Part shown: positions 1-64,000 of the stretch, piece by piece
Layout: the number at the start of each line of letters is the position of its first letter
Numbering within the stretch: the first letter of the stretch is position 1
Assembly: GCA_025594325.1 (NCBI GenBank)
Contig: JANHCV010000003.1
Location: 1,798,001-1,862,000 of the forward strand
Direction: 5' to 3'
Source: Blastocladiella emersonii ATCC 22665
Taxonomy: Eukaryota; Fungi; Blastocladiomycota
Length of the DNA: 64,000 bases
Notes under the pieces: model-generated
Told to the model about the DNA's origin: nothing
Database searches by the model: none
What the model saw: only the letters and a program-made list of their open reading frames with translations
Program-made: the position numbers and the translations under genes

Positions 1-940
1 CGCAGCAAAACGGCCGCGGCGGTCCAACCGGCCGCAGACCAACGGCGCCGCGACGCCCGCGCGCCGCAGTGGGCGGCCGGATATCATGGCGCCGCTCGTG
101 TCGTGGCTCGGCGAGGCGCGCAACGGGCTGTTGTGGAGCACGGCGCGCATGGGGTCGATCCGCAAGGTGATCGCGGAGCGCGCGCACACGGCGCTCGCAG
201 CCAAGGGCGTGTTCGGCGGCAGCCGCGTCACGGCGGCGCAGGTCAAGGAGACGCTCGAGCAGATGCTCGACGCGACTGAGCGCGGCGCCGCGTGGCTCAG
301 CGGGAACCCCGATCGGTACGTGTGGATCGCGAAGGCGTACGGTAGGGCGTTTCTGAACGGTACGGATTAGGTCCCGAAAATTTGGGGTGTGGGTGGCTAA
401 CGCGGCATCGGCGTAGCTAGCGGTCGTCGACTACCGGTGCCCGCACTTCCGCGCGCTGTTCCGCGCGTTCATGCTCGGTGACGAGGCCACGCTGCCGAAA
501 TTCATCACGCGGCCCGACGAGGTCAACGGTGACGATCTCCACGAGCTCGACGACGGCGCCTCGCAGCCGCTCGAGGACCCCGCGGCGGTGCCCGAGGCGA
601 CCGCGCCCGGGCAGGCGTACCCGCCGTCGTCCGAGGAGTACTATGTGGACAAGATCCTTGACTCGGTCGCCGCCGCGGACGCGGACCACCCGTTCCAGTA
701 CCACGTCTCGTGGTACGGGTACCCGCCGTCGCACAACCGCTGGAATTTCGGCGAGGACACGGTCCCGACGGCTGCCCTGGCCGTCGCCGAGTTCCACGCC
801 AAGCACCCGACCGCCCGCGGCCGACGGTCGCCGACGTGGCCGCGTGGGTCGACGCGCGCGAGGACGAGCTGATGCGCGCCAAGGTCGAAGCGGCTGCGGC
901 CGTGGCGGCGGCGAGCAAGGGCGGGAAGCGGTTTGCTTGA
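1..940 (+). CDS. Chromodomain protein, family paralog 1 (5' end probably outside the window; intron 360-420; apparent 1-nt frameshift near 814)
   Basis: The frame is open from base 2 to W..AYGRAFLN. A GTACGG..GCTAAC..CTAG intron follows at the same position and phase as in paralogs 2 and 3. Then AVVDYRCPHFRALF and the chromodomain EEYYVDKILDS..YHVSWYGY..NRW. The C-terminal helix PTVADVAAWVDARE lies in a shifted frame. Confidence 0.7.
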
Positions 941-1002
941 GTTGACAATAGAGTGTGCGTGATCTGTTCCAGCGTGTGTGATGGCGGCTCTGATCCGACT
1001 GG

Positions 1003-1116
1003 GGGGGCGGCGACGAGTCCGACGCGGCCATGAAAATCGCGGCTGAACCCAGGGCCAAACCCTCCGCGCCCGCCACGTGACCTTAACGCGTCTCTCACCG
1101 CATGTCTCGCACCGCG
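1003..1116. repeat. 114-bp inverted repeat, left copy (partner 2654-2767)
   Basis: Reverse complement of 2654-2767 with 2 mismatches by manual alignment. Confidence 0.9.
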
Positions 1117-1466
1117 ACGCGTCTGCCTCGCCGACCCAGCGGCGACTCCTGGCCGCGCAAAATTAATAAAGGGTAAACAAGGATGGGATCTATGAACTAA
1201 CTGGTGTAAAAATCTGAACAGACGCGCGCCGCGGCCACTGGTTGCGCTCGCCGTGTCCAAACTACTTGGGCTAGCTACGTCACCGCTTTGCTCGTCGCGC
1301 ACTCTCCCCCGAAGCGGTCGCCCCAGTCGTTCATGACCCCGCGGCACAGATCGCGCAGCTCGCGCATATCATAGACGAGGCCGCGGTGTTAGAGTCAGCT
1401 GGCTTCGCGCAGTCGGTTCTCTCGCTCAACCTTCCTGAACACGCGCGTGCACCGCGAGCGGGATCG

Positions 1467-2312
1467 TTTACGCAGACGGATCGCACCACGCCGCAGTCCT
1501 CAGGCGCCGGACGCGGCCGCGGGCGCAGGCGTTTTCGTGAGTGGGTCACCAGAGCTCGCTGTTGCGTTCCTGGCGGAAACTCCTTGAACCTCCGTTCCGA
1601 GCTGTGGGGAGCACCCGCCGCCGCTGCTTCCACTCGCCACAACGCCAAGCTCGCCTTCACGTAAGGATACTCTCACTTTATCTGAGGGTGCGGGTCCGCG
1701 CAACGTGCTCGCTCGAGTCGGCCATGCTTCGCTGGATCATCGTGGCCCGCGAGCTCCAAGTGAACTTCGAGTGGGTTCGCGGCCACGCGGGGAACTCGGG
1801 CAACGAGGAGGCCGACGCGCTGTTCAACGAGGGCGCCGCCATGCATCTGCCACTGGGAGTCGCGGCCGCCGTCCCCGCGGAGCTGGACACGTGCTTCAAG
1901 GTGCGCTGGCGGGGCTGCAATTTTAATCAAGATGGGCCCGCGACGCGCTCTCCGCCGCCTACACGGTGCGCAACGCGGCTCGCTGCTCGCTCTGACCGCG
2001 ACCGCAACCACTAATATCGCGCCCGCATCCATCAACGTTCCAGTCCTCACCACCGCACTTCGAGGCGGCCCGCGCCGCACCCGCCGAAGCGAGTCTCGCG
2101 CTGAAAGCTCGCTCCCGGGCTTCCAGCGCCGCGGGTTCCTCAACCCGAACCGCACCGAGTGCACCGCGGCCGTCGTGGACAAACCGCTTGTCGCGTGGTT
2201 CAAGCATGTGTTTGGTTACCTGCGCGAGCTCATCGACCCACGTCTCGCGCTCCCCGCTGACACGGCCATCGCCTCGAGCGCCGTTCCGGAGCACGTGTGG
2301 CTCTCGCGCTGA
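1467..2312 (+). pseudogene. Degenerate RNase H region of a non-LTR retrotransposon-type pol
   Basis: VNFEWVRGHAGNSGNEEADAL (about 1760-1822) is the RNase HI C-terminal motif. Upstream NSLNLRSELWG resembles the N-x-x-RAEL motif. It is interrupted by a stop and frameshifts, and no RT domain is present. Confidence 0.7.
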
Positions 2313-2653
2313 ACAGCGTCAAAGCCGCGCGCTGATCCAAGGTGCCCTCCGCTGCCACCAGGCGCGAGGGACCATCTGCCCCGCCCTCCCTTTCTGTACA
2401 CGCATCACAGAGCATCAGGCTACGCGCCGTACTGCCTCGCGTCGATCTTTCACCCGGTTGACGAGCACTGCCGCAGCAGCGAAGCGCAGGCCCGCTCAAC
2501 GTGAGCCTGGCTGCCGTTTGAACATGAGTTCTCTTCCACGGCGCGAGCGCCTTGCGTTGCGCGGGCTTGAACCCTCAATTGGAAAATAGCCGCGAAGTGT
2601 TGAGGTGTCTCAATGTTGATAAATTTATTTGCTCCGATCCCTCCTGTGGAACG

Positions 2654-2767
2654 CGCGGTGCGAGACATGCGGTGAGAGACGCGTTAAGGTCACGTGGCGG
2701 GCGCGGAGGGTTTGGCCCTGGGTTCAGCCGCGATTTTCATGGCCACGTCGGACTCGTCGCCTCCCCC
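2654..2767. repeat. 114-bp inverted repeat, right copy
   Basis: See 1003-1116. Confidence 0.9.
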
Positions 2768-3001
2768 TGCCTCCCGGGCGGATAAAGCAAGCTTACCGGA
2801 TTCTGCAAAGGCCGGGGAATCCCCAACACACGCCCGCGTGACGCGACCCGCGCGACCCGGGAAAACGCGAAGCCGGCGGGATCCGTCTTGGTCTGCTTCG
2901 CCACGCGCCGCGGCGGCGACGCCCTCTCTCTCCCCTCTCATCCCCGCTGACTGCAACGAATCAACCACGACGACTGGAGCGAGCGAGCAGGAGCGCCGGT
3001 C

Positions 3002-4846
3002 ATGACGACGAGCACCAACCACCACCCGCACCACTACGCGACGGCCGCCGTCAACGCGGCGGGCCCGTCGGCGCCGTTCGTGCCGCGGCTCGAGGACTAC
3101 GACATCTCGCCCATCACGGGCTTCATCCCCGAGGCGCCGCCGCTCACGCGCCTGCCGGGCACCACGCACGAACCGTGGGAGCGCATCGTCGACCGCCTGC
3201 AGGGCCTGCTGCTCATGGACCGCCTGCGCGCCGAGGTCGACGCCCTGCCCGTGCTGCCGACGGCTGAGTTTGGCGACGACGTGCGCGCGTGGCGTCGCGC
3301 CGCCCTCGTCCTGGCCCTGCTCGCGTCCGCCTACGTGTGGGGCCGCCACCGCACCGTCGGGCCCGGTGGGGCGGCGTCGGGCGCGTCCTCGGTGCCGACC
3401 GACGAGCGCGATATCGAGGAGAACCCGGTCCTGCGCGTGCTCCCCGCCGCGATCGCCGTGCCCTTCGCTGCGGCGGCGGCGTACCTCGGGATCCGGCCCA
3501 TCGTGTGCTACGCGTGCGTCGACCTGTGGAACTGGCAGCTGCTCGACCCCACCGGGCCCGTCACCCTCAGCAACCTCGCCACGCTGCACACCTTCTCGGG
3601 CACCATGGACGAGGCATGGTTCTACCTGATCCCCGTCAGCATCGAGGCCGAGGGCGCGCCCGCCCTGCCCGCCATGGTGCGCGGGTGGCAGGCCGTGGTT
3701 GACGCCGACCCAGACGCGCTCGCGCTCGAGCTCGAGGCCATGCCGCCGCTCATGGAGCGCATGACCAAGGTCCTCCGCGCCATGCACGCGCGGTGCGACC
3801 CGCACCTCTTCTACCACCAGGTCCGCCCGTACGTCGCTGGGTGGGCCCTCGCCGACGGCGGCGTGACCTACGACGGCGTCGACGCGCGCCGCGTCCCGCG
3901 CTCCTGGTTCGAGGCCCACGGCGCGCCCTCGCTCCCGCCGCCGCTGTCCCCGACGCTCGCGCCGTCATCGGGTTCCGCGTCGGCCAAGCCCGCGCCGCCT
4001 GCTACCTTCTACTTTGCCGGCGGGTCCGCCGCGCAGTCGTCCATGATCCAGGCGTGGGACGTGTTCCTCGGCATCACGCACCACCCGACGGGTCGCGGGC
4101 CCGCCGCCGTCCCGACCCAGACTCCAAACGCGCCCGACCCTGCCGCCCCGGCGCCGACCAACTTTTTGACCGAGATGCGCGAGTACATGCCGCGCCCGCA
4201 CCGCGCGTTCCTCCAGGACTGCGAGGCGCGCGCGCCAAAGGTCCGCGAATTCGTACGCCGCCACGCTGACTCGCACCCGCGCCTCGCCGCCGCCTACGAC
4301 GCGGTCGTCGGCGCCGTCAAGCGGTTCCGCGACGCGCACCTCCAGATGGTCGCGCGGTACATTCTCCTGCAGGCCAAGAAGTCGGCGCCCGCTCCCGCGC
4401 CAGCGAAGCGGCCCGCCTCCGCGGCTGTCGCCAACGGCGGCGACGACGACCCGATGCACGAGCCCATCTCCGCGAAACGCCTGCGGCTCGACCTCGAGAC
4501 GGCCGTCGGCGCCGACGCGGCCGCCATCACGGCGCCCCCGCGCCCGACCCGGTCCATGTCGACGACCGCCACCATGGCGGCGCCCGACGCGGCGGCCGCT
4601 GCGGCTTCCGTCGCGGCGCGCCGCCCGCGCACGCCGTCGCCCGACGCCAAGTTCACGCGGTCCACGCTCACCGATACCAACGGCGCGGCCGACCCCGAGC
4701 ACGGCGGCGTCCGCGGGACTGGAGGGACTCAGCTCATGCCGTTCCTCAAGCAGGCGCGCGACGAGACGCGCATGGCGGCGGTTGGGATGCCGACTGCGGG
4801 CGGCAGCAGTGGTGGTGGTGTGCAGGATGGGAAGGCGCGCAAGTAG
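3002..4846 (+). CDS. BNA2: Indoleamine 2,3-dioxygenase (BNA2-like)
   Basis: Motifs TGFIP, YVWG, DEAWFYLI, CDP..FYHQVRPY, AGGSAAQSS, EMREYMPRPHR, RDAHLQMVARYI and RGTGGT.LMPFLKQ.RDET. Confidence 0.93.
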   Translation: MTTSTNHHPHHYATAAVNAAGPSAPFVPRLEDYDISPITGFIPEAPPLTRLPGTTHEPWERIVDRLQGLLLMDRLRAEVDALPVLPTAEFGDDVRAWRRAALVLALLASAYVWGRHRTVGPGGAASGASSVPTDERDIEENPVLRVLPAAIAVPFAAAAAYLGIRPIVCYACVDLWNWQLLDPTGPVTLSNLATLHTFSGTMDEAWFYLIPVSIEAEGAPALPAMVRGWQAVVDADPDALALELEAMPPLMERMTKVLRAMHARCDPHLFYHQVRPYVAGWALADGGVTYDGVDARRVPRSWFEAHGAPSLPPPLSPTLAPSSGSASAKPAPPATFYFAGGSAAQSSMIQAWDVFLGITHHPTGRGPAAVPTQTPNAPDPAAPAPTNFLTEMREYMPRPHRAFLQDCEARAPKVREFVRRHADSHPRLAAAYDAVVGAVKRFRDAHLQMVARYILLQAKKSAPAPAPAKRPASAAVANGGDDDPMHEPISAKRLRLDLETAVGADAAAITAPPRPTRSMSTTATMAAPDAAAAAASVAARRPRTPSPDAKFTRSTLTDTNGAADPEHGGVRGTGGTQLMPFLKQARDETRMAAVGMPTAGGSSGGGVQDGKARK

Positions 4847-5375
4847 AACTTGGAGGTCGGGATGGGGGGCTGGTGGTCGCGAGGATGTATAAATACGCAG
4901 TATCGCACTCTCTTTTATCGTTGCGAATCATCACGAGCGGCTTTAATTGTCGCCATCGTCCACATGAGGGACTGCACCTTCTTGTCGACGCGTCGCGAAA
5001 CCAGCCAGAAAGCGCGAGACACTCGCGCACGTGACCGATGAGACACGCGTGACGCGTCGCGCGGGCCGCTGATCCCGCTCGCTCCCGCGCGTGACGGCGC
5101 GCTTTGCCGACCTCCCGCTCCTAGATTGCGACGCATAGCGCACCTGCGCAACCTTGATACTCTATGCAACGCACTATACACCTGCAGCGCTTTCATGTGG
5201 CGGCGCGAGCCATCGCGGACACTTGCGAGTTGATTGCCTTGAGTAAGCTCGAGGGTGCAGCCGGCGCTGTGTGACACCGGCTTCGTCAACACTCGCACAA
5301 ATCTTGACACAGCTCCGTTACGTTGAGCGAGGACTTGCTCGGCTCCGCCGCTTCGTGAGCAGTCACTTGCCAGGC

Positions 5376-6078
5376 ATGTCGCTGTACCACATCTTCGCCG
5401 AGGAGCGGGTCGACCGCCTCACATTGTACGAGCAATTCAACAATGTGCACGAGGAGTACCACGCTGCCGCCAACGCCAAGCTCGAGGTGATTCTCTTCAA
5501 GTGCGGCCGGCTCACTATTCTGGACCATCTCCTCCGTAATCCGCGAAAGTGTATGTCACACCAGTCCTTCACCATTGCCGCAAATAAGTTCAATTGCACA
5601 GACATCCTGGTCATGTGGTTGCGCGTCATCTGTCCCGAGTGCGTGCACTCGGAGCACCGTCGACCTGCCTCGGTTACGCGCCGCGGCCTTGGTTCAACGT
5701 CCTGAGGGTGTCGCTTTCATCGCCAACATGTGCAGCGGCGAGGGTCATCTCGCTGTCTTGAAATGGTGGCACCTGCACTTTCCCGACTACTTTCACTATA
5801 CGCATTCGGCGCTCAACTGGGCAAGTGCATCCGGTCGGGCCGAGGTCGTGCGGTGGTGGCTGTACGAGTCAGAGCTGCCGCTCAAGTACACGGAACGCGC
5901 AGTCAACGACGCGACTCGATTCGGTCACGTTGAAGTTCTCGAGCTGTGGTTTGCGTCGCGGCATCCGATTAAGTACACGAACCATGCGTTCAAAACTACG
6001 TTTGGCTATTGCAGCAGCGCAAAGTTGGAGAAGGTCAAGGAGTGTTGGGCCCGGCACGGACAGGAGTTCAGAGTCTGA
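5376..6078 (+). CDS. Ankyrin-repeat protein of an expanded fungal type; frameshifted near 5640-5655
   Basis: Repeats GHLAVLKWW, ALNWASASGRAEVVRWW and AVNDATRFGHVEVLELW; the N-terminal part is in a different frame. Confidence 0.6.
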
Positions 6079-6164
6079 GTATACCAGTTGTTTTCACACG
6101 GTCGAGATTTGCAAACGCGAGGTATCCATCTATAACGACAAAAGTACGGCAAACCGCAAACAAA

Positions 6165-7342
6165 CTACTTCTTTCCGGGCGACGGTGGCCGCACCTCGAC
6201 CTGGATCGTCTTCATCATGTTGGCCGCGGCGTTGTTGCCGAGCGGCATGAAGATGACCTTGCGCTCAGCGCCGGACGCCATGGCCTTGAGCGTGTCGAGG
6301 TACCGGATCTGCATGGCGGCGCTGCTGTTGAGCACGTCGGCGGCAACACGCAGCAGCTTGGACGCGGCGACGTCGGCCTCGGCGGCGATCAGACGCGATT
6401 CGCCGGCGCGTTTCTGCTTGGCGGCCGCGGCGAGCGACTCGAGGAGCGACGGGTCAATCTTGATGTCCTTGATGAGCACGTGCTCCATGCGCAGGCCCAT
6501 GGCGTGCGCGGGCTCGGCGAGGACCGCCTCAATGTCGTTGGCAATCGACTCGCGCAGCTCGATGCACTCCTGCAGCGTGCGCGTGCCGAAGATGCCGCGC
6601 AGCGTCGTCTGCGTGCGCTCGACGAGCGCGGCCTGGACGTTGGCCACGAGGAACGTCGCCACGTACGGGTCCGCGATGCGGTAGTAGAGCGTTGAGTCAA
6701 TGTGCAGGTTCACGTTGTCCTTGGTCAGCACGGCCTGTGGCGGGATCGGGACGACCTGCATCCGGATGTCGACTACACGGCGGTGCATGGTCAGTTATTT
6801 TCGAGTCGGGACGTGACTCGCGAAACGTACCGCTCCGAAGCACGTCCGTGACGGGGTTGATCTGGTGCAGCCCCGGATCGACCATCTTGATACACTTGCC
6901 GTAGCGTGAGATGAGCCCGACCGAGGCCTCGTCGATGATGCGGTACGGCGTCGGGCAGAGCTACACATTGGGTGCGTGAGCAACCGGGTGCCGAAAAGTG
7001 CGAACGGAAGTCCTACGAAGCAGCACGGGATCGAGCCGAAGAAGCCGATCACGTCGCCCATGATCTTGGTGACGCCCTCGTAGAAGCCGTGGTTCGTCTC
7101 GGAAACTACGAGCGGGCGCAGAGTGAGTGAACCAGGCGTATCTGAGCAACGGCGCTCTCACGCGTACCCGCAATGTCCGCGGCATACTTTTGCTGGCGCA
7201 GCGGCTACAAGGAGCGAGTTAGTGCTGTGGGCTCCCTGTGATGGCTCAGCGAACCTGCATGTACCGCGCGGACTTCCTCGGCAGGCTCGACGTGTGCGGG
7301 GACGGCGCCCGCGGCAGGATGCATGGTTGCTGCGTTGCTCAT
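6165..7342 (-). CDS. Stomatin / SPFH (band 7) family protein, multi-exon
   Basis: IGFFGSIPCC, VDPGLHQINP, VLTKDNV..HIDS.LYYRI.DPY, ERTQTTLR, AMQIRYLDTL; several GT-AG introns with CTAAC-like branch points. Confidence 0.92.
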
Positions 7343-7532
7343 GGTGTCCGTGATTCAGTGCACTTGGTCGTACGGGGAGAGCAGGAGGAAGCGTCGAAAC
7401 TTCCGTCGCCGATGCCCCGGCTCGTCGACGCGTCGCGCGCCGCGCCGCAACGCGTGATGTGAGACGTCACGTGTAGGCGTGAGAGACATTTTTCGGCCCA
7501 CCCCGGCTGGCGACGATCCTCCGCAGCCCAAC

Positions 7533-8748
7533 ATGAATCTCATGGACGAGGTATACCGCCACTTGACGCAACTCCACGCCGAGGCCGCGCGGTGGCTGTC
7601 GCAGGGCCTCGCGCGTGCCGGAACGCCCGTCGACGACGAGTCCGCGATGCGGCTCACGGCGCTCGGCGCACTCGGCGCCGTCGCCACCATCGCTTTGATC
7701 CTCGTGTACTCGGTGCTCTGCTCGCTCCACGTGTGGTGGCGACAAGACCGCGTCCCAGGCCTCGCGTGGGCGCGCCCGTCGCTCGCAACACCCGCTGGGT
7801 GGCGTCCCGCGTCTGACGAGGCGGGGTTCAACTGCTCGCTCGTGTCAAAGCGCGACGAGCCTGTCCTGTTCGTCACGGCGCACCCGGATGACGAGTGCAT
7901 GTTCTTCGGCCCCGCGATCCTCGCGCTCGAGGGCGCGGGCGTGCCCGTCCACCTGCTGTGCCTGTCGAGCGGGAACGCGGACGGGCTCGGCGCGGTCCGC
8001 GCCAAGGAGCTGGTCGCGGCGGCGGGGATGCTCAAGGTGCCTGCGGAGCGGGTGCACCTCGTGGACGCGCCGTGCGTTTTGGGGGGAGATTGAGGTCCGT
8101 TCAGCCATTGACGCTCGCCGGCGTGTAGCGAGCTTCCCGACGGGATGCGCGCCGAGTGGAAGCCGGTCGATGTGCTGGGCCACATCCACCGCGTGGTGCG
8201 CAAGGTGCGCGCAACGCGTATCGTCACGTTCGACGACGGCGGCGTGTCGGGGCACCCGAACCATGTGGCGATTTCGCGCGCGCTCAAGTACGAGACCCAA
8301 TTGCTCCCGCCCTCATGTTGCTCACTCGCTCGAGCCGGGTAGGGAGGACAAAGACCTCGGCCCGGTAACGTGGCGTCTGCACTCAGTCCCGCTGCTCGCC
8401 AAGTACATCCCACGGTCATGGTCCGGCGACGGGCACCGGACGCTGACGGTCGCGGGCGGCCTACCGAGCGGCATGTCCAAGGGCGCGACGCTGACGGTGA
8501 GCGGCACCGCCGCGGGCAGCAAGCGGACCAAGATCGTGTGGCGCGCCGTGAGCCGTCCCGCACAAATCTTGCGTGCGCAGATGGCCATGTCGCGGCACGT
8601 GTCGCAGCTGACGTGGTTCCGGCACCTGTACGTCCGGTTCTCGCGGTACATGGTGGTCAACGAGCTGGTGCGCGACGGCGACATGGACCGCGCCGCGGTG
8701 CAGGCGGCGTACCGCGCGCGCGTGGTAAGGGGCGAGGCGAGCGAGTAG
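7533..8748 (+). CDS. GPI12: N-acetylglucosaminyl-phosphatidylinositol de-N-acetylase (PIG-L/GPI12), with introns
   Basis: VTAHPDDECMFFGP, LCLSSGNADGLG..R.KEL, IVTFDDGGVSGHPNH, HVSQLTWFRHLYVRFSRY. Confidence 0.92.
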
Positions 8749-8782
8749 GCGCAGGAGCGATCAATGTATGTGAAGTTCAAGT

Positions 8783-9419
8783 CTACGACGATGACTTTGC
8801 CCGCAGACGCGCAAGCAGGGCGGCGTGCAGGGCCGGGCTGAGCTGCATGATGCCGGCGCCCGAGACGAGGCGGTGCGCGGGCATGGGCTCGAACGAGCCC
8901 GGCACGATCTTGCCGTCGTCGAGGCGCACCGAGCCGACAATGTCGTCGGGGTCGGGGATGCTATCGGGTAAGCGTTAGCACGACCTCGAAGCAAATTCAC
9001 GAGTTGTCAGCGTACCGGCCCCACGGCGGCGGGTTACGCGCGTCGGCGACGTGCATGAACCCGATCTTCTGGTGCTCGGCGAGGGCAACGAGCTCGGGGT
9101 CCTCGTGGGCGTGGTCCTTGAGCGCGGCGTGCAGCTCGCGCAGGAACGTCGGGTTGGCCGTGAAGGAGCGCGGGGTCACGGCCTGGGCCGCCGTCGACCA
9201 GCCGATCACGGCGGGCGAGTCGGCGGCGCGCGGGGTGCCGGGCAGGAACGAGACCGTGTAGGCGCCCGGGCGGTCGGGCGACGGCTCGAAGAAGAGCGGC
9301 GGGCCCGACGGCGCGGCCTCGTCGGCGGCGGCGGCGCGATGGACGCGCGTCGTGTGCAGCAGCGCGCGCGAGGCGAGGCCGGAGGCGCGGGTGGCGAAGG
9401 GGCGGGCTCTTGCCAGCAT
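8783..9419 (-). CDS. Uncharacterised protein with a mitochondrial-type presequence, one intron
   Basis: MLARARPFATRAS.. N-terminus, then GFMHVADARNPPPWGR, an intron, and IPDPDDIVGSVRL..GSFEPMPAHRLV. Confidence 0.65.
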
Positions 9420-9704
9420 GGTGGATGGGTTCATTCGATTCGTTGCGTGGTGCGAAGGGAGAGAGCGGCGATCCAAACGAGCGCGGAGAGGCGAGATCAG
9501 CCAGCGAGGCGATCGCGTTCCCTTCCCGAAACAGAGTCCCTCGCCCCACGTGTGGCGGCGTGCGGATGAGCGTTAGGCGAGAGGGCGCGTCGCGGCGCCT
9601 TCGCTCCCTCCGCCCCCCTCAGCGACGGGCACGGTCCGCACCACGAAGCTCACGGAACTTGCTGCACTGCGCTCTGCCCGCCTCAACTCGCTGCGCGCCG
9701 CCCC

Positions 9705-12700
9705 ATGTCGCAGCGCGTGCACTACGGCCTCTCGCGCGCCGCGTGCGTCTCCGTGTTCCACCACCATGCCTCGGCCAAGTCCTACGTCGTACGGTTCATC
9801 TTGGGATACTAATGGGTCGCGCTCTCAGATGCTCACCGTCCCGTGCGGTCTAGGCCTTTGCGACGTCGGACGCCGTCCAAGTGTTCGACCTGACCCCGGC
9901 GTTCGCGCACGTCCAGACCCTGACGCTGCCGCCGTCGCTCGAGTCGTATGCCGCCTCGGGTCCGCCCACCATGACCGCGCTTGCGGGCGAGCCCGGCACC
10001 GGCCGCATCGCCGTCGCCTTCAGCAACGCGCGCCTCGTCATCTACGCCATCCCGCCGCCGCCGTCCTACATGAACGCCGCGCTCGCCGATACTCCCGTGT
10101 CCTGGTCCGTGACCCACGAGCTGCAGCAACGCGAGCCGCCGACCGCCATTGCGTGGACGCCCGCCGCGGACGGGCTCGTCGTCGGCAGCCGAACGCGCCT
10201 CGATGTCCTTCCGGGACCCGACTTTCGCTCGGCCGCGTGGGGCGTCAAGTGCGCCGCGCCCGTCGAGCTCGTTGCCGTCTCGCCCGACGGCAAGTGTCTC
10301 GCGACCGCCGCGAGAGACGACCGCGTCGTCAAGGTGTGGACGTGCGCCGACGACTCGCTCATCGCCCACGCCAAGCTGCGCCGCCACTCGTTCTACTACC
10401 TCCCGCACCCGCGCGCCGTCACCGCCATGTCGTGGCAGGGGTACCGTTTCGCTTCGTTTTCTCGCGCCGCAATCGCGTTCTCACGGTCGCGAACAACCGG
10501 TAGATCCAAGGACCTGCAGACCCTCCTCACCACGGCGCGCGACGGCGTCGCCCGCGTCTGGTCCTTTTCCGCCTCGCTCAAGGCCTTCCACCTCAAGGCC
10601 GCCATCGACCCGCGCACCGTGCACGTGTGCCCCGGCCAGGACGTGTCCTCGTTCGCCTGGCTCGGCGTCGACCGCATCGCCCCGCGGCCCGCGGCCCCCG
10701 TATTCCTCGCCAACCAGTCGACCGCTTCCACCAAAACCGCGCTCGCGACCGACCCGCAACTCGCCGACCTCGTGCACCAGTACGACGACCTGGTCCTGTC
10801 GGGCCAGCCCGACGGCACCGTGCTCGTGTGGGGCATCGCCAACCTGCTGCGCCACGCCGGCGAGACCCGCGTGCACCTCGTCAAGATCGTCCCCGGCGCC
10901 GTGCGCAAGTCCGACGCCGCCGCGTTTCGCAACCTCCAGATCGCCCAGTTCGCCTTCGACGCCTCGCCCGAGCACCTCCTCATGCTCGGCACCCCCGACG
11001 AGGGCGGCCAGCTCGCGTGCTTTGCCGCGAACGCCGGGTCCGTCATCTACCGCCCCAACACCAAGATCTCGCTCGTCCGCGCGTGGTCCGGGCATACCCG
11101 CATGGCGCCCACCCCGCGCGTCTACTCGGTCGGCCTCGCCGCGCGACAGCTCGTCACCCAGGTCGACGGCGAGGTGCTCGTCTGGGACCCCGCCAAGTGC
11201 CGCATCGGGATCCGCCAGCTCAACGGGCTCCCGCTCGCGCGCCGAATCGCGCTGCCAGCGCCGCCGCGGTGGTTCTTCCCGACGCCCGCGGGCGATGTCG
11301 TCGTCTTTGATGAACGCGTCGAGTGCGCTGGTCATTCGGCATCGCTGCTCGCTCCTGCGATCGCAGCGGTAGCGTGTTCCGCAGCGGGCGAGTCGGGCGA
11401 CCGGCTCAGCGTCGCGACCGCCGACAGCCTCACCGTGTACGCGCTCCCGTCGCTCGACGTCGTGGCCGAGGCGACGAGCCGGTGCGACCTCGCCACCTTT
11501 GTCGACTGGGCCGAGGGCGTCTACCCGTCGCCGCCGTTCCACCTCGTGCAGCTGCGCAGGTCCACCGTCACGCTCATCGACGCGGCCGGCCGCACGGTGC
11601 ACAGCGAGGACATCTCCGTCCCGCTGACCGCCGACGGCGCGCAGGTCCTGCAGCTCTCGGCCGCAAACCACACGCTCGCGATCCGCACGTCCGCCGCCGT
11701 GCACCTCTTCTCGTTTGCGCTCCTGCACCACGCCGTGACCCACGAGCACACGCTCCCCGCCACCGCATCCTCGGCCGCCTTGTTCCCGCTTCCGACGGGC
11801 GCCGGCGCCGTCCTCGCCACCGCGCGCGACCACGTCGTCGCCGTGTACGCGCACCAGCCCGCATCGAACGCGCTCGACCTCGCGGCCGCGGGGACCTGGG
11901 CCGAGCTCGCGCCCGCACATGCGCTCGACGGGTTCGTGGACGCGGTTGCGTGGTCGGCGCAGGGCGACGTCGTGGCTATGGTCGGCAACCGGCTCGTGGC
12001 CCTCGACCCGGTCCCGACCTTCGTCGAGCGCGCCCTCGACGCCCACGTCGCGCCCGCCGACGCCGCGTGCGTCATGCGCGAGTGGCTCCAGTGGAACCGG
12101 CCCGACGCCGTGCGCCGGATCCTCAACCACAAGTACTACGCCGTCAAGCACGGCGAGGCTACCGCGCCGCATGTCCCGTGGTCCGCGATCGAGGCGTGTG
12201 CGCTCGGCGGGGCCAAGGGCGCTGATGGTGCGGGTGGCGGTGGTGCGGCGTCGCTCGGCGACGAGCTCGACGCGCTATTTGCTGCTGGCGGCGAGTCGGA
12301 CGGCGCGGGCGACATGGACCTGATCGACACCAAGACGTTCAACTCGGAAAAGGCCAAGGCGCTGCGCGAGTGGCTGGTCGCGCACGGCACCGAGCGCGAC
12401 AAGTACACGATCGCGATCCTCGACGCCGTCAGCGAGCCCGAGTCGGCGTCCATGGGCGAGAACGGGCAGCGGTTCCGGTGGGACCTGCTCCTGTACGTGC
12501 ACTGCACGCGGCTCGGGTTACCCGCGGCGCCGCTGCCCGCCGAGTCGGTCGCGTTCGCCTTCTTCTCGGACGAACAGCCGGCCCTCGTCGAGTACATTGC
12601 CGGCGCGTGCACGCTGACGTGGGACGACGCGGCCAAGCTCGGCGCCGGGTGGTGGGTCACGCACCCAGATGCGCTGCGCACGCTGGCCGAGGTGATCGCC

Positions 12701-15700
12701 CGCAACCACTGGCGCAAGGCAAACAACCCGCACGACTGCTTCCTCTTCTACCTCGCGCTCGGCAAGCGCAAGCTCATGCAGACGCTGTGGAAGCAGGCCA
12801 ACGGGCACCCCGAGCAGCAGGTCATGTCCAACTTCCTGAGCCAGGAGCCCTCGGATAAGTGGCGCAAGGCCGCGCTCAAGAACGCGTTCGTCCTCCTCGG
12901 GAAGCAGCGGTTCGAGCTCGCCGCGTGCTTCTTCCTGCTCGGCGACTCGCCCAACGACGCCGTCACCGTGTGCCTCCGCAACCTCGCCGACCCGCAGCTC
13001 GCCCTCCTCATCGTCAAGCTCCTCGGCAACCCGCTCCCGCCCATCGTCGACCTCCTCCGCCAGTCGCCGCACGTCAACCTCGACAACCCGTGCTTCCCCA
13101 TCATGCTCGACTGGATGGCCGGGTCGCGTATCGTGAACATGGCCCGCATCACCTCGCCCTCCACCCTCCTCCTCTACCAGTCCATCGAGGCCAAGCTCCA
13201 GTCCCAGTTCCTCACCTCGTCGACCGCCACCCGCGCCGAGCGCAGGATCGGCGTGTGTAACGCCATCGCGTGGTACCACGCCCGCGGCGCGGCGTACTTT
13301 AACCGCGTCCTCGTCGAGACTCTGCCCGCGCTGGCCGCGGGACTCGCGAGTGGATCGGGTGGTGGGGCTGATGAGTTTGGCGCGGATGCAGAAGGCAGTG
13401 CGGGCGGCGGCGACGATTTCGCGGCCATGTTTGGCGGGCTCGGGAACGACTTGCCGCCGACGTTCGGCGGCGGAGGCGGCAGAGGCGGGCTGTTCGGGGA
13501 CGATGATGATGGATTGTTCGGCGGGCGAAGCAAACCCATGGCCGACGACCTGTTCGGCGGCAGCGGCGGCGGCGATACCGCGGACGACCTGTTTGGCGGC
13601 CCGTCAACGCGCAGTACCGGCGGCGGCGGTCTCTTTGACAACGATCCAGAGCCACCACGGTCAACCTCGCCGCCGGCACCCGCAGCCGCCCCCGAACCGA
13701 CGGGCCCGCTCGTCTCAGACGACGAGGTCGCGCTGACGCGCCGCGCCGACCACCTGCTGACGCTGTGGCCCGCGCTCAAGTCGATCCACAAGGTGGCGAC
13801 CACGGGGCTCGCGCAGGACCTGTACTTTGACGACTACGCGCGGCACGCGCTCGACGCCGCGTACCCGGGCGCGGACCTCGCGCAGGACCTGGCTATCTTT
13901 GACCGGCTCGCGTGGCAGACGCTCGCGCCGCACCTCGACGCCGCGCGCGCCAAGGCGCTCCGCGTCGACCTCCTCCTCGCGCTCGAGTTCCGCGTGCTCC
14001 ACCACCTCAACGGCGCGCACGAGTACCCGCCCGAGCTCGTTACCGCAGCGACGCGGTGCCTGCACGTTCTCGCGAGCGTGCACGTCCCGCCCGTCCACGG
14101 GTGCGCGAGCGGCGCGAACGCGGGCGACGCGGCGCTTTTCGCCGGGATCGAACTGTTCCCCGCCCACGTCGTCGCGCTCGCCGTCGTCCTCGTCGCGCAT
14201 CTCATCCTCGCGCGCCCGACGTACCGCGCGCTCGCCGCGATCCTGCGCCATTTCGTCCACGCGCTCAGCCCCGCGGCGTCGCCCGCGGCCGTCCGCGCCA
14301 TGTACGCCGAGGTCATTGAGAATCTCGGAGATGTGCCGTCGTCGCACCACCACGTCCTCGAGTACCTCGCCCTGCGCACGCTCGCCCACGATATCCAGGG
14401 GTTCGTCGACGAGCACGCCGGCGAGATTGCACCCGATACCCTGCGCATGCTCGCCGACGTGTGCCTCCCGCAGCTCACGCACCTCGCGCGCCGGATCCAC
14501 GCGCGCGTGCATGCGGAACCTGACGGTGCTATCGTCCACTCGCCCGCCGACGACTGGCTGTCCGCCGCGCAGCAGGAGCTGTTTGAGGCGCTGCGCTGGA
14601 ACAAGGCGTGGCTCGACGATCTGCGCGCCGCGGCGCCCGCGGGATTGGGTGCGGAGGTTGCGGTGGCCGCGGATGCTGCTGGTGCTTCAAGGCCAGCGTC
14701 ACCGCCCACGACGCCGTTCCAGTGCAAGGTCGACATGCTGTTCAAGCAGGACGCGGCCATCTACTCGCTCGCGCTCGGCCCCGCGCAGTCGACGCTCATC
14801 GCCGGCACCCAGCGCGCGGTCCTCGAGATCGACGTCGAGCGCGCGTACCGCGGGTGCAACGCCGAGGCCACCCTGCCGCCCGCCGGCGCGGTCGGGTCCA
14901 GCAGCGGGTCGCCCGGCACCGAGGAGTCGACCCGCGCACCAACCCCCTCCGCCGCCGCGGCCGTCTCGACGCTCGGCGCCGACCTGCTCAAGAAGGTCCA
15001 ACAGATCCCGCGGAGCACGTCCGACCAGGGCCAGCTGTCGCTGACGGCCGCGGGCGGCGCAGATGCCGGCGTCCTCGCCGCGTACCCGTCCACGGGCGGC
15101 GCGCAGGTCGCGAGTCACCCGGCCCTCGCGCACTACGTCGTCGCGGACGCCGTTGACGGGACCACGGTCCTCTCGCTCAACGCGTACGGCGGGCGCGCGG
15201 ATGTCGTGCGCGTCGCGTACGGCGCGGCTAAGGTCAACCGGCTCGAGCTCGACGCGGTCGGCGGGCGCGTCGCGGTCGCCGACGGTACGGGCGAGGTCGC
15301 GATTCTTGGGATTCCGACGTTGCGGATGTACTCGGTACTGTTCACGGCTTTCGATTGCTGCGCTTTGAGTGCGTGACTGACGCGTTCGTACAGGCCTTCC
15401 CGTGTCACACTCGCGCGACGCACGATGTGGTGTTCTACGGGTCCAGCACCGTCTTCGTCTCGGCGGGTTCGTCGCCCGGTCACCTGTACGAAACGCTGCT
15501 CGGTAACGCTGTCACGTTCTTGTGCTCACAACTCTACGTTACGCGAGTAGGAACAACGTCGCGCTGTGGGACACGCTCCTCCCGAGCCACGCTGCGCGCG
15601 TCCGCGGGTACCACCTCCACGAGTCTGGCGCAACGGCCATCGCGTACAACGGCAACCTCGTGTTCTCGGGCGGCAAAAAGGGCGAGATTCGTACGTTGCT

Positions 15701-16117
15701 GACCCATGCGCTCCTCGTCCAGCGGAAAACCTGACGGTCGAAACACACTCTGATGTAGACGTTCTCGACATGCGACACTCGCGCCCGCTCTGCTCGCTCC
15801 CCGCGCACGGGAGCACCGTCAGCTGTCTCGCCGTATCGCCGCCTCCATCCTCACACCGCCGCGAGTCGGCTGGCGGGTTCGGGTCCGCGCCGATCCTGTA
15901 CTCGGGCTCGACGGACGGCACGCTCAAGATCTGGGACCTTGCGACCGCGTCGCCATCCGAAGTCGCCGCGTTCAAGAACCTGCACACGCCGCGTAAGTTC
16001 CTGTCCGCGTCGCTCGCCCAGCTGCCCGTCTCGTCGCTCGGCATCACGCGGATCGTCGCGGGCGACGGGTACGTCGTCACGGCTGGCGCGGACGGCGTGG
16101 TCAAGTGGCTGCACTAG
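9705..16117 (+). CDS. RAV1: RAVE complex subunit Rav1 / DMXL-rabconnectin-3 alpha, WD40 protein with introns
   Basis: Rav1p_C motifs NPHDCFLFYLALGK, KWRKAALKNAFVLLGKQRFELAACFFLL and DAVTVCLRNLADPQLA; N- and C-terminal WD40 repeats. The start codon is approximate. Confidence 0.9.
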
Positions 16118-16348
16118 GTGCCGAGATGTTATTTATTCGTTCTTGTATCTGGGCCATTCTGGATCCGAAGGCGGAAGCTGTTGGTTGACCTTGGCCATGA
16201 GCGCGGCTACGCCAGCACGTGACAAGGTCGACCGAGTGCGCCGGGGCGCGGCCACGATCGCGGGCGCGCGAGCGAGAACGAAAACAAGAACAAGTTGTGT
16301 GGAAACAATAATTGTACAGCTAGTTCACCAAAATACTATCAACTTCTA

Positions 16349-18714
16349 CTACGCGCTGCCCTCCTCGGCCTTGCGCAGGCGCTCCTCCTCGTCGAGCCAC
16401 GGGATCCACTCGTTGAGCTGCTCGGGCGTCGGCTTCGGCTTGGTCGGGTTGATGCGGTGGAACTCGGCCACGGCCTCGGGCGCCGTAGGGACCACGTCGG
16501 GCGCGGGCGTCCACGGCCGGTGCGACTCGACGCCGTGGTGCCGCCAGTAGATCTTGTACTTGATCCGGCCGTACGCGTCCTTGGTGCGCGTGTTGACCAT
16601 TGAGTCGACGATCGCCTCGACCTCGAACTCGTCCTCGTCAAAGTCGGAACCTGCGTGCATGCAGCATCCCGTCCCGCGGCCGCCACCGGCCTCGTCGTCC
16701 TTGTCGCTGCTACTGCCGCTACCGCTCGAGGACTCGGCGTCGGGCTTGCGCTTGCGTGGCGATGATGGCGTGGGCTCGGGCCCGTACGGGTCGCGGTGCA
16801 GGAGAATGTCGCCGAAACAGATCGGCGCCCGCGCCATGGCCCACTGCGCATGTGCCTCCCACGCCTGGTTCGCGGGCGTCGGCGTCCACAGGGGAATCTC
16901 GGAGAGCGGCGTCGAGGGAGCGGGCTCCGACTCGTGCAGCTTGGCGAAGTCTGCGTCCGAGACCGACTCGCGGACGCGCTTCCGCGGGCGCAGCGGTACG
17001 TCCTTGCGCATGTCCGCAGGGACGAGCCCGTTGAGCTCGGGCGGGTACTCGATGCGCGCGGCGCGGACCAGCGACCCAATGTCGGCGGCCAGGCGCATGA
17101 GCCACGGGAGGTCGGCGGGCGTGAAGCCGAACGCGTCGAGCAGCGTCTTGAAGTTGTGGCAGCGGAGGTTGATGACGGCTAGGGGTACAACGATGAGCTC
17201 TCCTCGAATCAGCGACGACGACAAGGAAAGCGGATACGTACCATCAACCGTCTCGCGGCCATACGCCGTGAGAATCCACTCAGCGTGGCGCGACGTGCGC
17301 AGCCACGCGACAGTCGCCTCGACCTCGTGCAGCAAATTGTCGATTTTGGACTTGATTACATCGAAATGCCAAACGTCAGGGCAACCGCGGCCAGAGTAAA
17401 GCTGCTCTTCCAGGTATTCTTGGACCTTGAACACGAGCATGACACGATCGTTTGACTTGGGTAGCGTGTTGCGCCATTTGGCGCCGTAGCGGTTCCGCAC
17501 GAGCCAAGCTGGAAGCATCTTTCTCAGCTTGTTCACGTCTTCCCGGAACGTGTGATTCTGTGGTGCCTTCCCACCAGTCGATTTTCTGGGGGGCGGTCGC
17601 CACGAGAAGTAACGTGTGGGAGATATAGAAGCGGACCGGGGGCGAGACGCAGTCTGGGAGGATGTGCGGGACGGAGAACGAGAGCGTGGGCGGCCGCGTG
17701 CGTCATTGCGCGCAGAAGGCTGAGGTTGCGGCGCGGCCGCGCACAGCGGACGAGGTGGTGCGATGGCAGGAATATCCGACATGTCCTTATCCACGCTCGT
17801 AAGATCGATGGCTGGAGGGTCAGGCTGGACCAAAGAAAGTGAGGAAGGTTGAGGTTGGGTACGAGGCGCGGCGGGCAGAGTGGTGGTGACGGAGCTGGAG
17901 GCACTGTTTGAGGCGCATGAGTCTGCGTGCTGGCTGGATGCGTTTGGACGAGGAAGCGGCGCGGGCTGCTGCGATTGATCCAGGGGCTCCGCTGAACCGG
18001 GAACAGGTATTAGCGGTTCCGCTGGGGCTACGGGCAACGGGTCCGCCAACGGTTCAAGTTTTGGGGCGACCTTGTGCATCAAAGTCCTGGTCGTTCTGGT
18101 CAAGACCGCTGATGCAGAAGCTCCGTGCGCTTCGACAGCGGTTTGGCCTGGCTCCCGTTTGACAGCAGGCCGATGTTTGACGGAATTGCCAGGCTCCTGT
18201 TTAATCACAGGTGCCGCAAGCGGGTGCAACGGGCCGAGATTTGGGCCCCATAGCTCGAGAAGCCGAGTGTAGAGCGGGAAAATGTGCGGCAGAGCGTCTA
18301 TCGTGTATTCGAGTGTTGAAGTCAGTTGAAATGAGACTAATCTGGAAATGTAGCGTTTGCGTGTGTACCGTCAAATTTCATGCAAGTCGGTTCGCCCAGC
18401 TCGAGTGCGGCAGTGACACGAAGCTGGTGCTCATTCACGAAAGCAGACCGGAGTTCGAGCAGGCGGCTTGCGACCTGTTCCCGCGAGCTTACGACGCCAC
18501 CGCCCGCGGAATCACTCAAGTGGAGGAGAACTTCCTTGCTCAACTCTTCAAAGCGAAAGGCAGACATGTTCTCGGTTAAAAAGTCTTCCACGTCAGCCGA
18601 GCGGTCCTGGAGAAAGACAAGGATCCGGTCGTCGAGCTCGGAGCCCGACCACGCCGGCCGCCGCGAATCGAGGTCCAGCTGATCGTGCAGCGGCGGAAGC
18701 ATGCTTGGGAACAA
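16349..18714 (-). CDS. Chromodomain protein, paralog 2, with an internal H3-tail-like motif (2 introns)
   Basis: Exon 1 WSGSELDDRILVFL..KFDG; RKSTGGKAP at 17561-17587; chromodomain EFEVEAIVDS..KYKIYW..RPW..AVAEF; colinear with paralog 3. Confidence 0.8.
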
Positions 18715-18948
18715 AGTTGCAGAAAGTCCAGCGTGTTTATTTCATGCGAGTAACGTTGCAAGTACGAGTGCGAGGAGGGAACGGACAGGGTGGCGAGGAA
18801 CTCGCCTTGTTTCAGCCCGGACTCCGGCACGCCAGGTCACGAAGTGGCGCAACACGTCCCTCAGCGTCGGCAGGAGGGCGGCGCGAACCCGCTCCGAGGG
18901 AGCCATACGAGAACTAGGTATAATCGGATAGATCCATGTCACAAACCC

Positions 18949-21104
18949 TCAGGCCTCGTCTTCTTCGGCCTTACGCTGCCGCTCCTCCTCGTCAAGCCAC
19001 GGGATCCACGCGTTCATGTGCTCAGGCGTCGGCTGCGGCTTGCCCGGGTTGAGCTGGTGGAACTCGGCCACGGCCTCGGGCGCCGTGGGCGCCGTCAAGT
19101 GAGAGGGCGTCCACGGCCGCTTCTTGTCCACGCCGTGATGCCGCCAGTAAATCTTGTACTTGAAGCGCTGAAACGGATCCGTACTCTTGGTGTTGATCAT
19201 TGAGTCGATGATCGCCTCGACCTCAAACTCGTCCTCAGCGAACTTCGCGCCCGCCTGCTTGCACCCAGATGCTGACTGGCTATCGCCGCGACGCTGCATG
19301 TTGGCCAAAAAAGCAGGATCGGGCTCGTACGGGTCGCGGTGCAAGAGAATGTCGCCGACATTGATCGGTGCATGGACTGCCGCCCACTGCGCCAGCGGCT
19401 CCCACATTTGGTTGGCGGGTGTCGGGGTCCACAACGGGATCTTGGATATCGGCGGAGCAGCGGGCTCCGACTCGCGAAGCTTGGCGAGGTCCGCATCGGC
19501 GACCGAGCGCCGGACGCGGTCGCGCGAGCGGAACGGCACGTCCTCGCGCGTGTCACCGGGGACGATGCCGTTGAGCTCGGGCGGGAACTCGATACGCGCA
19601 GCGTGAACAAGCTGGCTGATGTCCGCCGTCGACTGCAGGAACCACGGCAAGTCCGCCGACGTGTACCCAAACGCGTCGAACAGCGACTTGAAGTTTGGGC
19701 AGCGGAGGTCGAGGACAGCTAAACGCGCGAGTGCAATTTGCGATGAGTTATCGTTTAATTTGGGAACAGCGAGGCATGTCAGACCGTACCATCGACCGTT
19801 TCGCGCCCATAAGCCGTGAGAATCCACTCGGCGTGTCGCGAAGCGTGCAACCACTCGATTGTTTCCGCAACCCCGCGCAGGAGTTTATCGATTTGATCGC
19901 TGATCATTTCGCGCTCCCAGAGATCATGAGAGCAGTTCGCAGCCCGCGCCATCTCCTCCAAGTTATCCCGGGCGTTGGAGGTTAATTTCCTGCGCGAGCG
20001 TGAGTCCGGCAGCGAAATGCGCCATTTGGCGCCGTAGCGGTTACGAGCGAGCCATGTGGGAAGGAATCTGAGCAGCTCTTTGACCTTTCGCTTGTGCGAT
20101 GGGTCCGATTGCGATGTCTTGAACGGTAGCATTTTTCGCGGTGCCTTACCCCCAGTCGACTTTCGAGGAGCAGGACGCCACGAATAGTACCGCCTGGGAG
20201 ATACAGAGACTGAGCGAGAGCGACCGAGAGCGGCTGAGCGAGCTGCTTCAGACTGACGTTGGGGCGTCACCGCGGACTGCAGTTGAGGGGGCGGGAGCGG
20301 CGAGCGCGGGTCCACGTCCATTGGCTCGCCGTCAGCAGGCTGATGTTGCGGGGCAGCAAGAAGCGAGAAAGGCTGAGGTGTGGCGGGTAGGGCGAGGGCC
20401 GCCGCAGCGGTTCGGCTGTCGAGAGTAGTGGAAGCGCTCGTTGGCCAATTATCACCTTCCGCTGACGGAGACAAGCCCGAGTTAGGCAGGCGTGGTGCTT
20501 GATCGTGAGCCGCAAAAAGCTGATCCGACGGCGGTGGAGACTGTAGTGAGGTAACCTCAGGCTGATCGACTGTCGCGGCCGCGAAAGGGGTCGGCTCGGC
20601 GAGACCAGGCTCCCGCTTGACGGGCGCCTCAAGCGGCGAAAAGGAACCGAGAATCGGGCCCCATAGCTCCAGCAGCCGAGGGTAAAGCGGGAACATTGAA
20701 GGCAGCGCAACTAATGGATCCAAGCAGGTCAGTTGAAAGGGACTGATGCGAAACCCCAAGAGGCCCGTACCGTCAAACTTGGCAAAAGATGGACCATCAA
20801 CCTCCGACGCGGCGCTCGCACGAGCCCGGAACTCGAGCAAGAAAGCAGTGCGAAGCGCAAGCAGCCGACCAGCGACCTGCTGCGGCGGACGCACGACACC
20901 GCCACCAATGGAGCTACGGAGGTGCTCGGTGATCTGCTCACAAAGAGCCTCAAACCGAGCGATAGACGTGCTCTCCGTGACAAAGTCGGTCAGATCGCGC
21001 TTCCGGGTCTGGAGGAAGCTGAGAACCTCGCCGTCGAGATCGGCGTCCGACCAAGCCGGTCCGGCCGGAGGCGGATCCAGGTGGTCGTGGAGCATGGTCG
21101 ACAA
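18949..21104 (-). CDS. Chromodomain protein, paralog 3, with an internal H3-tail-like motif (2 introns)
   Basis: Tandem duplicate of paralog 2 with the same intron positions; RKSTGGKAPRK at 20133-20165; chromodomain EFEVEAIIDS..KYKIYW. Confidence 0.8.
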
Positions 21105-21357
21105 GGATAAGGTTGCAGCAAGTTTCGGTGACTTAATTCATGGGTTTGCGTCGCGAGCATTGGCGCATTGGAGCGAGTGACTTGGCTGAGCCGGACGCGA
21201 AGTTGGCTCGGCGGTCCATCACGCCGTGGCGCAACGCTGGCCTTGAACTCGCTGTCATGGTTTCAGGACCGCCAACATCCTCCCTCAAGTAACCGTGTGG
21301 AAGTGCCGGAAAGCGAGGTATCTATCTATTCGTTCATGTAATCGCCCGCCTACTTCG

Positions 21358-24300
21358 TTACATCTGCGCCGTAAACACTTGCTGAATGATACTAGGCAAG
21401 TGCTGCGTCGTCTCGGCAAGGAACGCCTTGCCCGGGGGCAGCGCGCGCTTGAGCTCCTCGGCCTCGCGGCCGAGCGTGCCGATCAGGACCATAGCCGCGT
21501 GCACGTCGTTGCCGCCGATCGTGAGTGCGCGGGCGACCGAGCGCGGCGCGATATCGTAGCGGCGGAGGTTCGCGTCCGAGATGACGATGACGATGCTCGT
21601 GTCGTACATCTCGGCCTCGGCCGCGAGCTCGCGCACGGCCTTCTGGGTCGCCTCGAGCGTGTGGTCGCCGGCCCAGCAGTACTGCGAGTGCGCGACGAGC
21701 GTCTCGAGGACCTTGAACTGGTCCTTCTCGTGGCGCGGCGGGTTCTTGGCGTCGACGAGCGGGATCTGCGGCGAGTCGCCTGAGTGCGCGACCATGTCCC
21801 ACGTCAGCGTGGCCGCATCGACGCCGGCCAGCGCCTCCATGAGCATCACGGCGCACTCGAGCGACCGCGTGAGCCGGCCGTCGACGCCGTTGAACCGGTA
21901 CATGGACGCGGACGCGTCGAACACGACGCGCAGGCGTTTCGGCAGCTTGCCGCGACGGTCGTCGGCGGCCGCCGGGTCGGCGACACCGCGCCTCTTGAAC
22001 ACGGCGTGCTCGCCCGCGAGCCCGTCCACGAGCTTGGCGTCGTCGAGCTCGCCGTCCGTCTGGTGCCGCAGCCACACGCGCTCGTCGTCCTTGTTTGACG
22101 GGAGCGCGAGGACGACGCGGCGGAGCCGGTGCACGTGCCCGGCGACGGCGTTGCGCAGGTCCGTGTACGCGCGCATCTCGCCGTCGGCCATCCCAATCTC
22201 AGCGAGCCGCCGCGCGAGCGCGTCCTGGCCCATCTCGCGCGCCGCCTGCCGGATGTGCTCGGGGACGTTGGCCTTGACCTCGTCCGAGACCTGGTGCACA
22301 TCGTGCCCGGCGTCTAGCCGGTATGGCCCGCCGATCCCGCCAAGCCCCGCCGTGTCGCGGCCGCCGGTCCCGCCCGCCCACGTGTTGCCGCCAACGTGCG
22401 GGTTGTTGTTTGGGTCGACCTTGCCGTGCTTGGGCGCCGACGTCGACGTTGGCCCGTGGTTCTTCTGAATCTCGAGCCGCTGCCTCTTGGCCGCGGTGGA
22501 TGTGGGCGCGACCACGTCGACGAGCGAGTACCCCGGCATTGTGAGCCCGTGCCGCGCGAGCGTCGGGAGGACTACCGCCGCGAGCTCGTGCGCGTGCAGG
22601 TCAAAGTCGAGCACGTCGCGCAGCGCGTCGGCCGGCGAGTCGTTCGGGAACATGTCGAGGTGGCGGACGAGCGCGAGGAGTTCCTGGAGGCGGAGTTTGC
22701 AGCGTGAGCGAGTGTGACGTGAGGAAGTGATGCAGGAGAAATCGTACACGGAGACTGAACGGGTACGACACGGTCCCCTCGTCGAACGCAACGCGGAGCT
22801 CCTGGAAAGCCGCGACGAGCGACTTGAGCGTCGACTCGGCGAGCGACGGCGCCGCCTTGCGCAGGACGGCGAGCTCGGAGGCGGCGTCGAGGTTGTCGAC
22901 GGGGTGGCTAGAACGCATTCGCGTGAGTGTGTAGCCAAATTGCGAGCGAGCGACTTGACGTACCAGCTGAACACGTCGCCGATCGCGCCGATAAAGTCGT
23001 TGCCCATGAACGGCCAGCCGGGCTTGTTGGCGAGAAGGATGAGGCGGAAGTCCTGGCCACGCGGAGCGAGTCAGTCATCCCACTTGTCGGTGTCGGGCAA
23101 GGAAAAGCAGCGTACCGGATGCATGACAATGTCGCGCGGCCCAGCGTCAGCAGCATCGCGAACGACGCGGACACCGTTGGTCAGCGTCATCTCGCCGGCC
23201 TCGGCGAGACTCTTGAGGATCGATACGACGTGAACGGGGGCTACGCGACACGAAACAGTCAGCGTCGACGGATCCCCCACCGCAGAAATCCACGCGTACC
23301 CTTGTCGGCCTCGTCAATCACCGCCACATGCCCAAGCTTGATAGCCGCAACGAGCGGCGAGTCGCGGTACACGAGCACGCCGTTCTCGATGACGGGGACG
23401 ACGAGGAGCGATGACACGGTCGAGTCGCGGTGCAATTGCATGTACTGTCGCGCGCGCCCGATCTTGGCCAGGAACCAGTCGGCCGTCGCGTTCTTGCCAG
23501 TGCCCTGCGTCCCGCAGGCGAGGAGGTGCTCGCCCGCGGCCCAGTCGTACGCGAACGAGGCGAGGAGCTGCGCGTGCTGCGGGTTCAGGTGGAAGGACGG
23601 GACGTGCGGGATCAGCGACGGGTCCTGCGGCGCGGTCGCGGGCGGTACCGGCGGGAAGGCCGGGATCGTGTCGCTGTTGCGCTGGAGCGCGGGCTGGACG
23701 CCGAGGCGGTTCAGGGTCTCATCGAAGGCGCGGCGCACGAACGGCGGCACGAACGAGGTCAGGAACACGCGGTGCAGCTCGGCGCGGATGTCGTCGCTCG
23801 CGTCGTTGCCGCGGCCGCGAGCGAGGCGGATGAGTTGGCTACAATTGGCGAGAGGTGAGACTTGTGCGATGCGGCTGTGCGATGAGAGCGCGTACCGCAG
23901 GGTCAGCGTGTTCTTGAACACGTCGTGGTTGCGGAACTCGGCCGCGACGTTACACAGCATCGTGGCGCGCTTGGCGTCGCACTTGGCGACACGGCGGACG
24001 ATCTCGGCCTGCTCGGCGGGCGACGGGTCCGGCAGCGTGACGCAGCGGAACATCTCGCGGACGTCGTCCGAGAACCACGCGAGGTCGGCCTTCTTGACCG
24101 ACGCCGCGCCCTCGTCGTCGCTGAGCGCGGCACTCGGGACGGTCGCGACGGCGACGACGCGGAAGCTCGGGTGGATCACGCGGATCCCGTCAGGCAGTAC
24201 CCCGCCGTTCTCGCCCGCGAGCCGGTCCGCCTCGGTGCGGGCCACGAGGCGCGAGCCGTCGGGGAGCACCGTGTCGCGGTCGAGGACGAGCCGGGCGAGA

Positions 24301-25982
24301 CTCGCGAGCGCGCCGGGGTCGAGCGCCTCGACGCCGTCAAGGATGCACAGGTCGCCCGTGATCGCAGCGGCGACGAGCGACGAGTCCTCCCACGTCGTGT
24401 TCCCGTCGTTGTCCGTGGCGCGGCGCTGCAGCAGGTCGCGCGCGTGCATGTCGCGGTACACGTAGAAGGCGCGGCCGTGCGCGTACCCGAGCCGCGACGC
24501 GACGTGCGCGACGAGCCGGCTCTTGCCCGACCCGCGCGACCCGACGACCAGTACGTCGCCGAGCGAGTGCGCCTTGAGCAGGTCGGCCTGCGCGCGCTGC
24601 ATCCGCGGCGTCAGGATCACGGGCGCGTCGGCGCGCGTCGGCGGCGAGTGCGCGCCTGCGGGGACAGTGGTGGTCGGGCCCGACTTGCCGATCTGGACGG
24701 AGGCGGTCAGGGCGCCGACATCGTGGGTCACGGAAACCGCGGGCGGCTTGGCGGACGACGGCGGGACGATGGCGTTCTTGGTCAGGAGGAGGCCGAGCGC
24801 GTCCCGCTGGGCGCGGTTGAGGGCGAACGCCGGGTAGACAAGGCGCAGGTGCTCGGCAACGTGGTCTGCGGGACACGTCTGCACGAGGCGCGCGAGGGCC
24901 GACTTGGCCGTCTGCGGGAACCGCGGGAGGTCCGCGGCGTCGGCGCCGAGGTGCGCGAACTGGACCGTGTCGATGAGATCAAGCGCGCGGCGGAGATCGG
25001 TGCCCTCAGCCGCCGCCTTGACGGCAACGGGGCCCCAGTACCCGTTGACCTCGCCGTCAACGTACCGCGCGGCGAAACGCGAGCGGAACGGCGGGTCAAG
25101 CGGGCTGCCCTTGAACTTGGGCACGGGCGACCCGAGCGCGATGACGCGGAAGTGCTCGGACGTGGGCACGAGGTGGTCGACGCGCACGCCCGCCTCGCGT
25201 AGGGCGTCGGAGCGCGCCGGATGAACGAGGACACGGCCGTCGTCGAGCGTCATCTCGCGGTTCTCGAGCAGGTTGTTGAGGACCGGAAGCACGTTGCGCT
25301 CGGCCTTCTCGACGCCGTCGAGGATCAGCACGCCGCCGAGCGTCGCGGCACGGACAGCGGGGCCGTCGGTCCACACGACGCGCTCGACGGGTGTCTTCTG
25401 CACCTCGCGGCGCTGCTTCATGTCCGCGTCGCCGGAAATGTCGCGGTGAAGCGTGATGTACTCGACTAGACGAGTGGTGCGACGAGTGAGGTCCGGTTGC
25501 GATGCGGAGCGCGCGAGTTGTCTTTGTACCTGAACGCTGCGTCAGATGGCAGTACGCGAGAGCGAGCTGGCGCTTGAGGGGACCGGGAGGACTGCACGCC
25601 AACACGGATCAGTTCAAGTCATCGGCGCTGCAGCGCAGTGCCCAGCGTACCCGACGAGAAAGAGGTCCTGGCCGATGAGGTCCTTCTTCATCATCCACTG
25701 AAGGTGCTCCAGGATGATCTGGTCCGCCGCCATGTCGATGGCGGTCGGCGCGCCAGGGACCGCGGCAAGAATCGGCGGCGGTCGGAGCGGGACTGTCACG
25801 TCGCCAATCGAGACGGACGATGGCGAGATGGCTCGCGACGCTAGATGACAGGGTAGCGGCAGGCTGGATCAGCTCGAGATGCGCAAGTGTCGCTGGCGAG
25901 CGGCCCTACCGAGCCCACGGCCAGCATTGCCGCGGACCAGGTGCCGCGACATTTGCGACAGCCGGCGCAAGGCGGACGACAT
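21358..25982 (-). CDS. VWA8: von Willebrand factor A domain-containing protein 8 (AAA+ ATPase), multi-exon
   Basis: HLQWMMKKDLIGQDLFLVG, LDGVEKAERNVLPVLNNLLENREM, Walker A motifs GSRGSGKS and GTQGTGKN, KHGKVDPNNNPHVGGNTWAGGTGGRDTAGLGG, and a C-terminal VWA domain (DASASMYRFNG). Confidence 0.93.
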
Positions 25983-26262
25983 GGTTGCACCGAGTGTTGG
26001 CGCGCTGATTCGTTTGCTTCGTGGTCAAGGGCTGCAGCGGGGAGAGGCGGAGTGAGGTGATCGACGCGACGACCATCACGGCGGCGCGGCTCGGCTGCGG
26101 CTCGGCCACCTCTCGGAAACGTCGGATGTGGTCAAGACGAGGGCGTGTATAGAGCAAGTGTATCATCAAAAAGGAAAGGGCGGAATCACAGGAATGGTCA
26201 AAACTGGGCAATGCGAGTCACGACGCGGCGTGGTCGTCGTCGGCGGCGCGGCCCAGGGCAGT

Positions 26263-27321
26263 CTAGTGGGCGGCGTGGTGGCCGGGCTTGGCCCCGCAGC
26301 GGCAGATGGGCCGCTCCGAGAGCAGCGAGGTGACCTCGCGGTGGATGGCCGACTCGCCGAGGACCTTGCGGCGGAGGACGTGGAGCAGGCGGACGAACGC
26401 AAACGACACGAAGAAGGCGACGATCACGAGCGGGTACATGTACACGGCAGCCTTGCTCTGCGGGTTGAGGAACGAGTAGACCCACTTGCCGTTGATGCCG
26501 TGCCACATGAACGCCCACGCGAGGTACAGGCACGCGGTCGTGATCACGGGGAACAGCAGCCACCACGTCGCGACCACAAGCGACGACGTGAGGAAGTGCA
26601 GGAAGATGACCACGATGTTGAGCGCGTGCACCGAGATGTTGTTCTTGCCCTTGAGCGTGTCGAAGGACGCGACGCCGTTCGCGGGCGCGAGGAAGCCCCA
26701 GTACACGGCCGACACCACGAACGCGAACGTGAACGACAGCGCGTAGCCGATGCTGGCGAACATGCGGAGCTTGCGCGACGAGGCGAGGTCGGTCGAGCGC
26801 GGGTCGTGCGAGTAGCGGACCGAGAGGTACAGCAGGAGCATCGAGAGCGCCCACAGACCGATGTACGAGCAGTCGGTGAAGTAGGACAGGATGGCCCACC
26901 CCGAGTAGTTGGCGAACGAGAGCGCGATCACCATCCACACGGTCGTCCACAGCGCGAGCACGACGCGGACCGCGAGCAGCGCGCGCGGCGACATCCATGG
27001 CGAGCACACGAGGTCGTACGTCGGCTGTCGCCGCGAGTACGTGGTCGCGTGCCAGATGCGGCGGTACCATGGCTTGCGCTCCTCGACCTTGGCCTTGGTG
27101 GCGGCCGCCTTGGCGCCCGGCCAGGCGGTCGTGCTCCCGCGCAGCGTGTTGGCCATGGATTGGCGCGTGGTATCGATCTGGAAGACGTCAATGGCGACCG
27201 ACTTGCGGTGGTTCGAGTGCGCCTCGACCGTCAGGCCGCCAAGCGCCGAGCGCGCGGGCCGCTCGAGAGGGTGGTTGGTGTGGCCGGTGCTGGTCGAGCT
27301 GATCGAGGTAGGGCCAGCCAT
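26263..27321 (-). CDS. FAR-17a/AIG1-like polytopic membrane protein
   Basis: Six hydrophobic segments with YFTDCSY, VSAVYWGFL, SVHALN and WVYSFL motifs. Confidence 0.7.
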   Translation of the reverse strand: MAGPTSISSTSTGHTNHPLERPARSALGGLTVEAHSNHRKSVAIDVFQIDTTRQSMANTLRGSTTAWPGAKAAATKAKVEERKPWYRRIWHATTYSRRQPTYDLVCSPWMSPRALLAVRVVLALWTTVWMVIALSFANYSGWAILSYFTDCSYIGLWALSMLLLYLSVRYSHDPRSTDLASSRKLRMFASIGYALSFTFAFVVSAVYWGFLAPANGVASFDTLKGKNNISVHALNIVVIFLHFLTSSLVVATWWLLFPVITTACLYLAWAFMWHGINGKWVYSFLNPQSKAAVYMYPLVIVAFFVSFAFVRLLHVLRRKVLGESAIHREVTSLLSERPICRCGAKPGHHAAH

Positions 27322-27909
27322 GGTTGTGCTCGATGCTCGGGGATGTGTGCTGGTTAATGTGCGAGTCTATGGTGATGTGGGCAGTCTACCACGCAAACGG
27401 CCGACGCGACGCAAGAGTAGCTGATTCGCCGATTGGGTGTGAAGCGGATCCGTTGCAGAAAGTCGTGGTTGATGCGTTTGTGCCGGACGAAGTCGATGCG
27501 TTCGAGGCGGGGAGGCGAGGAGTGGGCGAGCGGGCTGGCGGAGGTTCGCTCGCTCAGCCGGCTGTTGGGGCGGGATGATCGGCGCCAGGGGTTGTTCTCG
27601 CCGCTGATGCTCTCTGCCGTGACGACTCGGGAAGCAAGTATGAAGAACCTCTGACAGGGAAGTGTGAGAGTCGCGGGCGGGGCGACAGCGGCGACGACCA
27701 GCAAGGGACCGCGGCCGGCTGCATGAAGCGCCCTGCCCGAGACGAGCCGAACGCCACACTTGCGGCCACCACGACTCACGCGGGCTTTGATGCCGCGAGA
27801 GTGAGCGCAGAGCCGGGGCCGGCCCTGAGTCTACTACAGGCCGGCCTGTAATGCACGGCCAACTCATCGCTGGCGCCGCCAAGGACCAAGACCACCGCGA
27901 TCGTGCAGC

Positions 27910-28410
27910 AACGAGAGGGGAGCCAGAGTGGGGCCAGCCGCCACGGTGCATCGAGAAGGCGAGGCGGCGCCGCTCGCAACGTCTCTCATCTGAAACGGGG
28001 CGCTCCGCCAGCGCCACAGTGGATGCGAGTGACGCGAACACTCACGAGCGGGCGCGACGCGACGCGATCACAGCCGTGATCGACGACCTGATCCAGCACT
28101 TAACAGACTTGGATCGCACGAGAGCTTGAGCTCGGTAGGATTGTAAGAGCCAAGTGATCGACTAAGCACGTTCGCGAGCGACTACGTCGTGCGGGTGTGT
28201 GCTCAACCGTCAACCTGCCGTACACGCACGGTCAGCCGTCGATGAGCGGTTCGCGTCATCTCAGTTACATGGGCTCTCGGTGATAGCAAGGCTGCGAATG
28301 CGATAGACGGACGAGCAGCTTGACGAAAACTGCCCGACGTGTTCGAGCGTCAACCTCGATCCCCGACTTTGGGACCACGTTGCGACACCGCGACGGACGC
28401 GCGGAAGCCC
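27910..28410. repeat. Diverged outer extension of the palindrome (homologous to about 53827-54385 on the opposite strand)
   Basis: Manual alignment, e.g. gtgcgatccaagtctgt(t/a)aagtgctggatca is shared, with many transitions and small indels; the outer limit is approximate. Confidence 0.75.
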
Positions 28411-29028
28411 GCAACGAGACGCGGTGGCTCGCGACCAGAGCTCAACTCTCAAGCTTGAGCGCGGAACTGCCGTTTCAACGCGAGCACGCGTCAGGCCATC
28501 GACTCCTCCGTGAACACCCGCGCGCTTTGTCAGCAACGCTTGCAGGTGCACTATTTCCGTGGACGTGGTGGACGCTCGGAAGAGTCATCGGCGGGCCGCA
28601 GTGGCGCAGCAGCTGGCGCAGCCCCAGCCTCCCAGCCCCACGGTGGCGTCGCAGCCGCGCGGCCGCGTCCCAGTGCGCCGGATTTACGAACCTTTGACTT
28701 GCGACCAGTCAGGCCTCGCCTCGCGAGTTTCAACATGCGGCGACTCGGCCCCAGTTCCATGGCGCGTGTTGCTCGCAGCGCTCCGCTCACCTCAGCGATC
28801 GCTCGCGGCGTGCGCAAAAAATGGACCCACGGCGTGGATTGCGCGTCTGGTGCAGGACCCGCGGCCATGGACTCCCGCCAAAAAGTATAAAGCACGCGTG
28901 CTCCCGCGGCCTCGGGACCTGAAGAACGCCATCATCTCGAGCATCACACTCGCCCTAGACCGCCACCGCCGTCGTCGACGCACACACGCACTAGATCGAC
29001 CACCGACAACACCTAGAAGATCCTCGCC

Positions 29029-30606
29029 ATGACCAAGTCGTCCGCCGTGTTCCTCGCCGCCGCGGTCATTGCGCTCGCCAGCATCACCTCGTCGGCTGGC
29101 GTCAACGCTGCGCCGGCCGCCAACGCCGCGTCGCCGCTCCTCATCCCGGACGCGCGCGAGCTCATCAACGTGTCGTTTGGCAAGACCGACATTGAGTGGG
29201 TCTTCCCCGGCCAGTCCAACGCCCGTCGTCCGAGCGCCAACAACAACAACAACAACTCGGGCAACGTCGTGTTCCCCGGCCAGTCGGGCCGTCGCACCAC
29301 CACCGCGGCCGCCACGCCCAAGCCGACCGCTCCGGCCAACGGCGCCATCGCGTTCCCCGACGACGACGGTAACGTCGTGTTCCCCGGCCAGCCCTCCAAC
29401 CCGCCGCCCACCAAGCCCATCGCCCCCATCAACCCGACGCCCGTGACGCGCAACGGCCACGTCGTCGTGTTCGAGCAGACCATCGACATTGCCCAGGTCC
29501 AGCCCGGCGCCAAGAACATCTACTGGTCGCGCCTGCACTTTGACCGGTCCAAGACCAAGCTGCGCGAGAACTTTATCCGCGTCGACTTTCCGGGATTCGG
29601 CGAGGACCTGCCTGGCGACATCCTGCGCCTGACGTCGCTCGCCGACGGCGCGGTCCAGTACCTCAACTTCGAGTCGATTGAGCAGTGGAACTTCCGCTCG
29701 GCCGTCTTCAACGGCGGCAAGGTCAAGGTCGAGCTGCTCGCCGACCCCAACACGGACCCCAAGGAGAAGCCGTCGATCGTCGTGTCGCAGCTCGAGACCA
29801 ACACGCAGACCGGGTTCGGCTCCAACAAGGCGCAGCTGCCGCCGCCGGCGTCGCTGTGCACGGCCGCCGACGAGCGCAAGGCGTCGTCGGACGTTCGCAG
29901 CGTGCGCATCTTCCCCGTAGGTTGCACCGCCTGGACCATCACGGACAAGGCCGGGTGCCACGTCACGGCGGGCCACTGCTTTGACGGCAAGGTGCTCGAG
30001 GACCAGATCATCCAGATGAACGTGCCGCAGTCGGCGGTCATCACGTACGCGGGCCAGAAGACGGCGATCCTGCGCCACCCGCACCCCAAGTTCCAGTTCG
30101 CCGTCGACACCAAGTCGGTGCAGTTCAACCTGACGGCGCTCGGGCTCGGCGAGCAGGCCGAGGACTGGGCGTACTTTGGCACCTTCCCGAACCCCAACAC
30201 GGGCATGACGCACCGCGAGACCATCGGCAACAAGGCGTACACGCTCGCGGCCGTCGACCCCGCCACGGGCGACATTGCCCCGAACCAGGTCAAGGTCGGC
30301 AGCACGGTCAAGATCTACGGCTACGGCTTCGTCACGGCGCAGGCGCGCAAGCAGATGTCGCAGGTGCAGCAGGAGGACGACGGCAAGGTCGTCTCTTTCC
30401 CGGACCGCTTCCACATCCGCCACCGTATTGATACTGAGGGGGGCAATAGTGGCAGTGCTATCGCGATCGGAGACGTCGCCGTGGGCATCCACACCAACGG
30501 CGGGTGCACCGCGCGCTCCGCCGCGTCGGCCAACACGGGCTCGCTCGTCTCCATGCCCGCCTTCCAGCGCGCCATCAAGAACCCCAAGGGCGTGTGCAAG
30601 GCCTAA
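29029..30606 (+). CDS. Secreted trypsin-like (S1/V8-type) serine protease, intronless
   Basis: Signal peptide; catalytic motifs VTAGHC, EDWA and DTEGGNSGS; long propeptide with repeated VFPGQ motifs. Confidence 0.88.
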   Translation: MTKSSAVFLAAAVIALASITSSAGVNAAPAANAASPLLIPDARELINVSFGKTDIEWVFPGQSNARRPSANNNNNNSGNVVFPGQSGRRTTTAAATPKPTAPANGAIAFPDDDGNVVFPGQPSNPPPTKPIAPINPTPVTRNGHVVVFEQTIDIAQVQPGAKNIYWSRLHFDRSKTKLRENFIRVDFPGFGEDLPGDILRLTSLADGAVQYLNFESIEQWNFRSAVFNGGKVKVELLADPNTDPKEKPSIVVSQLETNTQTGFGSNKAQLPPPASLCTAADERKASSDVRSVRIFPVGCTAWTITDKAGCHVTAGHCFDGKVLEDQIIQMNVPQSAVITYAGQKTAILRHPHPKFQFAVDTKSVQFNLTALGLGEQAEDWAYFGTFPNPNTGMTHRETIGNKAYTLAAVDPATGDIAPNQVKVGSTVKIYGYGFVTAQARKQMSQVQQEDDGKVVSFPDRFHIRHRIDTEGGNSGSAIAIGDVAVGIHTNGGCTARSAASANTGSLVSMPAFQRAIKNPKGVCKA

Positions 30607-30949
30607 GACTGCGCACTGTTTGCATCTCTCTATAATAGCATAGCAATAGTTTGTCTCATCAATCCCGTCCGTCGCGCGAAAGAGTGTGGCGCATCGCGCT
30701 CATGTGAGTGGCGCATCGCGTTCTTTCGGGCCATGAAACCCCGCGACACGACCGCTCCTTGAGCTCCCGCTCTTGCACAAGCTACCAGAGTGAATAGCGA
30801 GCTCAATAATTTCAGCAGCATGAACAGCGTCGAACCATTTTGCGCAGAGTTTACGTGGTACCCGTTGCGGGCTTGTCGCATTGGAGGGGGTGTCTTGACG
30901 AGCGGTCGAAGCAGCACACCAGAAAGCGACGCGACCCAGACCTGAGCAT

Positions 30950-31090
30950 CACATGATTGATCGACGCGTCTCACGACGAACGTCGTGGTGTGCAGCCGCG
31001 GCACGATCGTTGAGCAGGGCGCGGCCGCCGCGCTCATGGCCATCGAGGGCGGTGTGTTCGCGTCCATGGTGCGCGAGCACCAGACCAAGC
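30950..31090 (+). pseudogene. Relic of an ABC-transporter nucleotide-binding-domain C-terminus
   Basis: VVCSRGTIVEQG....LMAIEGGVFASMV matches the VxxxGxIVExGxxxELxxxxGxYxxLV tail; no upstream domain. Confidence 0.5.
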
Positions 31091-31552
31091 GCGTCAATGC
31101 ACCTGCTCCCGCGATCATCTATCCCGAGACGGCCGAGTCGCGCGCCGCTCGTCGTCGTTCCGCCACATCGGCACGAACCGCGCGAGCAAGGCCTTCGACT
31201 CGCAGCTCTGCTGTTGCGCGTACATGGGAGACGCGTGTCGGAGACATCACGTGGCGCTGCCGATCACTGCTCCGATCGACGCCACATCGCCGTCGCTGCG
31301 TCAGCTGTTCTGTTCTATTTGAGGGAGTGTTATACACCACGATCTTGCCCTGTGCGGCCCCATGGACTTCATGCATTCAACAGATTAAGAGTCTCACTCT
31401 GGATACGTTCCCTTGCGGGGTGTATTCTGGGTACTGAGCGACGGGTCACCGTCCGCATCACGTCCGTTGGGTCAAGCGAGGCAGGTGACGGCGACCAAGT
31501 CGCTCCCTCCCCTCTCGTCCTCGAACCGAGGTGTCGAGAGGTACACCGAAGC

Positions 31553-31924
31553 GGCCTAGTCGGGCCCGCGCCGCGGAGCGTCGTGCGCGCGGGTTCATCC
31601 CTCGGGAGGGCCGGGGTTCCCATGCGGTAGGGGGTCCTTAGTCGCATTGAGCAGAGGCCTATCCGGGCCCGCGCCGCGGAGCGTCGTGCGCGCGGGTTCA
31701 TCCTTCGGGAGGGCGCGGGTCTCGACGCGTTTCGAGCCCGTCTCGCGACACTAACATCAAACGGCCTATCCGGGCCCGCGCCGCGGAGCGTCGTGCGCGC
31801 GGGCTCATCCTTCGGGAGGGCCGGGTTCCCCTCGCGTCAGGGGATCCTGAATATCACGTCACTTTGGCCTATCCGGGCCCGCGCCACGGAGCGTCGTGCG
31901 CGCGGGTTCATCCTTCGGGAGGGC
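31553..31924 (+). repeat. Array of four 59-bp direct repeats with unique 44/48/44-bp spacers (structured-RNA candidate)
   Basis: Repeats at 31553, 31656, 31763 and 31866; consensus GGCCTATCCGGGCCCGCGCCGCGGAGCGTCGTGCGCGCGGGTTCATCCTTCGGGAGGGC. Confidence 0.95.
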
Positions 31925-32499
31925 CCAGGACTTTGGCCGCAGTGCAAGCCTGAGTGTCGACCAAGAACACGAGCCTCGAGACCATGGCCAGGGCGGCGCC
32001 ACGGCGGCGCCGGCCCCCTCGCGCCATCGGCCCCCGCCGCCGGCGGGTGCCGGTTCTGGGAGCGCAGTTTTTTTTCGCGTCCAGATCTCAACACGTGAGT
32101 TCACCTGAGTAAGGAAACCAATTTCCGTCCGGTTTCATCGGGTTTTGAGATCGCCAAGAGAAGGCGCAAGCACCGGCGTGAGTTGAGCGAAGCTGGGGAG
32201 CGCGGCGGAGATCGCAGCGCGGAAAATGAAACGCAACAGCCGGGTGTTCGCGGCGCCCGCTCGGGCGCCTGGGTCGCCGCCCGCAAGTCGCACCTCGTTC
32301 TCTCTCCCCAGAACCCTTTCGCCCGCGAACGTACTACGCACTTCTCACGGAAACTTGGCGCTTCTGAGCACGCTCATCGTCGTCTCGCGTCGCACACTCC
32401 TGTCTCTGGCTCACAAACGCAATCCCACCTCGCCTTCGCCGTCTCCGTCCACGTCGTCGTCCGCCGAGGCCCTGATCCCTGCCGAGGACTGCTGCGATG

Positions 32500-32790
32500 A
32501 GGACGATGACGAGGAGGGAACGTGGCACGGTTTGTCGATTTGGCCGTGTACCTGATGTACGCGCGATACATTCATTGGCTAGCCCGCCGCGCTCGGTCAT
32601 TTCTTCTTGATTGTCAGACCCATTGCGAGCGAGACGGTCGCCAACTACTGGGCAGGCCACTGGAGCGAGGCAGGCGGCCGCGACGTGGGCTTCAACCTGA
32701 GAATGTTCGGCGCGCTTAATGGGTCCATTGGCCTGTTCAAGTTCGCGGCCAACTGGGTGCTTGCGTGTCTCATGGTCAAGGCCATATGGC
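32500..32790 (+). pseudogene. Relic of an ABCC/MRP-type linker and second transmembrane domain
   Basis: EEG..VDLAVYLMYAR and ANYWAGHWSE..FNLRMFGALNG.IGLF resemble the ABCC G-x-V..VY..Y and NYWLxxWS motifs; frameshifted. Confidence 0.5.
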
Positions 32791-33202
32791 ATGTACACAG
32801 ACCAATCGTCGGATCCGCGCTACATCGCCCCCATCGTCGCCATCGAACTCCAATGCGTGAAGTTGGGAATCTTGGAGCTTGAGCCGATGCCGGAGAATTG
32901 AAGGCGGGGGGTCGGCGAGGTGACATCCTCTGCTGCTGCGCCACCCACCTGCTGCGCCACCCATTTGCGCCGCCCGATATGCAGTGCCACAACCGTCGAG
33001 CTGGCACTCTTCGGCTGAGCCGAATGCACTTTGGCGTAATGCACTCGCACTTGGCAAAATGCAGGACGTTGCATGCCACAAACGCGTCATCCGGGCCAGA
33101 GCTATAAAGCAACTGTGGTAACCTCTCAGGCTCTGTTCCTTCTCCCGTCCTAGGCCGCGGACAGTCCGACTGACTCACCACATCCCATTATCGTTCAAAA
33201 CA

Positions 33203-33901
33203 ATGTCCTTTCGTAGGGTGCTTACCCAAGTGCGGACTCTGGCCACCGTTTCGCCACACCTCATACGTGTCCCCCCAAAGTCAAACGTCACAGCTGCCGT
33301 CAATCGCTCCGCAGGACGTTATGCAGGTCGGTCGGCACTCAAATCGCAGGAGCAATCGCACGGACTTCCGAAAGAAGCAGCTCGCAGCTCAAACGCCATG
33401 ATGCCCGAGGCACAGCAAATTCAACAGCAGCAGCCCAAGAATGGTTTGCAGCAGCAGCCACGGCTCGTGGAGATTGTCCATCGTGAGCATGCGGAACCAG
33501 GCGCAAAGAAGGCTTGGAGCCTCGAATCCAAGCACACGGTGTACGAGGTTGATGCGCAGGAGTTGGAACAAGTGGTGAAGCGCACAATTGATGCCTTCAA
33601 GTTAGCCCAAGCGGGTCCAGATCCAGAGCAGCGCACCACCAACCAAGTACAAATTTCTCCGCACGAGACGGTGACTTATCGCGAGCAAACGGGCTCAAAT
33701 CCGGACTCCGACTGGACCATCGACATCAAGTACAATATGCGCCAGAAGGGCAGGGTTGACCCGCAGAAGACTCAAGCGGCGATGGAGGCTGTGTTCAAAG
33801 CCTTCCGCGCCGCCGAAGCAATCATGGAAGAACCCGATGAGAACTTGTACTCGTGCAGCAGCAACAAGACGGGCAAGTCATCGGAAATGGAAGTCGAGTG
33901 A
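33203..33901 (+). CDS. Orphan 232-aa ORF with a presequence-like N-terminus
   Basis: ATG-started, non-repetitive ORF with visibly lower GC than the neighbouring genes; no family recognised. Confidence 0.45.
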   Translation: MSFRRVLTQVRTLATVSPHLIRVPPKSNVTAAVNRSAGRYAGRSALKSQEQSHGLPKEAARSSNAMMPEAQQIQQQQPKNGLQQQPRLVEIVHREHAEPGAKKAWSLESKHTVYEVDAQELEQVVKRTIDAFKLAQAGPDPEQRTTNQVQISPHETVTYREQTGSNPDSDWTIDIKYNMRQKGRVDPQKTQAAMEAVFKAFRAAEAIMEEPDENLYSCSSNKTGKSSEMEVE

Positions 33902-34621
33902 TGAATGACCTGGTCATATTGGCTGTCGTTGTTTGAAAACATGATTCGTGACTGCGATTGTATGCGAAGCTGGTGTACGAGTAAGTTGACTTTGGCATTA
34001 CTGCTGAGTCGCCAAGGTTCGTTGATTTCGGGTTCAGGCTGGTGAGAGCTGGCAACAAGTAGTCGCCCAACCGTTAGGCGGGTTGTGAGTTGTCGCTTGA
34101 GTTGAACTTGAGTAATCTTCAAGAGTCGTACTTGTACTGACCGCGCTGCTCCCAGTCGTTCAAATGGAACAAGTGCTTCAACTCGGGCATAGTGGATCGC
34201 TGACATTCAGACGCATGCGCTTGTCTTTCTCGCCTTGCGTACGTTTCGTCCCCACGGCGCCCGACAAAGCAACAACGCGCCCTCACGGTAGTCAGCGAGG
34301 AGGAGATCAGCGGCGGCCGCCGTTCCAGCACCGTGGGCTCTCTCTCTCTCTCTCGCAGAGCCGCTCTTCGGATCGAACCGTATCGGACACACAGCGACCG
34401 CCATCGTGAATTCGCCACTCGTTGCGTGGTTTAAGCAAAGGTAAGGACGGCCATCTGCACAAGCTCATCAACCCGCGTCTTGCGGTCTCCGCTGCTACGG
34501 CCATAGCTTCCAACGCCGCCCAAAAACACGCACAGCGCGGGCACTGCCCTGCGGCCGCCCGGCGCCAGCGACCAGATGCGCGCACCGTATGCAGCACTCA
34601 GGCTTCCCGCTGTGTCGCGTC

Positions 34622-34659
34622 GCGCGGTTCCCCGACCCTGGCGCGGTTCCCCGACCCTG
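34622..34659. repeat. 19-bp perfect tandem duplication (GCGCGGTTCCCCGACCCTG x2)
   Basis: Seen directly; mirrored in the right arm. Confidence 0.9.
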
Positions 34660-34959
34660 GCGGCGAGTATTGCCGACGAAGCGGCAATGTGCACATCTCG
34701 TTTAACCTGTACGCGATGGACCGTGGTCCGAATGGAAGCGCTCCCGCGGTGCGCAAGCACCGTACGTGGGGCGGGCTTTAGCCCTCGATTGAACACCAAA
34801 TGCTTTGGGTTTGGGTGTTCCAAGTATCATGTGCAGGTTTCTGCTGCAGCTGCCACCCTTCAAGCTATCGACTGACACAGGCGGGTGCAAACCAACACGT
34901 GCTTTGTGGACACGCGGAGGTGAGCGTAGCATTGCTGGCCAGCTGCCTGGCATCATGTA

Positions 34960-35247
34960 CTTGTCGTCGTCGTCGTTCTCGAACGACGACTTCTCGAGCG
35001 TGTCGGCCGAATTGCCGCGAACAGGGCTTTCCACACGTTGGTGTTGGTTTAGAGCAGGACCTGCAACAGGCGGATCTCGCGCTTGGGTGCCGCCCTTGTT
35101 GCGCGCAACGAGCAGCCCAAGGAACCGCTGGCTGACGCGGTACCCGACAAAGTTGAGCATGCGCTCGAGGTCCTGCACGCCCTTGGTGCTGCGCTGCGAG
35201 TACTGAACGAGCTTAGAAAAGAGGAAGCCGAAAGCCAACAGCGACAT
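34960..35247 (-). pseudogene. TRS31: TRAPP subunit TRS31/TRAPPC5 fragment
   Basis: SLLAFGFLFSKLVQYSQ..GVQDLERMLNFVGYRVSQRFL, then KREIRLLQVLL*TNTNVWKALF and ADTLEKS..END..YM in shifted frames. Confidence 0.75.
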
Positions 35248-36819
35248 GTCCGTGTTGCGCGGGCGGTTCGGGTTGCGGCTCAGGATCTGATCTGATCCGA
35301 ACCGTGATGTATGGGCAGCATTCCCGTTCTCCTCTACACGGATACGGCATCCGACCAGCTAGCGAGCCGGCTTGCCCTGATTGCTTCCACTACTCGCGTG
35401 GCACTGTTGCCTCAAACATGTGTTCAGCGCGACGCCTCAAGCAGGAATCTCCACACTCCATGGCGGAGATCTCGCTCACAACTTGTGCAAGCGATCTCAT
35501 CATACCTGATGCGAGAGCTATGAACCTTTTCCGTCGTCAGTTGGGCTGAGTTTGAGTTGACCAAGGTTCGTGCTTTTACCTCGACAAGGAAGGGAGGCGA
35601 GCGGACTGCCTCCATTGCGACGCGTGCGCGCGAGGTCACGCGGAGGTGAGCGTCGCGTCGCCAGCCGCGCCTTCGGCCTCGCTCACGTGACACAACTTAG
35701 CTTTATAAATTTGAGATGCATCGTAAACATTTTTCTGAGGGCAGATTCGTGATCAGCGACCTTCAGAGGCCCGGAATATGTCAAAAACTCCGAGTCGAGG
35801 TGTCGGGGTACCGAGAACTCGTCCGACCGTGCAAAGTTGAAAAAAACTTTCGGTTTGGTCGCTCGGACGAAAAACGCACTTAAGGCTTAGCTTCTTGAAT
35901 TGCATTGTGTTACCGAATCACCTGACACTTTGACAACATACATAGTATAAATTATAAGACGCTCCGGCACTCGCAGAATAATTATACCATTTAATCTGAC
36001 GCTCAGGGCCACGGTGTGAGTTAGCTTCAGTAATCGAGCCTCCCTTCGCCCACCGCCAAAGGCGCCACGCCTCCGCCGCGGAGGAGGCCTGCCGCGCTCC
36101 CGCTCCCGCTCCCGTTGATCCCTCTGCAGCGCTAACCCGACGCATCGAACGGAGTCCACACCACCTGCAACGTAAGCATGTCATCGAAATAAGACAAGCT
36201 GTCCGATATCGTATGGGCGCGAGCCCGCTGGTTGCCCACCATCTCCAGTGACCAACACCAACCCTGGCACTCCATTTCTAGGCCCGGGACCAGCCCGGCG
36301 TCTACGAGACGCCCAACGTGTCCGCCCTCCCCGCGGCTGCCATGGCCGAGGACTCGCACAACGCGGGACTTGACGGGGCCGAAATGGACGACGCGGTGGC
36401 AGGGGCAACGGGCCACGGGCCCGCCGAGTTCAGCGACGGCGAGGACACGGACAGCGTCGTGGTCCGCACGCGGCTGTCGGTCCGCGCGGCCGCTGGCACC
36501 TTTGCAAATGCTGGTGTTGACGCGTCAGGTGCCGGTACGCTGCGCGATGATTGCGGTTGGGTTGGGCGATGCTTACAACCCCGCCTGGCATTGTAGAATT
36601 CTCGGGCGCCGTCAGCTCGCGCACCACCATGTTCCGCACGTACAACCGCGCGGCGTACAAGGCGCCGGCGCGGTCGCGGGCCGTGCGCGGGTCGCCCGCG
36701 CAGAAGCTGGCGCGGCTGTTCTTGTGCTACTATACTAGCGGCAGTCCACCACCGCACGAGCTCATGCGCGACGCGTCGACGCATGCGCCCGAGCACGGCC
36801 TCGTTCTATATCCCGGCCG

Positions 36820-37790
36820 CGCGGCTTGCCACGCTCGGCAGCGCCGACTCAGAGGCGCCCAAACGACCAGCTCGCGTCCAGTGTCCACCGCATCGTCCAC
36901 AAGCTGCGCCGCGGTAACGAGAAGGCGCCCGTCCCGCGCTGCGCCGCGACTACTGGATGAAGGATGAGGCGGGCAAAGAGTGCTACAACTGCAAGAAAGA
37001 CGCCCTTCTCAACGTTCCGCCGGAAGCACCATTGCCGTATCTGGTATGGACTCTTCAGTGCTCGCTCAGACGCGGCTTCCGCTAACGACCCTCATTCTTA
37101 ACGGCCAGATCTTGTGCTACCGGTGCGCGTCCAACACTATCCTGGGCGAGTCGCTCGAGCTCGTCGGCTTCACCTGCGTGTGCGACTACGGCTATTGCCT
37201 CCACGTGGTGCGGTCCTACTCGGAGAACCGGGCGTCGCCGCCAGCTTTGCCGCGCCTGATCTCGCGGCCCTCGCCGCCCGTCAAGGACGAGGACTGCCGC
37301 CGCACCTTCTTCCACCGGCACCAGTCGCTGCCCACGCGCACGTTCGTCGTCCTCGCCAAGTTCTGGCTCGAACCCCAACACGCTGCACCCGCTGCTCGAC
37401 CCGACGAGCATGACCCACCCCAAGCGGCTCATCCAGCTGCTGCTCTTGGCACGCCGCGGGCTCAGTACCGCGTGGGAGCAGATCATGTGCGATATGACGG
37501 CCGAGGTGCGCCAAAAGGTGAGCTGCACTGCACCGTGCAGGACATGGACGTGCGGCACTTCATCAAGTTCAAGAAGGCGCCCAGCGCCAAGCCCGCCGAC
37601 ACCTTCTTCCTGAGCGGCGCGGCGACCAAGAAGACGCTCGCGTACCGCAAGATGGAGCAGACGATGCAGACCCCGCGCATCATGGTCCTCACGTTCCTGC
37701 TCGAGTACAACCGCGTGCAGGACCAGTTCATCGGCATCAACCCCGCCATCTCGCAGGCGCAAGAATACCTGCTCAACCTGCAACCGCCTC
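36820..37790 (+). pseudogene. FAB1: FAB1/PIKfyve relic (FYVE domain plus part of the CCT-like domain)
   Basis: RDYWMKDE.GKECYNCK..FRRKHHCR, GQILC..CASN, DMDVRHFIKFKK, PRIMVLTFLLEYNRV and QEYLLNL; several frameshifts. Confidence 0.8.
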
Positions 37791-38236
37791 CTCGCCCTCG
37801 AGCCGCACGTGATCCTCATCAAGAGAAACGGCCGTGCGTACCGCCGCTGCGCGTGGCGGCGCTGTTGCGCTGGTCGGCTCTCTCTCGATTGGCGCTACGA
37901 CACTGCGTTCTCGATTCGCGGGTAGATAATGAATGAGATGATACGGATGATGATACATATTACACGTCAGTCAATCAAGTCAACCCGATCGCGCGCTGCA
38001 CGCCGCGCGCTGTACGTCCGACACGACGTGAGGCTCCCTAGCGCATGCGTCAACCTCGATTCGATGGCGGCGAGAGGAGCGCTAGCTTAGCCCATGGAAA
38101 TAACGCAAAGGGAATCTAATCTAATAATCTATGACCCATCTCCAAATGCAGAAACACCCACGACAGCAGTCCCAGCCTCACCCGCCGCGCGTCCCGCGTC
38201 CCGCGTGCGGCGTGCGGCGTGCGGCGACGACAACGG

Positions 38237-41207
38237 CTAGTACAGCGACTCGAGCCCGTGGCCGTCGTGCTTGAGCAGCTCGTCGAGGTACGGCGGCAGC
38301 GGCGCACCCACGACCGCGCGCAGAAACTCGGGGTCGGTAACGTTGAGCGCGCGGACCATGACGACGAGGTTGCGCGCCGCCGACAGACAGGTGCACTGCT
38401 GGTCCGTGGTGGTGGTGGTGGTGGTGGTGGTGGTGGTGGTGGTGGTCGCGGTGGTCGCGGTCGCGTGTCCGTGTCCGTGGCCCGCGACGACGAGCGCCGC
38501 CGCGCTCTCCTTGGTCTGCAGCCACGCGCGGTGAAGGCCGCGGGGCTCGTCGATGCCCGCCAGGACCGACTCGCGGAGCGCCTGCTGCGCGCGCTGCGAG
38601 ACGACGCGCGCGAGCGAGCCGACCACGTCCGCGCGCTGCGAAATGAACACGAGCTCGGGGTCCGTCGGGTCGGAGCCGGCCTGGGCGTGGGCGTGGGCCG
38701 CCTCGGCCGCCTCGGCCGTCGCCGTGATGCGCTGCAGGTGGGCCTTGGCCGCCTCGTCGAGGAGGATCACGAACGCGAACAGCATGACCTGCTGCTCCTC
38801 GAGCGGGCACGTTGCGCACAGGTGCCCGAGATCGGCGCCGTACTTGGTCGCGCCCGCGGGCAGCGCCGGCTTCGGGAGCGCGCCGTGCAGCTGCTGCAGG
38901 TCGCCGTCGCCGCCGCCTCCCGCGTTGTTGTCGAGCGAGAGCGCGAACGCCTTGGTAGTGATGCCCGAGATGAGGGCGGGCACCATGTCGGGGTGCGACC
39001 GGATGATCTCGAAGAACCGCGCGTCGACCGCGTTGTCGCCCTCGTCGCCTTCGCCGGAGATGCCGACAGGCGTGAGCCACGCGGCCTCGGGGCTCTCGAC
39101 GATCATTTGGATCGCGCGGCGCTCGGCGTCGGTCGGCGAGCCGTCCTTCCACATGGCGGCCAGGACGGACAGGATCTCGAGCGAGGACACAAGCGGGTGC
39201 GGCACCGAGACGAACGCGAGCCCGCAGCGCAGCAGCGACGTCATCGCGTCGGCGCCCGCGAACGGGTCCGGGTCCGGCCGGTACTTGGAGATGAGGCTGA
39301 ACGGGGCCAGTGTCGAGGATGATGGTGGTGATGCTGGCGCTGGTGATCCTTGTCCTTGAGCGGCGCCGGCGACGGCGGGGGCGACGGCGGGGGCGGGGGC
39401 CGGCTGGTGGCGGCCCGCGAACCGTAGCACGCGCTGCGGCTTGTCGTTGATGATGGCGGAGGTACCAGTCGTGGCGGCACCGTGGGAGAAGGCGATCTCG
39501 AACGCTACACACACACACGCGCGCGCGCGCATGTTAGATAGTGCGAAAACGAGCGTAAGAAGTAAACGTACCCTTGGTTACGATCGCGGTGCGGCGGCGG
39601 ACCGACTGCTGGTCGACGGCCACCCGCCAGTACCCGTCGACAAAGTCGGACTCGCGTGCCGGCGACTCGAGCGCATTGACCAGCGCGCGACCCCACGCGG
39701 GCGCTCCGAGGAACTCCCACGCCGCGTCGTCAGGGAGCGCCAGGACGCGGAGCAGGTGGCGCGGGCTCGACGCGAGCGCGGTTTCGAGAGCGTCCCGATC
39801 GACCTTGCCGCCGTTGCCCAGGTCGTTGATCATGCGCAGCGTCGCGTCCGGGTGCCGCTCGAGGCAGTCGACGAGGACCTCGGGACCCCCGTGCTGCGCC
39901 GCGAGGACACCGACGAGCGAGAGACGGCGCGGTCCCTGCAGGTTTTCGGGGCGCCAGTCGTACGGGACGAGCATGGCCGTCATATGCGCGGCGCGCTGCT
40001 GGAGCGGGCTGGTCTCGTCGCCGACCGCGCGCAGGATCGGCGCCGAGATGACCGAGGTGAAGAGGAAGTGGGTAGTCGCGTCGGCGAGGTCGAGTCGGTG
40101 CTCGGCCAGGTGCGGCGGCAGGTCCTGGAGCGCCTTGACCGCCTCCGGGTTGACGGTCCCGGTGCTCATGGCGCCGAGCAGCTGGATGAGCAAGATCAGC
40201 TTGGGCAGGTGGCGCGGGTCGGCGTGGTGGCCGCCGCCGTGCTTGCGCTTGCGGTCATGCTGCCGGAACGGGCCCGACGACGACTGCCACGGCAGGAGCA
40301 TGGGCTCGAGGAGGAACGGCGAGGCCGACTGCACGGCGTCCACGGACGCCGGAAGTCGCGCCGAGAACTCGGGCAGCCGCGTACACGCGGCGAACAGCGT
40401 GAAAAACGCCGTGATGTTGGGGTGGGCGTCGAGGAGCGGGTGCAGCGCGACGAGGTGGTGGTTGCTGGGCTGGTTACGGCGGCCGAACATCTGGACGCGC
40501 GCCAGGGCCTCGATGACGACGCGCAGCACCTGGGCCTTCACGGCCGGGTCGGCGTGGGCGGCCGCGATGACGGCCTGGACCGCGTCACGCTGCAGAAGGC
40601 GAAGGCCGGTCGTGTCGAGGACGAGGCCCAGGATGCGGCGCGCGTTCTCATCCTCGGGGATGCGGTTGGTGAGCATGGCCTCGATCAGCCCGGGCACCGT
40701 CATGTTGGCCGCGTCCAGGTAGCCGCCGCCGCCGGCGCCAGCGCCCACGGCTTCTTGATGATCGAGCCCGAGCCCGAGCCCGAGCACGAGCGGCAGCACG
40801 GGGATCGGCTGCTGCTGCTGGTGGTGGTAGTGGTGGAAGGTCGTGCCGAGGTTGGCGAGGTCGATGGGGCCCACGCTTGGCGGCGGTAGCGGCGCGGGAG
40901 CCGCTGGTCCTTGGACATGAGCCGCCGCCGCCGTCGACGACGACGTGGAGGCGGTGGTGGTGAAGCTCGCCGACGCGGCCGCGGCCGCGGTACTTGAGGA
41001 TGACGACGACGACACGAGCGACGGCGACGAGGGGGAGGGGAGGTAGGAGGAGGGCGACACGTTGTCGTGGGTGCGAGCGCGCTTCCTCGCGGGCTTGTCC
41101 CCCACGTCGCGGTTGAACGCGGCCGCCGAGGCGCGTGTCGCCGAGCTGGATCTCGCCGACGCCGACGCCGCGGTGCCGGTGGGTGACGAGGCGCGCGAGG
41201 ACCGCAT
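38237..41207 (-). CDS. Uncharacterised helical protein of about 970 aa (one intron, 39505-39571)
   Basis: Two long ORFs joined in frame by a GTACGT..CTAAC..TAG intron (K|AFEIAF); poly-S/A/Q/T tracts; no family recognised. Confidence 0.7.
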
Positions 41208-41499
41208 CGTCGTCGTCTCGATGGCGGTGAGGGGGTCGATGCTACCTACGACTACACAATTGTGCGCGCGCCGAAGGTGAGTGAGCGATCCGGGCGTGCG
41301 TGTCTCGCGTCGGAGCGCAACGTGGTGGTACCGACCGACGAGTGTAGTGGTGTAGCGTTGGAGGTGGCTGTCGAGTGCGACGACGACGGCGACGAGGATG
41401 GGAGGATGGTGGTGCTGCTTCGACGATGATACAGTGGATCAAGACGACGGCCCGCCGAGGTTGGGCGGGCGCCCGTCCCGTCGAACACCATGAGTGGGA

Positions 41500-42370
41500 G
41501 TGACGTGGCGGCCGGAGCCGTGATGATGTTGGCGCCCGCAAAGTGGCCAGTGTTCTCGAGGACGCCGAGCTTGATGTTGTAGGCCACCGAGACGTCCATC
41601 TGGTACAGGTGCTCGAGCGCGCTACGCGCAACCGTCTTCTCGACGAGGACCACGTGCTGAGCCCGCGGCGCGCCGTGAGCCGCTGGATGGACCGCTTGAG
41701 GCGGCCTGTGCTCGTCGGGTCGAGCAGCGGGCGCGGCGTGTTGGGCTCGAGCCAGAACTCGGTGATGAGGACGGACGCGCGCGGGGGCAGCGACCGGCGC
41801 CGGTGGAGGAGGGTGCGAGGGCGGTCCTCGTCCTCGACGGGCGTCGAGGGCCGCGAGATCGATCTGCGACTGCAGGAGGACCAGGGTCGGGGGCGGACGC
41901 GGCGGGGGCGGCAGCGACTCCTGGTTCTCCGAGTAGGACCGGATCACGTTTAGGCAGTAGTCGCACACGCGGATGAAGCCGAGAGGAAGCCGAGAGGAAG
42001 CCGAGCGGCTCGGCCCGGCTCGGCTCGGTGGGGAAGGTGTTGGATGCGCGCGCCGGCAGCAGAGGAAGGAAGACCTGGCCGCTGCGTTTGCGGCAGTGGT
42101 TAGCAATACTCACAAAAGCACAGTGAGTTTAGCTCCCGTACCAAACTACCAACCGCGGCAATGGTGCTTGCGGTGGAATTCGGAGAGGGGCGACATGCAG
42201 TTGCAGCAGCAGCACATCATGCACGCCTCGTCCTTCATCCAGTAGTCGCGGCGCCACGCGGGCGCCTCGTCGTCACCGCGGCGCAGTTTGCGGATGATGA
42301 TGATGCGGTGGAAACCCGACTCGAGCTGGTCGTCAGGCGCCTCCGAGTCGGCGTCGCCGTGCGTGGCGAG
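41500..42370 (-). pseudogene. FAB1: Second, independently decayed FAB1 relic (inverted relative to 36820-37790)
   Basis: RRDYWMKDE..FHRKHHCR, GQVF, RVCDYCLNVIRSYSEN and VSVAYNIKL; clear nucleotide homology to about 36820-37470. Confidence 0.75.
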
Positions 42371-45300
42371 CCACGAACTCGCGAAGTAGGTGGGCGGGAC
42401 CGCGCAGTGGTCAGACACCGACTCCAGGATGTCGTTGCATAGAGTCGGCACAGTGCATTTGTGCGATACATGTTCGGGTGGGGGGTTCGGCGGAACGGAG
42501 GTCGTCAAAACAGGGGATCTGGTCAAAATCCCCCCATTCGACGCGCCCACAAATCCATGGCTGACATCACGCGACCGACGGACGCGTGGCGCCACCTCGG
42601 CGCGTCGGTCGCGTCGCCTCGTTGCACGATCGATCCGTTTTGAGCGACCGTAACCTACAGACGGCTACGATAAGCTCATGCAAATCATGGCGATCTACTT
42701 CCCGCACTTGCCCGCCTTGGCCATCCCAGAGATCCTGCTCGGCGCGCGCCGTCAACGCTTCGCTACAACAAACTGGCCGGCCTCGGAGCCGTGCTTCAGA
42801 AGGAAGAAGTGGGGCCACAGAGCTAGGCACTAACAGGCGCGAATAGCTGACGAGGCTTATTCGAGAGTCTGGCCGAGCACGAGATCCCACTTTCTTCTTG
42901 CTCCCTCAAGAGCTCAAACATGCGGACCCCCTCCTTCTGCTTTCTCGACGCGCGATTGCCGAGCCCAACGGAGCTCATCGTCCTCGTGACGAGCTCCCAA
43001 CTTTGACTACCTTGCCGTGCCATCGATCGTTGGGGCGGCTTCTCGACGTGGGCTTCCTCCTCGTTCCCCCGTCGTGGTTCGCCACGCCGAATCGAGGGCT
43101 GCGTGCGGGCCACTTGCTCAAGCGGCTCCTGCTCCTTCCGAGCGACCCGACCCGCAGCGGTTCAGCTGGCCTGAGCACTTTTGCATGCTGTCGCTCAAAC
43201 CTTTGCGGCTGCACGCGTCGGCTGCACGCGTCCCTCACGCCTCGTCTGCTTCCGACCGAGGTCGGCCCGCTTGTACATTTGCGGATGCGAGTCGTATTCG
43301 GTTAATGAATTGCTGCAGAACCTTGACGCGGCCAACGGCCATTGATCACAGCGGGTTCCTGCGGGGCTCCGAGGCTCCGAGGCTCTCAGAGTCTGTACCA
43401 CTCAAGCGGCATCAACGGCACCACGCTGGTCGCGATATCGCTCGAATACCTGCCGTCCACCCCTTTATCTCGCGCGCGACGACCTTGGCGGGAGCGACCT
43501 GCGGATCAACTTTGGGCCATGTATTATTCACTGCCCCTTGGTAGCGTCTGCACTTCGGGCCGCGCGTACGCATCGGTCACCTTTTCCTGGCGCCCAAAGC
43601 TTGACACCTGGGTGGGTCCTTGTGCTACTTTGCGGACGATTTATCGCAGACGTATAAGAACTGTGGGATTTCTCGTCGCAAGTTCAGCGACATCGAAGGA
43701 CGCATGATCGCGGCCCCGGCTTGCTTCACGACGACCAGTTCAACTTGAGACAGAGCTAGCGATACGATACCACTGATATGAATGTCAAGCAATCAACCAA
43801 CCTGAATGCGCGATGGCCGCGGGGCAAAACGAACTTGCTGTTTGAGTTCTTTGAGGGGGGTGGGGGGTGGGGGGTGGGGGTGGGAGAAGCGACGACGCGC
43901 GGCGACGCGGTGTGGGGGGAGAATCTGCGATCAAATCAGCGATCGGATCAGATCACTTTTCTTGAGTGGCGCGACGCGACGCGTCGACTGTTTGTTCCCT
44001 CGGCCCGGTCGTGTGTGCGTGGCGGGTGACCTTGGGAGACATTGGATTGTTTTAGCGCCTCTTCAGAAATGAAAGACGAAACGATTGATAAACTTGAAGC
44101 AGTTCCCTGCTCGACGACTTGCCGTGGCGTGCTTCCTGGTCCCGCTTCAAGTCCAGTCAGTCAGTCAGTCAGTGGTCTTTCGCTCGACTCGACGTCGAGC
44201 GCGGTATATGCTGGACTACGCCCAGGTGGATTAGCGGGGCGGGCGGGCGGTTGGTTTATGCATGTGGCCATGCTTGCTGCGAGTCGCCGTCGCGTGTTGC
44301 TCGTTTAGAACGACGGGCGCGGCGCGCGCGCGGTACATCCGGGACACGGCCATTATTTAGGCAAACTCGATCGCATGGGTAACTGCCGAAAGTGGTCCGT
44401 TAGTCTAAGGCGGCCGAGGCGGGGAACTACTCTACCGTAGTACTTTATTCGGGCGGCGGTTCGACTCTCACGGGTCGGGCTTCCGTCCAAACTACGCGCA
44501 ATCGATGCTTCCCTTCACTTTTGTTTCGCCGGCGCCTGATTCTGATCATTGAGTTCTTTTTTGTTCCTTTTGTTTGATTGATGTGGTAGTAGTAGTAGTA
44601 TTGCGCTCATACCGGCTGGCGGACGGAGTCTCCCCGCCTTTTCCTTCCTCTGCAAAGCCCGCCAAAGGATCAACCAAGTCGATCTGTCGCGAAGGTCCAG
44701 CAGCGCTCACACGACTGATTTTGACTTGGATTTCGATATACTACTACTAGTACTGGCCTGCGGGTGCTCGACGTCACAAGCTTGCTTGTCCGTTTCGCGT
44801 CGCGTCCGTGCGTCGCGGGGCGAAATCCCTGTAAAAGCGCGAGGACCCGGCGCGAGACACGCACGCCGCCCAGGTCCCTCGTTGTTTTCAAGAAGGTGTG
44901 CGAGCTGTACGCAGGCAGCTAGCTAGGCAGCCCGAGAGCGAGCGTATGACCCGCTTGCAGCTGGACGCTCGCGTCGGTCGCTGGAGTGGAATGGAAGCGA
45001 GGATCGGCAAAGGCGCGCGCAAACGGCGACGACCAAGGTCCATAGAAGCCTTGGAGGGACCCGACCGAGAAGGTCGCGGCGGCGTCGGAGAGCCCGCTGC
45101 TGCTGCTGCTGCTGCTGCTGCGAAGGCGATCGTGTCCGAGTGAGAGAAGAGAGGCGGGAAGGAAGTCGCATGGGCGGCGGGCGAGCGAGGCGCGGGCCGC
45201 GGAGTAAACGTGCCGCGCCAAAGATGCGCGCGCCTTCGCCTTTTTGAGCAATCGAGCGATCGAGCGAGCGAGCGAGCGAGGGGATGATGATGGACGCGGG

Positions 45301-46989
45301 TCATCTCGTGGTGCCAAAGGCGTGTCGAGACAGAGTCCCGCGCCGCGGAGCTGGCCACCGCGACGCGACGCGACGCGACGGGCAACCCGCTCGCTGGTTG
45401 CAGCGTCGGGACCAAGTACCGAGCGCAACTGGCCCCGTCCGCTCGATCGACAAACAGAGAGTGCGGTGTGTAAGGTATCTCAAGAGCTGTCCAAGGTGCC
45501 CGACGGGACGCCGCTCGAGTCCGCGGATCGCGACAGGGCGATCATTGGTGGTACTGCATCCGCTTATCATCGACAGTGCCGTTGCGGGTAGTCCGAGTCT
45601 CACCAGAAGCAGGGGTGGGTGCTGGGTGCTGGCTGCACCGGGGCGATCGAAGCGACGCGACGAAACGAAACGCGACGCGACGCGCCCGATTCGGAACGTC
45701 TCACCTCACGTGAGGCGCACGCACGCCGTGTCTCTCGCCCCTTTTGCTCACGTGCGCTGTGTTTCGCGACGCGTCGGCGACGCGTTTTTCGTCTCGCCTC
45801 GGGTCCCCCCGGTGCCGGCCACGTCACCGTGCCCCCGCCACCGCGTCGTTCACTTTGGCCCCGTCAAGTCCCGCGTTGTGCGAGTCCTCGGCCATGGCAG
45901 CCGCGGGGAGGGCGGACACGTTGGGCGTCTCGTAGACGCCGGGCTGGTCCCGGGCCTAGAAATGGAGTGCCAGGGTTGGTGTTGGTCACTGGAGATGGTG
46001 GGCAACCAGCGGGCTCGCGCCCATACGATATCGGACAGCTTGTCTTATTTCGATGACATGCTTACGTTGCAGGTGGTGTGGACTCCGTTCGATGCGTCGG
46101 GTTAGCGCTGCAGAGGGATCAACGGGAGCGGGAGCGGGAGCGCGGCAGGCCTCCTCCGCGGCGGAGGCGTGGCGCCTTTGGCGGTGGGCGAAGGGAGGCT
46201 CGATTACTGAAGCTAACTCACACCGTGGCCCTGAGCGTCAGATTAAATGGTATAATTATTCTGCGAGTGCCGGAGCGTCTTATAATTTATACTATGTATG
46301 TTGTCAAAGTGTCAGGTGATTCGGTAACACAATGCAATTCAAGAAGCTAAGCCTTAAGTGCGTTTTTCGTCCGAGCGACCAAACCGAAAGTTTTTTTCAA
46401 CTTTGCACGGTCGGACGAGTTCTCGGTACCCCGACACCTCGACTCGGAGTTTTTGACATATTCCGGGCCTCTGAAGGTCGCTGATCACGAATCTGCCCTC
46501 AGAAAAATGTTTACGATGCATCTCAAATTTATAAAGCTAAGTTGTGTCACGTGAGCGAGGCCGAAGGCGCGGCTGGCGACGCGACGCTCACCTCCGCGTG
46601 ACCTCGCGCGCACGCGTCGCAATGGAGGCAGTCCGCTCGCCTCCCTTCCTTGTCGAGGTAAAAGCACGAACCTTGGTCAACTCAAACTCAGCCCAACTGA
46701 CGACGGAAAAGGTTCATAGCTCTCGCATCAGGTATGATGAGATCGCTTGCACAAGTTGTGAGCGAGATCTCCGCCATGGAGTGTGGAGATTCCTGCTTGA
46801 GGCGTCGCGCTGAACACATGTTTGAGGCAACAGTGCCACGCGAGTAGTGGAAGCAATCAGGGCAAGCCGGCTCGCTAGCTGGTCGGATGCCGTATCCGTG
46901 TAGAGGAGAACGGGAATGCTGCCCATACATCACGGTTCGGATCAGATCAGATCCTGAGCCGCAACCCGAACCGCCCGCGCAACACGGAC

Positions 46990-47277
46990 ATGTCGCTGTT
47001 GGCTTTCGGCTTCCTCTTTTCTAAGCTCGTTCAGTACTCGCAGCGCAGCACCAAGGGCGTGCAGGACCTCGAGCGCATGCTCAACTTTGTCGGGTACCGC
47101 GTCAGCCAGCGGTTCCTTGGGCTGCTCGTTGCGCGCAACAAGGGCGGCACCCAAGCGCGAGATCCGCCTGTTGCAGGTCCTGCTCTAAACCAACACCAAC
47201 GTGTGGAAAGCCCTGTTCGCGGCAATTCGGCCGACACGCTCGAGAAGTCGTCGTTCGAGAACGACGACGACGACAAG
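46990..47277 (+). pseudogene. TRS31: TRS31 fragment (mirror copy)
   Basis: Same translation as 34960-35247. Confidence 0.75.
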
Positions 47278-48335
47278 TACATGATGCCAGGCAGCTGGCC
47301 AGCAATGCTACGCTCACCTCCGCGTGTCCACAAAGCACGTGTTGGTTTGCACCCGCCTGTGTCAGTCGATAGCTTGAAGGGTGGCAGCTGCAGCAGAAAC
47401 CTGCACATGATACTTGGAACACCCAAACCCAAAGCATTTGGTGTTCAATCGAGGGCTAAAGCCCGCCCCACGTACGGTGCTTGCGCACCGCGGGAGCGCT
47501 TCCATTCGGACCACGGTCCATCGCGTACAGGTTAAACGAGATGTGCACATTGCCGCTTCGTCGGCAATACTCGCCGCCAGGGTCGGGGAACCGCGCCAGG
47601 GTCGGGGAACCGCGCGACGCGACACAGCGGGAAGCCTGAGTGCTGCATACGGTGCGCGCATCTGGTCGCTGGCGCCGGGCGGCCGCAGGGCAGTGCCCGC
47701 GCTGTGCGTGTTTTTGGGCGGCGTTGGAAGCTATGGCCGTAGCAGCGGAGACCGCAAGACGCGGGTTGATGAGCTTGTGCAGATGGCCGTCCTTACCTTT
47801 GCTTAAACCACGCAACGAGTGGCGAATTCACGATGGCGGTCGCTGTGTGTCCGATACGGTTCGATCCGAAGAGCGGCTCTGCGAGAGAGAGAGAGAGAGC
47901 CCACGGTGCTGGAACGGCGGCCGCCGCTGATCTCCTCCTCGCTGACTACCGTGAGGGCGCGTTGTTGCTTTGTCGGGCGCCGTGGGGACGAAACGTACGC
48001 AAGGCGAGAAAGACAAGCGCATGCGTCTGAATGTCAGCGATCCACTATGCCCGAGTTGAAGCACTTGTTCCATTTGAACGACTGGGAGCAGCGCGGTCAG
48101 TACAAGTACGACTCTTGAAGATTACTCAAGTTCAACTCAAGCGACAACTCACAACCCGCCTAACGGTTGGGCGACTACTTGTTGCCAGCTCTCACCAGCC
48201 TGAACCCGAAATCAACGAACCTTGGCGACTCAGCAGTAATGCCAAAGTCAACTTACTCGTACACCAGCTTCGCATACAATCGCAGTCACGAATCATGTTT
48301 TCAAACAACGACAGCCAATATGACCAGGTCATTCA

Positions 48336-49034
48336 TCACTCGACTTCCATTTCCGATGACTTGCCCGTCTTGTTGCTGCTGCACGAGTACAAGTTCTCAT
48401 CGGGTTCTTCCATGATTGCTTCGGCGGCGCGGAAGGCTTTGAACACAGCCTCCATCGCCGCTTGAGTCTTCTGCGGGTCAACCCTGCCCTTCTGGCGCAT
48501 ATTGTACTTGATGTCGATGGTCCAGTCGGAGTCCGGATTTGAGCCCGTTTGCTCGCGATAAGTCACCGTCTCGTGCGGAGAAATTTGTACTTGGTTGGTG
48601 GTGCGCTGCTCTGGATCTGGACCCGCTTGGGCTAACTTGAAGGCATCAATTGTGCGCTTCACCACTTGTTCCAACTCCTGCGCATCAACCTCGTACACCG
48701 TGTGCTTGGATTCGAGGCTCCAAGCCTTCTTTGCGCCTGGTTCCGCATGCTCACGATGGACAATCTCCACGAGCCGTGGCTGCTGCTGCAAACCATTCTT
48801 GGGCTGCTGCTGTTGAATTTGCTGTGCCTCGGGCATCATGGCGTTTGAGCTGCGAGCTGCTTCTTTCGGAAGTCCGTGCGATTGCTCCTGCGATTTGAGT
48901 GCCGACCGACCTGCATAACGTCCTGCGGAGCGATTGACGGCAGCTGTGACGTTTGACTTTGGGGGGACACGTATGAGGTGTGGCGAAACGGTGGCCAGAG
49001 TCCGCACTTGGGTAAGCACCCTACGAAAGGACAT
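48336..49034 (-). CDS. Orphan 232-aa ORF (mirror copy)
   Basis: Same translation as 33203-33901. Confidence 0.45.
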   Translation of the reverse strand: MSFRRVLTQVRTLATVSPHLIRVPPKSNVTAAVNRSAGRYAGRSALKSQEQSHGLPKEAARSSNAMMPEAQQIQQQQPKNGLQQQPRLVEIVHREHAEPGAKKAWSLESKHTVYEVDAQELEQVVKRTIDAFKLAQAGPDPEQRTTNQVQISPHETVTYREQTGSNPDSDWTIDIKYNMRQKGRVDPQKTQAAMEAVFKAFRAAEAIMEEPDENLYSCSSNKTGKSSEMEVE

Positions 49035-49446
49035 TGTTTTGAACGATAATGGGATGTGGTGAGTCAGTCGGACTGTCCGCGGCCTAGGACGGGAGAAGGA
49101 ACAGAGCCTGAGAGGTTACCACAGTTGCTTTATAGCTCTGGCCCGGATGACGCGTTTGTGGCATGCAACGTCCTGCATTTTGCCAAGTGCGAGTGCATTA
49201 CGCCAAAGTGCATTCGGCTCAGCCGAAGAGTGCCAGCTCGACGGTTGTGGCACTGCATATCGGGCGGCGCAAATGGGTGGCGCAGCAGGTGGGTGGCGCA
49301 GCAGCAGAGGATGTCACCTCGCCGACCCCCCGCCTTCAATTCTCCGGCATCGGCTCAAGCTCCAAGATTCCCAACTTCACGCATTGGAGTTCGATGGCGA
49401 CGATGGGGGCGATGTAGCGCGGATCCGACGATTGGTCTGTGTACAT

Positions 49447-49737
49447 GCCATATGGCCTTGACCATGAGACACGCAAGCACCCAGTTGGCCGCGAACTTGA
49501 ACAGGCCAATGGACCCATTAAGCGCGCCGAACATTCTCAGGTTGAAGCCCACGTCGCGGCCGCCTGCCTCGCTCCAGTGGCCTGCCCAGTAGTTGGCGAC
49601 CGTCTCGCTCGCAATGGGTCTGACAATCAAGAAGAAATGACCGAGCGCGGCGGGCTAGCCAATGAATGTATCGCGCGTACATCAGGTACACGGCCAAATC
49701 GACAAACCGTGCCACGTTCCCTCCTCGTCATCGTCCT
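49447..49737 (-). pseudogene. ABCC transmembrane relic (mirror copy)
   Basis: Mirror of 32500-32790. Confidence 0.5.
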
Positions 49738-50312
49738 CATCGCAGCAGTCCTCGGCAGGGATCAGGGCCTCGGCGGACGACGACGTGGACGGAGACGGCG
49801 AAGGCGAGGTGGGATTGCGTTTGTGAGCCAGAGACAGGAGTGTGCGACGCGAGACGACGATGAGCGTGCTCAGAAGCGCCAAGTTTCCGTGAGAAGTGCG
49901 TAGTACGTTCGCGGGCGAAAGGGTTCTGGGGAGAGAGAACGAGGTGCGACTTGCGGGCGGCGACCCAGGCGCCCGAGCGGGCGCCGCGAACACCCGGCTG
50001 TTGCGTTTCATTTTCCGCGCTGCGATCTCCGCCGCGCTCCCCAGCTTCGCTCAACTCACGCCGGTGCTTGCGCCTTCTCTTGGCGATCTCAAAACCCGAT
50101 GAAACCGGACGGAAATTGGTTTCCTTACTCAGGTGAACTCACGTGTTGAGATCTGGACGCGAAAAAAAACTGCGCTCCCAGAACCGGCACCCGCCGGCGG
50201 CGGGGGCCGATGGCGCGAGGGGGCCGGCGCCGCCGTGGCGCCGCCCTGGCCATGGTCTCGAGGCTCGTGTTCTTGGTCGACACTCAGGCTTGCACTGCGG
50301 CCAAAGTCCTGG

Positions 50313-50684
50313 GCCCTCCCGAAGGATGAACCCGCGCGCACGACGCTCCGTGGCGCGGGCCCGGATAGGCCAAAGTGACGTGATATTCAGGATCCCCTGA
50401 CGCGAGGGGAACCCGGCCCTCCCGAAGGATGAGCCCGCGCGCACGACGCTCCGCGGCGCGGGCCCGGATAGGCCGTTTGATGTTAGTGTCGCGAGACGGG
50501 CTCGAAACGCGTCGAGACCCGCGCCCTCCCGAAGGATGAACCCGCGCGCACGACGCTCCGCGGCGCGGGCCCGGATAGGCCTCTGCTCAATGCGACTAAG
50601 GACCCCCTACCGCATGGGAACCCCGGCCCTCCCGAGGGATGAACCCGCGCGCACGACGCTCCGCGGCGCGGGCCCGACTAGGCC
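50313..50684 (-). repeat. 59-bp repeat-spacer array (mirror copy)
   Basis: Reverse complement of 31553-31924. Confidence 0.95.
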
Positions 50685-51146
50685 GCTTCGGTGTACCTCT
50701 CGACACCTCGGTTCGAGGACGAGAGGGGAGGGAGCGACTTGGTCGCCGTCACCTGCCTCGCTTGACCCAACGGACGTGATGCGGACGGTGACCCGTCGCT
50801 CAGTACCCAGAATACACCCCGCAAGGGAACGTATCCAGAGTGAGACTCTTAATCTGTTGAATGCATGAAGTCCATGGGGCCGCACAGGGCAAGATCGTGG
50901 TGTATAACACTCCCTCAAATAGAACAGAACAGCTGACGCAGCGACGGCGATGTGGCGTCGATCGGAGCAGTGATCGGCAGCGCCACGTGATGTCTCCGAC
51001 ACGCGTCTCCCATGTACGCGCAACAGCAGAGCTGCGAGTCGAAGGCCTTGCTCGCGCGGTTCGTGCCGATGTGGCGGAACGACGACGAGCGGCGCGCGAC
51101 TCGGCCGTCTCGGGATAGATGATCGCGGGAGCAGGTGCATTGACGC

Positions 51147-51287
51147 GCTTGGTCTGGTGCTCGCGCACCATGGACGCGAACACACCGCCCTCGATGGCCA
51201 TGAGCGCGGCGGCCGCGCCCTGCTCAACGATCGTGCCGCGGCTGCACACCACGACGTTCGTCGTGAGACGCGTCGATCAATCATGTG
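51147..51287 (-). pseudogene. ABC NBD C-terminal relic (mirror copy)
   Basis: Mirror of 30950-31090. Confidence 0.5.
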
Positions 51288-51630
51288 ATGCTCAGGTCTG
51301 GGTCGCGTCGCTTTCTGGTGTGCTGCTTCGACCGCTCGTCAAGACACCCCCTCCAATGCGACAAGCCCGCAACGGGTACCACGTAAACTCTGCGCAAAAT
51401 GGTTCGACGCTGTTCATGCTGCTGAAATTATTGAGCTCGCTATTCACTCTGGTAGCTTGTGCAAGAGCGGGAGCTCAAGGAGCGGTCGTGTCGCGGGGTT
51501 TCATGGCCCGAAAGAACGCGATGCGCCACTCACATGAGCGCGATGCGCCACACTCTTTCGCGCGACGGACGGGATTGATGAGACAAACTATTGCTATGCT
51601 ATTATAGAGAGATGCAAACAGTGCGCAGTC

Positions 51631-53208
51631 TTAGGCCTTGCACACGCCCTTGGGGTTCTTGATGGCGCGCTGGAAGGCGGGCATGGAGACGAGCGAGCCC
51701 GTGTTGGCCGACGCGGCGGAGCGCGCGGTGCACCCGCCGTTGGTGTGGATGCCCACGGCGACGTCTCCGATCGCGATAGCACTGCCACTATTGCCCCCCT
51801 CAGTATCAATACGGTGGCGGATGTGGAAGCGGTCCGGGAAAGAGACGACCTTGCCGTCGTCCTCCTGCTGCACCTGCGACATCTGCTTGCGCGCCTGCGC
51901 CGTGACGAAGCCGTAGCCGTAGATCTTGACCGTGCTGCCGACCTTGACCTGGTTCGGGGCAATGTCGCCCGTGGCGGGGTCGACGGCCGCGAGCGTGTAC
52001 GCCTTGTTGCCGATGGTCTCGCGGTGCGTCATGCCCGTGTTGGGGTTCGGGAAGGTGCCAAAGTACGCCCAGTCCTCGGCCTGCTCGCCGAGCCCGAGCG
52101 CCGTCAGGTTGAACTGCACCGACTTGGTGTCGACGGCGAACTGGAACTTGGGGTGCGGGTGGCGCAGGATCGCCGTCTTCTGGCCCGCGTACGTGATGAC
52201 CGCCGACTGCGGCACGTTCATCTGGATGATCTGGTCCTCGAGCACCTTGCCGTCAAAGCAGTGGCCCGCCGTGACGTGGCACCCGGCCTTGTCCGTGATG
52301 GTCCAGGCGGTGCAACCTACGGGGAAGATGCGCACGCTGCGAACGTCCGACGACGCCTTGCGCTCGTCGGCGGCCGTGCACAGCGACGCCGGCGGCGGCA
52401 GCTGCGCCTTGTTGGAGCCGAACCCGGTCTGCGTGTTGGTCTCGAGCTGCGACACGACGATCGACGGCTTCTCCTTGGGGTCCGTGTTGGGGTCGGCGAG
52501 CAGCTCGACCTTGACCTTGCCGCCGTTGAAGACGGCCGAGCGGAAGTTCCACTGCTCAATCGACTCGAAGTTGAGGTACTGGACCGCGCCGTCGGCGAGC
52601 GACGTCAGGCGCAGGATGTCGCCAGGCAGGTCCTCGCCGAATCCCGGAAAGTCGACGCGGATAAAGTTCTCGCGCAGCTTGGTCTTGGACCGGTCAAAGT
52701 GCAGGCGCGACCAGTAGATGTTCTTGGCGCCGGGCTGGACCTGGGCAATGTCGATGGTCTGCTCGAACACGACGACGTGGCCGTTGCGCGTCACGGGCGT
52801 CGGGTTGATGGGGGCGATGGGCTTGGTGGGCGGCGGGTTGGAGGGCTGGCCGGGGAACACGACGTTACCGTCGTCGTCGGGGAACGCGATGGCGCCGTTG
52901 GCCGGAGCGGTCGGCTTGGGCGTGGCGGCCGCGGTGGTGGTGCGACGGCCCGACTGGCCGGGGAACACGACGTTGCCCGAGTTGTTGTTGTTGTTGTTGG
53001 CGCTCGGACGACGGGCGTTGGACTGGCCGGGGAAGACCCACTCAATGTCGGTCTTGCCAAACGACACGTTGATGAGCTCGCGCGCGTCCGGGATGAGGAG
53101 CGGCGACGCGGCGTTGGCGGCCGGCGCAGCGTTGACGCCAGCCGACGAGGTGATGCTGGCGAGCGCAATGACCGCGGCGGCGAGGAACACGGCGGACGAC
53201 TTGGTCAT
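51631..53208 (-). CDS. Secreted trypsin-like serine protease (mirror copy)
   Basis: Identical 525-aa translation to 29029-30606. Confidence 0.88.
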   Translation of the reverse strand: MTKSSAVFLAAAVIALASITSSAGVNAAPAANAASPLLIPDARELINVSFGKTDIEWVFPGQSNARRPSANNNNNNSGNVVFPGQSGRRTTTAAATPKPTAPANGAIAFPDDDGNVVFPGQPSNPPPTKPIAPINPTPVTRNGHVVVFEQTIDIAQVQPGAKNIYWSRLHFDRSKTKLRENFIRVDFPGFGEDLPGDILRLTSLADGAVQYLNFESIEQWNFRSAVFNGGKVKVELLADPNTDPKEKPSIVVSQLETNTQTGFGSNKAQLPPPASLCTAADERKASSDVRSVRIFPVGCTAWTITDKAGCHVTAGHCFDGKVLEDQIIQMNVPQSAVITYAGQKTAILRHPHPKFQFAVDTKSVQFNLTALGLGEQAEDWAYFGTFPNPNTGMTHRETIGNKAYTLAAVDPATGDIAPNQVKVGSTVKIYGYGFVTAQARKQMSQVQQEDDGKVVSFPDRFHIRHRIDTEGGNSGSAIAIGDVAVGIHTNGGCTARSAASANTGSLVSMPAFQRAIKNPKGVCKA

Positions 53209-54695
53209 GGCGAGGATCTTCTAGGTGTTGTCGGTGGTCGATCTAGTGCGTGTGTGCGTCGACGACGGCGGTGGCGGTCTAGGGCGAGTGTGATGCTCGA
53301 GATGATGGCGTTCTTCAGGTCCCGAGGCCGCGGGAGCACGCGTGCTTTATACTTTTTGGCGGGAGTCCATGGCCGCGGGTCCTGCACCAGACGCGCAATC
53401 CACGCCGTGGGTCCATTTTTTGCGCACGCCGCGAGCGATCGCTGAGGTGAGCGGAGCGCTGCGAGCAACACGCGCCATGGAACTGGGGCCGAGTCGCCGC
53501 ATGTTGAAACTCGCGAGGCGAGGCCTGACTGGTCGCAAGTCAAAGGTTCGTAAATCCGGCGCACTGGGACGCGGCCGCGCGGCTGCGACGCCACCGTGGG
53601 GCTGGGAGGCTGGGGCTGCGCCAGCTGCTGCGCCACTGCGGCCCGCCGATGACTCTTCCGAGCGTCCACCACGTCCACGGAAATAGTGCACCTGCAAGCG
53701 TTGCTGACAAAGCGCGCGGGTGTTCACGGAGGAGTCGATGGCCTGACGCGTGCTCGCGTTGAAACGGCAGTTCCGCGCTCAAGCTTGAGAGTTGAGCTCT
53801 GGTCGCGAGCCACCGCGTCTCGTTGCAACCTTCCGCGCTTCCGCCGTCATGTCGCAACGCAGGTCGCAACGTGGCCCCAGAGTCGGGGATCGAGAATGGC
53901 ACTTGAACGCGCCAGGCTCGCAGCGGTCCGGCTGTGCTGTTTTTCCGCCCCTCGCGCTCTCAGTTCGTGGCAACCATGGCGTGATACGACTGAGTTCTCA
54001 CAGCTGGGCCGGAGCCAGCTGTTCATCCACGTCGGGTTGCGTGTCTGTGGCAGGACGACGGTTCACCGCCCCGACCCACGCGATGCAGTCGCAAGTGAGC
54101 AAACTTGGTCGATCAATCGGCTCTGGCAACACTATCGGGTTCGAACATTAGTGCGATCCAAGTCTGTAAAGTGCTGGATCACGTAAATGATCACGGCCAT
54201 GTTCGCGGCGTGTCGCGGCGCTTGTGCTTCTCATCTCAAGCGCGACGAACGGCACTACATCGGATCTCATCGTGGGGAACCCTTCTGCGAGTGGCCATGC
54301 ACGGGATCCAACTCGTTTGCTTCAGAGTGTCTACATCTCGCCGTTCCGATGTATCGCACGTCGTCAGAAGGGCTCCCCGTGTCAACAGCGGCGGCTTGCG
54401 GAACGACAAACTACGATTCTCGGCTTCCCGGTCCATGGTCACGGCTGTTCGCTAGTCTTGCCCTCCGCATTGAGGCAGACATTCGTGTCCCGCGAACCCA
54501 AGAGGAGCGCTTCCGAGCGCGTCGTTCACCCAGCACTGGCCCCACGTGAGCGTCCAAAGTGTGGCGTTGCGACGCGTCGTTGATGCGCGCCCGCCGCCCC
54601 GATCCTCCCGCTCCCCGCCGCCGGCACCCATGCATCTCCTCCCGCGTTAACTGGCCGCATTCGACACTACTACATCGTTCGATCGCGTCCACCAC

Positions 54696-57600
54696 ATGTC
54701 GGACTTCCTGCGTGGCAGCACGGCGGGGCCCGCAGGCCAACCGTCGTCCTCGGCCCCGCCGCCCCCGCCGCCGCCCCCAACCTCCGGCGCCGGCGCAGTG
54801 GGCGGCATGATGGACATTTTCAAGAAACCGACTTCGATGAGCATGGGCATGGGCATGGGCATGGGCAAGGCGTCGCTCAAGCTGGGCGGGGCCGACCTGT
54901 CCTTCTTCACGACGAAGCGGAACGCGCCCGGTGACGGGCAGTCTGCCGGCACAGCCAACCTGATCAACCCCGCGGCATCGACGAGCGGCGGCGGCAACTC
55001 GGCCGGCCTGGCGCACCAGGCGGGCAACGTGCCGCCGCCTCCGCCACCACCGCCCGCGGGTGCCCAGCCCAAGTCGCCCACGCAGTCAGCTAAGAGCAGT
55101 CTCGCTGACTCGTCGACGAATGCGGCTCGGTCGCGCGTCCTGCAGGCTCTGCTCGGCAAGGACATCATCGGACCCAACGGCAAGCGGGTCGGTTGCGGCA
55201 GCGATAGCGGGAGCGACAACGAGGCGGACGCGGACGGCGACGAGGATGACGATGAGTCGGCGTTTCTCGGACACGTTGACGGTACCCTTTCTCGATGCTC
55301 GGGTCGATGTCCGGACTAACCGAGCGTACACATTGGCCTTGTAGAGGACTTCGCCGGCCTCGAGGAAGGCTCTGCGATTCGTGAGGCATTGGAGAAGGTC
55401 CGCAGGCCTGACTCGTCGCGTTTCTTTGACCTGAACTCACCTGTGTTCATGTAGGGAAGCGACCTGCGCGAGCACACCGCCGCCGTTAGCGAGCAGCTCC
55501 GCTCGGTCGAGGAAGAGCTTGTCCGCGACTGTACGCGTTCTGCTTCCTCATCAACGATGCTAGGCTCACTCCCTCACCATCCCCCGATGTAGACATTGCC
55601 AAGGTCCCCGAGCTCGCAACGCTCGAGTCGAGCATCGCGGCGTGCGAGGGCTTCCTCGAGAACATGACGACGCTGCTGCAGGGTTTCCAAACCGACCTCG
55701 GCGCCGTATCCTCCGAAATCGCCGCGCTGCACGCGCGGTCGCAGCGGCTCGCGACGAGCCAGCGCAACCGGGCGCAGCTACAGTCGCGGCTCGCGCGGGT
55801 CCTCGACGGCACCGTGCTGTCCCCCTCCGCGATCCAGCTGCTCGTCGACGGCGAGGTGACCGAGGCGTACCAGGATGTGGTCGTCGAGCTGGACGCCAAG
55901 ATGGCGTACGTGAAGCGCAACAAGGCGCAGCACATCCGGGCATTCAAGGACGTGGGCCCGGAGCTCGAGCGGCTGCGCAACCGCGTCGCCGAGAAGGCGC
56001 GCGAGTTCTTCCTCGACAAGCTGCGCGCGCTGCGCCACGCCAACACCAACCTGCAGATGCACCAAGCCAACGTGCTGCTGCGGTTCAAGCCGCTGCACGA
56101 GTTTGTCCTGACGTGGCACCCCGAGGTCGCCCAGGAGATCCGCGGACACTACATCCACGTCGTCGCCCGGTACCACCAGGCCCTGTTCGAGCGCTATGTC
56201 AAGACGCTCGCCCGCGTCGTGTCGCCCGTCGCCGACCGGTCCGACGTCCTGGGCGGCGCCGAGGACAGCGCGTCGGGCGGTGGCGCGAGCGGGCTTCTTG
56301 CCGCGGCGTCCGAGGGACTCGTCGGGTCCGCCATGTCCTTCTTCCGGTCGTCCCCGGCCCCGAGCAGCAGCTCGGCTGCCTCGACCCCGCCGCCGCCCGG
56401 CGGAGCCAGCGCGGCGACGCTCTCCCCCTACTCGCTGCCGGCGTCCAAGTACGCCATCGGCGACCGCGCGCGGCTTCTGCGCGACGTGGACGCGCCCGTG
56501 ATCATCGGGCACGTCGCCGACGAGCACCAGCTGCGGTACCCGATCGAAGCCGTGGTGCGCTCGCTCCTGCGCATGCTCGTGGACGCGGCGTCGACCGAGT
56601 ACGGGTTCGACTCGGTCTTCTTCGTGAACCGGCGGGCGCGGCTCGGGTCGCCGGCGGCGATCGCGCAGGCTGTGTTCATGCAGGCCTTCGAGCCGACGCT
56701 CAAGACGATCGCGGCGGCGGTCGGCGCGTGGGTGACGGCGAGCTACGACGCGCTCGGGCTCGCGGTCGCGGCGCGCGTCCACGACCAGCACGTCCGCATG
56801 CTCGAGGCGCGCGGCGTCACGGTCGCGTCGCTGCTCGCGTTCATGTCCGGGCTTCAGGCGCAGCTCGTCGACCGATACACGCTCGTCATGTCCGCGCACA
56901 CGGACAGTATCCGCAAGCGCGCCGCGACAATGACGCCCAGTACCGCATCATCGCGCGGGTCTTCCCGCACGAATGCTGCAACGGCAGCGCGCGACCCGCG
57001 CCCGCACTACGTCGCGCGCCGGTACGCCGAGCTCGCGGCGTCGGTCCTCGGACTCGAGCTCCCGGTCCTCGCGCCGCCGATGCTCGCGGCGCGCGCCGAG
57101 CTCGAGACCCTGCTGGCGCGCGCGGCCGCCGCCGACTTCCCCGCGAGCCGCGACGGGCTCGTGTTCCTCATCAACAACTACGACATGGTTGCCACCGTGC
57201 TCGAGGAGAGCATCGACCACCTGCGGCACCTGCGCGAGGGGACTCCCGGTGGCGGGAACAGCGGGCGCGGTACGCCTGCCGCGGCAGCGCCGGGCTCGAG
57301 CTCGCCGCCCGTACCCTCGTCGCCGCCACCGCCGCCGGGCTCCCCGCCGCCCGCCGCGAGCCCGCTCGACGCGGAATTGATGCATTGGCAGAAGCTGCTG
57401 CACCACAAGACCATGGACTACGTCGACACGGCGCTCGCGCCGTCCTTCGGGTTCCTCCTCACGTTCGTCGACGAGACGGAGCCGCGGTCGCCGCTCGACT
57501 CGGTCTCCGCGCAAGCGTTCGAGGACGTGTCGGTCCGGTTCGGCACCGTGTGGCGCGGTGCGCTGGCGGACCTGTCGACGGACGTGGTGCGGCAGTTTGC

Positions 57601-57787
57601 GAGCTACCAGCACGGCGCGGCGGTGCTGCACGCGGTGCTCGCGCAGGTCGCCGTGTACTGGCAGCGGTACCACGCGCTGCTCGATAAGCGGTTCCCCGCG
57701 GCCCGCGGCGCCCTGCCGTTCCGCGCGCCGCCGGTCGGCGCGCAGAATGTGCTCGTTGAGATCAAGAAGTACCGCGGGACGTTCTGA
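54696..57787 (+). CDS. VPS52: GARP complex subunit Vps52/Sac2, multi-exon
   Basis: DLREH..V..QL..VE, LLQGFQTDLGAVSSEI..L..RS, AFKDVGPELERLR..V.EKAREF, Q.NVLLRFK, LVFLINNYD and NVLVEIKKYR. Confidence 0.92.
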
Positions 57788-57879
57788 GTGGGTGTCGGTG
57801 TGGAAGGAAGAGGGGATACTAGGTTTTTCATTTTCAACGACAAACAGGCAGATACGACGGGAGGGAGAGCCGACCGAGC

Positions 57880-60359
57880 TCAGTACTCGAGCCAGATATC
57901 GAGCGGGATGACCTTGTGCATGATCTCGTAGTGCGCGACGGCGACATCGAACAGGAGGCCCGACAGCTTCCCGGGCTCCTTGTCGAGGACGATACGCGGG
58001 ATCTCAGCGTTAGACTTGAGCGCCTTGTCGACCTGCGGCGGGTCCGCCCGGACCGTCGCCGGCAGCTTGTACTTTAGCCCACGGCCGCGGATCTCGCGGC
58101 CCGGCTCGACCTTGGTCTTGGACGAGGACGCCGACGACGACCCCGTCAGGCCCGAGGGCGGGTCGACGGTCGGGTCCGAGAACTCGGCGTCGGGGATCGT
58201 CAGCGCGCGCTTCTCCGAGTCAAAGTGCCACTCGTAGTAGAGGTCCTCGGGGGTGGTCTGGAGGAGCGGGTCGGCCGTGACGCCGGGCGGGCCGGGGAGC
58301 GGGATCTCGAGCTCGGCGGTGCGCGACAGGGCGAACCAGCGCATGGCGCTCCCGAAGTAGTCGTGCTCGGCGGGGTCGCGGAACACGATGGGCGCCGTGG
58401 ACGCGAAGAAGACGAGGTTGGTGAGGCCCGAGTCGTTGGGCCCGTCGGCGTCGTGCTCGGACCGCTCGGCAAAGCACCGCAGGTAAGGGAACACGGCGCG
58501 CAGCGTCTTGGCCACGTACCGGAACGGCAGCGAGTGCGGTTTCCCGACAAAGTTGACCGACAGCGTCCCACCGGGCTTGAGCACGCGCCGGATGTGCGCG
58601 AACGTCGCGTACGTGAACATGGGCTCGGGCAGCGACCCGCCCGTGAACACGTCGTGGATCACAAAGTCGTAGGTCCCGCCGCGCGTGCGCTCAACGAAGT
58701 CGCGCCCGTCGCCAATGTGCCAGTAGATGTCGGCATCGTCGCCCGCGGGCGTCTTGGGCAGCTCAAAGTACCGGCGCGCGATCTCGAGGACCGGCGCGTC
58801 GATCTCGACCACGTCGAGCGGGATCCCGGACGTCACGTACGACGAGGCCGCGGTGCCGACGCCGTACCCGATCATCAGGCCGCGCGTCGCGGCCGGGTCG
58901 GTCTCGATGGTGCGGTTCACGGCGAGGCGGTGCAGGTCGTGGTAGTAGAAGCCCGAGAAGACCGAATCGCCCGACGACCGGTACGTGCCACCGAGCAGCG
59001 AGTGGCCGGCGCGAAGGAACAGCACGTCGCGCGCCGAGTCGGCCAGGACCTGCACGTGCCCGCGCTTCTCGAGCAGCGTGTACTCGTTGTTGAGGGCAAT
59101 GGGCTACGGATCGGTCGGGCCGGTGTGAGTTTCGAGGGAGGGCGGGGACGGGGAGGGTGCGCGCAAGGTACCTGCTCAATGACGCGGACCGTGTGGCGCG
59201 AGAAGAAGAGCGACTGGACGACGAACCCGAGCGCGACCGTGGCGATAGCGGTGTGGATATACTTGCCGCGGGTCGCGGTGTAGGGCGGGTAGGCGAGCGG
59301 GATGACGAAGCCGCACAGGAGGGCGAGGACGCCGGCAACCACGGCGAGCGACGTGTCCGGGTACAGGGTCTCGACGAGGTAGCCGCAGATGGCCTTGGAA
59401 ATGTTGGCAAAGACGAACCAGATGATGGGGACGACGAGGCGGGCGAACTTGAAGTGGCGCTCGAGGACCGAGGGCGCGGTATAGGGCGTGGCCGTGACGT
59501 ACGGGAACGCGGAGACGGCGCCGCCGACGACCAGCGACACGGGGTACAGGGTGAGCGCAAAGAAGAGGTGCGGGTGCACCCACGCGGGCGCCGCGGTGTC
59601 GCCGTAGCGGGCGAGCAGGTCGGCGAGCGGGACGCTGATCGCGGCGGGGAGCAGGGCGAGGACCGTGGTGGTAGCGGGTTGGACCGAGGCGAGCTCGGGC
59701 GCAAAAAAGGCGGCGACGGGGGCGAGGAGGTGGTCGAGGCCGTGGCGCGGGCTGTGGGCGAAGCGCAGGGTGGCATCGCGGGCGGCGGGCGAGATGGCGA
59801 TGCACAGGGCGGCGAAGGCGAGGGCGCGCAGGGCGGCGTGGAAGATGGCGTCGATGCGGGCGGGGGCGAGCGAGGTGAGGCCGGATGAGGCGATGAAGGC
59901 GGCGTTGCCCGCCTTGCGTGCGTGGCGGCGGTTGGCCCAGTTGAGGTAGCCGCGGGTGCCCATCCAGGCGGGGAACAGGCAGAAGGCGGCGACGAGGTCG
60001 ACGTTCTTGTAGGCGAGCACGTTGCCGAAGACGGGCTCGGCGGCGCGCGTCGCCAGCAGCTGGATCGCGGAGAAGAGAATGGACAGGAACACGAGCGGCA
60101 TCGCGAACGTCACGTACGGGTGCCGCCACGCGTTCTGCCACGTCAGCGACCCGTCGTCGCCGCCGGACCCGCCGCGGCCCGCCGCCGCCGGCGCCAGCCT
60201 GCGCGGGTCAATGTACGCGGCGGCGGTGCGGTGCGTCGTCAGGTTGTTGGCGTCGATCTCGGCCTCGGGCTTGCCCGACTTGCCGGCGGCGGCGCCGCCC
60301 TTGGTGGTCGCGGCAGCGCCCTTGCGGCGCGTCGCGCCGGGCGTGAACTTCTCGCTCAT
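57880..60359 (-). CDS. Membrane-anchored spermidine-synthase-like SAM-dependent methyltransferase, one intron near 59090-59170
   Basis: N-terminal TM helices; LMIGYGVGT, VVEIDAPV..IARRYF, IGDGR.FV, YDFVIHDVFTGG and LKPGGTLSVN. Confidence 0.85.
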
Positions 60360-60896
60360 GGTGTAATCCGCGTCCGTTCCTTGGTGCGAGTGCGGGCGCG
60401 GCAGGTGCAATGCGAGTGCACCGAGTTGCGATCCGTAGTTCGTCAGCGGAGAGCTGGAATTCGCGCTGCAAGAAGAGCGCGTTGCTCACGGCCGCGGCGA
60501 CCAAAAAATGAACACGTCGCGTCAGCGTCACGCGGGCCTCCCCCACACGTGGCGACCCCCGACCAGCCCCCCTGCCCCGACGCGTCCTTCTCGCCCTCAC
60601 CCTGGCCGCCGCAGGCCGCGGAGCTCGACGTGTGGCATCGTGACGCGCAGTGTCGGTCCCTCGCACGCCGGCCGGGCTGGTCGCGAGGCCGCATGGTCGA
60701 CGCCGCCGTGCTCGTCAAACGTTCAAGTGGCCGAGTTGTCAACCTGTCATCGGACGAAGCTCAGTGGTGAGGGGATCGGCCTTAATCAGCGCGCGCGCCG
60801 GCGGAGCTCAGCCACACTGGGCTGACGCATCGCGTCCGCGAGTCGGCCCCGCCGGAGCCGACCTGCTTCACGCCCGACCCCGCCACAAGGGCACTC

Positions 60897-61093
60897 CAGC
60901 TGGCTGCAGCTGGGGAGACGTCTCCAGCTGTATCCAGACCCTGTAGACATCGATTTGTCCAGCTGGAAATGAGGCTTGCGTCCAGCAGTTCCCAGCTGGG
61001 TCGCCGGGTCGGGCCAGCTGTGGCCAGCTGGACAAGCCACGGATCCCAGCTGAACCCGACTGGGCTCACCGCCCTCACAGCTGCATCCAGCTG
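60897..61093. repeat. Cluster of ten CAGCTG palindromes in 197 bp
   Basis: Sites at 60897, 60907, 60925, 60960, 60993, 61015, 61025, 61047, 61078 and 61088. Confidence 0.85.
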
Positions 61094-62355
61094 GACCGTC
61101 GCCCTCACCTGACGCAAAAAAGCCGCGCTGCTCCCGGCTTGGGGAGCAACGCGGCACGTGGGATTGTTTGTGTTTGTGAACGAGACACGTGTATCGTTGT
61201 CAAGAGGCACAGGGCATGGGGAGCAGCGAGCGAGTGCGTGGGGATCGGAGGGGCGGAGGCGAAGAGTGAGCCGATGGCGGGCGACGACGTGGTGCTGACG
61301 ACAGAGTACTCGACCCTGTTGATGGTTCGAGAGTTGAGGGCAAACTGGAGCAAGCGGATAGGCTTATCGTGTGAGTGGCCCGTTGTATAGCGCGCGTGTA
61401 AAAGGCGGAGCAACGTACAGTAGCAATGGAATCACAGGCGTGGGCTACTCGGATGGCGCGGAAGGTGAATCTGGGAGTACGAGCAGTGTGAGCGGCGCAA
61501 CCCCAACGGCGGTAGTTTCCCTGCTGTACGTACCAAGGGCGCGGGCAGCGCGTGGAGACAGGGCAGGGGAACGTGAACGTGACGTTTGAGCGAGCCGTCT
61601 ACAGCACACGGGCTTGCGTGAGTGAGGCCCGCTGCCAGCCGTGTGCTCGCTGGATGACGGGAACGTACCAAGCGAGCTGCATAGCGATGAGAGTCGTGAT
61701 CGTGGTCGGCTGCGGCTATGGGCGGTAGGGAGGACGTGAGCGAGTAGTGGTAGGTGAGCAGTCGGGCGCAGGGTGCGTGGGTACGCGTTCCGGAGGTTGA
61801 GCAGTGTGGTGAGGAGAAGTTGGGGACGAGCAGCGGCGGCAGCGTAAAATAGCGGCCGACCGGAAGGGGTTGCGTCCAGGCGGGCTCGCTGTCATGTGAC
61901 CGCGTCTCCATGGGCTCCCGAGACGCGTCGCCCGACGTCCTCGTCCCCTACTACACTCACAGGTGTCCCGTCCGTCGATCCGGTACGCTTAAGCGCTCCA
62001 TGAATGTACTGCGACAGCCCAGTGTGACTCAAACCACGCCAGCGGCGAGAAGCGGCCATCGGCGCACGCGTCAAGGGCGCCGTCTCGCCCGAACACGACA
62101 GACATAAAGTATAAGCGCAGATCCACGGGAGGCAAAGTTTGCATCGAGTCTTTCATGTCCCTCGCGCGGGGAGTGCATCGCAGGGGGAGACTCGGAGGAG
62201 GGACGCGACGCGAGGCGATCAGCAGCGGCCCACGCTTCCGCCGCTCCCTCTGAACACGCGCTTCGCACCGCGATCTGCTCGCGCTCTCCCTTCCGCTCTG
62301 GCCACGACATGGAACCAACACCAAAAATATAATGTAACAAGTACTTGCACAAAAC

Positions 62356-63327
62356 TTATGCCCGAGGCCGCTTCGGCGGGCCCGCCCCGTACTGGGCCGC
62401 GCCCGAGTCATCAGGTGCGGCGCGTTTGCCATGACCCGCGGCGCGAGAGCCCTCGCCCGGACTGCTCGCGCCCGCGAATGCCGCGCTTCCACCGCCACGA
62501 GTCCTGGGAAACTGCACTGCGGGGAGAGGGGGCTGCTGGGGAGGAACGGCCGCGTAGGTGGCGCACGCCGCCTGCATGTCTGCCACGCTCCCCGTCTCCT
62601 CTTGCCCGACAGCCGATGCCGTACCCGTCTGCATGCCGCCCTTGATGGACTGCAGCACTTGTTGGCTGCCCTCCTGGCTCTGCCGCATGGCTGCGACTTG
62701 ACGACCACGCTGGGACTCCTCCTCCAATACTTGCGCGTATGCTCGCGCCGCAGCTTCCTTGGCCCTCGCCTCCATCTCGCGCCGATCCATCGGTACTCGC
62801 CGATCTTCGTCCCCGAGCGACCGATCCGTGGCAGCGACGGGAGGCGGCGGTTCCACAGCACGGGGAGGGAGGGAACTGGACGCGTGCGGCGCGTGCGTGC
62901 TGCGCCGAGGTGCGCTGTGGGCGGCAGGGATAGGAGGCGGTGGGACCATGGTCGGGATCCGAGTAGGCGTGAACGAAGGGCGGTCGGGCGGGTGCTGCGA
63001 AGATGATGAGGCAGCAGGCGGTTGTGGTGCGATCTCGGCGGGGCCTCCTGCGTACGGCTGCGGGGACGAGTCCTGCTGCAGGTGCTGCTGCTGCGAGTGT
63101 TGAAACGGGTGCGCGAGTGCAGCGGGACGGGCCGGTACATGGCTAGGGACAAACATGGAGCCCGACGACTGCGAGAAAATCTTCTCTAGCTCCTCCGCGT
63201 CTTCAGCGGACGCGAAAGTACTGTGAGGCGACGACGCGCGGGGCGCGTTCTCGAAGTTGTCTGCGAGCGGCGAGTATCCTGCATCAGCGATGTCAGGCGG
63301 GGCGTTGTATACGTAATTGGGCAACAT
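62356..63327 (-). CDS. Hypothetical low-complexity protein with a coiled-coil segment
   Basis: Long ORF from MLPNYVYN; REMEARAKEAAARAYAQVLEEE is helical; no family recognised. Confidence 0.45.
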   Translation of the reverse strand: MLPNYVYNAPPDIADAGYSPLADNFENAPRASSPHSTFASAEDAEELEKIFSQSSGSMFVPSHVPARPAALAHPFQHSQQQHLQQDSSPQPYAGGPAEIAPQPPAASSSSQHPPDRPSFTPTRIPTMVPPPPIPAAHSAPRRSTHAPHASSSLPPRAVEPPPPVAATDRSLGDEDRRVPMDRREMEARAKEAAARAYAQVLEEESQRGRQVAAMRQSQEGSQQVLQSIKGGMQTGTASAVGQEETGSVADMQAACATYAAVPPQQPPLPAVQFPRTRGGGSAAFAGASSPGEGSRAAGHGKRAAPDDSGAAQYGAGPPKRPRA

Positions 63328-64000
63328 GCACACGATCAGCGACGAGCTCCTGGAGCTGTTCAAGAACCCGAAGCTGCGCGCGCTTCTCGGTCTCACGCTC
63401 GAAAAGGAGGTGAGCCGCAGCGGTATGCAACGAGTTTCCCGTACAGCTGCGCTTTCCGTTGCTAACTCGCGACATCTCCCAACTAGGAAAAGCGTACTGG
63501 TGCATCACGGAAAAGGGCAAGCGCCGCCCCAAGTCGACGCCCGCGCACGAGTTCCAGTTCGACAGCATCAAGGGGAAGTCGCCGCTCACGGCCAAGGACT
63601 TCTGGAACAGCCAGTCCTCGCTGCTCAGCAGCAAGGGCATCGACTCGGAGACCAAGTTCGGCGAGTACATGGTCGAGGAGCCGCAGCGTTTCTTCGACCG
63701 CGGCGACAATATTGTGGTCAAGGGCTGGTCCGTGATCTTCGAGAAGCAGCAGCAGCAGCAGCAGCGCGACACGCACTCGCGCGGCGTCGTCTTCCAGGTC
63801 ATTCGCCTCGCCGAAAAGCGGCAGGCGCACAAGGCCAAGGTCGTGGTCGCCGCGTGGGCGGTGGTCCAGCGCTACGCCATCCTCGAGGGCGAGACGGACG
63901 AGTTCGAGTGCCAGCGGATCGACCTGACCTCAGATCTTGTTTTCGTCCCGGTCCTCGACGTCCTGCAGTCGTTCCACCCTGTTCACCACTGCACGAAGGA
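63326..64000 (+). CDS. Hypothetical protein, runs off the window end (possibly transposon-derived)
   Basis: MHTISDELLELFKNPKLRALL, a GTGAGC..GCTAAC..TAG intron, then a globular-looking open frame ending DVLQSFHPVHHCTK. Confidence 0.45.
   Translation, partial: MHTISDELLELFKNPKLRALLGLTLEKEVSRSGMQRVSRTAALSVANSRHLPTRKSVLVHHGKGQAPPQVDARARVPVRQHQGEVAAHGQGLLEQPVLAAQQQGHRLGDQVRRVHGRGAAAFLRPRRQYCGQGLVRDLREAAAAAAARHALARRRLPGHSPRRKAAGAQGQGRGRRVGGGPALRHPRGRDGRVRVPADRPDLRSCFRPGPRRPAVVPPCSPLHEG

Follow-up and report, generated by a model that had tools for sequence, protein, structure and literature searches.

A histone H3-tail stretch under purifying selection in a chromodomain protein family of Blastocladiella emersonii

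The water mould-like fungus Blastocladiella emersonii possesses a five-gene family, clustered within about 100 kb of one contig, in which four of the five members carry at the end of a disordered linker a stretch identical to residues 8-16, 8-18 or 7-18 of histone H3, depending on the paralog. Codon comparison of the paralogs indicates that strong purifying selection maintains this stretch within surroundings that evolve almost without constraint, and the motif is a real, selected and unusual variant of histone mimicry. The domain order is an N-terminal helical domain (no Pfam match, and ESM features that gave no lead), a disordered linker of about 200 aa, the H3-tail stretch, a helical domain that is probably Myb/SANT-like, a second conserved domain and a chromodomain. 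The features located in the window, i.e. the whole stretch of 64,000 nucleotides that was analysed, are the following:

2..869, plus strand: paralog 1, C-terminal ~270 aa of annotated protein P0004 (gene start upstream of the window)
16349..18702, minus strand: paralog 2 gene (exons 18702-18369, 18297-17242 and 17178-16349; GT-AG introns of 71 and 63 nt)
16430..16630, minus strand: paralog 2 C-terminal chromodomain, chromovirus-integrase type (cage F648, W675, H678)
17123..17515, minus strand: paralog 2 compact helical domain immediately following the motif (spans the intron 17179-17241)
17561..17587, minus strand: paralog 2 RKSTGGKAP, H3 residues 8-16 (aa 349-357 of the 739-aa three-exon model)
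18949..21095, minus strand: paralog 3 gene (exons 21095-20771, 20710-19790 and 19718-18949; GT-AG introns of 60 and 71 nt)
19030..19230, minus strand: paralog 3 C-terminal chromodomain (cage F580, W607, H610)
19663..20063, minus strand: paralog 3 equivalent helical domain, by alignment to paralog 2 (spans the intron 19719-19789)
20040..20132, minus strand: paralog 3, the 31 residues that follow the motif, aligned with H3 19-49 in register and without gaps (7 identities)
20133..20165, minus strand: paralog 3 RKSTGGKAPRK, H3 residues 8-18 (aa 291-301 of the 671-aa model)

The two motifs described in the first-pass annotation were recovered on the minus strand with full identity to H3, in the contexts PPP-RKSTGGKAP-QN (paralog 2) and PAP-RKSTGGKAPRK-ML (paralog 3). 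The match is not due to chance, since two further paralogs of the same contig carry it as SPA-RKSTGGKAPRK-LD and PNS-RKSTGGRAPKK-SF (motifs ARKSTGGKAPRK and RKSTGGRAPKK). H3 residues 1-6 are absent and position 7 matches H3 in one copy only: the proline noted at this position is present in the two copies first described, but one other paralog keeps A7. In contigs obtained from three DNA runs on the same sample, the motifs of paralogs 2 and 3 recur with 0 differences and the introns are kept, which excludes an assembly error in the motifs. The motif is predicted to be disordered (AF2 pLDDT < 50) and should thus be accessible, so that RKST in an accessible region of a non-histone protein, the sequence hallmark of an H3K9 mimic, is found invariant in four paralogs.

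The motif codons are AGA AAA TCG ACT GGT GGG AAG GCA CCA in paralog 2 and CGA AAG TCG ACT GGG GGT AAG GCA CCG in paralog 3, so that 5 differences separate them, all synonymous (0 replacements), in full agreement with the earlier listing. When the four copies are compared, variation affects 10 of the 27 motif sites, 7 of them third codon positions and 1 the synonymous AGA/CGA first position, and the sole replacement, K to R, is restricted to one copy. Among paralogs 2, 3 and 4, dN is 0 over 9 codons whereas pS reaches 0.65-0.78 for paralog 2 against 3 and 4 (0.13 for 3 against 4): synonymous sites are near saturation while no replacement has accumulated. The flanks display a pN of 0.4-0.6 and the linker outside the motif a dN/dS of about 0.4-1, the motif being the only invariant block within ~200 poorly alignable linker residues. 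The earlier statement that the flanks are barely alignable is correct upstream; downstream, only 12-22 variable residues precede a well-conserved domain (LPAWLARNRYGAKWR). Residues R8-G13, A15 and P16 are invariant in the four copies, position 7 is P/P/A/S, K14 is R in paralog 5, and R17/K18 are variable. These figures concern the paralogs of a single genome: no relatives outside B. emersonii were found among 1.84 billion cluster representatives (50%) or among 90% clusters, in agreement with the lineage-specific character proposed before, and motif conservation could therefore be checked on paralogs only. In that check R8-G13, A15 and P16 are free of substitution in the four carriers, and the K9 site is lost in the fifth member, paralog 1, a divergent protein also devoid of the middle-2 domain. 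The codon comparison thus agrees with the claim of an H3-identical stretch under purifying selection in a non-histone family.

The helical domain that follows the motif in paralog 2 was modelled with a pLDDT of 80-92 (AF2; pTM of 0.60 for the domain-only model). Its structural neighbours are the DNA-binding domains of Sap1, GT-1 and Zeste (Z 5.3-6.2), AFDB clusters of Myb/SANT-like proteins match it with a probability of 0.9-1.0 and a TM of 0.45-0.54, and its ESM features resemble those of Myb/SANT-like domains with a cosine of 0.82-0.84. The Myb/SANT-like group (Myb_DNA-bind_3/4, MADF, trihelix GT-1, Zeste; often of Harbinger-transposon origin) therefore provides the best structural and language-model neighbours, but the scores are all weak (Z 5-6 and the TM and cosine values above) and no Pfam family matches the domain at E up to 10. 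A second VIA search, carried out on the domain model, returned unrelated helical matches, and neither Foldseek with the full-length low-confidence model nor the ESM Atlas shape search gave usable neighbours.

The presence of a chromodomain in the same polypeptide was borne out by profile searches. A family-only profile matches the solved chromodomains of Chd1, Rad8/DNMT5-type proteins, CDY and HP1 (E 2.5e-5 to 5e-3), and once chromoviral rows are included the solved H3K9me readers CDY, CDYL, HP1, MPP8, Clr4 and Chp1 are detected with E values of 1e-14 to 1e-9; the Pfam PF00385 score (16.3-17.6 bits) is below the gathering threshold of 25.1. In paralog 2, the reported distance of about 300 aa between motif and chromodomain holds only once the 63-nt in-frame GT-AG intron is removed. 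The nearest sequence relatives are the C-terminal chromodomains of Ty3/gypsy integrases, with which the family shares the FH..NP.KP tail; unlike chromoviruses, the family genes are interrupted by introns and show the purifying selection of cellular genes, and no integrase, reverse transcriptase or LTR was found near them. Fungal group-I chromoviral chromodomains bind H3K9me. All motif carriers (paralogs 2-5) display an F-W-H cage, the canonical methyl-lysine cage being made of three aromatic residues, as in the Y-W-Y of paralog 1.

We propose, with a confidence close to but below even, that the stretch acts as a built-in surrogate of the H3K9 site for the H3K9 methylation machinery. The invariant core RKSTGG is what SUV39/Clr4/DIM-5-type methyltransferases read, so that such an enzyme would dock on the stretch and probably methylate it. 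SUV39H1/2 recognise RKST plus G12, and SUV39H2 recognises R8-G12 (PMC8303541). As judged from the paralogs, the conservation pattern fits SUV39/Clr4-type K9 writers, the fit being poorer for K14 enzymes and for HP1 readers, whose binding requires A7. Early-diverging fungi have conserved Clr4 and HP1 (PMC9963178), and known H3K9 mimics are methylated and then read, a 4-residue core being sufficient (PMC10611923; PMC6172828; bioRxiv 10.1101/2025.10.22.683908). The methylated, or S10-like phosphorylated, stretch would become a ligand for chromodomains, either its own in cis (closed state), that of a paralog in trans (oligomers) or HP1, and the binding of the protein to DNA or chromatin would thereby be coupled to the H3K9 methylation pathway. 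Automethylated G9a, SETDB1 and Clr4 and the Swi6 ARK loop are the precedents for such a coupling. Several features argue against the surrogate: three of the four copies have Pro or Ser at position 7, which should make HP1-type chromodomains bind less well, all motif carriers have a histidine as third cage residue in their own chromodomain, and paralog 5 has an Arg as its K14 equivalent and an in-frame TAA, close to the start of exon 2.

The same motif evidence would also suit a competitive decoy, or anti-silencing factor, rather than a productive substrate, the two being indistinguishable at the sequence level. Such a decoy, which corresponds to the titration idea of the first-pass annotation and which we regard as unlikely, would act by occupying the active site of an H3K9 writer, eraser or kinase and by blocking heterochromatin locally where the Myb/SANT-like domain and the chromodomain bind. 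Transposon-derived anti-silencing factors are known in plants, and the modules of the family look transposon-derived (chromovirus-type chromodomain, Harbinger-like Myb/SANT lead). However, the genes have ordinary neighbours and conserved introns (positions common to paralogs 2, 3 and 4), they evolve at a dN/dS of 0.2-0.4 like host genes, no LTR or TIR was found around them (the repeats present are paralogous coding repeats only), and abundant histone tails are hard to titrate stoichiometrically. The reading of the loci as transposon genes was itself rejected on account of the missing terminal or long terminal repeats and the ordinary gene neighbours.

A survey of fungal Clr4 infers that the N-terminal chromodomain was lost in the ancestor of Blastocladiomycota (PMC9963178). 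The family might then be a trans-acting replacement for the lost reader module, a suggestion to which we give a slightly lower chance than to the decoy. The chromovirus-derived chromodomain would bind H3K9me chromatin while the H3(8-18) tail, offered to the active site, would hold the chromodomain-less Clr4; read-write spreading of heterochromatin would be restored by a protein pieced together from transposon-derived domains and part of a histone gene.

It is improbable that, instead of the K9 machinery, the stretch has as its partners enzymes or readers acting on S10, T11 or K14 (Aurora-type kinase, GCN5/SAGA, 14-3-3). RKS fits the Aurora consensus and G-K-x-P the GCN5 site, Pro at position 7 disfavours HP1, and none of the four copies departs from G13, A15 and P16. 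Nevertheless, K14 is replaced in paralog 5 whereas R8, K9, S10, T11, G12 and G13 never change, and a kinase site would need far fewer fixed residues; to the earlier suggestion that S10/K14 enzymes may be the real partners we give a lower chance than to the K9 reading. To an equally low degree, the stretch may serve nuclear import or chaperone hitch-hiking, importins or H3-carrying histone chaperones recognising a basic segment. The H3 tail is a nuclear localisation signal read through its lysines, and the stretch is basic and predicted disordered. Import signals, however, tolerate many substitutions, and here the variation falls on the basic K14, R17 and K18, whereas S10, T11, G12 and G13 stay unchanged with synonymous divergence saturated.

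A further rival places the motif outside the mature protein. Public gene models leave it out in two of the four carriers: H9P43_003463 (paralog 2) begins downstream of the motif, and H9P43_003481 removes it by splicing. That the stretch lies in an intron or a 5' leader and is conserved for another cause could be further argued from the frequency of long chance ORFs in this 65-70% GC DNA and from the linker GC3 of only 0.55-0.7, but we hold this to be very improbable. The variable motif sites are nearly all synonymous in this frame, and model H9P43_003483 includes the motif. Moreover, in each of the four paralogs, and in spite of many indels, an open frame runs in phase from the conserved FPLY block across the linker into the helical domain, the other linker frames carrying 1-6 stops. 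A low linker GC3 as a sign of non-coding DNA was rejected, the clearly coding and conserved N-terminal domain having the same modest GC3. Separately, exon 3 alone shows very high GC3 and also has a low dS, a combination that fits gene conversion.

Concerning its origin, the stretch probably descends from a captured H3 5' coding piece rather than from convergence, as the paralog 3 sequence remains similar to H3 in register up to about residue 47. The identities after the motif are L20, K23, V35, K36, R40, P43 and A47 (BLOSUM62 score 15, shuffle P = 5e-4), and in a phmmer search against the PDB paralog 3 matches H3, ungapped over H3 7-50, at E 1e-3 to 5e-3. The designation of the motif as an H3 mimic is supported by identity and selection, but a true descendant of the H3 5' coding region is more probable than a convergent mimic. 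In contrast with H3 itself, with which the family shares residues 8-16/18, it lacks residues 1-7 (A7 kept in one copy), bears the stretch in the middle of proteins of 670-740 aa and has no detectable histone fold. A diverged histone fold after the motif was considered, the predicted helices coinciding approximately in register with H3 alphaN, alpha1, alpha2 and alpha3; it was rejected because the similarity ends near residue 47, no histone fold matches and a compact bundle is predicted. Histone chains were absent from the VIA and Foldseek matches of two models, and a profile of the domain after the motif detected no histone in the PDB at E up to 10, in accordance with the initial claim that no histone fold follows the tail. 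The idea of a neutral relic, a captured H3 fragment without a function of its own, may invoke the likely H3 descent and the loss of the site in paralog 1 but is hardly credible with 0 replacements at near-saturated synonymous divergence in a linker that elsewhere evolves at a dN/dS of about 0.4-1.

If the surrogate reading is true, the family provides a cellular protein in which selection maintains, in cis with a reader domain, a copy of the H3K9-S10-T11-K14 region 9-12 residues long. It would be a natural test case for the needs of the K9 machinery, with R8-G13, A15 and P16 frozen and positions 7, 14, 17 and 18 free, and an entry point to heterochromatin control in Blastocladiomycota, about which, to our knowledge, almost nothing is known. 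In practice, KSTGGKAPR-type peptides derived from these 70-80 kDa proteins equal the diagnostic H3 9-17 peptide, antibodies directed against H3K9me, H3S10ph or H3K14ac could cross-react with family members, and the present gene models of the B. emersonii genome hide the motif in half of its carriers.

The closest known systems are the automethylated H3K9-like motifs of G9a/GLP (ARKT), SETDB1, the Clr4 autoregulatory loop, ATF7IP (K16-MPP8), LIG1, WIZ and CDYL, which share with the family an R-K-[S/T] site in a disordered region of a non-histone chromatin protein. These motifs are substrates of K9 writers and then ligands of chromodomain readers (PMC10611923, PMC6172828, bioRxiv 10.1101/2025.10.22.683908, 10.1101/2025.01.21.634156). 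The family proteins differ from them in having no methyltransferase domain. Moreover, known mimics comprise about 4 core residues whereas the family has 9-12 consecutive H3-identical residues and, in one copy, the extended likeness, suggesting descent from an H3 gene. As in Swi6/HP1, a chromodomain and an H3K9-like peptide occur in one polypeptide, and closed and open states as well as oligomerisation could be envisaged. The ARK loop of Swi6/HP1, an internal H3-like loop of the reader, reportedly autoinhibits its chromodomain. This loop lies inside the chromodomain and involves three residues, whereas the family stretch is located about 300 aa upstream, in the linker, of proteins with an F-W-H cage and no chromoshadow domain.

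Translation of the minus strand placed two copies of the histone H3 tail stretch where the first-pass annotation had located them, at 17561-17587(-) in paralog 2 and at 20133-20165(-) in paralog 3. The two reading regions are as follows:

16349-18229(-), paralog 2, translated as ...SWRPPPRKSTGGKAPQNH...
18949-21104(-), paralog 3, translated as ...SWRPAPRKSTGGKAPRKMLPF...

The codons are also exactly those listed in the first-pass annotation: over the nine shared codons, the two paralogs display five synonymous and no replacement differences. Both motif places were recovered with 0 differences in the contigs of three public DNA runs from the same sample, and the finding at the sequence level is solid. 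In each of two DNA runs, one Logan contig joins 17326 to 20137 and skips 2810 nt, with a shorter side of only 29 nt; rather than a genuine deletion allele, this join most likely reflects a k-mer crossing from one tandem paralog to the other.

The motif belongs to a family of five members spanning about 100 kb of contig JANHCV010000003.1, on which the window occupies about 1.798-1.862 Mb.

Members of the family and their H3-like stretch
Paralog 1 (P0004): window 2-869, plus strand, last ~270 aa; RKST site absent
Paralog 2: in the window, minus strand, in tandem with paralog 3; PPP-RKSTGGKAP-QN
Paralog 3: in the window, minus strand, in tandem with paralog 2; PAP-RKSTGGKAPRK-ML
Paralog 4 (P0001, H9P43_003483): ~85 kb further on; SPA-RKSTGGKAPRK-LD, Ala7 kept, 12/12 with H3 7-18
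Paralog 5 (P0002, H9P43_003481): ~85 kb further on; PNS-RKSTGGRAPKK-SF

Only one close match turned up in the databases, a hypothetical protein from Blastocladiella emersonii ATCC 22665. When 1.84 billion cluster representatives were searched exhaustively with a profile, only the family itself and isolated chromodomains were returned, and no orthologue in other organisms was found in 90%-cluster searches. The neighbours of the family genes are ordinary genes, and neither LTRs nor terminal inverted repeats were found flanking them. Between paralogs 1 and 2 lies an open frame of 1831 codons (window 9881-15376(+)), part of which matches a Rav1/WD40-type gene at the end of L002, the stretch of the same contig that carries the upstream part of paralog 1. 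The annotation gives paralog 1 a length of 1545 aa, with an LRR-like region over the first 1000 aa (L002:10001-15145, upstream of window 2-869(+)); it may represent two fused genes. The protein is without the second middle domain, and its AAKRPRR aligns to GGKAPRK with a spacing nearly as in paralog 3.

Comparison of the paralogs revealed three exons. The two introns between them are short, have GT-AG ends and occupy the same positions throughout, one after the N-terminal-domain residues KFD and the other after AYGRETVD; the resulting protein lengths are 739 aa for paralog 2, 671 aa for paralog 3 and 704 aa for paralog 4. The public models (window 16349-18702; L001:2181-3953, L001 being the stretch of the contig that holds paralog 5) do not agree with one another: in H9P43_003463 (paralog 2) the start is an internal Met downstream of the motif, H9P43_003481 (paralog 5) has the motif spliced out, and H9P43_003483 (paralog 4) keeps it and misses the N-terminal domain. 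For paralog 3, protein searches turned up no corresponding model of 214-1095 aa. The frame running from the FPLY..LELWGP block through the linker, the disordered stretch of about 200 aa that ends in the motif, into the next domain contains no stop in 4/4 paralogs, against 1-6 stops in each of the other two frames. In addition, all linker indels are in phase and, read in this frame, nearly all variable sites of the motif are synonymous. Taken together, these comparisons speak for the motif being translated. GC3 in the linker is only 0.55-0.7, and the clearly coding N-terminal domain is equally modest. In paralogs 2 and 3, exons 1-2 have a GC3 of 0.55-0.75 and dS >1, and only exon 3 (window 16349-17178 and 18949-19718, respectively) combines a GC3 of 0.85-0.97 with a dS of 0.15-0.5, suggesting GC-biased gene conversion among the paralogs in the 3' part only.

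In paralog 5, if the acceptor is homologous to that of the other paralogs (ttgcag|ct), a TAA stands in frame at the sixth codon of exon 2 (L001:2319-2321) and cuts off the N-terminal domain from the rest. This copy may have lost its N-terminal part or be decaying; apart from this stop, its exons 2-3 are intact and purifying selection acts on them.

Over the nine motif codons, dN is 0 among paralogs 2, 3 and 4; pS is 0.65-0.78 when paralog 2 is compared with paralog 3 or 4, and 0.13 between paralogs 3 and 4. In paralog 5 the one change within these codons is K14 to R; outside them it also carries R17K. On either side of the motif, over eight codons upstream and 25 downstream, pN is 0.4-0.6 and dN/dS about 1; the folded domains have a dN/dS of 0.2-0.4. 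Aligning the four carriers leaves RKSTGG and AP as the sole run without variation across about 200 columns of the linker. In H3 numbering, R8, K9, S10, T11, G12, G13, A15 and P16 are invariant in the four carriers; positions 14 (K or R), 17, 18 and 7 (P, P, A, S) vary, the last being the place of the Ala7 that is critical for HP1-type readers. Peptides cut from the motif by trypsin or Arg-C would be identical to H3 9-17.

The C-terminal chromodomain matches the Pfam Chromo model below threshold (16-18 bits vs 25.1). A family-only profile reached solved chromodomains at E 2.5e-5, and a profile extended with chromoviral relatives reached CDY, CDYL, HP1, MPP8, Clr4 and Chp1 at E 1e-14 to 1e-9. 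Its nearest sequences in the big library are Ty3/gypsy integrase C-termini, which have a FHVSLLEPY-type motif upstream. The cage positions are F, W and H in 4/4 motif carriers, and the canonical Y, W and Y in the motif-less paralog 1. For the domain following the motif, a compact helical bundle was predicted with good confidence (pLDDT 80-92; domain model pTM 0.60) and no Pfam model matched. Structurally it comes closest to the DNA-binding domains of Sap1, GT-1 and Zeste (Z 5.3-6.2); AFDB clusters are Myb/SANT-like, LIMYB-like and NAM-associated (probability 0.9-1.0, TM 0.45-0.54), and ESM clusters are Myb_DNA-bind_3/4, MADF or DUF6818 (0.82-0.84), all of these being weak signals. A second VIA search gave unrelated helical matches. 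The predicted fold is probably Myb/SANT-like. No histone appeared in any fold or profile search, in agreement with the first-pass statement that no histone fold follows the motif. The searches yielded no assignment for the N-terminal domain or for the second middle domain.

Using phmmer, the end of paralog 3 exon 2 matched histone H3 chains in the PDB (E 1e-3 to 5e-3) in an ungapped alignment covering H3 7-50. Outside the 11-mer, 7/31 in-register residues are identical (L20, K23, V35, K36, R40, P43, A47), with a BLOSUM62 score of 15, which 0.05% of shuffled versions of the paralog 3 segment reached in a post hoc test on one paralog. In the other carriers, 10 residues are deleted where paralog 3 continues H3-like. 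This in-register likeness beyond the 11-mer favours a captured H3 5' coding segment as the ancestor over stepwise convergence. A recent conversion from an H3 gene is excluded by the synonymous differences between the paralogs.

From these comparisons we infer a testable function. SUV39H1 and SUV39H2 read RKST, SUV39H2 also G12, and both enzymes are blocked once S10 or T11 is phosphorylated (PMC8303541). As the frozen RKSTGG corresponds to the residues read by SUV39-type enzymes and neither Ala7 nor K14 is strictly conserved, the best reading is that the motif would act as a surrogate H3K9 site docking a Clr4/DIM-5 homologue, by which it would probably be methylated. Once modified, the motif could be bound by a chromodomain of its own protein or of another, in the manner of the mimics already described that are automethylated or act as partners (PMC10611923, PMC6172828, bioRxiv 10.1101/2025.10.22.683908, 10.1101/2025.01.21.634156). 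Early-diverging fungi retain a conserved Clr4/DIM-5-type enzyme and HP1, and the Clr4 chromodomain is reported lost in the Blastocladiomycota ancestor (PMC9963178), so that the family proteins could provide the reader in trans, holding Clr4 via their substrate-like tail. Alternatively, the same residues could form a non-productive decoy. The partners could also be S10- or K14-directed; S10 is invariant and position 14 is R in paralog 5. An import signal is another candidate, in a motif whose positions 17 and 18 vary. That the stretch is not translated would fit the public model that splices it out, and is disfavoured by the open frame. A neutral relic has to be set against the absence of replacements among paralogs 2, 3 and 4.

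The surrogate H3K9 site would be a case of histone mimicry, the kind to which the described mimics also belong. These share a four-residue core (PMC10611923), whereas the family motif retains 9-12 H3-identical residues. Unlike them, the stretch is probably homologous to H3 itself, is paired with a chromovirus-type chromodomain and a probable Myb/SANT-like domain, and occurs in a family confined to one early-diverging fungus.

Follow-up and report, generated by a model that had tools for sequence, protein, structure and literature searches.

How two inverted copies of a DNA segment can be letter-identical over almost 8 kb and yet remain related, at far lower identity, beyond both ends of the identical part is the question raised by a locus of Blastocladiella emersonii ATCC 22665. 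We analyzed a window of 64,000 nucleotides (contig C15, 1.80-1.86 Mb; GCA_025594325.1, JANHCV010000003.1:1,798,001-1,862,000, forward strand), whose coordinates are used below, searched the 32.65-Mb genome, and made every palindrome comparison within this one assembly. The palindrome is internal to the contig, 1.83 Mb into the 2.64-Mb C15, with an asymmetric 9.5-kb spacer, ordinary housekeeping genes on either side, and arms whose GC content (57-65%) is below that of the surrounding DNA. The paper describing the B. emersonii genome makes no mention of palindromes (PMC9730499). The arms and their edges are as follows.

28043-28410, forward strand: left outer diverged flank, X, about 67-74% identical, with indels, to 54226-53827
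28411-36380, forward strand: left arm, identical core, 7,970 bp
36381-36407, forward strand: inner diverged edge of the left arm, identical to 45856-45830 at 23 of 27 positions
45830-45856, reverse strand: inner diverged edge of the right arm, identical to the left edge at 23 of 27 positions
45857-53826, reverse strand: right arm, identical core, carrying the second copy of a protease gene
53827-54226, reverse strand: right outer diverged flank, X', the homologue of X

The initial annotation had proposed arms identical over 7,970 bp with no net indel, and base-by-base comparison bears this out: positions 28411-36380 and 53826-45857 align ungapped with 0 mismatches, the cores lying 9,476 bp apart. 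Within the full inverted repeat of 8,030 nt (28378-36407 versus 45830-53859), all 12 mismatches are confined to the outermost 33 and the innermost 27 positions. For a core diverged to the same extent as the flanks, 0 differences in 7,970 bp would have a log10 P of about -1400. On the outer side, homology reaches 28043/54226 in gapped BLAST, and MAFFT gives p-distances of 0.21-0.43, with indels, over 28024-28410 and only noise further out. The outer homology annotated at 27910-28410 versus 53827-54385 is real and of lower identity, but it covers about 370 bp rather than about 500, its ends having been set some 130-160 bp too far out. X and X' form a unique pair in a whole-genome search (E values of 1.4e-20 and 2.7e-6), which rules out the outer flanks as a dispersed repeat, and the arm-sized unit occurs only twice in the genome. 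On the inner side, the homology of lower identity that had been annotated at 36381-36407 versus 45830-45856 is present and is followed by a joint. A fresh fold-back or template-switch inverted duplication would be expected to have sharp ends and microhomology-only joints; the arm ends are not sharp, continuing into about 370 bp of diverged homology outside and 27 diverged bases inside, and microhomology is seen only at a secondary joint (45832/45834), so that such an origin does not fit the locus.

The arms hold one gene and several relics, for some of which the source is found on contig C1.

29029-30606, forward strand: intact, intron-less gene for a predicted secreted V8-like/trypsin_2 serine protease of 525 aa
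31553-31925, no strand: tandem array of 3.6 units of 103 bp in the left arm, with a mirror copy at about 50312-50684
34952-35287, reverse strand: TRAPP-subunit gene relic, sharing 89% identity with its intact counterpart at C1:1629679-1630002, with a mirror copy at 46950-47285
35608-36718, forward strand: dynamitin copy (upstream region plus 5' end of the gene), 83% identical to C1:1637666-1638823
51631-53208, reverse strand: second copy of the protease gene, in the right arm

The protease gene provides the only strong coding signal of the arm (GC3 of 0.94), and its product combines a signal peptide with the motifs TAGHC (His) and GGNSGS (Ser); the rest of the arm DNA is non-coding or relic, and tRNA and Rfam scans of the palindrome locus gave no matches. 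At least six paralogs are present in the genome and the family extends to Allomyces and Catenaria. The 525-aa protein itself was found on one contig only among the genome collections searched. The practical outcome of the palindrome is two identical copies of this gene. With kilobase-scale inverted arms at no less than 99% identity, a non-duplicated spacer, and an intact member of a multi-copy family in both arms, the locus has the make-up of a gene-conversion (ampliconic) palindrome. The dynamitin copy, which crosses the inner end of the left arm unbroken, also contains, at 35618-35902, part of a dispersed element of about 420 bp. Inverted pairs on C1 of this 285-bp match (arm positions 7208-7492) were considered as terminal repeats of a 5-8 kb transposon and rejected; the C1 pairs that were fetched are further palindromes, each with a copy of the dispersed element.

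The spacer has no internal symmetry, except for a diverged pair of FAB1 relics, and is composed as follows.

36749-37845, forward strand: left FAB1 (PIKfyve) relic, sharing 82-88% identity with FAB1 at C1:1530652-1531906
38128-41442, reverse strand: spacer gene b, an orphan with an open frame in two exons (about 900 aa), corresponding to C1:1631012-1634384 (H9P43_000594)
41451-42419, reverse strand: right FAB1 relic, mirror of the left one, 69% identical to it and 71-89% identical to FAB1 at C1:1530687-1532134
42420-43821, no strand: unique non-coding stretch u, about 1.4 kb, on the right side only
43822-45834, reverse strand: intergenic copy, pieces c and d, corresponding to C1:1634774-1636704 with 1.7-3.2% substitutions

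The FAB1 relics match over 36820-37468 versus 42375-41654 (69% identity in 742 columns, E of 2.5e-84). They share a 5' breakpoint (positions 4652 and 4687 of the FAB1 locus) and lack the same 150-190 bp or so, which indicates that both descend from a single relic by inverted duplication and rules out two independent captures; the site patterns of the three FAB1 sequences are unrootable and add nothing on the origin of the relics. Homology at 36820-37470 versus 41650-42370 had thus been correctly recognized, but on the right it is not contiguous with the arm, from which 3,410 bp separate it (42420-45829), as against 341 bp on the left (36408-36748). Measured from X, the FAB1 relic lies 8,339 bp away in the left half and 11,408 bp away in the right half, and the excess on the right is accounted for exactly by an insertion of 3,410 bp and a loss of 341 bp.

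The polarity of the junctions tells which side was altered. On the left, arm and inner flank together follow the dynamitin locus on C1 collinearly, whereas the right arm ends at C1 position 1638484 and is there joined to C1:1634774, the c-d stretch meeting the arm at 45832/45834 with an overlap of 2-3 bp. This marks the right joint as a secondary change to an arm that was already in place. Since a later import from C1 parted the FAB1 pair from the right arm, the spacer is not just what the old duplication left behind. Gene b, contiguous on C1 with the c-d intergenic stretch, is 94% identical to its paralog there when indels are included (3.1% substitutions); its protein has no Pfam domain, and no relative was found beyond this C1 paralog. 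The order of the pieces in the window is derivable from that on C1 by no single inversion or insertion. When 42420-43821 was searched for decayed remains of the right 341-bp dynamitin tail, the signal was marginal (z of 4.0 with a low score) and was set aside; a test of 37846-38127 as the decayed end of the left FAB1 relic gave no significant similarity (z of 1.1-1.7). Had 37846-38127 been such a relic end, gene b would have been placed exactly at the old center.

Long inverted ends around a gene-bearing middle, with arm GC below that of the surroundings, could also be read as the 8-kb terminal inverted repeats of a mobile element or an integrated virus, or as part of a programmed, recombinase-run invertible switch. 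We find such an origin hardly credible, given that the scanned ORFs of arms and spacer yielded no transposase, integrase, polymerase, capsid, or recombinase domain, that the arm unit is present only twice in the genome, and that its content is a mosaic of host housekeeping relics (TRAPP, dynamitin, and FAB1) and a protease of a host gene family. Moreover, the flanks are diverged homologues and not target-site duplications, and the central gene has its 94% paralog on C1 outside any repeat. A programmed switch is further disfavored by repeats of 8 kb instead of tens of base pairs and by the absence of a recombinase domain from the ORFs of the flanks as well.

Relative ages, expressed as substitutions per site (JC distances), place these pieces in order. 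The distance is 0.43 for X/X' and 0.26 for the FAB1 relic pair, 0.16 and 0.095 for the dynamitin and TRAPP pieces to their C1 sources, 0.02-0.03 for pieces b, c, and d, and 0 for the arm core. Pieces lying inside the arms are thus 9-16% from their C1 sources versus 0% between the arms, and with C1 as outgroup the arms are far older than their own 0% divergence suggests. On these internal proxies, together with edges and relics at 67-78% identity, the duplication appears to be older than the identity of its arms implies.

We consider it likely that the locus is an old inverted duplication in which gene conversion between the arms either maintains the identity of the core or has established it very recently, and whose spacer was rebuilt later. 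According to this proposal, a block of about 9.8 kb comprising stretch X, the secreted serine-protease gene, non-coding DNA, the TRAPP relic, the dynamitin 5' fragment, and the FAB1 relic would have been duplicated long ago in inverted orientation. Its outermost 370 bp and the FAB1 relics would since have drifted to 67-78% identity, while the 7,970 bp between them would have become letter-identical by copying from one arm onto the other. The process was probably homologous, non-crossover recombination, that is, gene conversion in which a break in one arm is repaired from the other; copying was probably repeated, with a very recent latest round. The middle would have been rebuilt at 2-3% divergence, when the orphan gene was set at the center and the intergenic stretch against the right arm; this stretch and the unique u may have replaced 341 bp of the right copy and so fixed the present inner limit of homology. 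Crossovers between the arms, which would flip the spacer and give two isomers, may also be envisaged. An old inverted duplication with a core homogenized between the arms had been suggested at the outset. The first part is supported by the unique diverged flanks, the shared FAB1 breakpoint and deletion, and the C1 outgroup, and the second, which we infer as a process, by the identity steps and by four other palindromes of the genome.

C15:2333811-2343044: palindrome with a 2,437-bp identical core, inner edge about 88% identical
C1:2774686-2786445: palindrome with a 3,609-bp identical core, outer edge about 70% identical
C1:1349241-1358143: palindrome with 3,883-bp arms differing at one position
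C1:1200001-1212455: palindrome with identical arms of at least 4,838 bp

Three of these four have letter-identical cores and two have diverged edges; pooled with the window locus, the five palindromes show 1 difference in about 22.7 kb of arm, with edges 12-35% diverged. A paralog of the window protease sits in the C15:2.33-Mb palindrome. The two protease genes diverge from the spacer there, whereas at the window locus they converge on it, and this opposite orientation indicates that the two protease palindromes arose independently. The window locus differs from the other palindromes in that an outgroup locus reveals the later rebuilding of its spacer.

These palindromes bear on a second scenario, in which a break near the right copy set off, in one recent event, long-tract break-induced replication or template switching that copied about 8 kb from the left arm anew. 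The synthesis would have been primed in old diverged inverted copies and may have been part of the upheaval that imported the C1 pieces. The spacer was indeed recently rebuilt from C1 DNA (2-3%), 27 bp separate one of its joints from the identical core, and the 2-3 bp overlap at that joint is typical of template switching. In addition, the GC-bias signature of long-term conversion is not seen, the arm lineage of the 420-bp dispersed element having 5 weak-to-strong versus 11 strong-to-weak changes, although these numbers are small. Against a single event, the two arms already differ by 15% over the 27 bp beside the joint, so that the end of the right arm predates the joint and was not freshly copied, and strand invasion in flanks at 67-74% identity would be difficult. 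Furthermore, one-off events at random times should yield a spread of core divergences, whereas the cores of the four other palindromes are identical or one base off, two of them with old edges. We therefore judge this scenario rather unlikely. From the window sequence alone, repeated conversion and a single recent long-tract event are indistinguishable.

Besides the missing GC-bias signal and the low GC content of the arms, two values count against conversion within an old duplication as we propose it. The distances of X/X' (0.43) and of the FAB1 pair (0.26) are unequal, and the inner 27 bp hold 4 mismatches versus about 0.8 expected if that edge were only as old as the 2-3% import.

Exact identity also calls for scrutiny of the assembly, which was built from PacBio HiFi reads (10.5 kb long on average and amounting to about 6.4 Gb), polished with short reads by Pilon, and purged of duplicated contigs (PMC9730499). 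Similar arms, or a mis-join, might have been made uniform when the La Jolla Assembler (LJA) corrected the reads or when Pilon polished the sequence with 65-bp reads. Nevertheless, polishing cannot create mirrored flanks and FAB1 relics at 67-78% identity, which prove the inverted duplication to be real, and the locus is contig-internal with an asymmetric spacer. HiFi reads of this mean length are able to span an 8-kb arm, and the same pipeline retained a single mismatch in the 3,883-bp arms of another palindrome, showing that it does not simply erase arm differences. With a few differences erased, identity would still climb from about 70% to no less than 99%, and we regard an artefact as very improbable.

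Identical palindromes maintained by conversion are textbook features of sex chromosomes, and to our knowledge have hardly been described on ordinary fungal chromosomes; the structure is of a known kind and is new for B. emersonii. The palindromes of the human Y (P1-P8), the X, and mice have a unique spacer between inverted arms that share more than 99.9% identity (Rozen et al. 2003 in PMC5490193; PMC8600007, PMC8327919, bioRxiv 10.1101/800185). The B. emersonii locus resembles these primate and mouse palindromes in carrying a multi-copy-family gene in its arms, in an identity beyond the age of the duplication that is read as gene conversion, and in the expectation that arm-arm crossovers invert the spacer. 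In contrast, it lies on an ordinary fungal chromosome, outside a non-recombining sex-linked region; its arms, small at 8 kb, contain one gene and otherwise mainly relic or non-coding DNA; and its age comes from eroded edges and an outgroup paralog instead of orthologous palindromes in other species. X palindromes also bear a GC-biased signature (PMC8981503), none of which is seen in the B. emersonii arm element, with the small numbers given above. Closer in setting are the parthenogenetic animals Folsomia candida (PMC5490193) and Adineta vaga (cited there), whose palindromes are presented as substrates of gene conversion: as in these animals, many gene-bearing inverted duplications are spread over the ordinary chromosomes of an organism with little or no known sex, but the cores of the present locus are without divergence.

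The locus provides a clean, datable example, combining eroded edges, an outgroup locus, and a spacer rebuilt after duplication. Long plastid inverted repeats are likewise kept identical by copy-correction, and recombination between them flips the single-copy region to give two isomers. The plastid repeat, however, belongs to a multi-copy organelle genome and is conserved and functional (rRNA operon), whereas the B. emersonii locus is nuclear, lineage-specific, and mostly relic, and is known from one assembled orientation.

More tentatively, the palindromes could reflect an unusually active, genome-wide copy-correction between arms on ordinary chromosomes, a possible though doubtful fungal, autosomal counterpart of Y-chromosome palindromes. 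This would involve dozens of gene-bearing palindromes with identical or near-identical cores and edges 10-35% diverged, perhaps as the way in which young lineage-specific genes stay paired, the repair of a break having possibly brought ectopic DNA of another chromosome into the center of the present locus. If confirmed, the set would offer a tractable microbial system for the rates of conversion, spacer inversion, and palindrome birth and decay; the outcome at the single locus is ordinary, one secreted protease gene in two identical copies. Absence of the hairpin-opening factor Sae2/CtIP was tried as a cause of the palindromes and dropped; the Pfam SAE2 model has no match in B. emersonii, a negative that carries no weight because the controls are prokaryotes. 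A Spo11-type gene is present in B. emersonii.

A repeat search of the window returned a single large inverted repeat, 28378-36407 versus 45830-53859, and a base-by-base comparison confined all 12 of its mismatches to the outermost 33 and the innermost 27 positions, confirming 7,970 bp of indel-free identity between the arms (28411-36380 versus 53826-45857). These identical cores are separated by a spacer of 9,476 bp, present in one orientation only in the assembly. A gapped self-BLAST of the window extended the pair outward to 28043/54226, and MAFFT alignment of the outer flank (from ~28024 to 28410) gave p-distances of 0.21 to 0.43 with indels, and noise further out; the diverged outer homology described in the initial annotation thus exists, over ~370 bp rather than the ~500 bp claimed. 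Homology had also been said to resume inward of the core, in the spacer, and the same BLAST search indeed found a second, separate mirrored pair at 36820-37468 versus 42375-41654, with 69% identity.

The sequence analysed comprises 32.65 Mb in 21 contigs, the window occupying C15:1798001-1862000; the genome paper, which contains no mention of palindromes or inverted repeats, gives 21 contigs, an N50 of 2.02 Mb, and a size of 34.27 Mb (PMC9730499). PacBio HiFi reads (mean length 10.5 kb, ~6.4 Gb in total) were assembled with LJA, followed by purge_dups and by Pilon polishing with 65-bp reads (PMC9730499). This route is unlikely to have created the identity of the arms: the locus lies in the interior of a 2.64-Mb contig, the arms lie within the span of HiFi reads, and polishing could not produce the diverged mirrored flanks or the relics listed below. 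The neighbors are ordinary genes, encoding an AAA_5 dynein-related ATPase and Rav1 on the left and Vps52 and a spermidine-synthase-like protein on the right.

The sole strong coding signal of the arm is an intron-less open reading frame of 525 amino acids (29029-30606, GC3 0.94), encoding a product with a signal peptide and with the His and Ser motifs typical of trypsin-fold proteases. This V8-like/Trypsin_2 family is common to Allomyces and Catenaria and has many bacterial relatives; the paralogs in B. emersonii ATCC 22665 carry H9P43_* names. The remainder of the arm has a lower GC content (57 to 64%), and scans of the locus detected neither a tRNA nor an Rfam family.

Other features of the left arm and the spacer, from left to right
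31553-31925, arm: tandem array, 3.6 copies of 103 bp
34952-35287, arm: TRAPP-gene relic
35608-36718, arm running into spacer: copy of the dynamitin gene upstream region and 5' end
Leftmost in spacer: 341-bp tail of the dynamitin piece
36749-37845: left FAB1 (PIKfyve) relic
Between left FAB1 relic and gene b: 282 bp with no assigned origin
Within 38128-41442: open, two-exon orphan gene b
41451-42419: mirrored FAB1 relic
Right of mirrored FAB1 relic: 1.4 kb of unique non-coding DNA
43822-45834: 2 kb copied from an intergenic region of contig C1

A mobile element, a provirus, or a recombinase-driven switch is not supported as the origin of the structure, since no mobile-element, proviral, or recombinase genes were found among the ORFs of arms, spacer, and flanks. 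The uniqueness of the arms to this locus and their content, host gene relics and a host-family protease, further argue against these readings.

Much of this DNA is related to C1:1629679-1638823, where an intact TRAPP gene (a), the gene b paralog H9P43_000594, intergenic pieces c and d, and an intact dynamitin gene (e) lie in one orientation, with no inverted repeat of the region's own; an intact FAB1 gene is located at C1:1.530 Mb, a distance of 100 kb. In the window, with F denoting the FAB1 relic, the order is a-inverted, e, F, b, F-inverted, d-inverted, c-inverted, e-inverted, a. At the left junction, collinearity with C1 dynamitin DNA runs without a break from the arm past the limit of the identical core into the inner flank, whereas at the right junction the dynamitin copy breaks off at C1:1638484, where C1:1634774 adjoins it with a 2- to 3-bp overlap; the right inner boundary is thus a secondary rearrangement joint. 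Such a joint fits the distance from the outer flank to the FAB1 relic, which is 8,339 bp in the left half and 11,408 bp in the right, the 3,069-bp difference being accounted for by a gain of 3,410 bp and a loss of 341 bp. The way b and c-d are ordered and oriented compared with C1 fits less well, as no one simple step derives it. Over 38240-40919, gene b (900 amino acids) differs from C1:1631132-1634380 by 2.1 to 2.8%, equally at all three codon positions, which suggests little or no purifying selection since the split, a further point that fits imperfectly. Long open frames with a GC3 of ~0.9 are retained both in b and in H9P43_000594, its only relative.

In a whole-genome search, the outer flanks X and X' (28043-28410 and 53827-54226) matched only each other. 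Both FAB1 relics are genomic, intron-containing copies that face each other in mirror orientation, start at nearly the same place (FAB1 locus positions 4652 and 4687), and lack the same 150 to 190 bp, and hence derive from a single relic duplicated in inverted form. Relative ages were taken from Jukes-Cantor (JC) distances.

JC distances
X versus X': 0.43
FAB1 relic versus mirror copy: 0.26
Dynamitin piece versus C1: 0.16
TRAPP piece versus C1: 0.095
b, c, and d versus C1: 0.02-0.03
Arm core versus arm core: 0

The older inverted duplication that had been proposed around the core is borne out by the unique flank pair, the mirrored relics, and these distances. Their ranking implies that the mosaic block and the inverted duplication are old, that b and c-d arrived, or last exchanged with C1, much later, and that the identity of the cores is younger still. 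Since the 27 bp adjoining the right joint are 15% diverged between the arms, the right arm predates that joint, which argues against a single origin of right arm and imports in one event. The mismatches in these 27 bp exceed the prediction from the age of the adjacent import, a poor fit to our explanation.

Away from this locus, arm pieces matched nearby inverted pairs with equal scores, which on inspection proved to be four more palindromes.

Further palindromes
C15:2333811-2343044: 2,437 bp identical; 88% paralog of the arm protease; inner edge of ~300-400 bp at ~88%
C1:2774686-2786445: 3,609 bp identical; outer edge of ~270-350 bp at ~70%
C1:1349241-1358143: a single mismatch between 3,883-bp arms; diverged edge not observed
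C1:1200001-1212455: identical over at least 4,838 bp (lower bound on extent)

Together, the five palindromes show 1 difference in ~22.7 kb of arm, and the retention of that mismatch demonstrates that differences between arms are not erased by the assembly pipeline. The protease genes point toward the spacer in the window and away from it in the 2.33-Mb palindrome of C15, so the two structures had independent origins. For three other protease paralogs, the surrounding 10 kb examined contained no second copy. A direct (tandem) paralog pair in the window (16362-17515 versus 18962-20063) shows only 74 to 82% identity; these nearby direct repeats are not homogenized, in contrast to the inverted pairs.

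The step in identity from ~70% to 100% and back, which recurs in 2 of the 4 other palindromes, is hard to explain except by arm-to-arm sequence transfer after the original duplication, as the initial annotation had suggested, and selection cannot account for it since the arms are mostly non-coding. We propose that a break in one arm would be repaired by non-crossover homologous repair with the other arm as template, and that conversion tracts would rarely reach the ends of homology, so that the edges drift and the homogenized region contracts; crossing over in an intermediate of this repair could plausibly invert the spacer. One very recent long-tract event would also yield identical cores but is less favored, given that all five cores show zero or near-zero divergence and that the edges, where present, are old, a pattern that favors steady, repeated conversion. 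A GC-bias signal of such conversion was not seen in the arm lineage of a ~420-bp dispersed element (small numbers), which fits the proposal poorly. A Spo11-type TP6A_N domain lies in a 390-amino-acid open frame (C17:1414606-1414770), which indicates that this meiotic break enzyme, at least, is encoded; no match in the genome was obtained with the Pfam SAE2 model, whose controls were uninformative.

The proposed working resembles that of the gene-conversion palindromes of mammalian sex chromosomes (PMC8600007, PMC8327919, bioRxiv 10.1101/800185), and the structure seen in this one assembly agrees with theirs; the defining evolutionary mark of such palindromes is concerted change across lineages. 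The Blastocladiella palindrome is unlike those of the parthenogenetic springtail Folsomia candida, for which concerted evolution was rejected by the authors on account of a wide range of Ks values (PMC5490193). The kind of structure is thus already known and the locus is a further example, of moderate interest singly; it gains interest as a well-dated case from a genome in which palindromes of this sort seem unusually common.

The dispersed element, AT-richer than the genome, has at least 40 matches (73 to 92% identity) across contigs, eight of them within the arms of four C1 palindromes. Its copies in the window lie at 35618-35902 and 46335-46619, with the left part at 34835-34940, and are interrupted by a ~690-bp insert that carries the TRAPP relic and is flanked on both sides by a diverged ~40-bp duplication (34908-34948 resembles 35634-35672). 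Arm pieces 30980-31209 and 32422-32783 are adjacent at C15:2407401-2407990 (83 to 86% identity), without the intervening 1.2 kb that in the window includes the tandem array. Elsewhere in the window, a 114-nt inverted repeat (1003-1116 versus 2654-2767; 98% complementary, 1.5 kb between the arms) lies a short distance upstream of an indoleamine 2,3-dioxygenase gene (3002-4846). Finally, three equal-score copies of the dispersed element within 47 kb, at C1:4044900 (+), 4076513 (+), and 4092092 (-), may mark another large repeat or palindrome.

Follow-up and report, generated by a model that had tools for sequence, protein, structure and literature searches.

A short array of near-identical repeats in the nuclear genome of the zoosporic fungus Blastocladiella emersonii ATCC 22665 raises the question of what kind of element alternates a nearly invariant module with a hairpin whose sequence differs from one repeat to the next. 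The array lies in a 64,000-nt stretch of contig JANHCV010000003.1 (positions 1,798,001–1,862,000), which is referred to as a whole as the window; all coordinates are those of the window unless another locus is named. An earlier note, made from the letters of this DNA, had described four repeats separated by unique hairpin spacers and had proposed either a polycistronic cassette of non-coding RNAs, with a constant scaffold and a variable, guide-like tail, or a new ribozyme or processing element. To our knowledge, almost no non-coding RNAs have been described from the Blastocladiomycota.

In this study, the layout, genomic setting, conservation and predicted folding of the array were analyzed, relatives were sought in the genome of the strain and in sequence collections, and the possible identities of the element were weighed against these results.

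Layout of the array

The array is real and oddly organized. It consists of four tandem units on the + strand (copy A, 31553–31975), which start at 31553, 31656, 31763 and 31866; Tandem Repeats Finder, a repeat finder and direct reading agree on the periods of 103, 107 and 103 bp that had been noticed initially. Each unit is composed of a constant 60-nt module, a bulged hairpin that differs in sequence between units (P4) and a tail of 17–21 nt, and scores 99–115 bits per unit with a covariance model (R1) built from the four units. A pattern representing a 40-nt core of the module matches eight times in the window and not once in 100 shuffles, and four of the eight matches belong to a second array in inverted orientation on the − strand.

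The constant modules occupy 31553–31612, 31656–31715, 31763–31822 and 31866–31925 in units 1–4, respectively, all on the + strand. Unit 1 carries three private differences (columns 7, 8 and 49), and the last base of unit 2 is G instead of C. The repeat length of 59 bp given previously is corrected here to a conserved block of 60 nt, in which the G at the end of unit 2 breaks the final closing pair. The variable hairpins follow on the same strand at 31613–31638, 31715–31741, 31823–31848 and 31926–31952, and the tails at 31639–31655, 31742–31762, 31849–31865 and 31953–31975. Tails of 17–21 nt had been described after the hairpins, and those of units 1–3 measure 17, 21 and 17 nt; the tail of unit 4 comprises ∼23 nt.

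By direct reading, with which a free-end alignment is compatible, the 26 nt before unit 1 are similar to the tail of unit 4. They belong to a pre-array stretch on the + strand (31513–31552) that comprises a small hairpin (CCTCG-AAC-CGAGG) and this tail-like segment, and that marks the left edge of the ancestral duplication.

All of the unit junctions are reproduced without differences in short-read contigs from four DNA runs, all of one sample, and the depth of spacer-specific pieces is equal to that of the flanks (∼300 in run X1). The array, with its four units per arm of the inverted repeat described below, is therefore not an assembly artefact.

Genomic setting

The array region lies inside an inverted repeat, the arms of which (28378–36407 on the left, carrying copy A, and 45830–53859 on the right, carrying copy B) are each 8,030 bp long and 100% identical. 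For this reason, a second array that is identical to copy A is present on the − strand at 50262–50684. This second, inverted array does not appear in the earlier note. Both arrays are oriented towards the centre of the palindrome, and outside both ends of the arms the similarity decreases to 98% and then to ∼70–80%.

Copy A is located in a gene-free stretch of 5.6 kb (30607–36212), in which NCBI annotates no gene and third-position G+C lacks periodicity. Third-position G+C is 0.9–0.98 in the neighbouring gene, a V8-like serine protease ORF (29029–30606) on the same strand as the array, and shows no periodicity across the array, which begins 947 bp past the stop codon of this ORF. The A+T-rich stretch directly after the protease gene probably ends the protease mRNA. 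A further A+T-richer stretch is found upstream of the array at ∼31300–31420, and a run of eight T residues (T8; 32068–32075, + strand) lies 93 nt downstream of it, with several G+C-rich hairpins before the run; the length of the run is off by one base in the contig of one sequencing run. Judging from the letters alone, the upstream stretch could be a promoter and the T8 run a transcription stop.

No Pfam match was found in the ORFs that overlap the array. In 26 ORFs taken from the arms and the centre, Pfam recognized the protease and a TRAPP fragment, the rest being noise below the threshold; there was no transposase, Rep/helicase, integrase or nuclease domain, and no homologue was found for an orphan ORF at 33203–33901.

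Copies elsewhere in the genome were also sought. The covariance model R1 was applied to the window and to seven loci of this genome, coverage that included 108 kb surrounding five paralogous protease genes, and recovered only the eight known units; weak matches at 36722–36799 in the window and at 4490–4616 in locus L006 are G+C hairpins without P4 and without the mini-hairpin P3 of the module described below. The idea that the array accompanies the genes of the V8-like protease family was rejected, no array being present at the paralogous loci L001–L003, L006 and L007. At a likeness of at least 80%, the array and its flanks are matched in the DNA contigs of the strain only by the contigs of the locus itself, and on this basis the module cannot be classed as a dispersed repeat of this strain.

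These results bear on the possibility of a transposon relic left by a rolling-circle element of the Helitron2/Helentron kind, in which the units would be repeated termini or internal tandem repeats of a non-autonomous derivative and the hairpins would be single-strand DNA signals for Rep. In Helitron2 elements, each end carries a hairpin and the 3′ terminus is T-rich, the 3′ hairpin being placed 30–50 bp upstream, and fungal copies with a duplicated 5′ terminus, in which the first 31–85 nt are repeated once, have been documented (PMC5148889). In addition, non-autonomous Helitron2/Helentron derivatives are reported to carry tandem repeats (PMC4067079; PMC7492417). The array resembles such termini and tandem repeats in that it is a short array of ∼100-bp hairpin units with strand-specific hairpins, which fit single-stranded DNA as well as RNA, and with a T-rich stretch downstream; G+C hairpins stand 25–70 nt before the T8 run located 93 nt past the array, both features being unspecific. 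However, the arm contains no Rep/helicase or other transposase domain in the Pfam search, the contigs of the strain hold no second copy of the array or its flanks at a likeness of at least 80%, and no homologous array was found near the five paralogous loci searched. The sole candidate for a terminal inverted repeat is a 12-nt match (11/12 positions, 730 nt apart), which is no more than chance would give in 1.7 kb of DNA this rich in G+C. Furthermore, the termini are the conserved part of a transposon family, whereas it is the hairpin-plus-tail part that is variable here. A transposon relic is considered to be unlikely. Identity with a subterminal repeat of a known transposon family had been named beforehand as an outcome that would speak against a new RNA element, and no link to any such family could be established.

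Fold and conservation of the constant module

On the + strand, RNAfold and RNAalifold reproduce the fold of the module that had been drawn by eye, namely a 5-bp closing helix GGCCU/GGGCC (P1), a 14–15-bp hairpin with one bulged C (P2) and a three-pair mini-hairpin UCC-UUCG-GGA (P3), the loop of which is CUCG in unit 1. The RNAalifold consensus is a three-way junction followed by the downstream hairpin. An alternative rod of ∼23 bp, in which columns 7–10 pair with columns 51–54, lies within ∼1 kcal/mol of the junction, and the four sequences fit both folds equally well.

Conservation along the unit is sharply uneven. The modules are 93–97% identical between units, with 2–4 of the 60 positions differing, whereas the likeness of the remaining 43–47 nt per unit is at the level of shuffled sequence under the same alignment. 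The edges of the conserved block coincide with the closing helix: its first base is the first base of P1 and its last base is the last base of P1. Unit length has been held (103/107/103) although the spacers have diverged close to saturation.

No two-sided covariation is found in the constant module among the four units. The only changes at paired positions are two transitions, both at G·U pairs: U to C at column 42 in unit 3, which turns the G·U pair 12/42 into G-C, and G to A at column 21 in unit 4, which turns the G·U pair 21/32 into A-U. It is correct, as had been stated, that these stem variants keep pairing; they are weak as evidence because pairing survives such transitions automatically, and the covariation that had been read into the module amounts to these two one-sided changes. 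The junction bases of the module also vary between units.

Strand bias and the binding-site alternative

The + strand is predicted to fold better than the − strand because of G·U pairs, of which there are five per constant module and four more in P4 of unit 1. Over a 651-nt stretch containing the array, the predicted energy is −346.7 kcal/mol for the + strand versus −315.7 kcal/mol for the − strand (z-scores of −3.7 and −1.5, respectively). For single units, the z-scores range from −1.2 to −2.6 on the + strand versus +1.2 to −0.9 on the − strand, which is modest for a sequence with 70% G+C. The claim of a structured element specific to one strand, as opposed to an ordinary minisatellite, is supported indirectly by the closed 60-nt domain kept at ∼95%, by the two-sided changes in P4 described below and by the preferential folding of the + strand; its weaknesses are the modest z-scores and the lack of a two-sided change in the module.

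The same observations have to be considered for double-stranded DNA. The units could be tandem sites recognized by a sequence-specific protein, in an enhancer-, insulator- or origin-like element, with the core kept for its sequence and the RNA fold incidental to G+C-rich near-palindromes. That the module is kept in sequence without compensatory change, that the fold z-scores are modest and that the array sits in a long gene-free stretch between genes are all consistent with this explanation. However, an invariant footprint of 60 bp is long for a DNA-binding site, and the two-sided changes in P4 together with nine G·U pairs that favour one strand are unexpected for duplex DNA. We assign a low probability to this explanation.

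The variable hairpin

P4 begins directly after P1, at column 60/61 in all four units, and consists of 3–5 bp, a single unpaired 5′-side base or a 1 × 1 mismatch, a further 3–6 bp and a loop. In unit 1 it comprises 9 bp, including the four G·U pairs, with an 8-nt loop, and forms on the + strand only. In unit 2 there are 5 bp, a bulged U, 5 bp and a 6-nt loop; in unit 3 there are 3 bp, a U × U mismatch, 6 bp and a 6-nt loop; and in unit 4 there are 4 bp, a bulged A, 3 bp and a larger loop. The description of a bulged or mismatched hairpin directly after every repeat was accurate in this respect, with a 1-nt bulge or 1 × 1 mismatch after 3–5 bp.

Read outwards from the bulge, the upper stem is C-G/U-A/C-G/G-C/A-U in unit 2, U-A/C-G/C-G/C-G/C-G/U-A in unit 3 and C-G/U-A/U-A in unit 4, and at least five stem positions are changed on both sides among these three units. 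The covariation expected from further copies of the element is found between units in the variable hairpin and is lacking in the constant core.

A positional motif (start at column 60/61, lower stem of 3–5 bp, one unpaired base, upper stem of ≥3 bp and loop of 4–12 nt) was tested against shuffles and gave p = 0.11, 0.008, 0.005 and 0.075 for units 1–4 and a combined p of ∼2e-4; this test is post hoc, and the hairpins of units 1 and 4 are not significant alone (p of 0.11 and ∼0.07). In neighbouring non-coding DNA, such a hairpin with at least seven pairs occurs at 6.9% of sites, and hairpins of this kind occur at 7–11%. Because the motif was defined after the data had been seen, the test is supportive and not decisive. 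Taken with the two-sided stem changes, it indirectly supports the conclusion that P4 is kept in position and in its bulge, its shape being conserved and not its sequence.

A neutral origin was considered at this point. The array may be a 103-bp minisatellite in which short-tract gene conversion keeps the core uniform while the rest has drifted, the hairpins being a by-product of G+C richness. It occupies one locus with only four units, the arms that are 100% identical over 8 kb fit active gene conversion or a recent duplication, and the background frequency of P4-like hairpins given above (7–11% of neighbouring sites) is in line with such an origin; the signature of purifying selection could also be imitated by gene conversion that is confined to the core. 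However, conversion would have no reason to stop in every unit at the same two bases, which are the ends of P1, and would leave unexplained both the unit length kept despite saturated divergence and the bulged hairpin at the same column in all four variable parts. A neutral minisatellite appears to be improbable on balance.

Descent of the spacers and tails

The spacers had been taken to be unique, and either impossible to align or weakly related. They are not unique: units 1 and 3 have hairpin sequence in common, units 2 and 3 share CGGGT and CGCGT, and the tails have a weak motif in common. Since the spacers and tails share sequence and the 26 nt before the array resemble the tail of unit 4, the units are diverged copies of one 103-bp ancestor. 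The array thus goes back to an old tandem duplication of this unit, one part of which has been frozen and the other left free.

Descent from one unit also bears on the proposal of a polycistronic guide-RNA array (CRISPR-, omega-RNA- or snoRNA-like) or of a tandem self-cleaving ribozyme. The order of constant module, hairpin and 17–21-nt single-stranded tail is what had suggested guides. However, the tails show weak homology among themselves and have therefore diverged and were not acquired, and the idea of unique spacers with guide-like tails fails because spacers and tails alike descend from one ancestral unit. A search with the tails, the hairpins and their complements at up to three mismatches in 172 kb of the genome (the window and 108 kb elsewhere) returned only self-matches, which leaves the tails without a target in this DNA. 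Furthermore, the scanned ORFs contain no nuclease, cas or TnpB-like domain, and no C/D or H/ACA boxes are found in register. Nothing speaks for the ribozyme part of the original proposal: the junctions are tiny, their bases differ from unit to unit, and none of the ribozyme families in Rfam matches, even at an E value of 10 with a single unit. Guides or ribozymes are considered to be highly improbable.

Searches for relatives and comparison with known elements

Rfam, with its ribozymes, snoRNAs, SRP RNAs, snRNAs and riboswitches, gave no match at E ≤ 10 on 2.5 kb, none at the gathering score on the window and none at E ≤ 10 on a single unit. ARAGORN found no tRNA gene in the window, and scans of metagenome and viral collections with an exact pattern and with a pattern that is structure-tolerant across P2 returned no matches. 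As far as the collections searched show, the array is private to this genome, and no known family was matched.

Several known elements have features in common with the array. CRISPR arrays consist of repeats of 23–47 bp and acquired, unrelated spacers, with cas genes nearby, in a prokaryotic or viral genome. The present array is similar to them in that spacers of nearly uniform length separate constant repeats, but it is a eukaryotic nuclear locus with a 60-nt repeat, only four units and no cas genes, and its spacers are related by descent and each of them folds. Identification as a CRISPR array was rejected on the basis of the shared descent of the spacers, the length of the repeat, the absence of a cas-like domain from the scanned ORFs and the location in B. 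emersonii nuclear DNA.

A tRNA has a cloverleaf with a T-loop and an anticodon arm. A tRNA or tRNA-like gene was rejected in view of the negative ARAGORN result in the window and because GGGTTCATCC is two bases short of a T-loop/B-box. In the case of snoRNAs, C (RUGAUGA) and D (CUGA) boxes lie by a terminal stem, or a hairpin–hinge–hairpin carries ANANNA and ACA 3 nt from the end, and a cluster would show these in each of its units. A snoRNA cluster was rejected: CUGA is present in only two of the four tails, a distance of 10 nt separates the − strand GAUGA from the terminal stem, ACA/AGA boxes are out of register and Rfam has no match.

The Alu domain of the SRP RNA has a closing helix and two hairpins, a U-turn linker of the UGUAAU type and loop–loop G-C pairs; we take its topology and its UCC…GGGA|GGGCC segment to be similar to those of the module. 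An SRP Alu-derived element was nevertheless rejected, the linker here being a single A and the P3 loop UUCG, with no match to an SRP model on a single unit. IRE-like bulged hairpins, a telomerase three-way junction, an enhancer repeat of the rDNA spacer and the mitochondrial double-hairpin elements of Allomyces were set aside as none of their defining features was found; for the Allomyces elements, the literature search yielded papers on mitochondrial genomes only, whereas the array is nuclear DNA.

Tandem clusters of paralogous microRNA-type hairpins, which form polycistronic precursors, are similar to the array in that hairpins of ∼60 nt are spaced at ∼100 nt, with the hairpin kept and the sequence between hairpins free to drift, and the rod form of the module has ∼23 bp. 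Unlike in such clusters, conservation in the module is as high in the loop and at every unpaired base as in the stems, eight additional bases are unpaired in the 3′ arm and the three-way junction is preferred in the consensus fold.

Discussion

The explanation that we favour, tentatively and at somewhat less than an even chance, is that the array encodes a lineage-specific structured non-coding RNA, read from the + strand, with repeated protein-binding modules. Uneven conservation, the kept unit length, the P4 hairpin, the strand bias and the non-coding, unannotated setting support this interpretation indirectly. Counted against it are the lack of two-sided covariation in the module, the modest z-scores, the p values of 0.11 and ∼0.07 for two of the P4 hairpins, the post hoc motif and the absence of a homologue outside the locus in the collections searched.

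If a structured RNA is made, its transcript would presumably begin in the A+T-richer stretch at ∼31300–31420 and end at the T8 run at 32068. Each 60-nt module would fold alone into a closed domain, either the three-way junction or the nearly isoenergetic 23-bp rod, and would be the working part, most likely as the binding site for one protein. As each array has four copies and the haploid genome eight, a multivalent RNA–protein scaffold could result. The variable hairpin would be stacked directly on P1 and kept for its shape, and it probably favours local folding over pairing with a neighbouring unit; in folds of the whole array, the identical P2 arms of neighbouring units mispair easily. The array may instead, or also, be cut by processing into units of ∼100 nt.

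How the array might work resembles what is seen for tandem structured repeats of long non-coding RNAs. The A-repeat of Xist contains several copies of a short, G+C-rich, conserved hairpin core joined by poorly conserved linkers, and serves as a multivalent protein-binding platform. The array has in common with it a repeated short, G+C-rich, conserved core that folds into hairpins and poorly conserved linkers of similar length. However, there is no sequence relation, the core is longer (60 nt, forming a closed junction or rod), the linkers are structured and the host is a zoosporic fungus; the comparison is therefore an analogy.

A more far-reaching interpretation, which we regard as very unlikely, is that the locus represents an undescribed class of small eukaryotic RNAs made from tandem genes, in which an invariant scaffold is combined with a fast-evolving hairpin and a single-stranded tail that would give each unit its specificity, as in a programmable or target-specific RNA system, here in a fungus of an early-diverging lineage.

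The significance of the locus depends on whether it is transcribed. If it is not, the array would be a curious but minor minisatellite. If it is, the structured RNA favoured here would constitute a new RNA family in the Blastocladiomycota, and would provide a natural case of tightly kept RNA module repeats that are separated by insulator hairpins conserved in shape and free in sequence.

Structure of the large palindrome

The array of four tandem units lies within a large palindrome, the overall extent of which is 28043-36407 and 45830-54226 of the window. Its arms are 8,030 bp in length and are 100% identical, and outward of them are approximately 340 bp with reduced identity (approximately 82% in a single extended segment); the alignment in full covers 8,398 bp at 98.2% identity. 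Inward of the arms, the identity is 69-86% (36820-37468 versus 41654-42375), and the centre is asymmetric and spans 9.4 kb. The palindrome looks like an old inverted duplication with a middle part kept identical through gene conversion. In a short-read contig from one DNA run, one base was missing at the T8 run located 93 nt after the array (32068-32075) and one at 31417; these 1-base length differences are probably homopolymer or assembly noise.

Other repeats were located in the window, namely a direct repeat of approximately 1 kb with 74-81% identity (16362-17346 and 18962-19894) and an inverted repeat of 114 bp with 98% identity (1003-1116 and 2654-2767), neither of which is related to the array.

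Open reading frames in the unannotated stretch

Two further open reading frames (ORFs) were identified in the gene-free stretch that contains the array. The first, at 34702-35247 (-), matches a TRAPP (Bet3-like) domain in Pfam with an E value of 1.7e-07, but covers the N-terminal half of the domain alone, and appears to be a gene fragment. The second, at 33203-33901 (+), encodes 232 amino acids, and its G+C content per codon position (0.68/0.36/0.62) follows a coding-like pattern, with a third-position value well under the level of the host genes. A Pfam search with this ORF gave no match, and no homologues were found among the 5.8 billion proteins searched.

The V8-like serine protease and its paralogues

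Both arms carry an intronless gene for a serine protease resembling V8/Glu-specific endopeptidase, at 29029-30606 (+) and 51631-53208 (-). Beyond Blastocladiales, its closest relatives are from Planctomycetota and other bacteria, with 33-39% identity; the protease may be an old bacterial acquisition that B. emersonii shares with Allomyces and Catenaria. At another locus of the genome (L007), a further paralogue of the protease lies beside 8.6 kb devoid of called genes (12432-21032), and the end of the locus holds a tandem repeat with a period of 57 or 111-117 bp (21158-21425). Furthermore, a 78%-identical paralogue of the V8-like protease forms an inverted pair, with approximately 5.3 kb between the copies, on the same contig as the window (L001/L002; JANHCV010000003.1, 2323891-2352964). 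Protease genes within palindromes may be a recurring layout in the B. emersonii genome.
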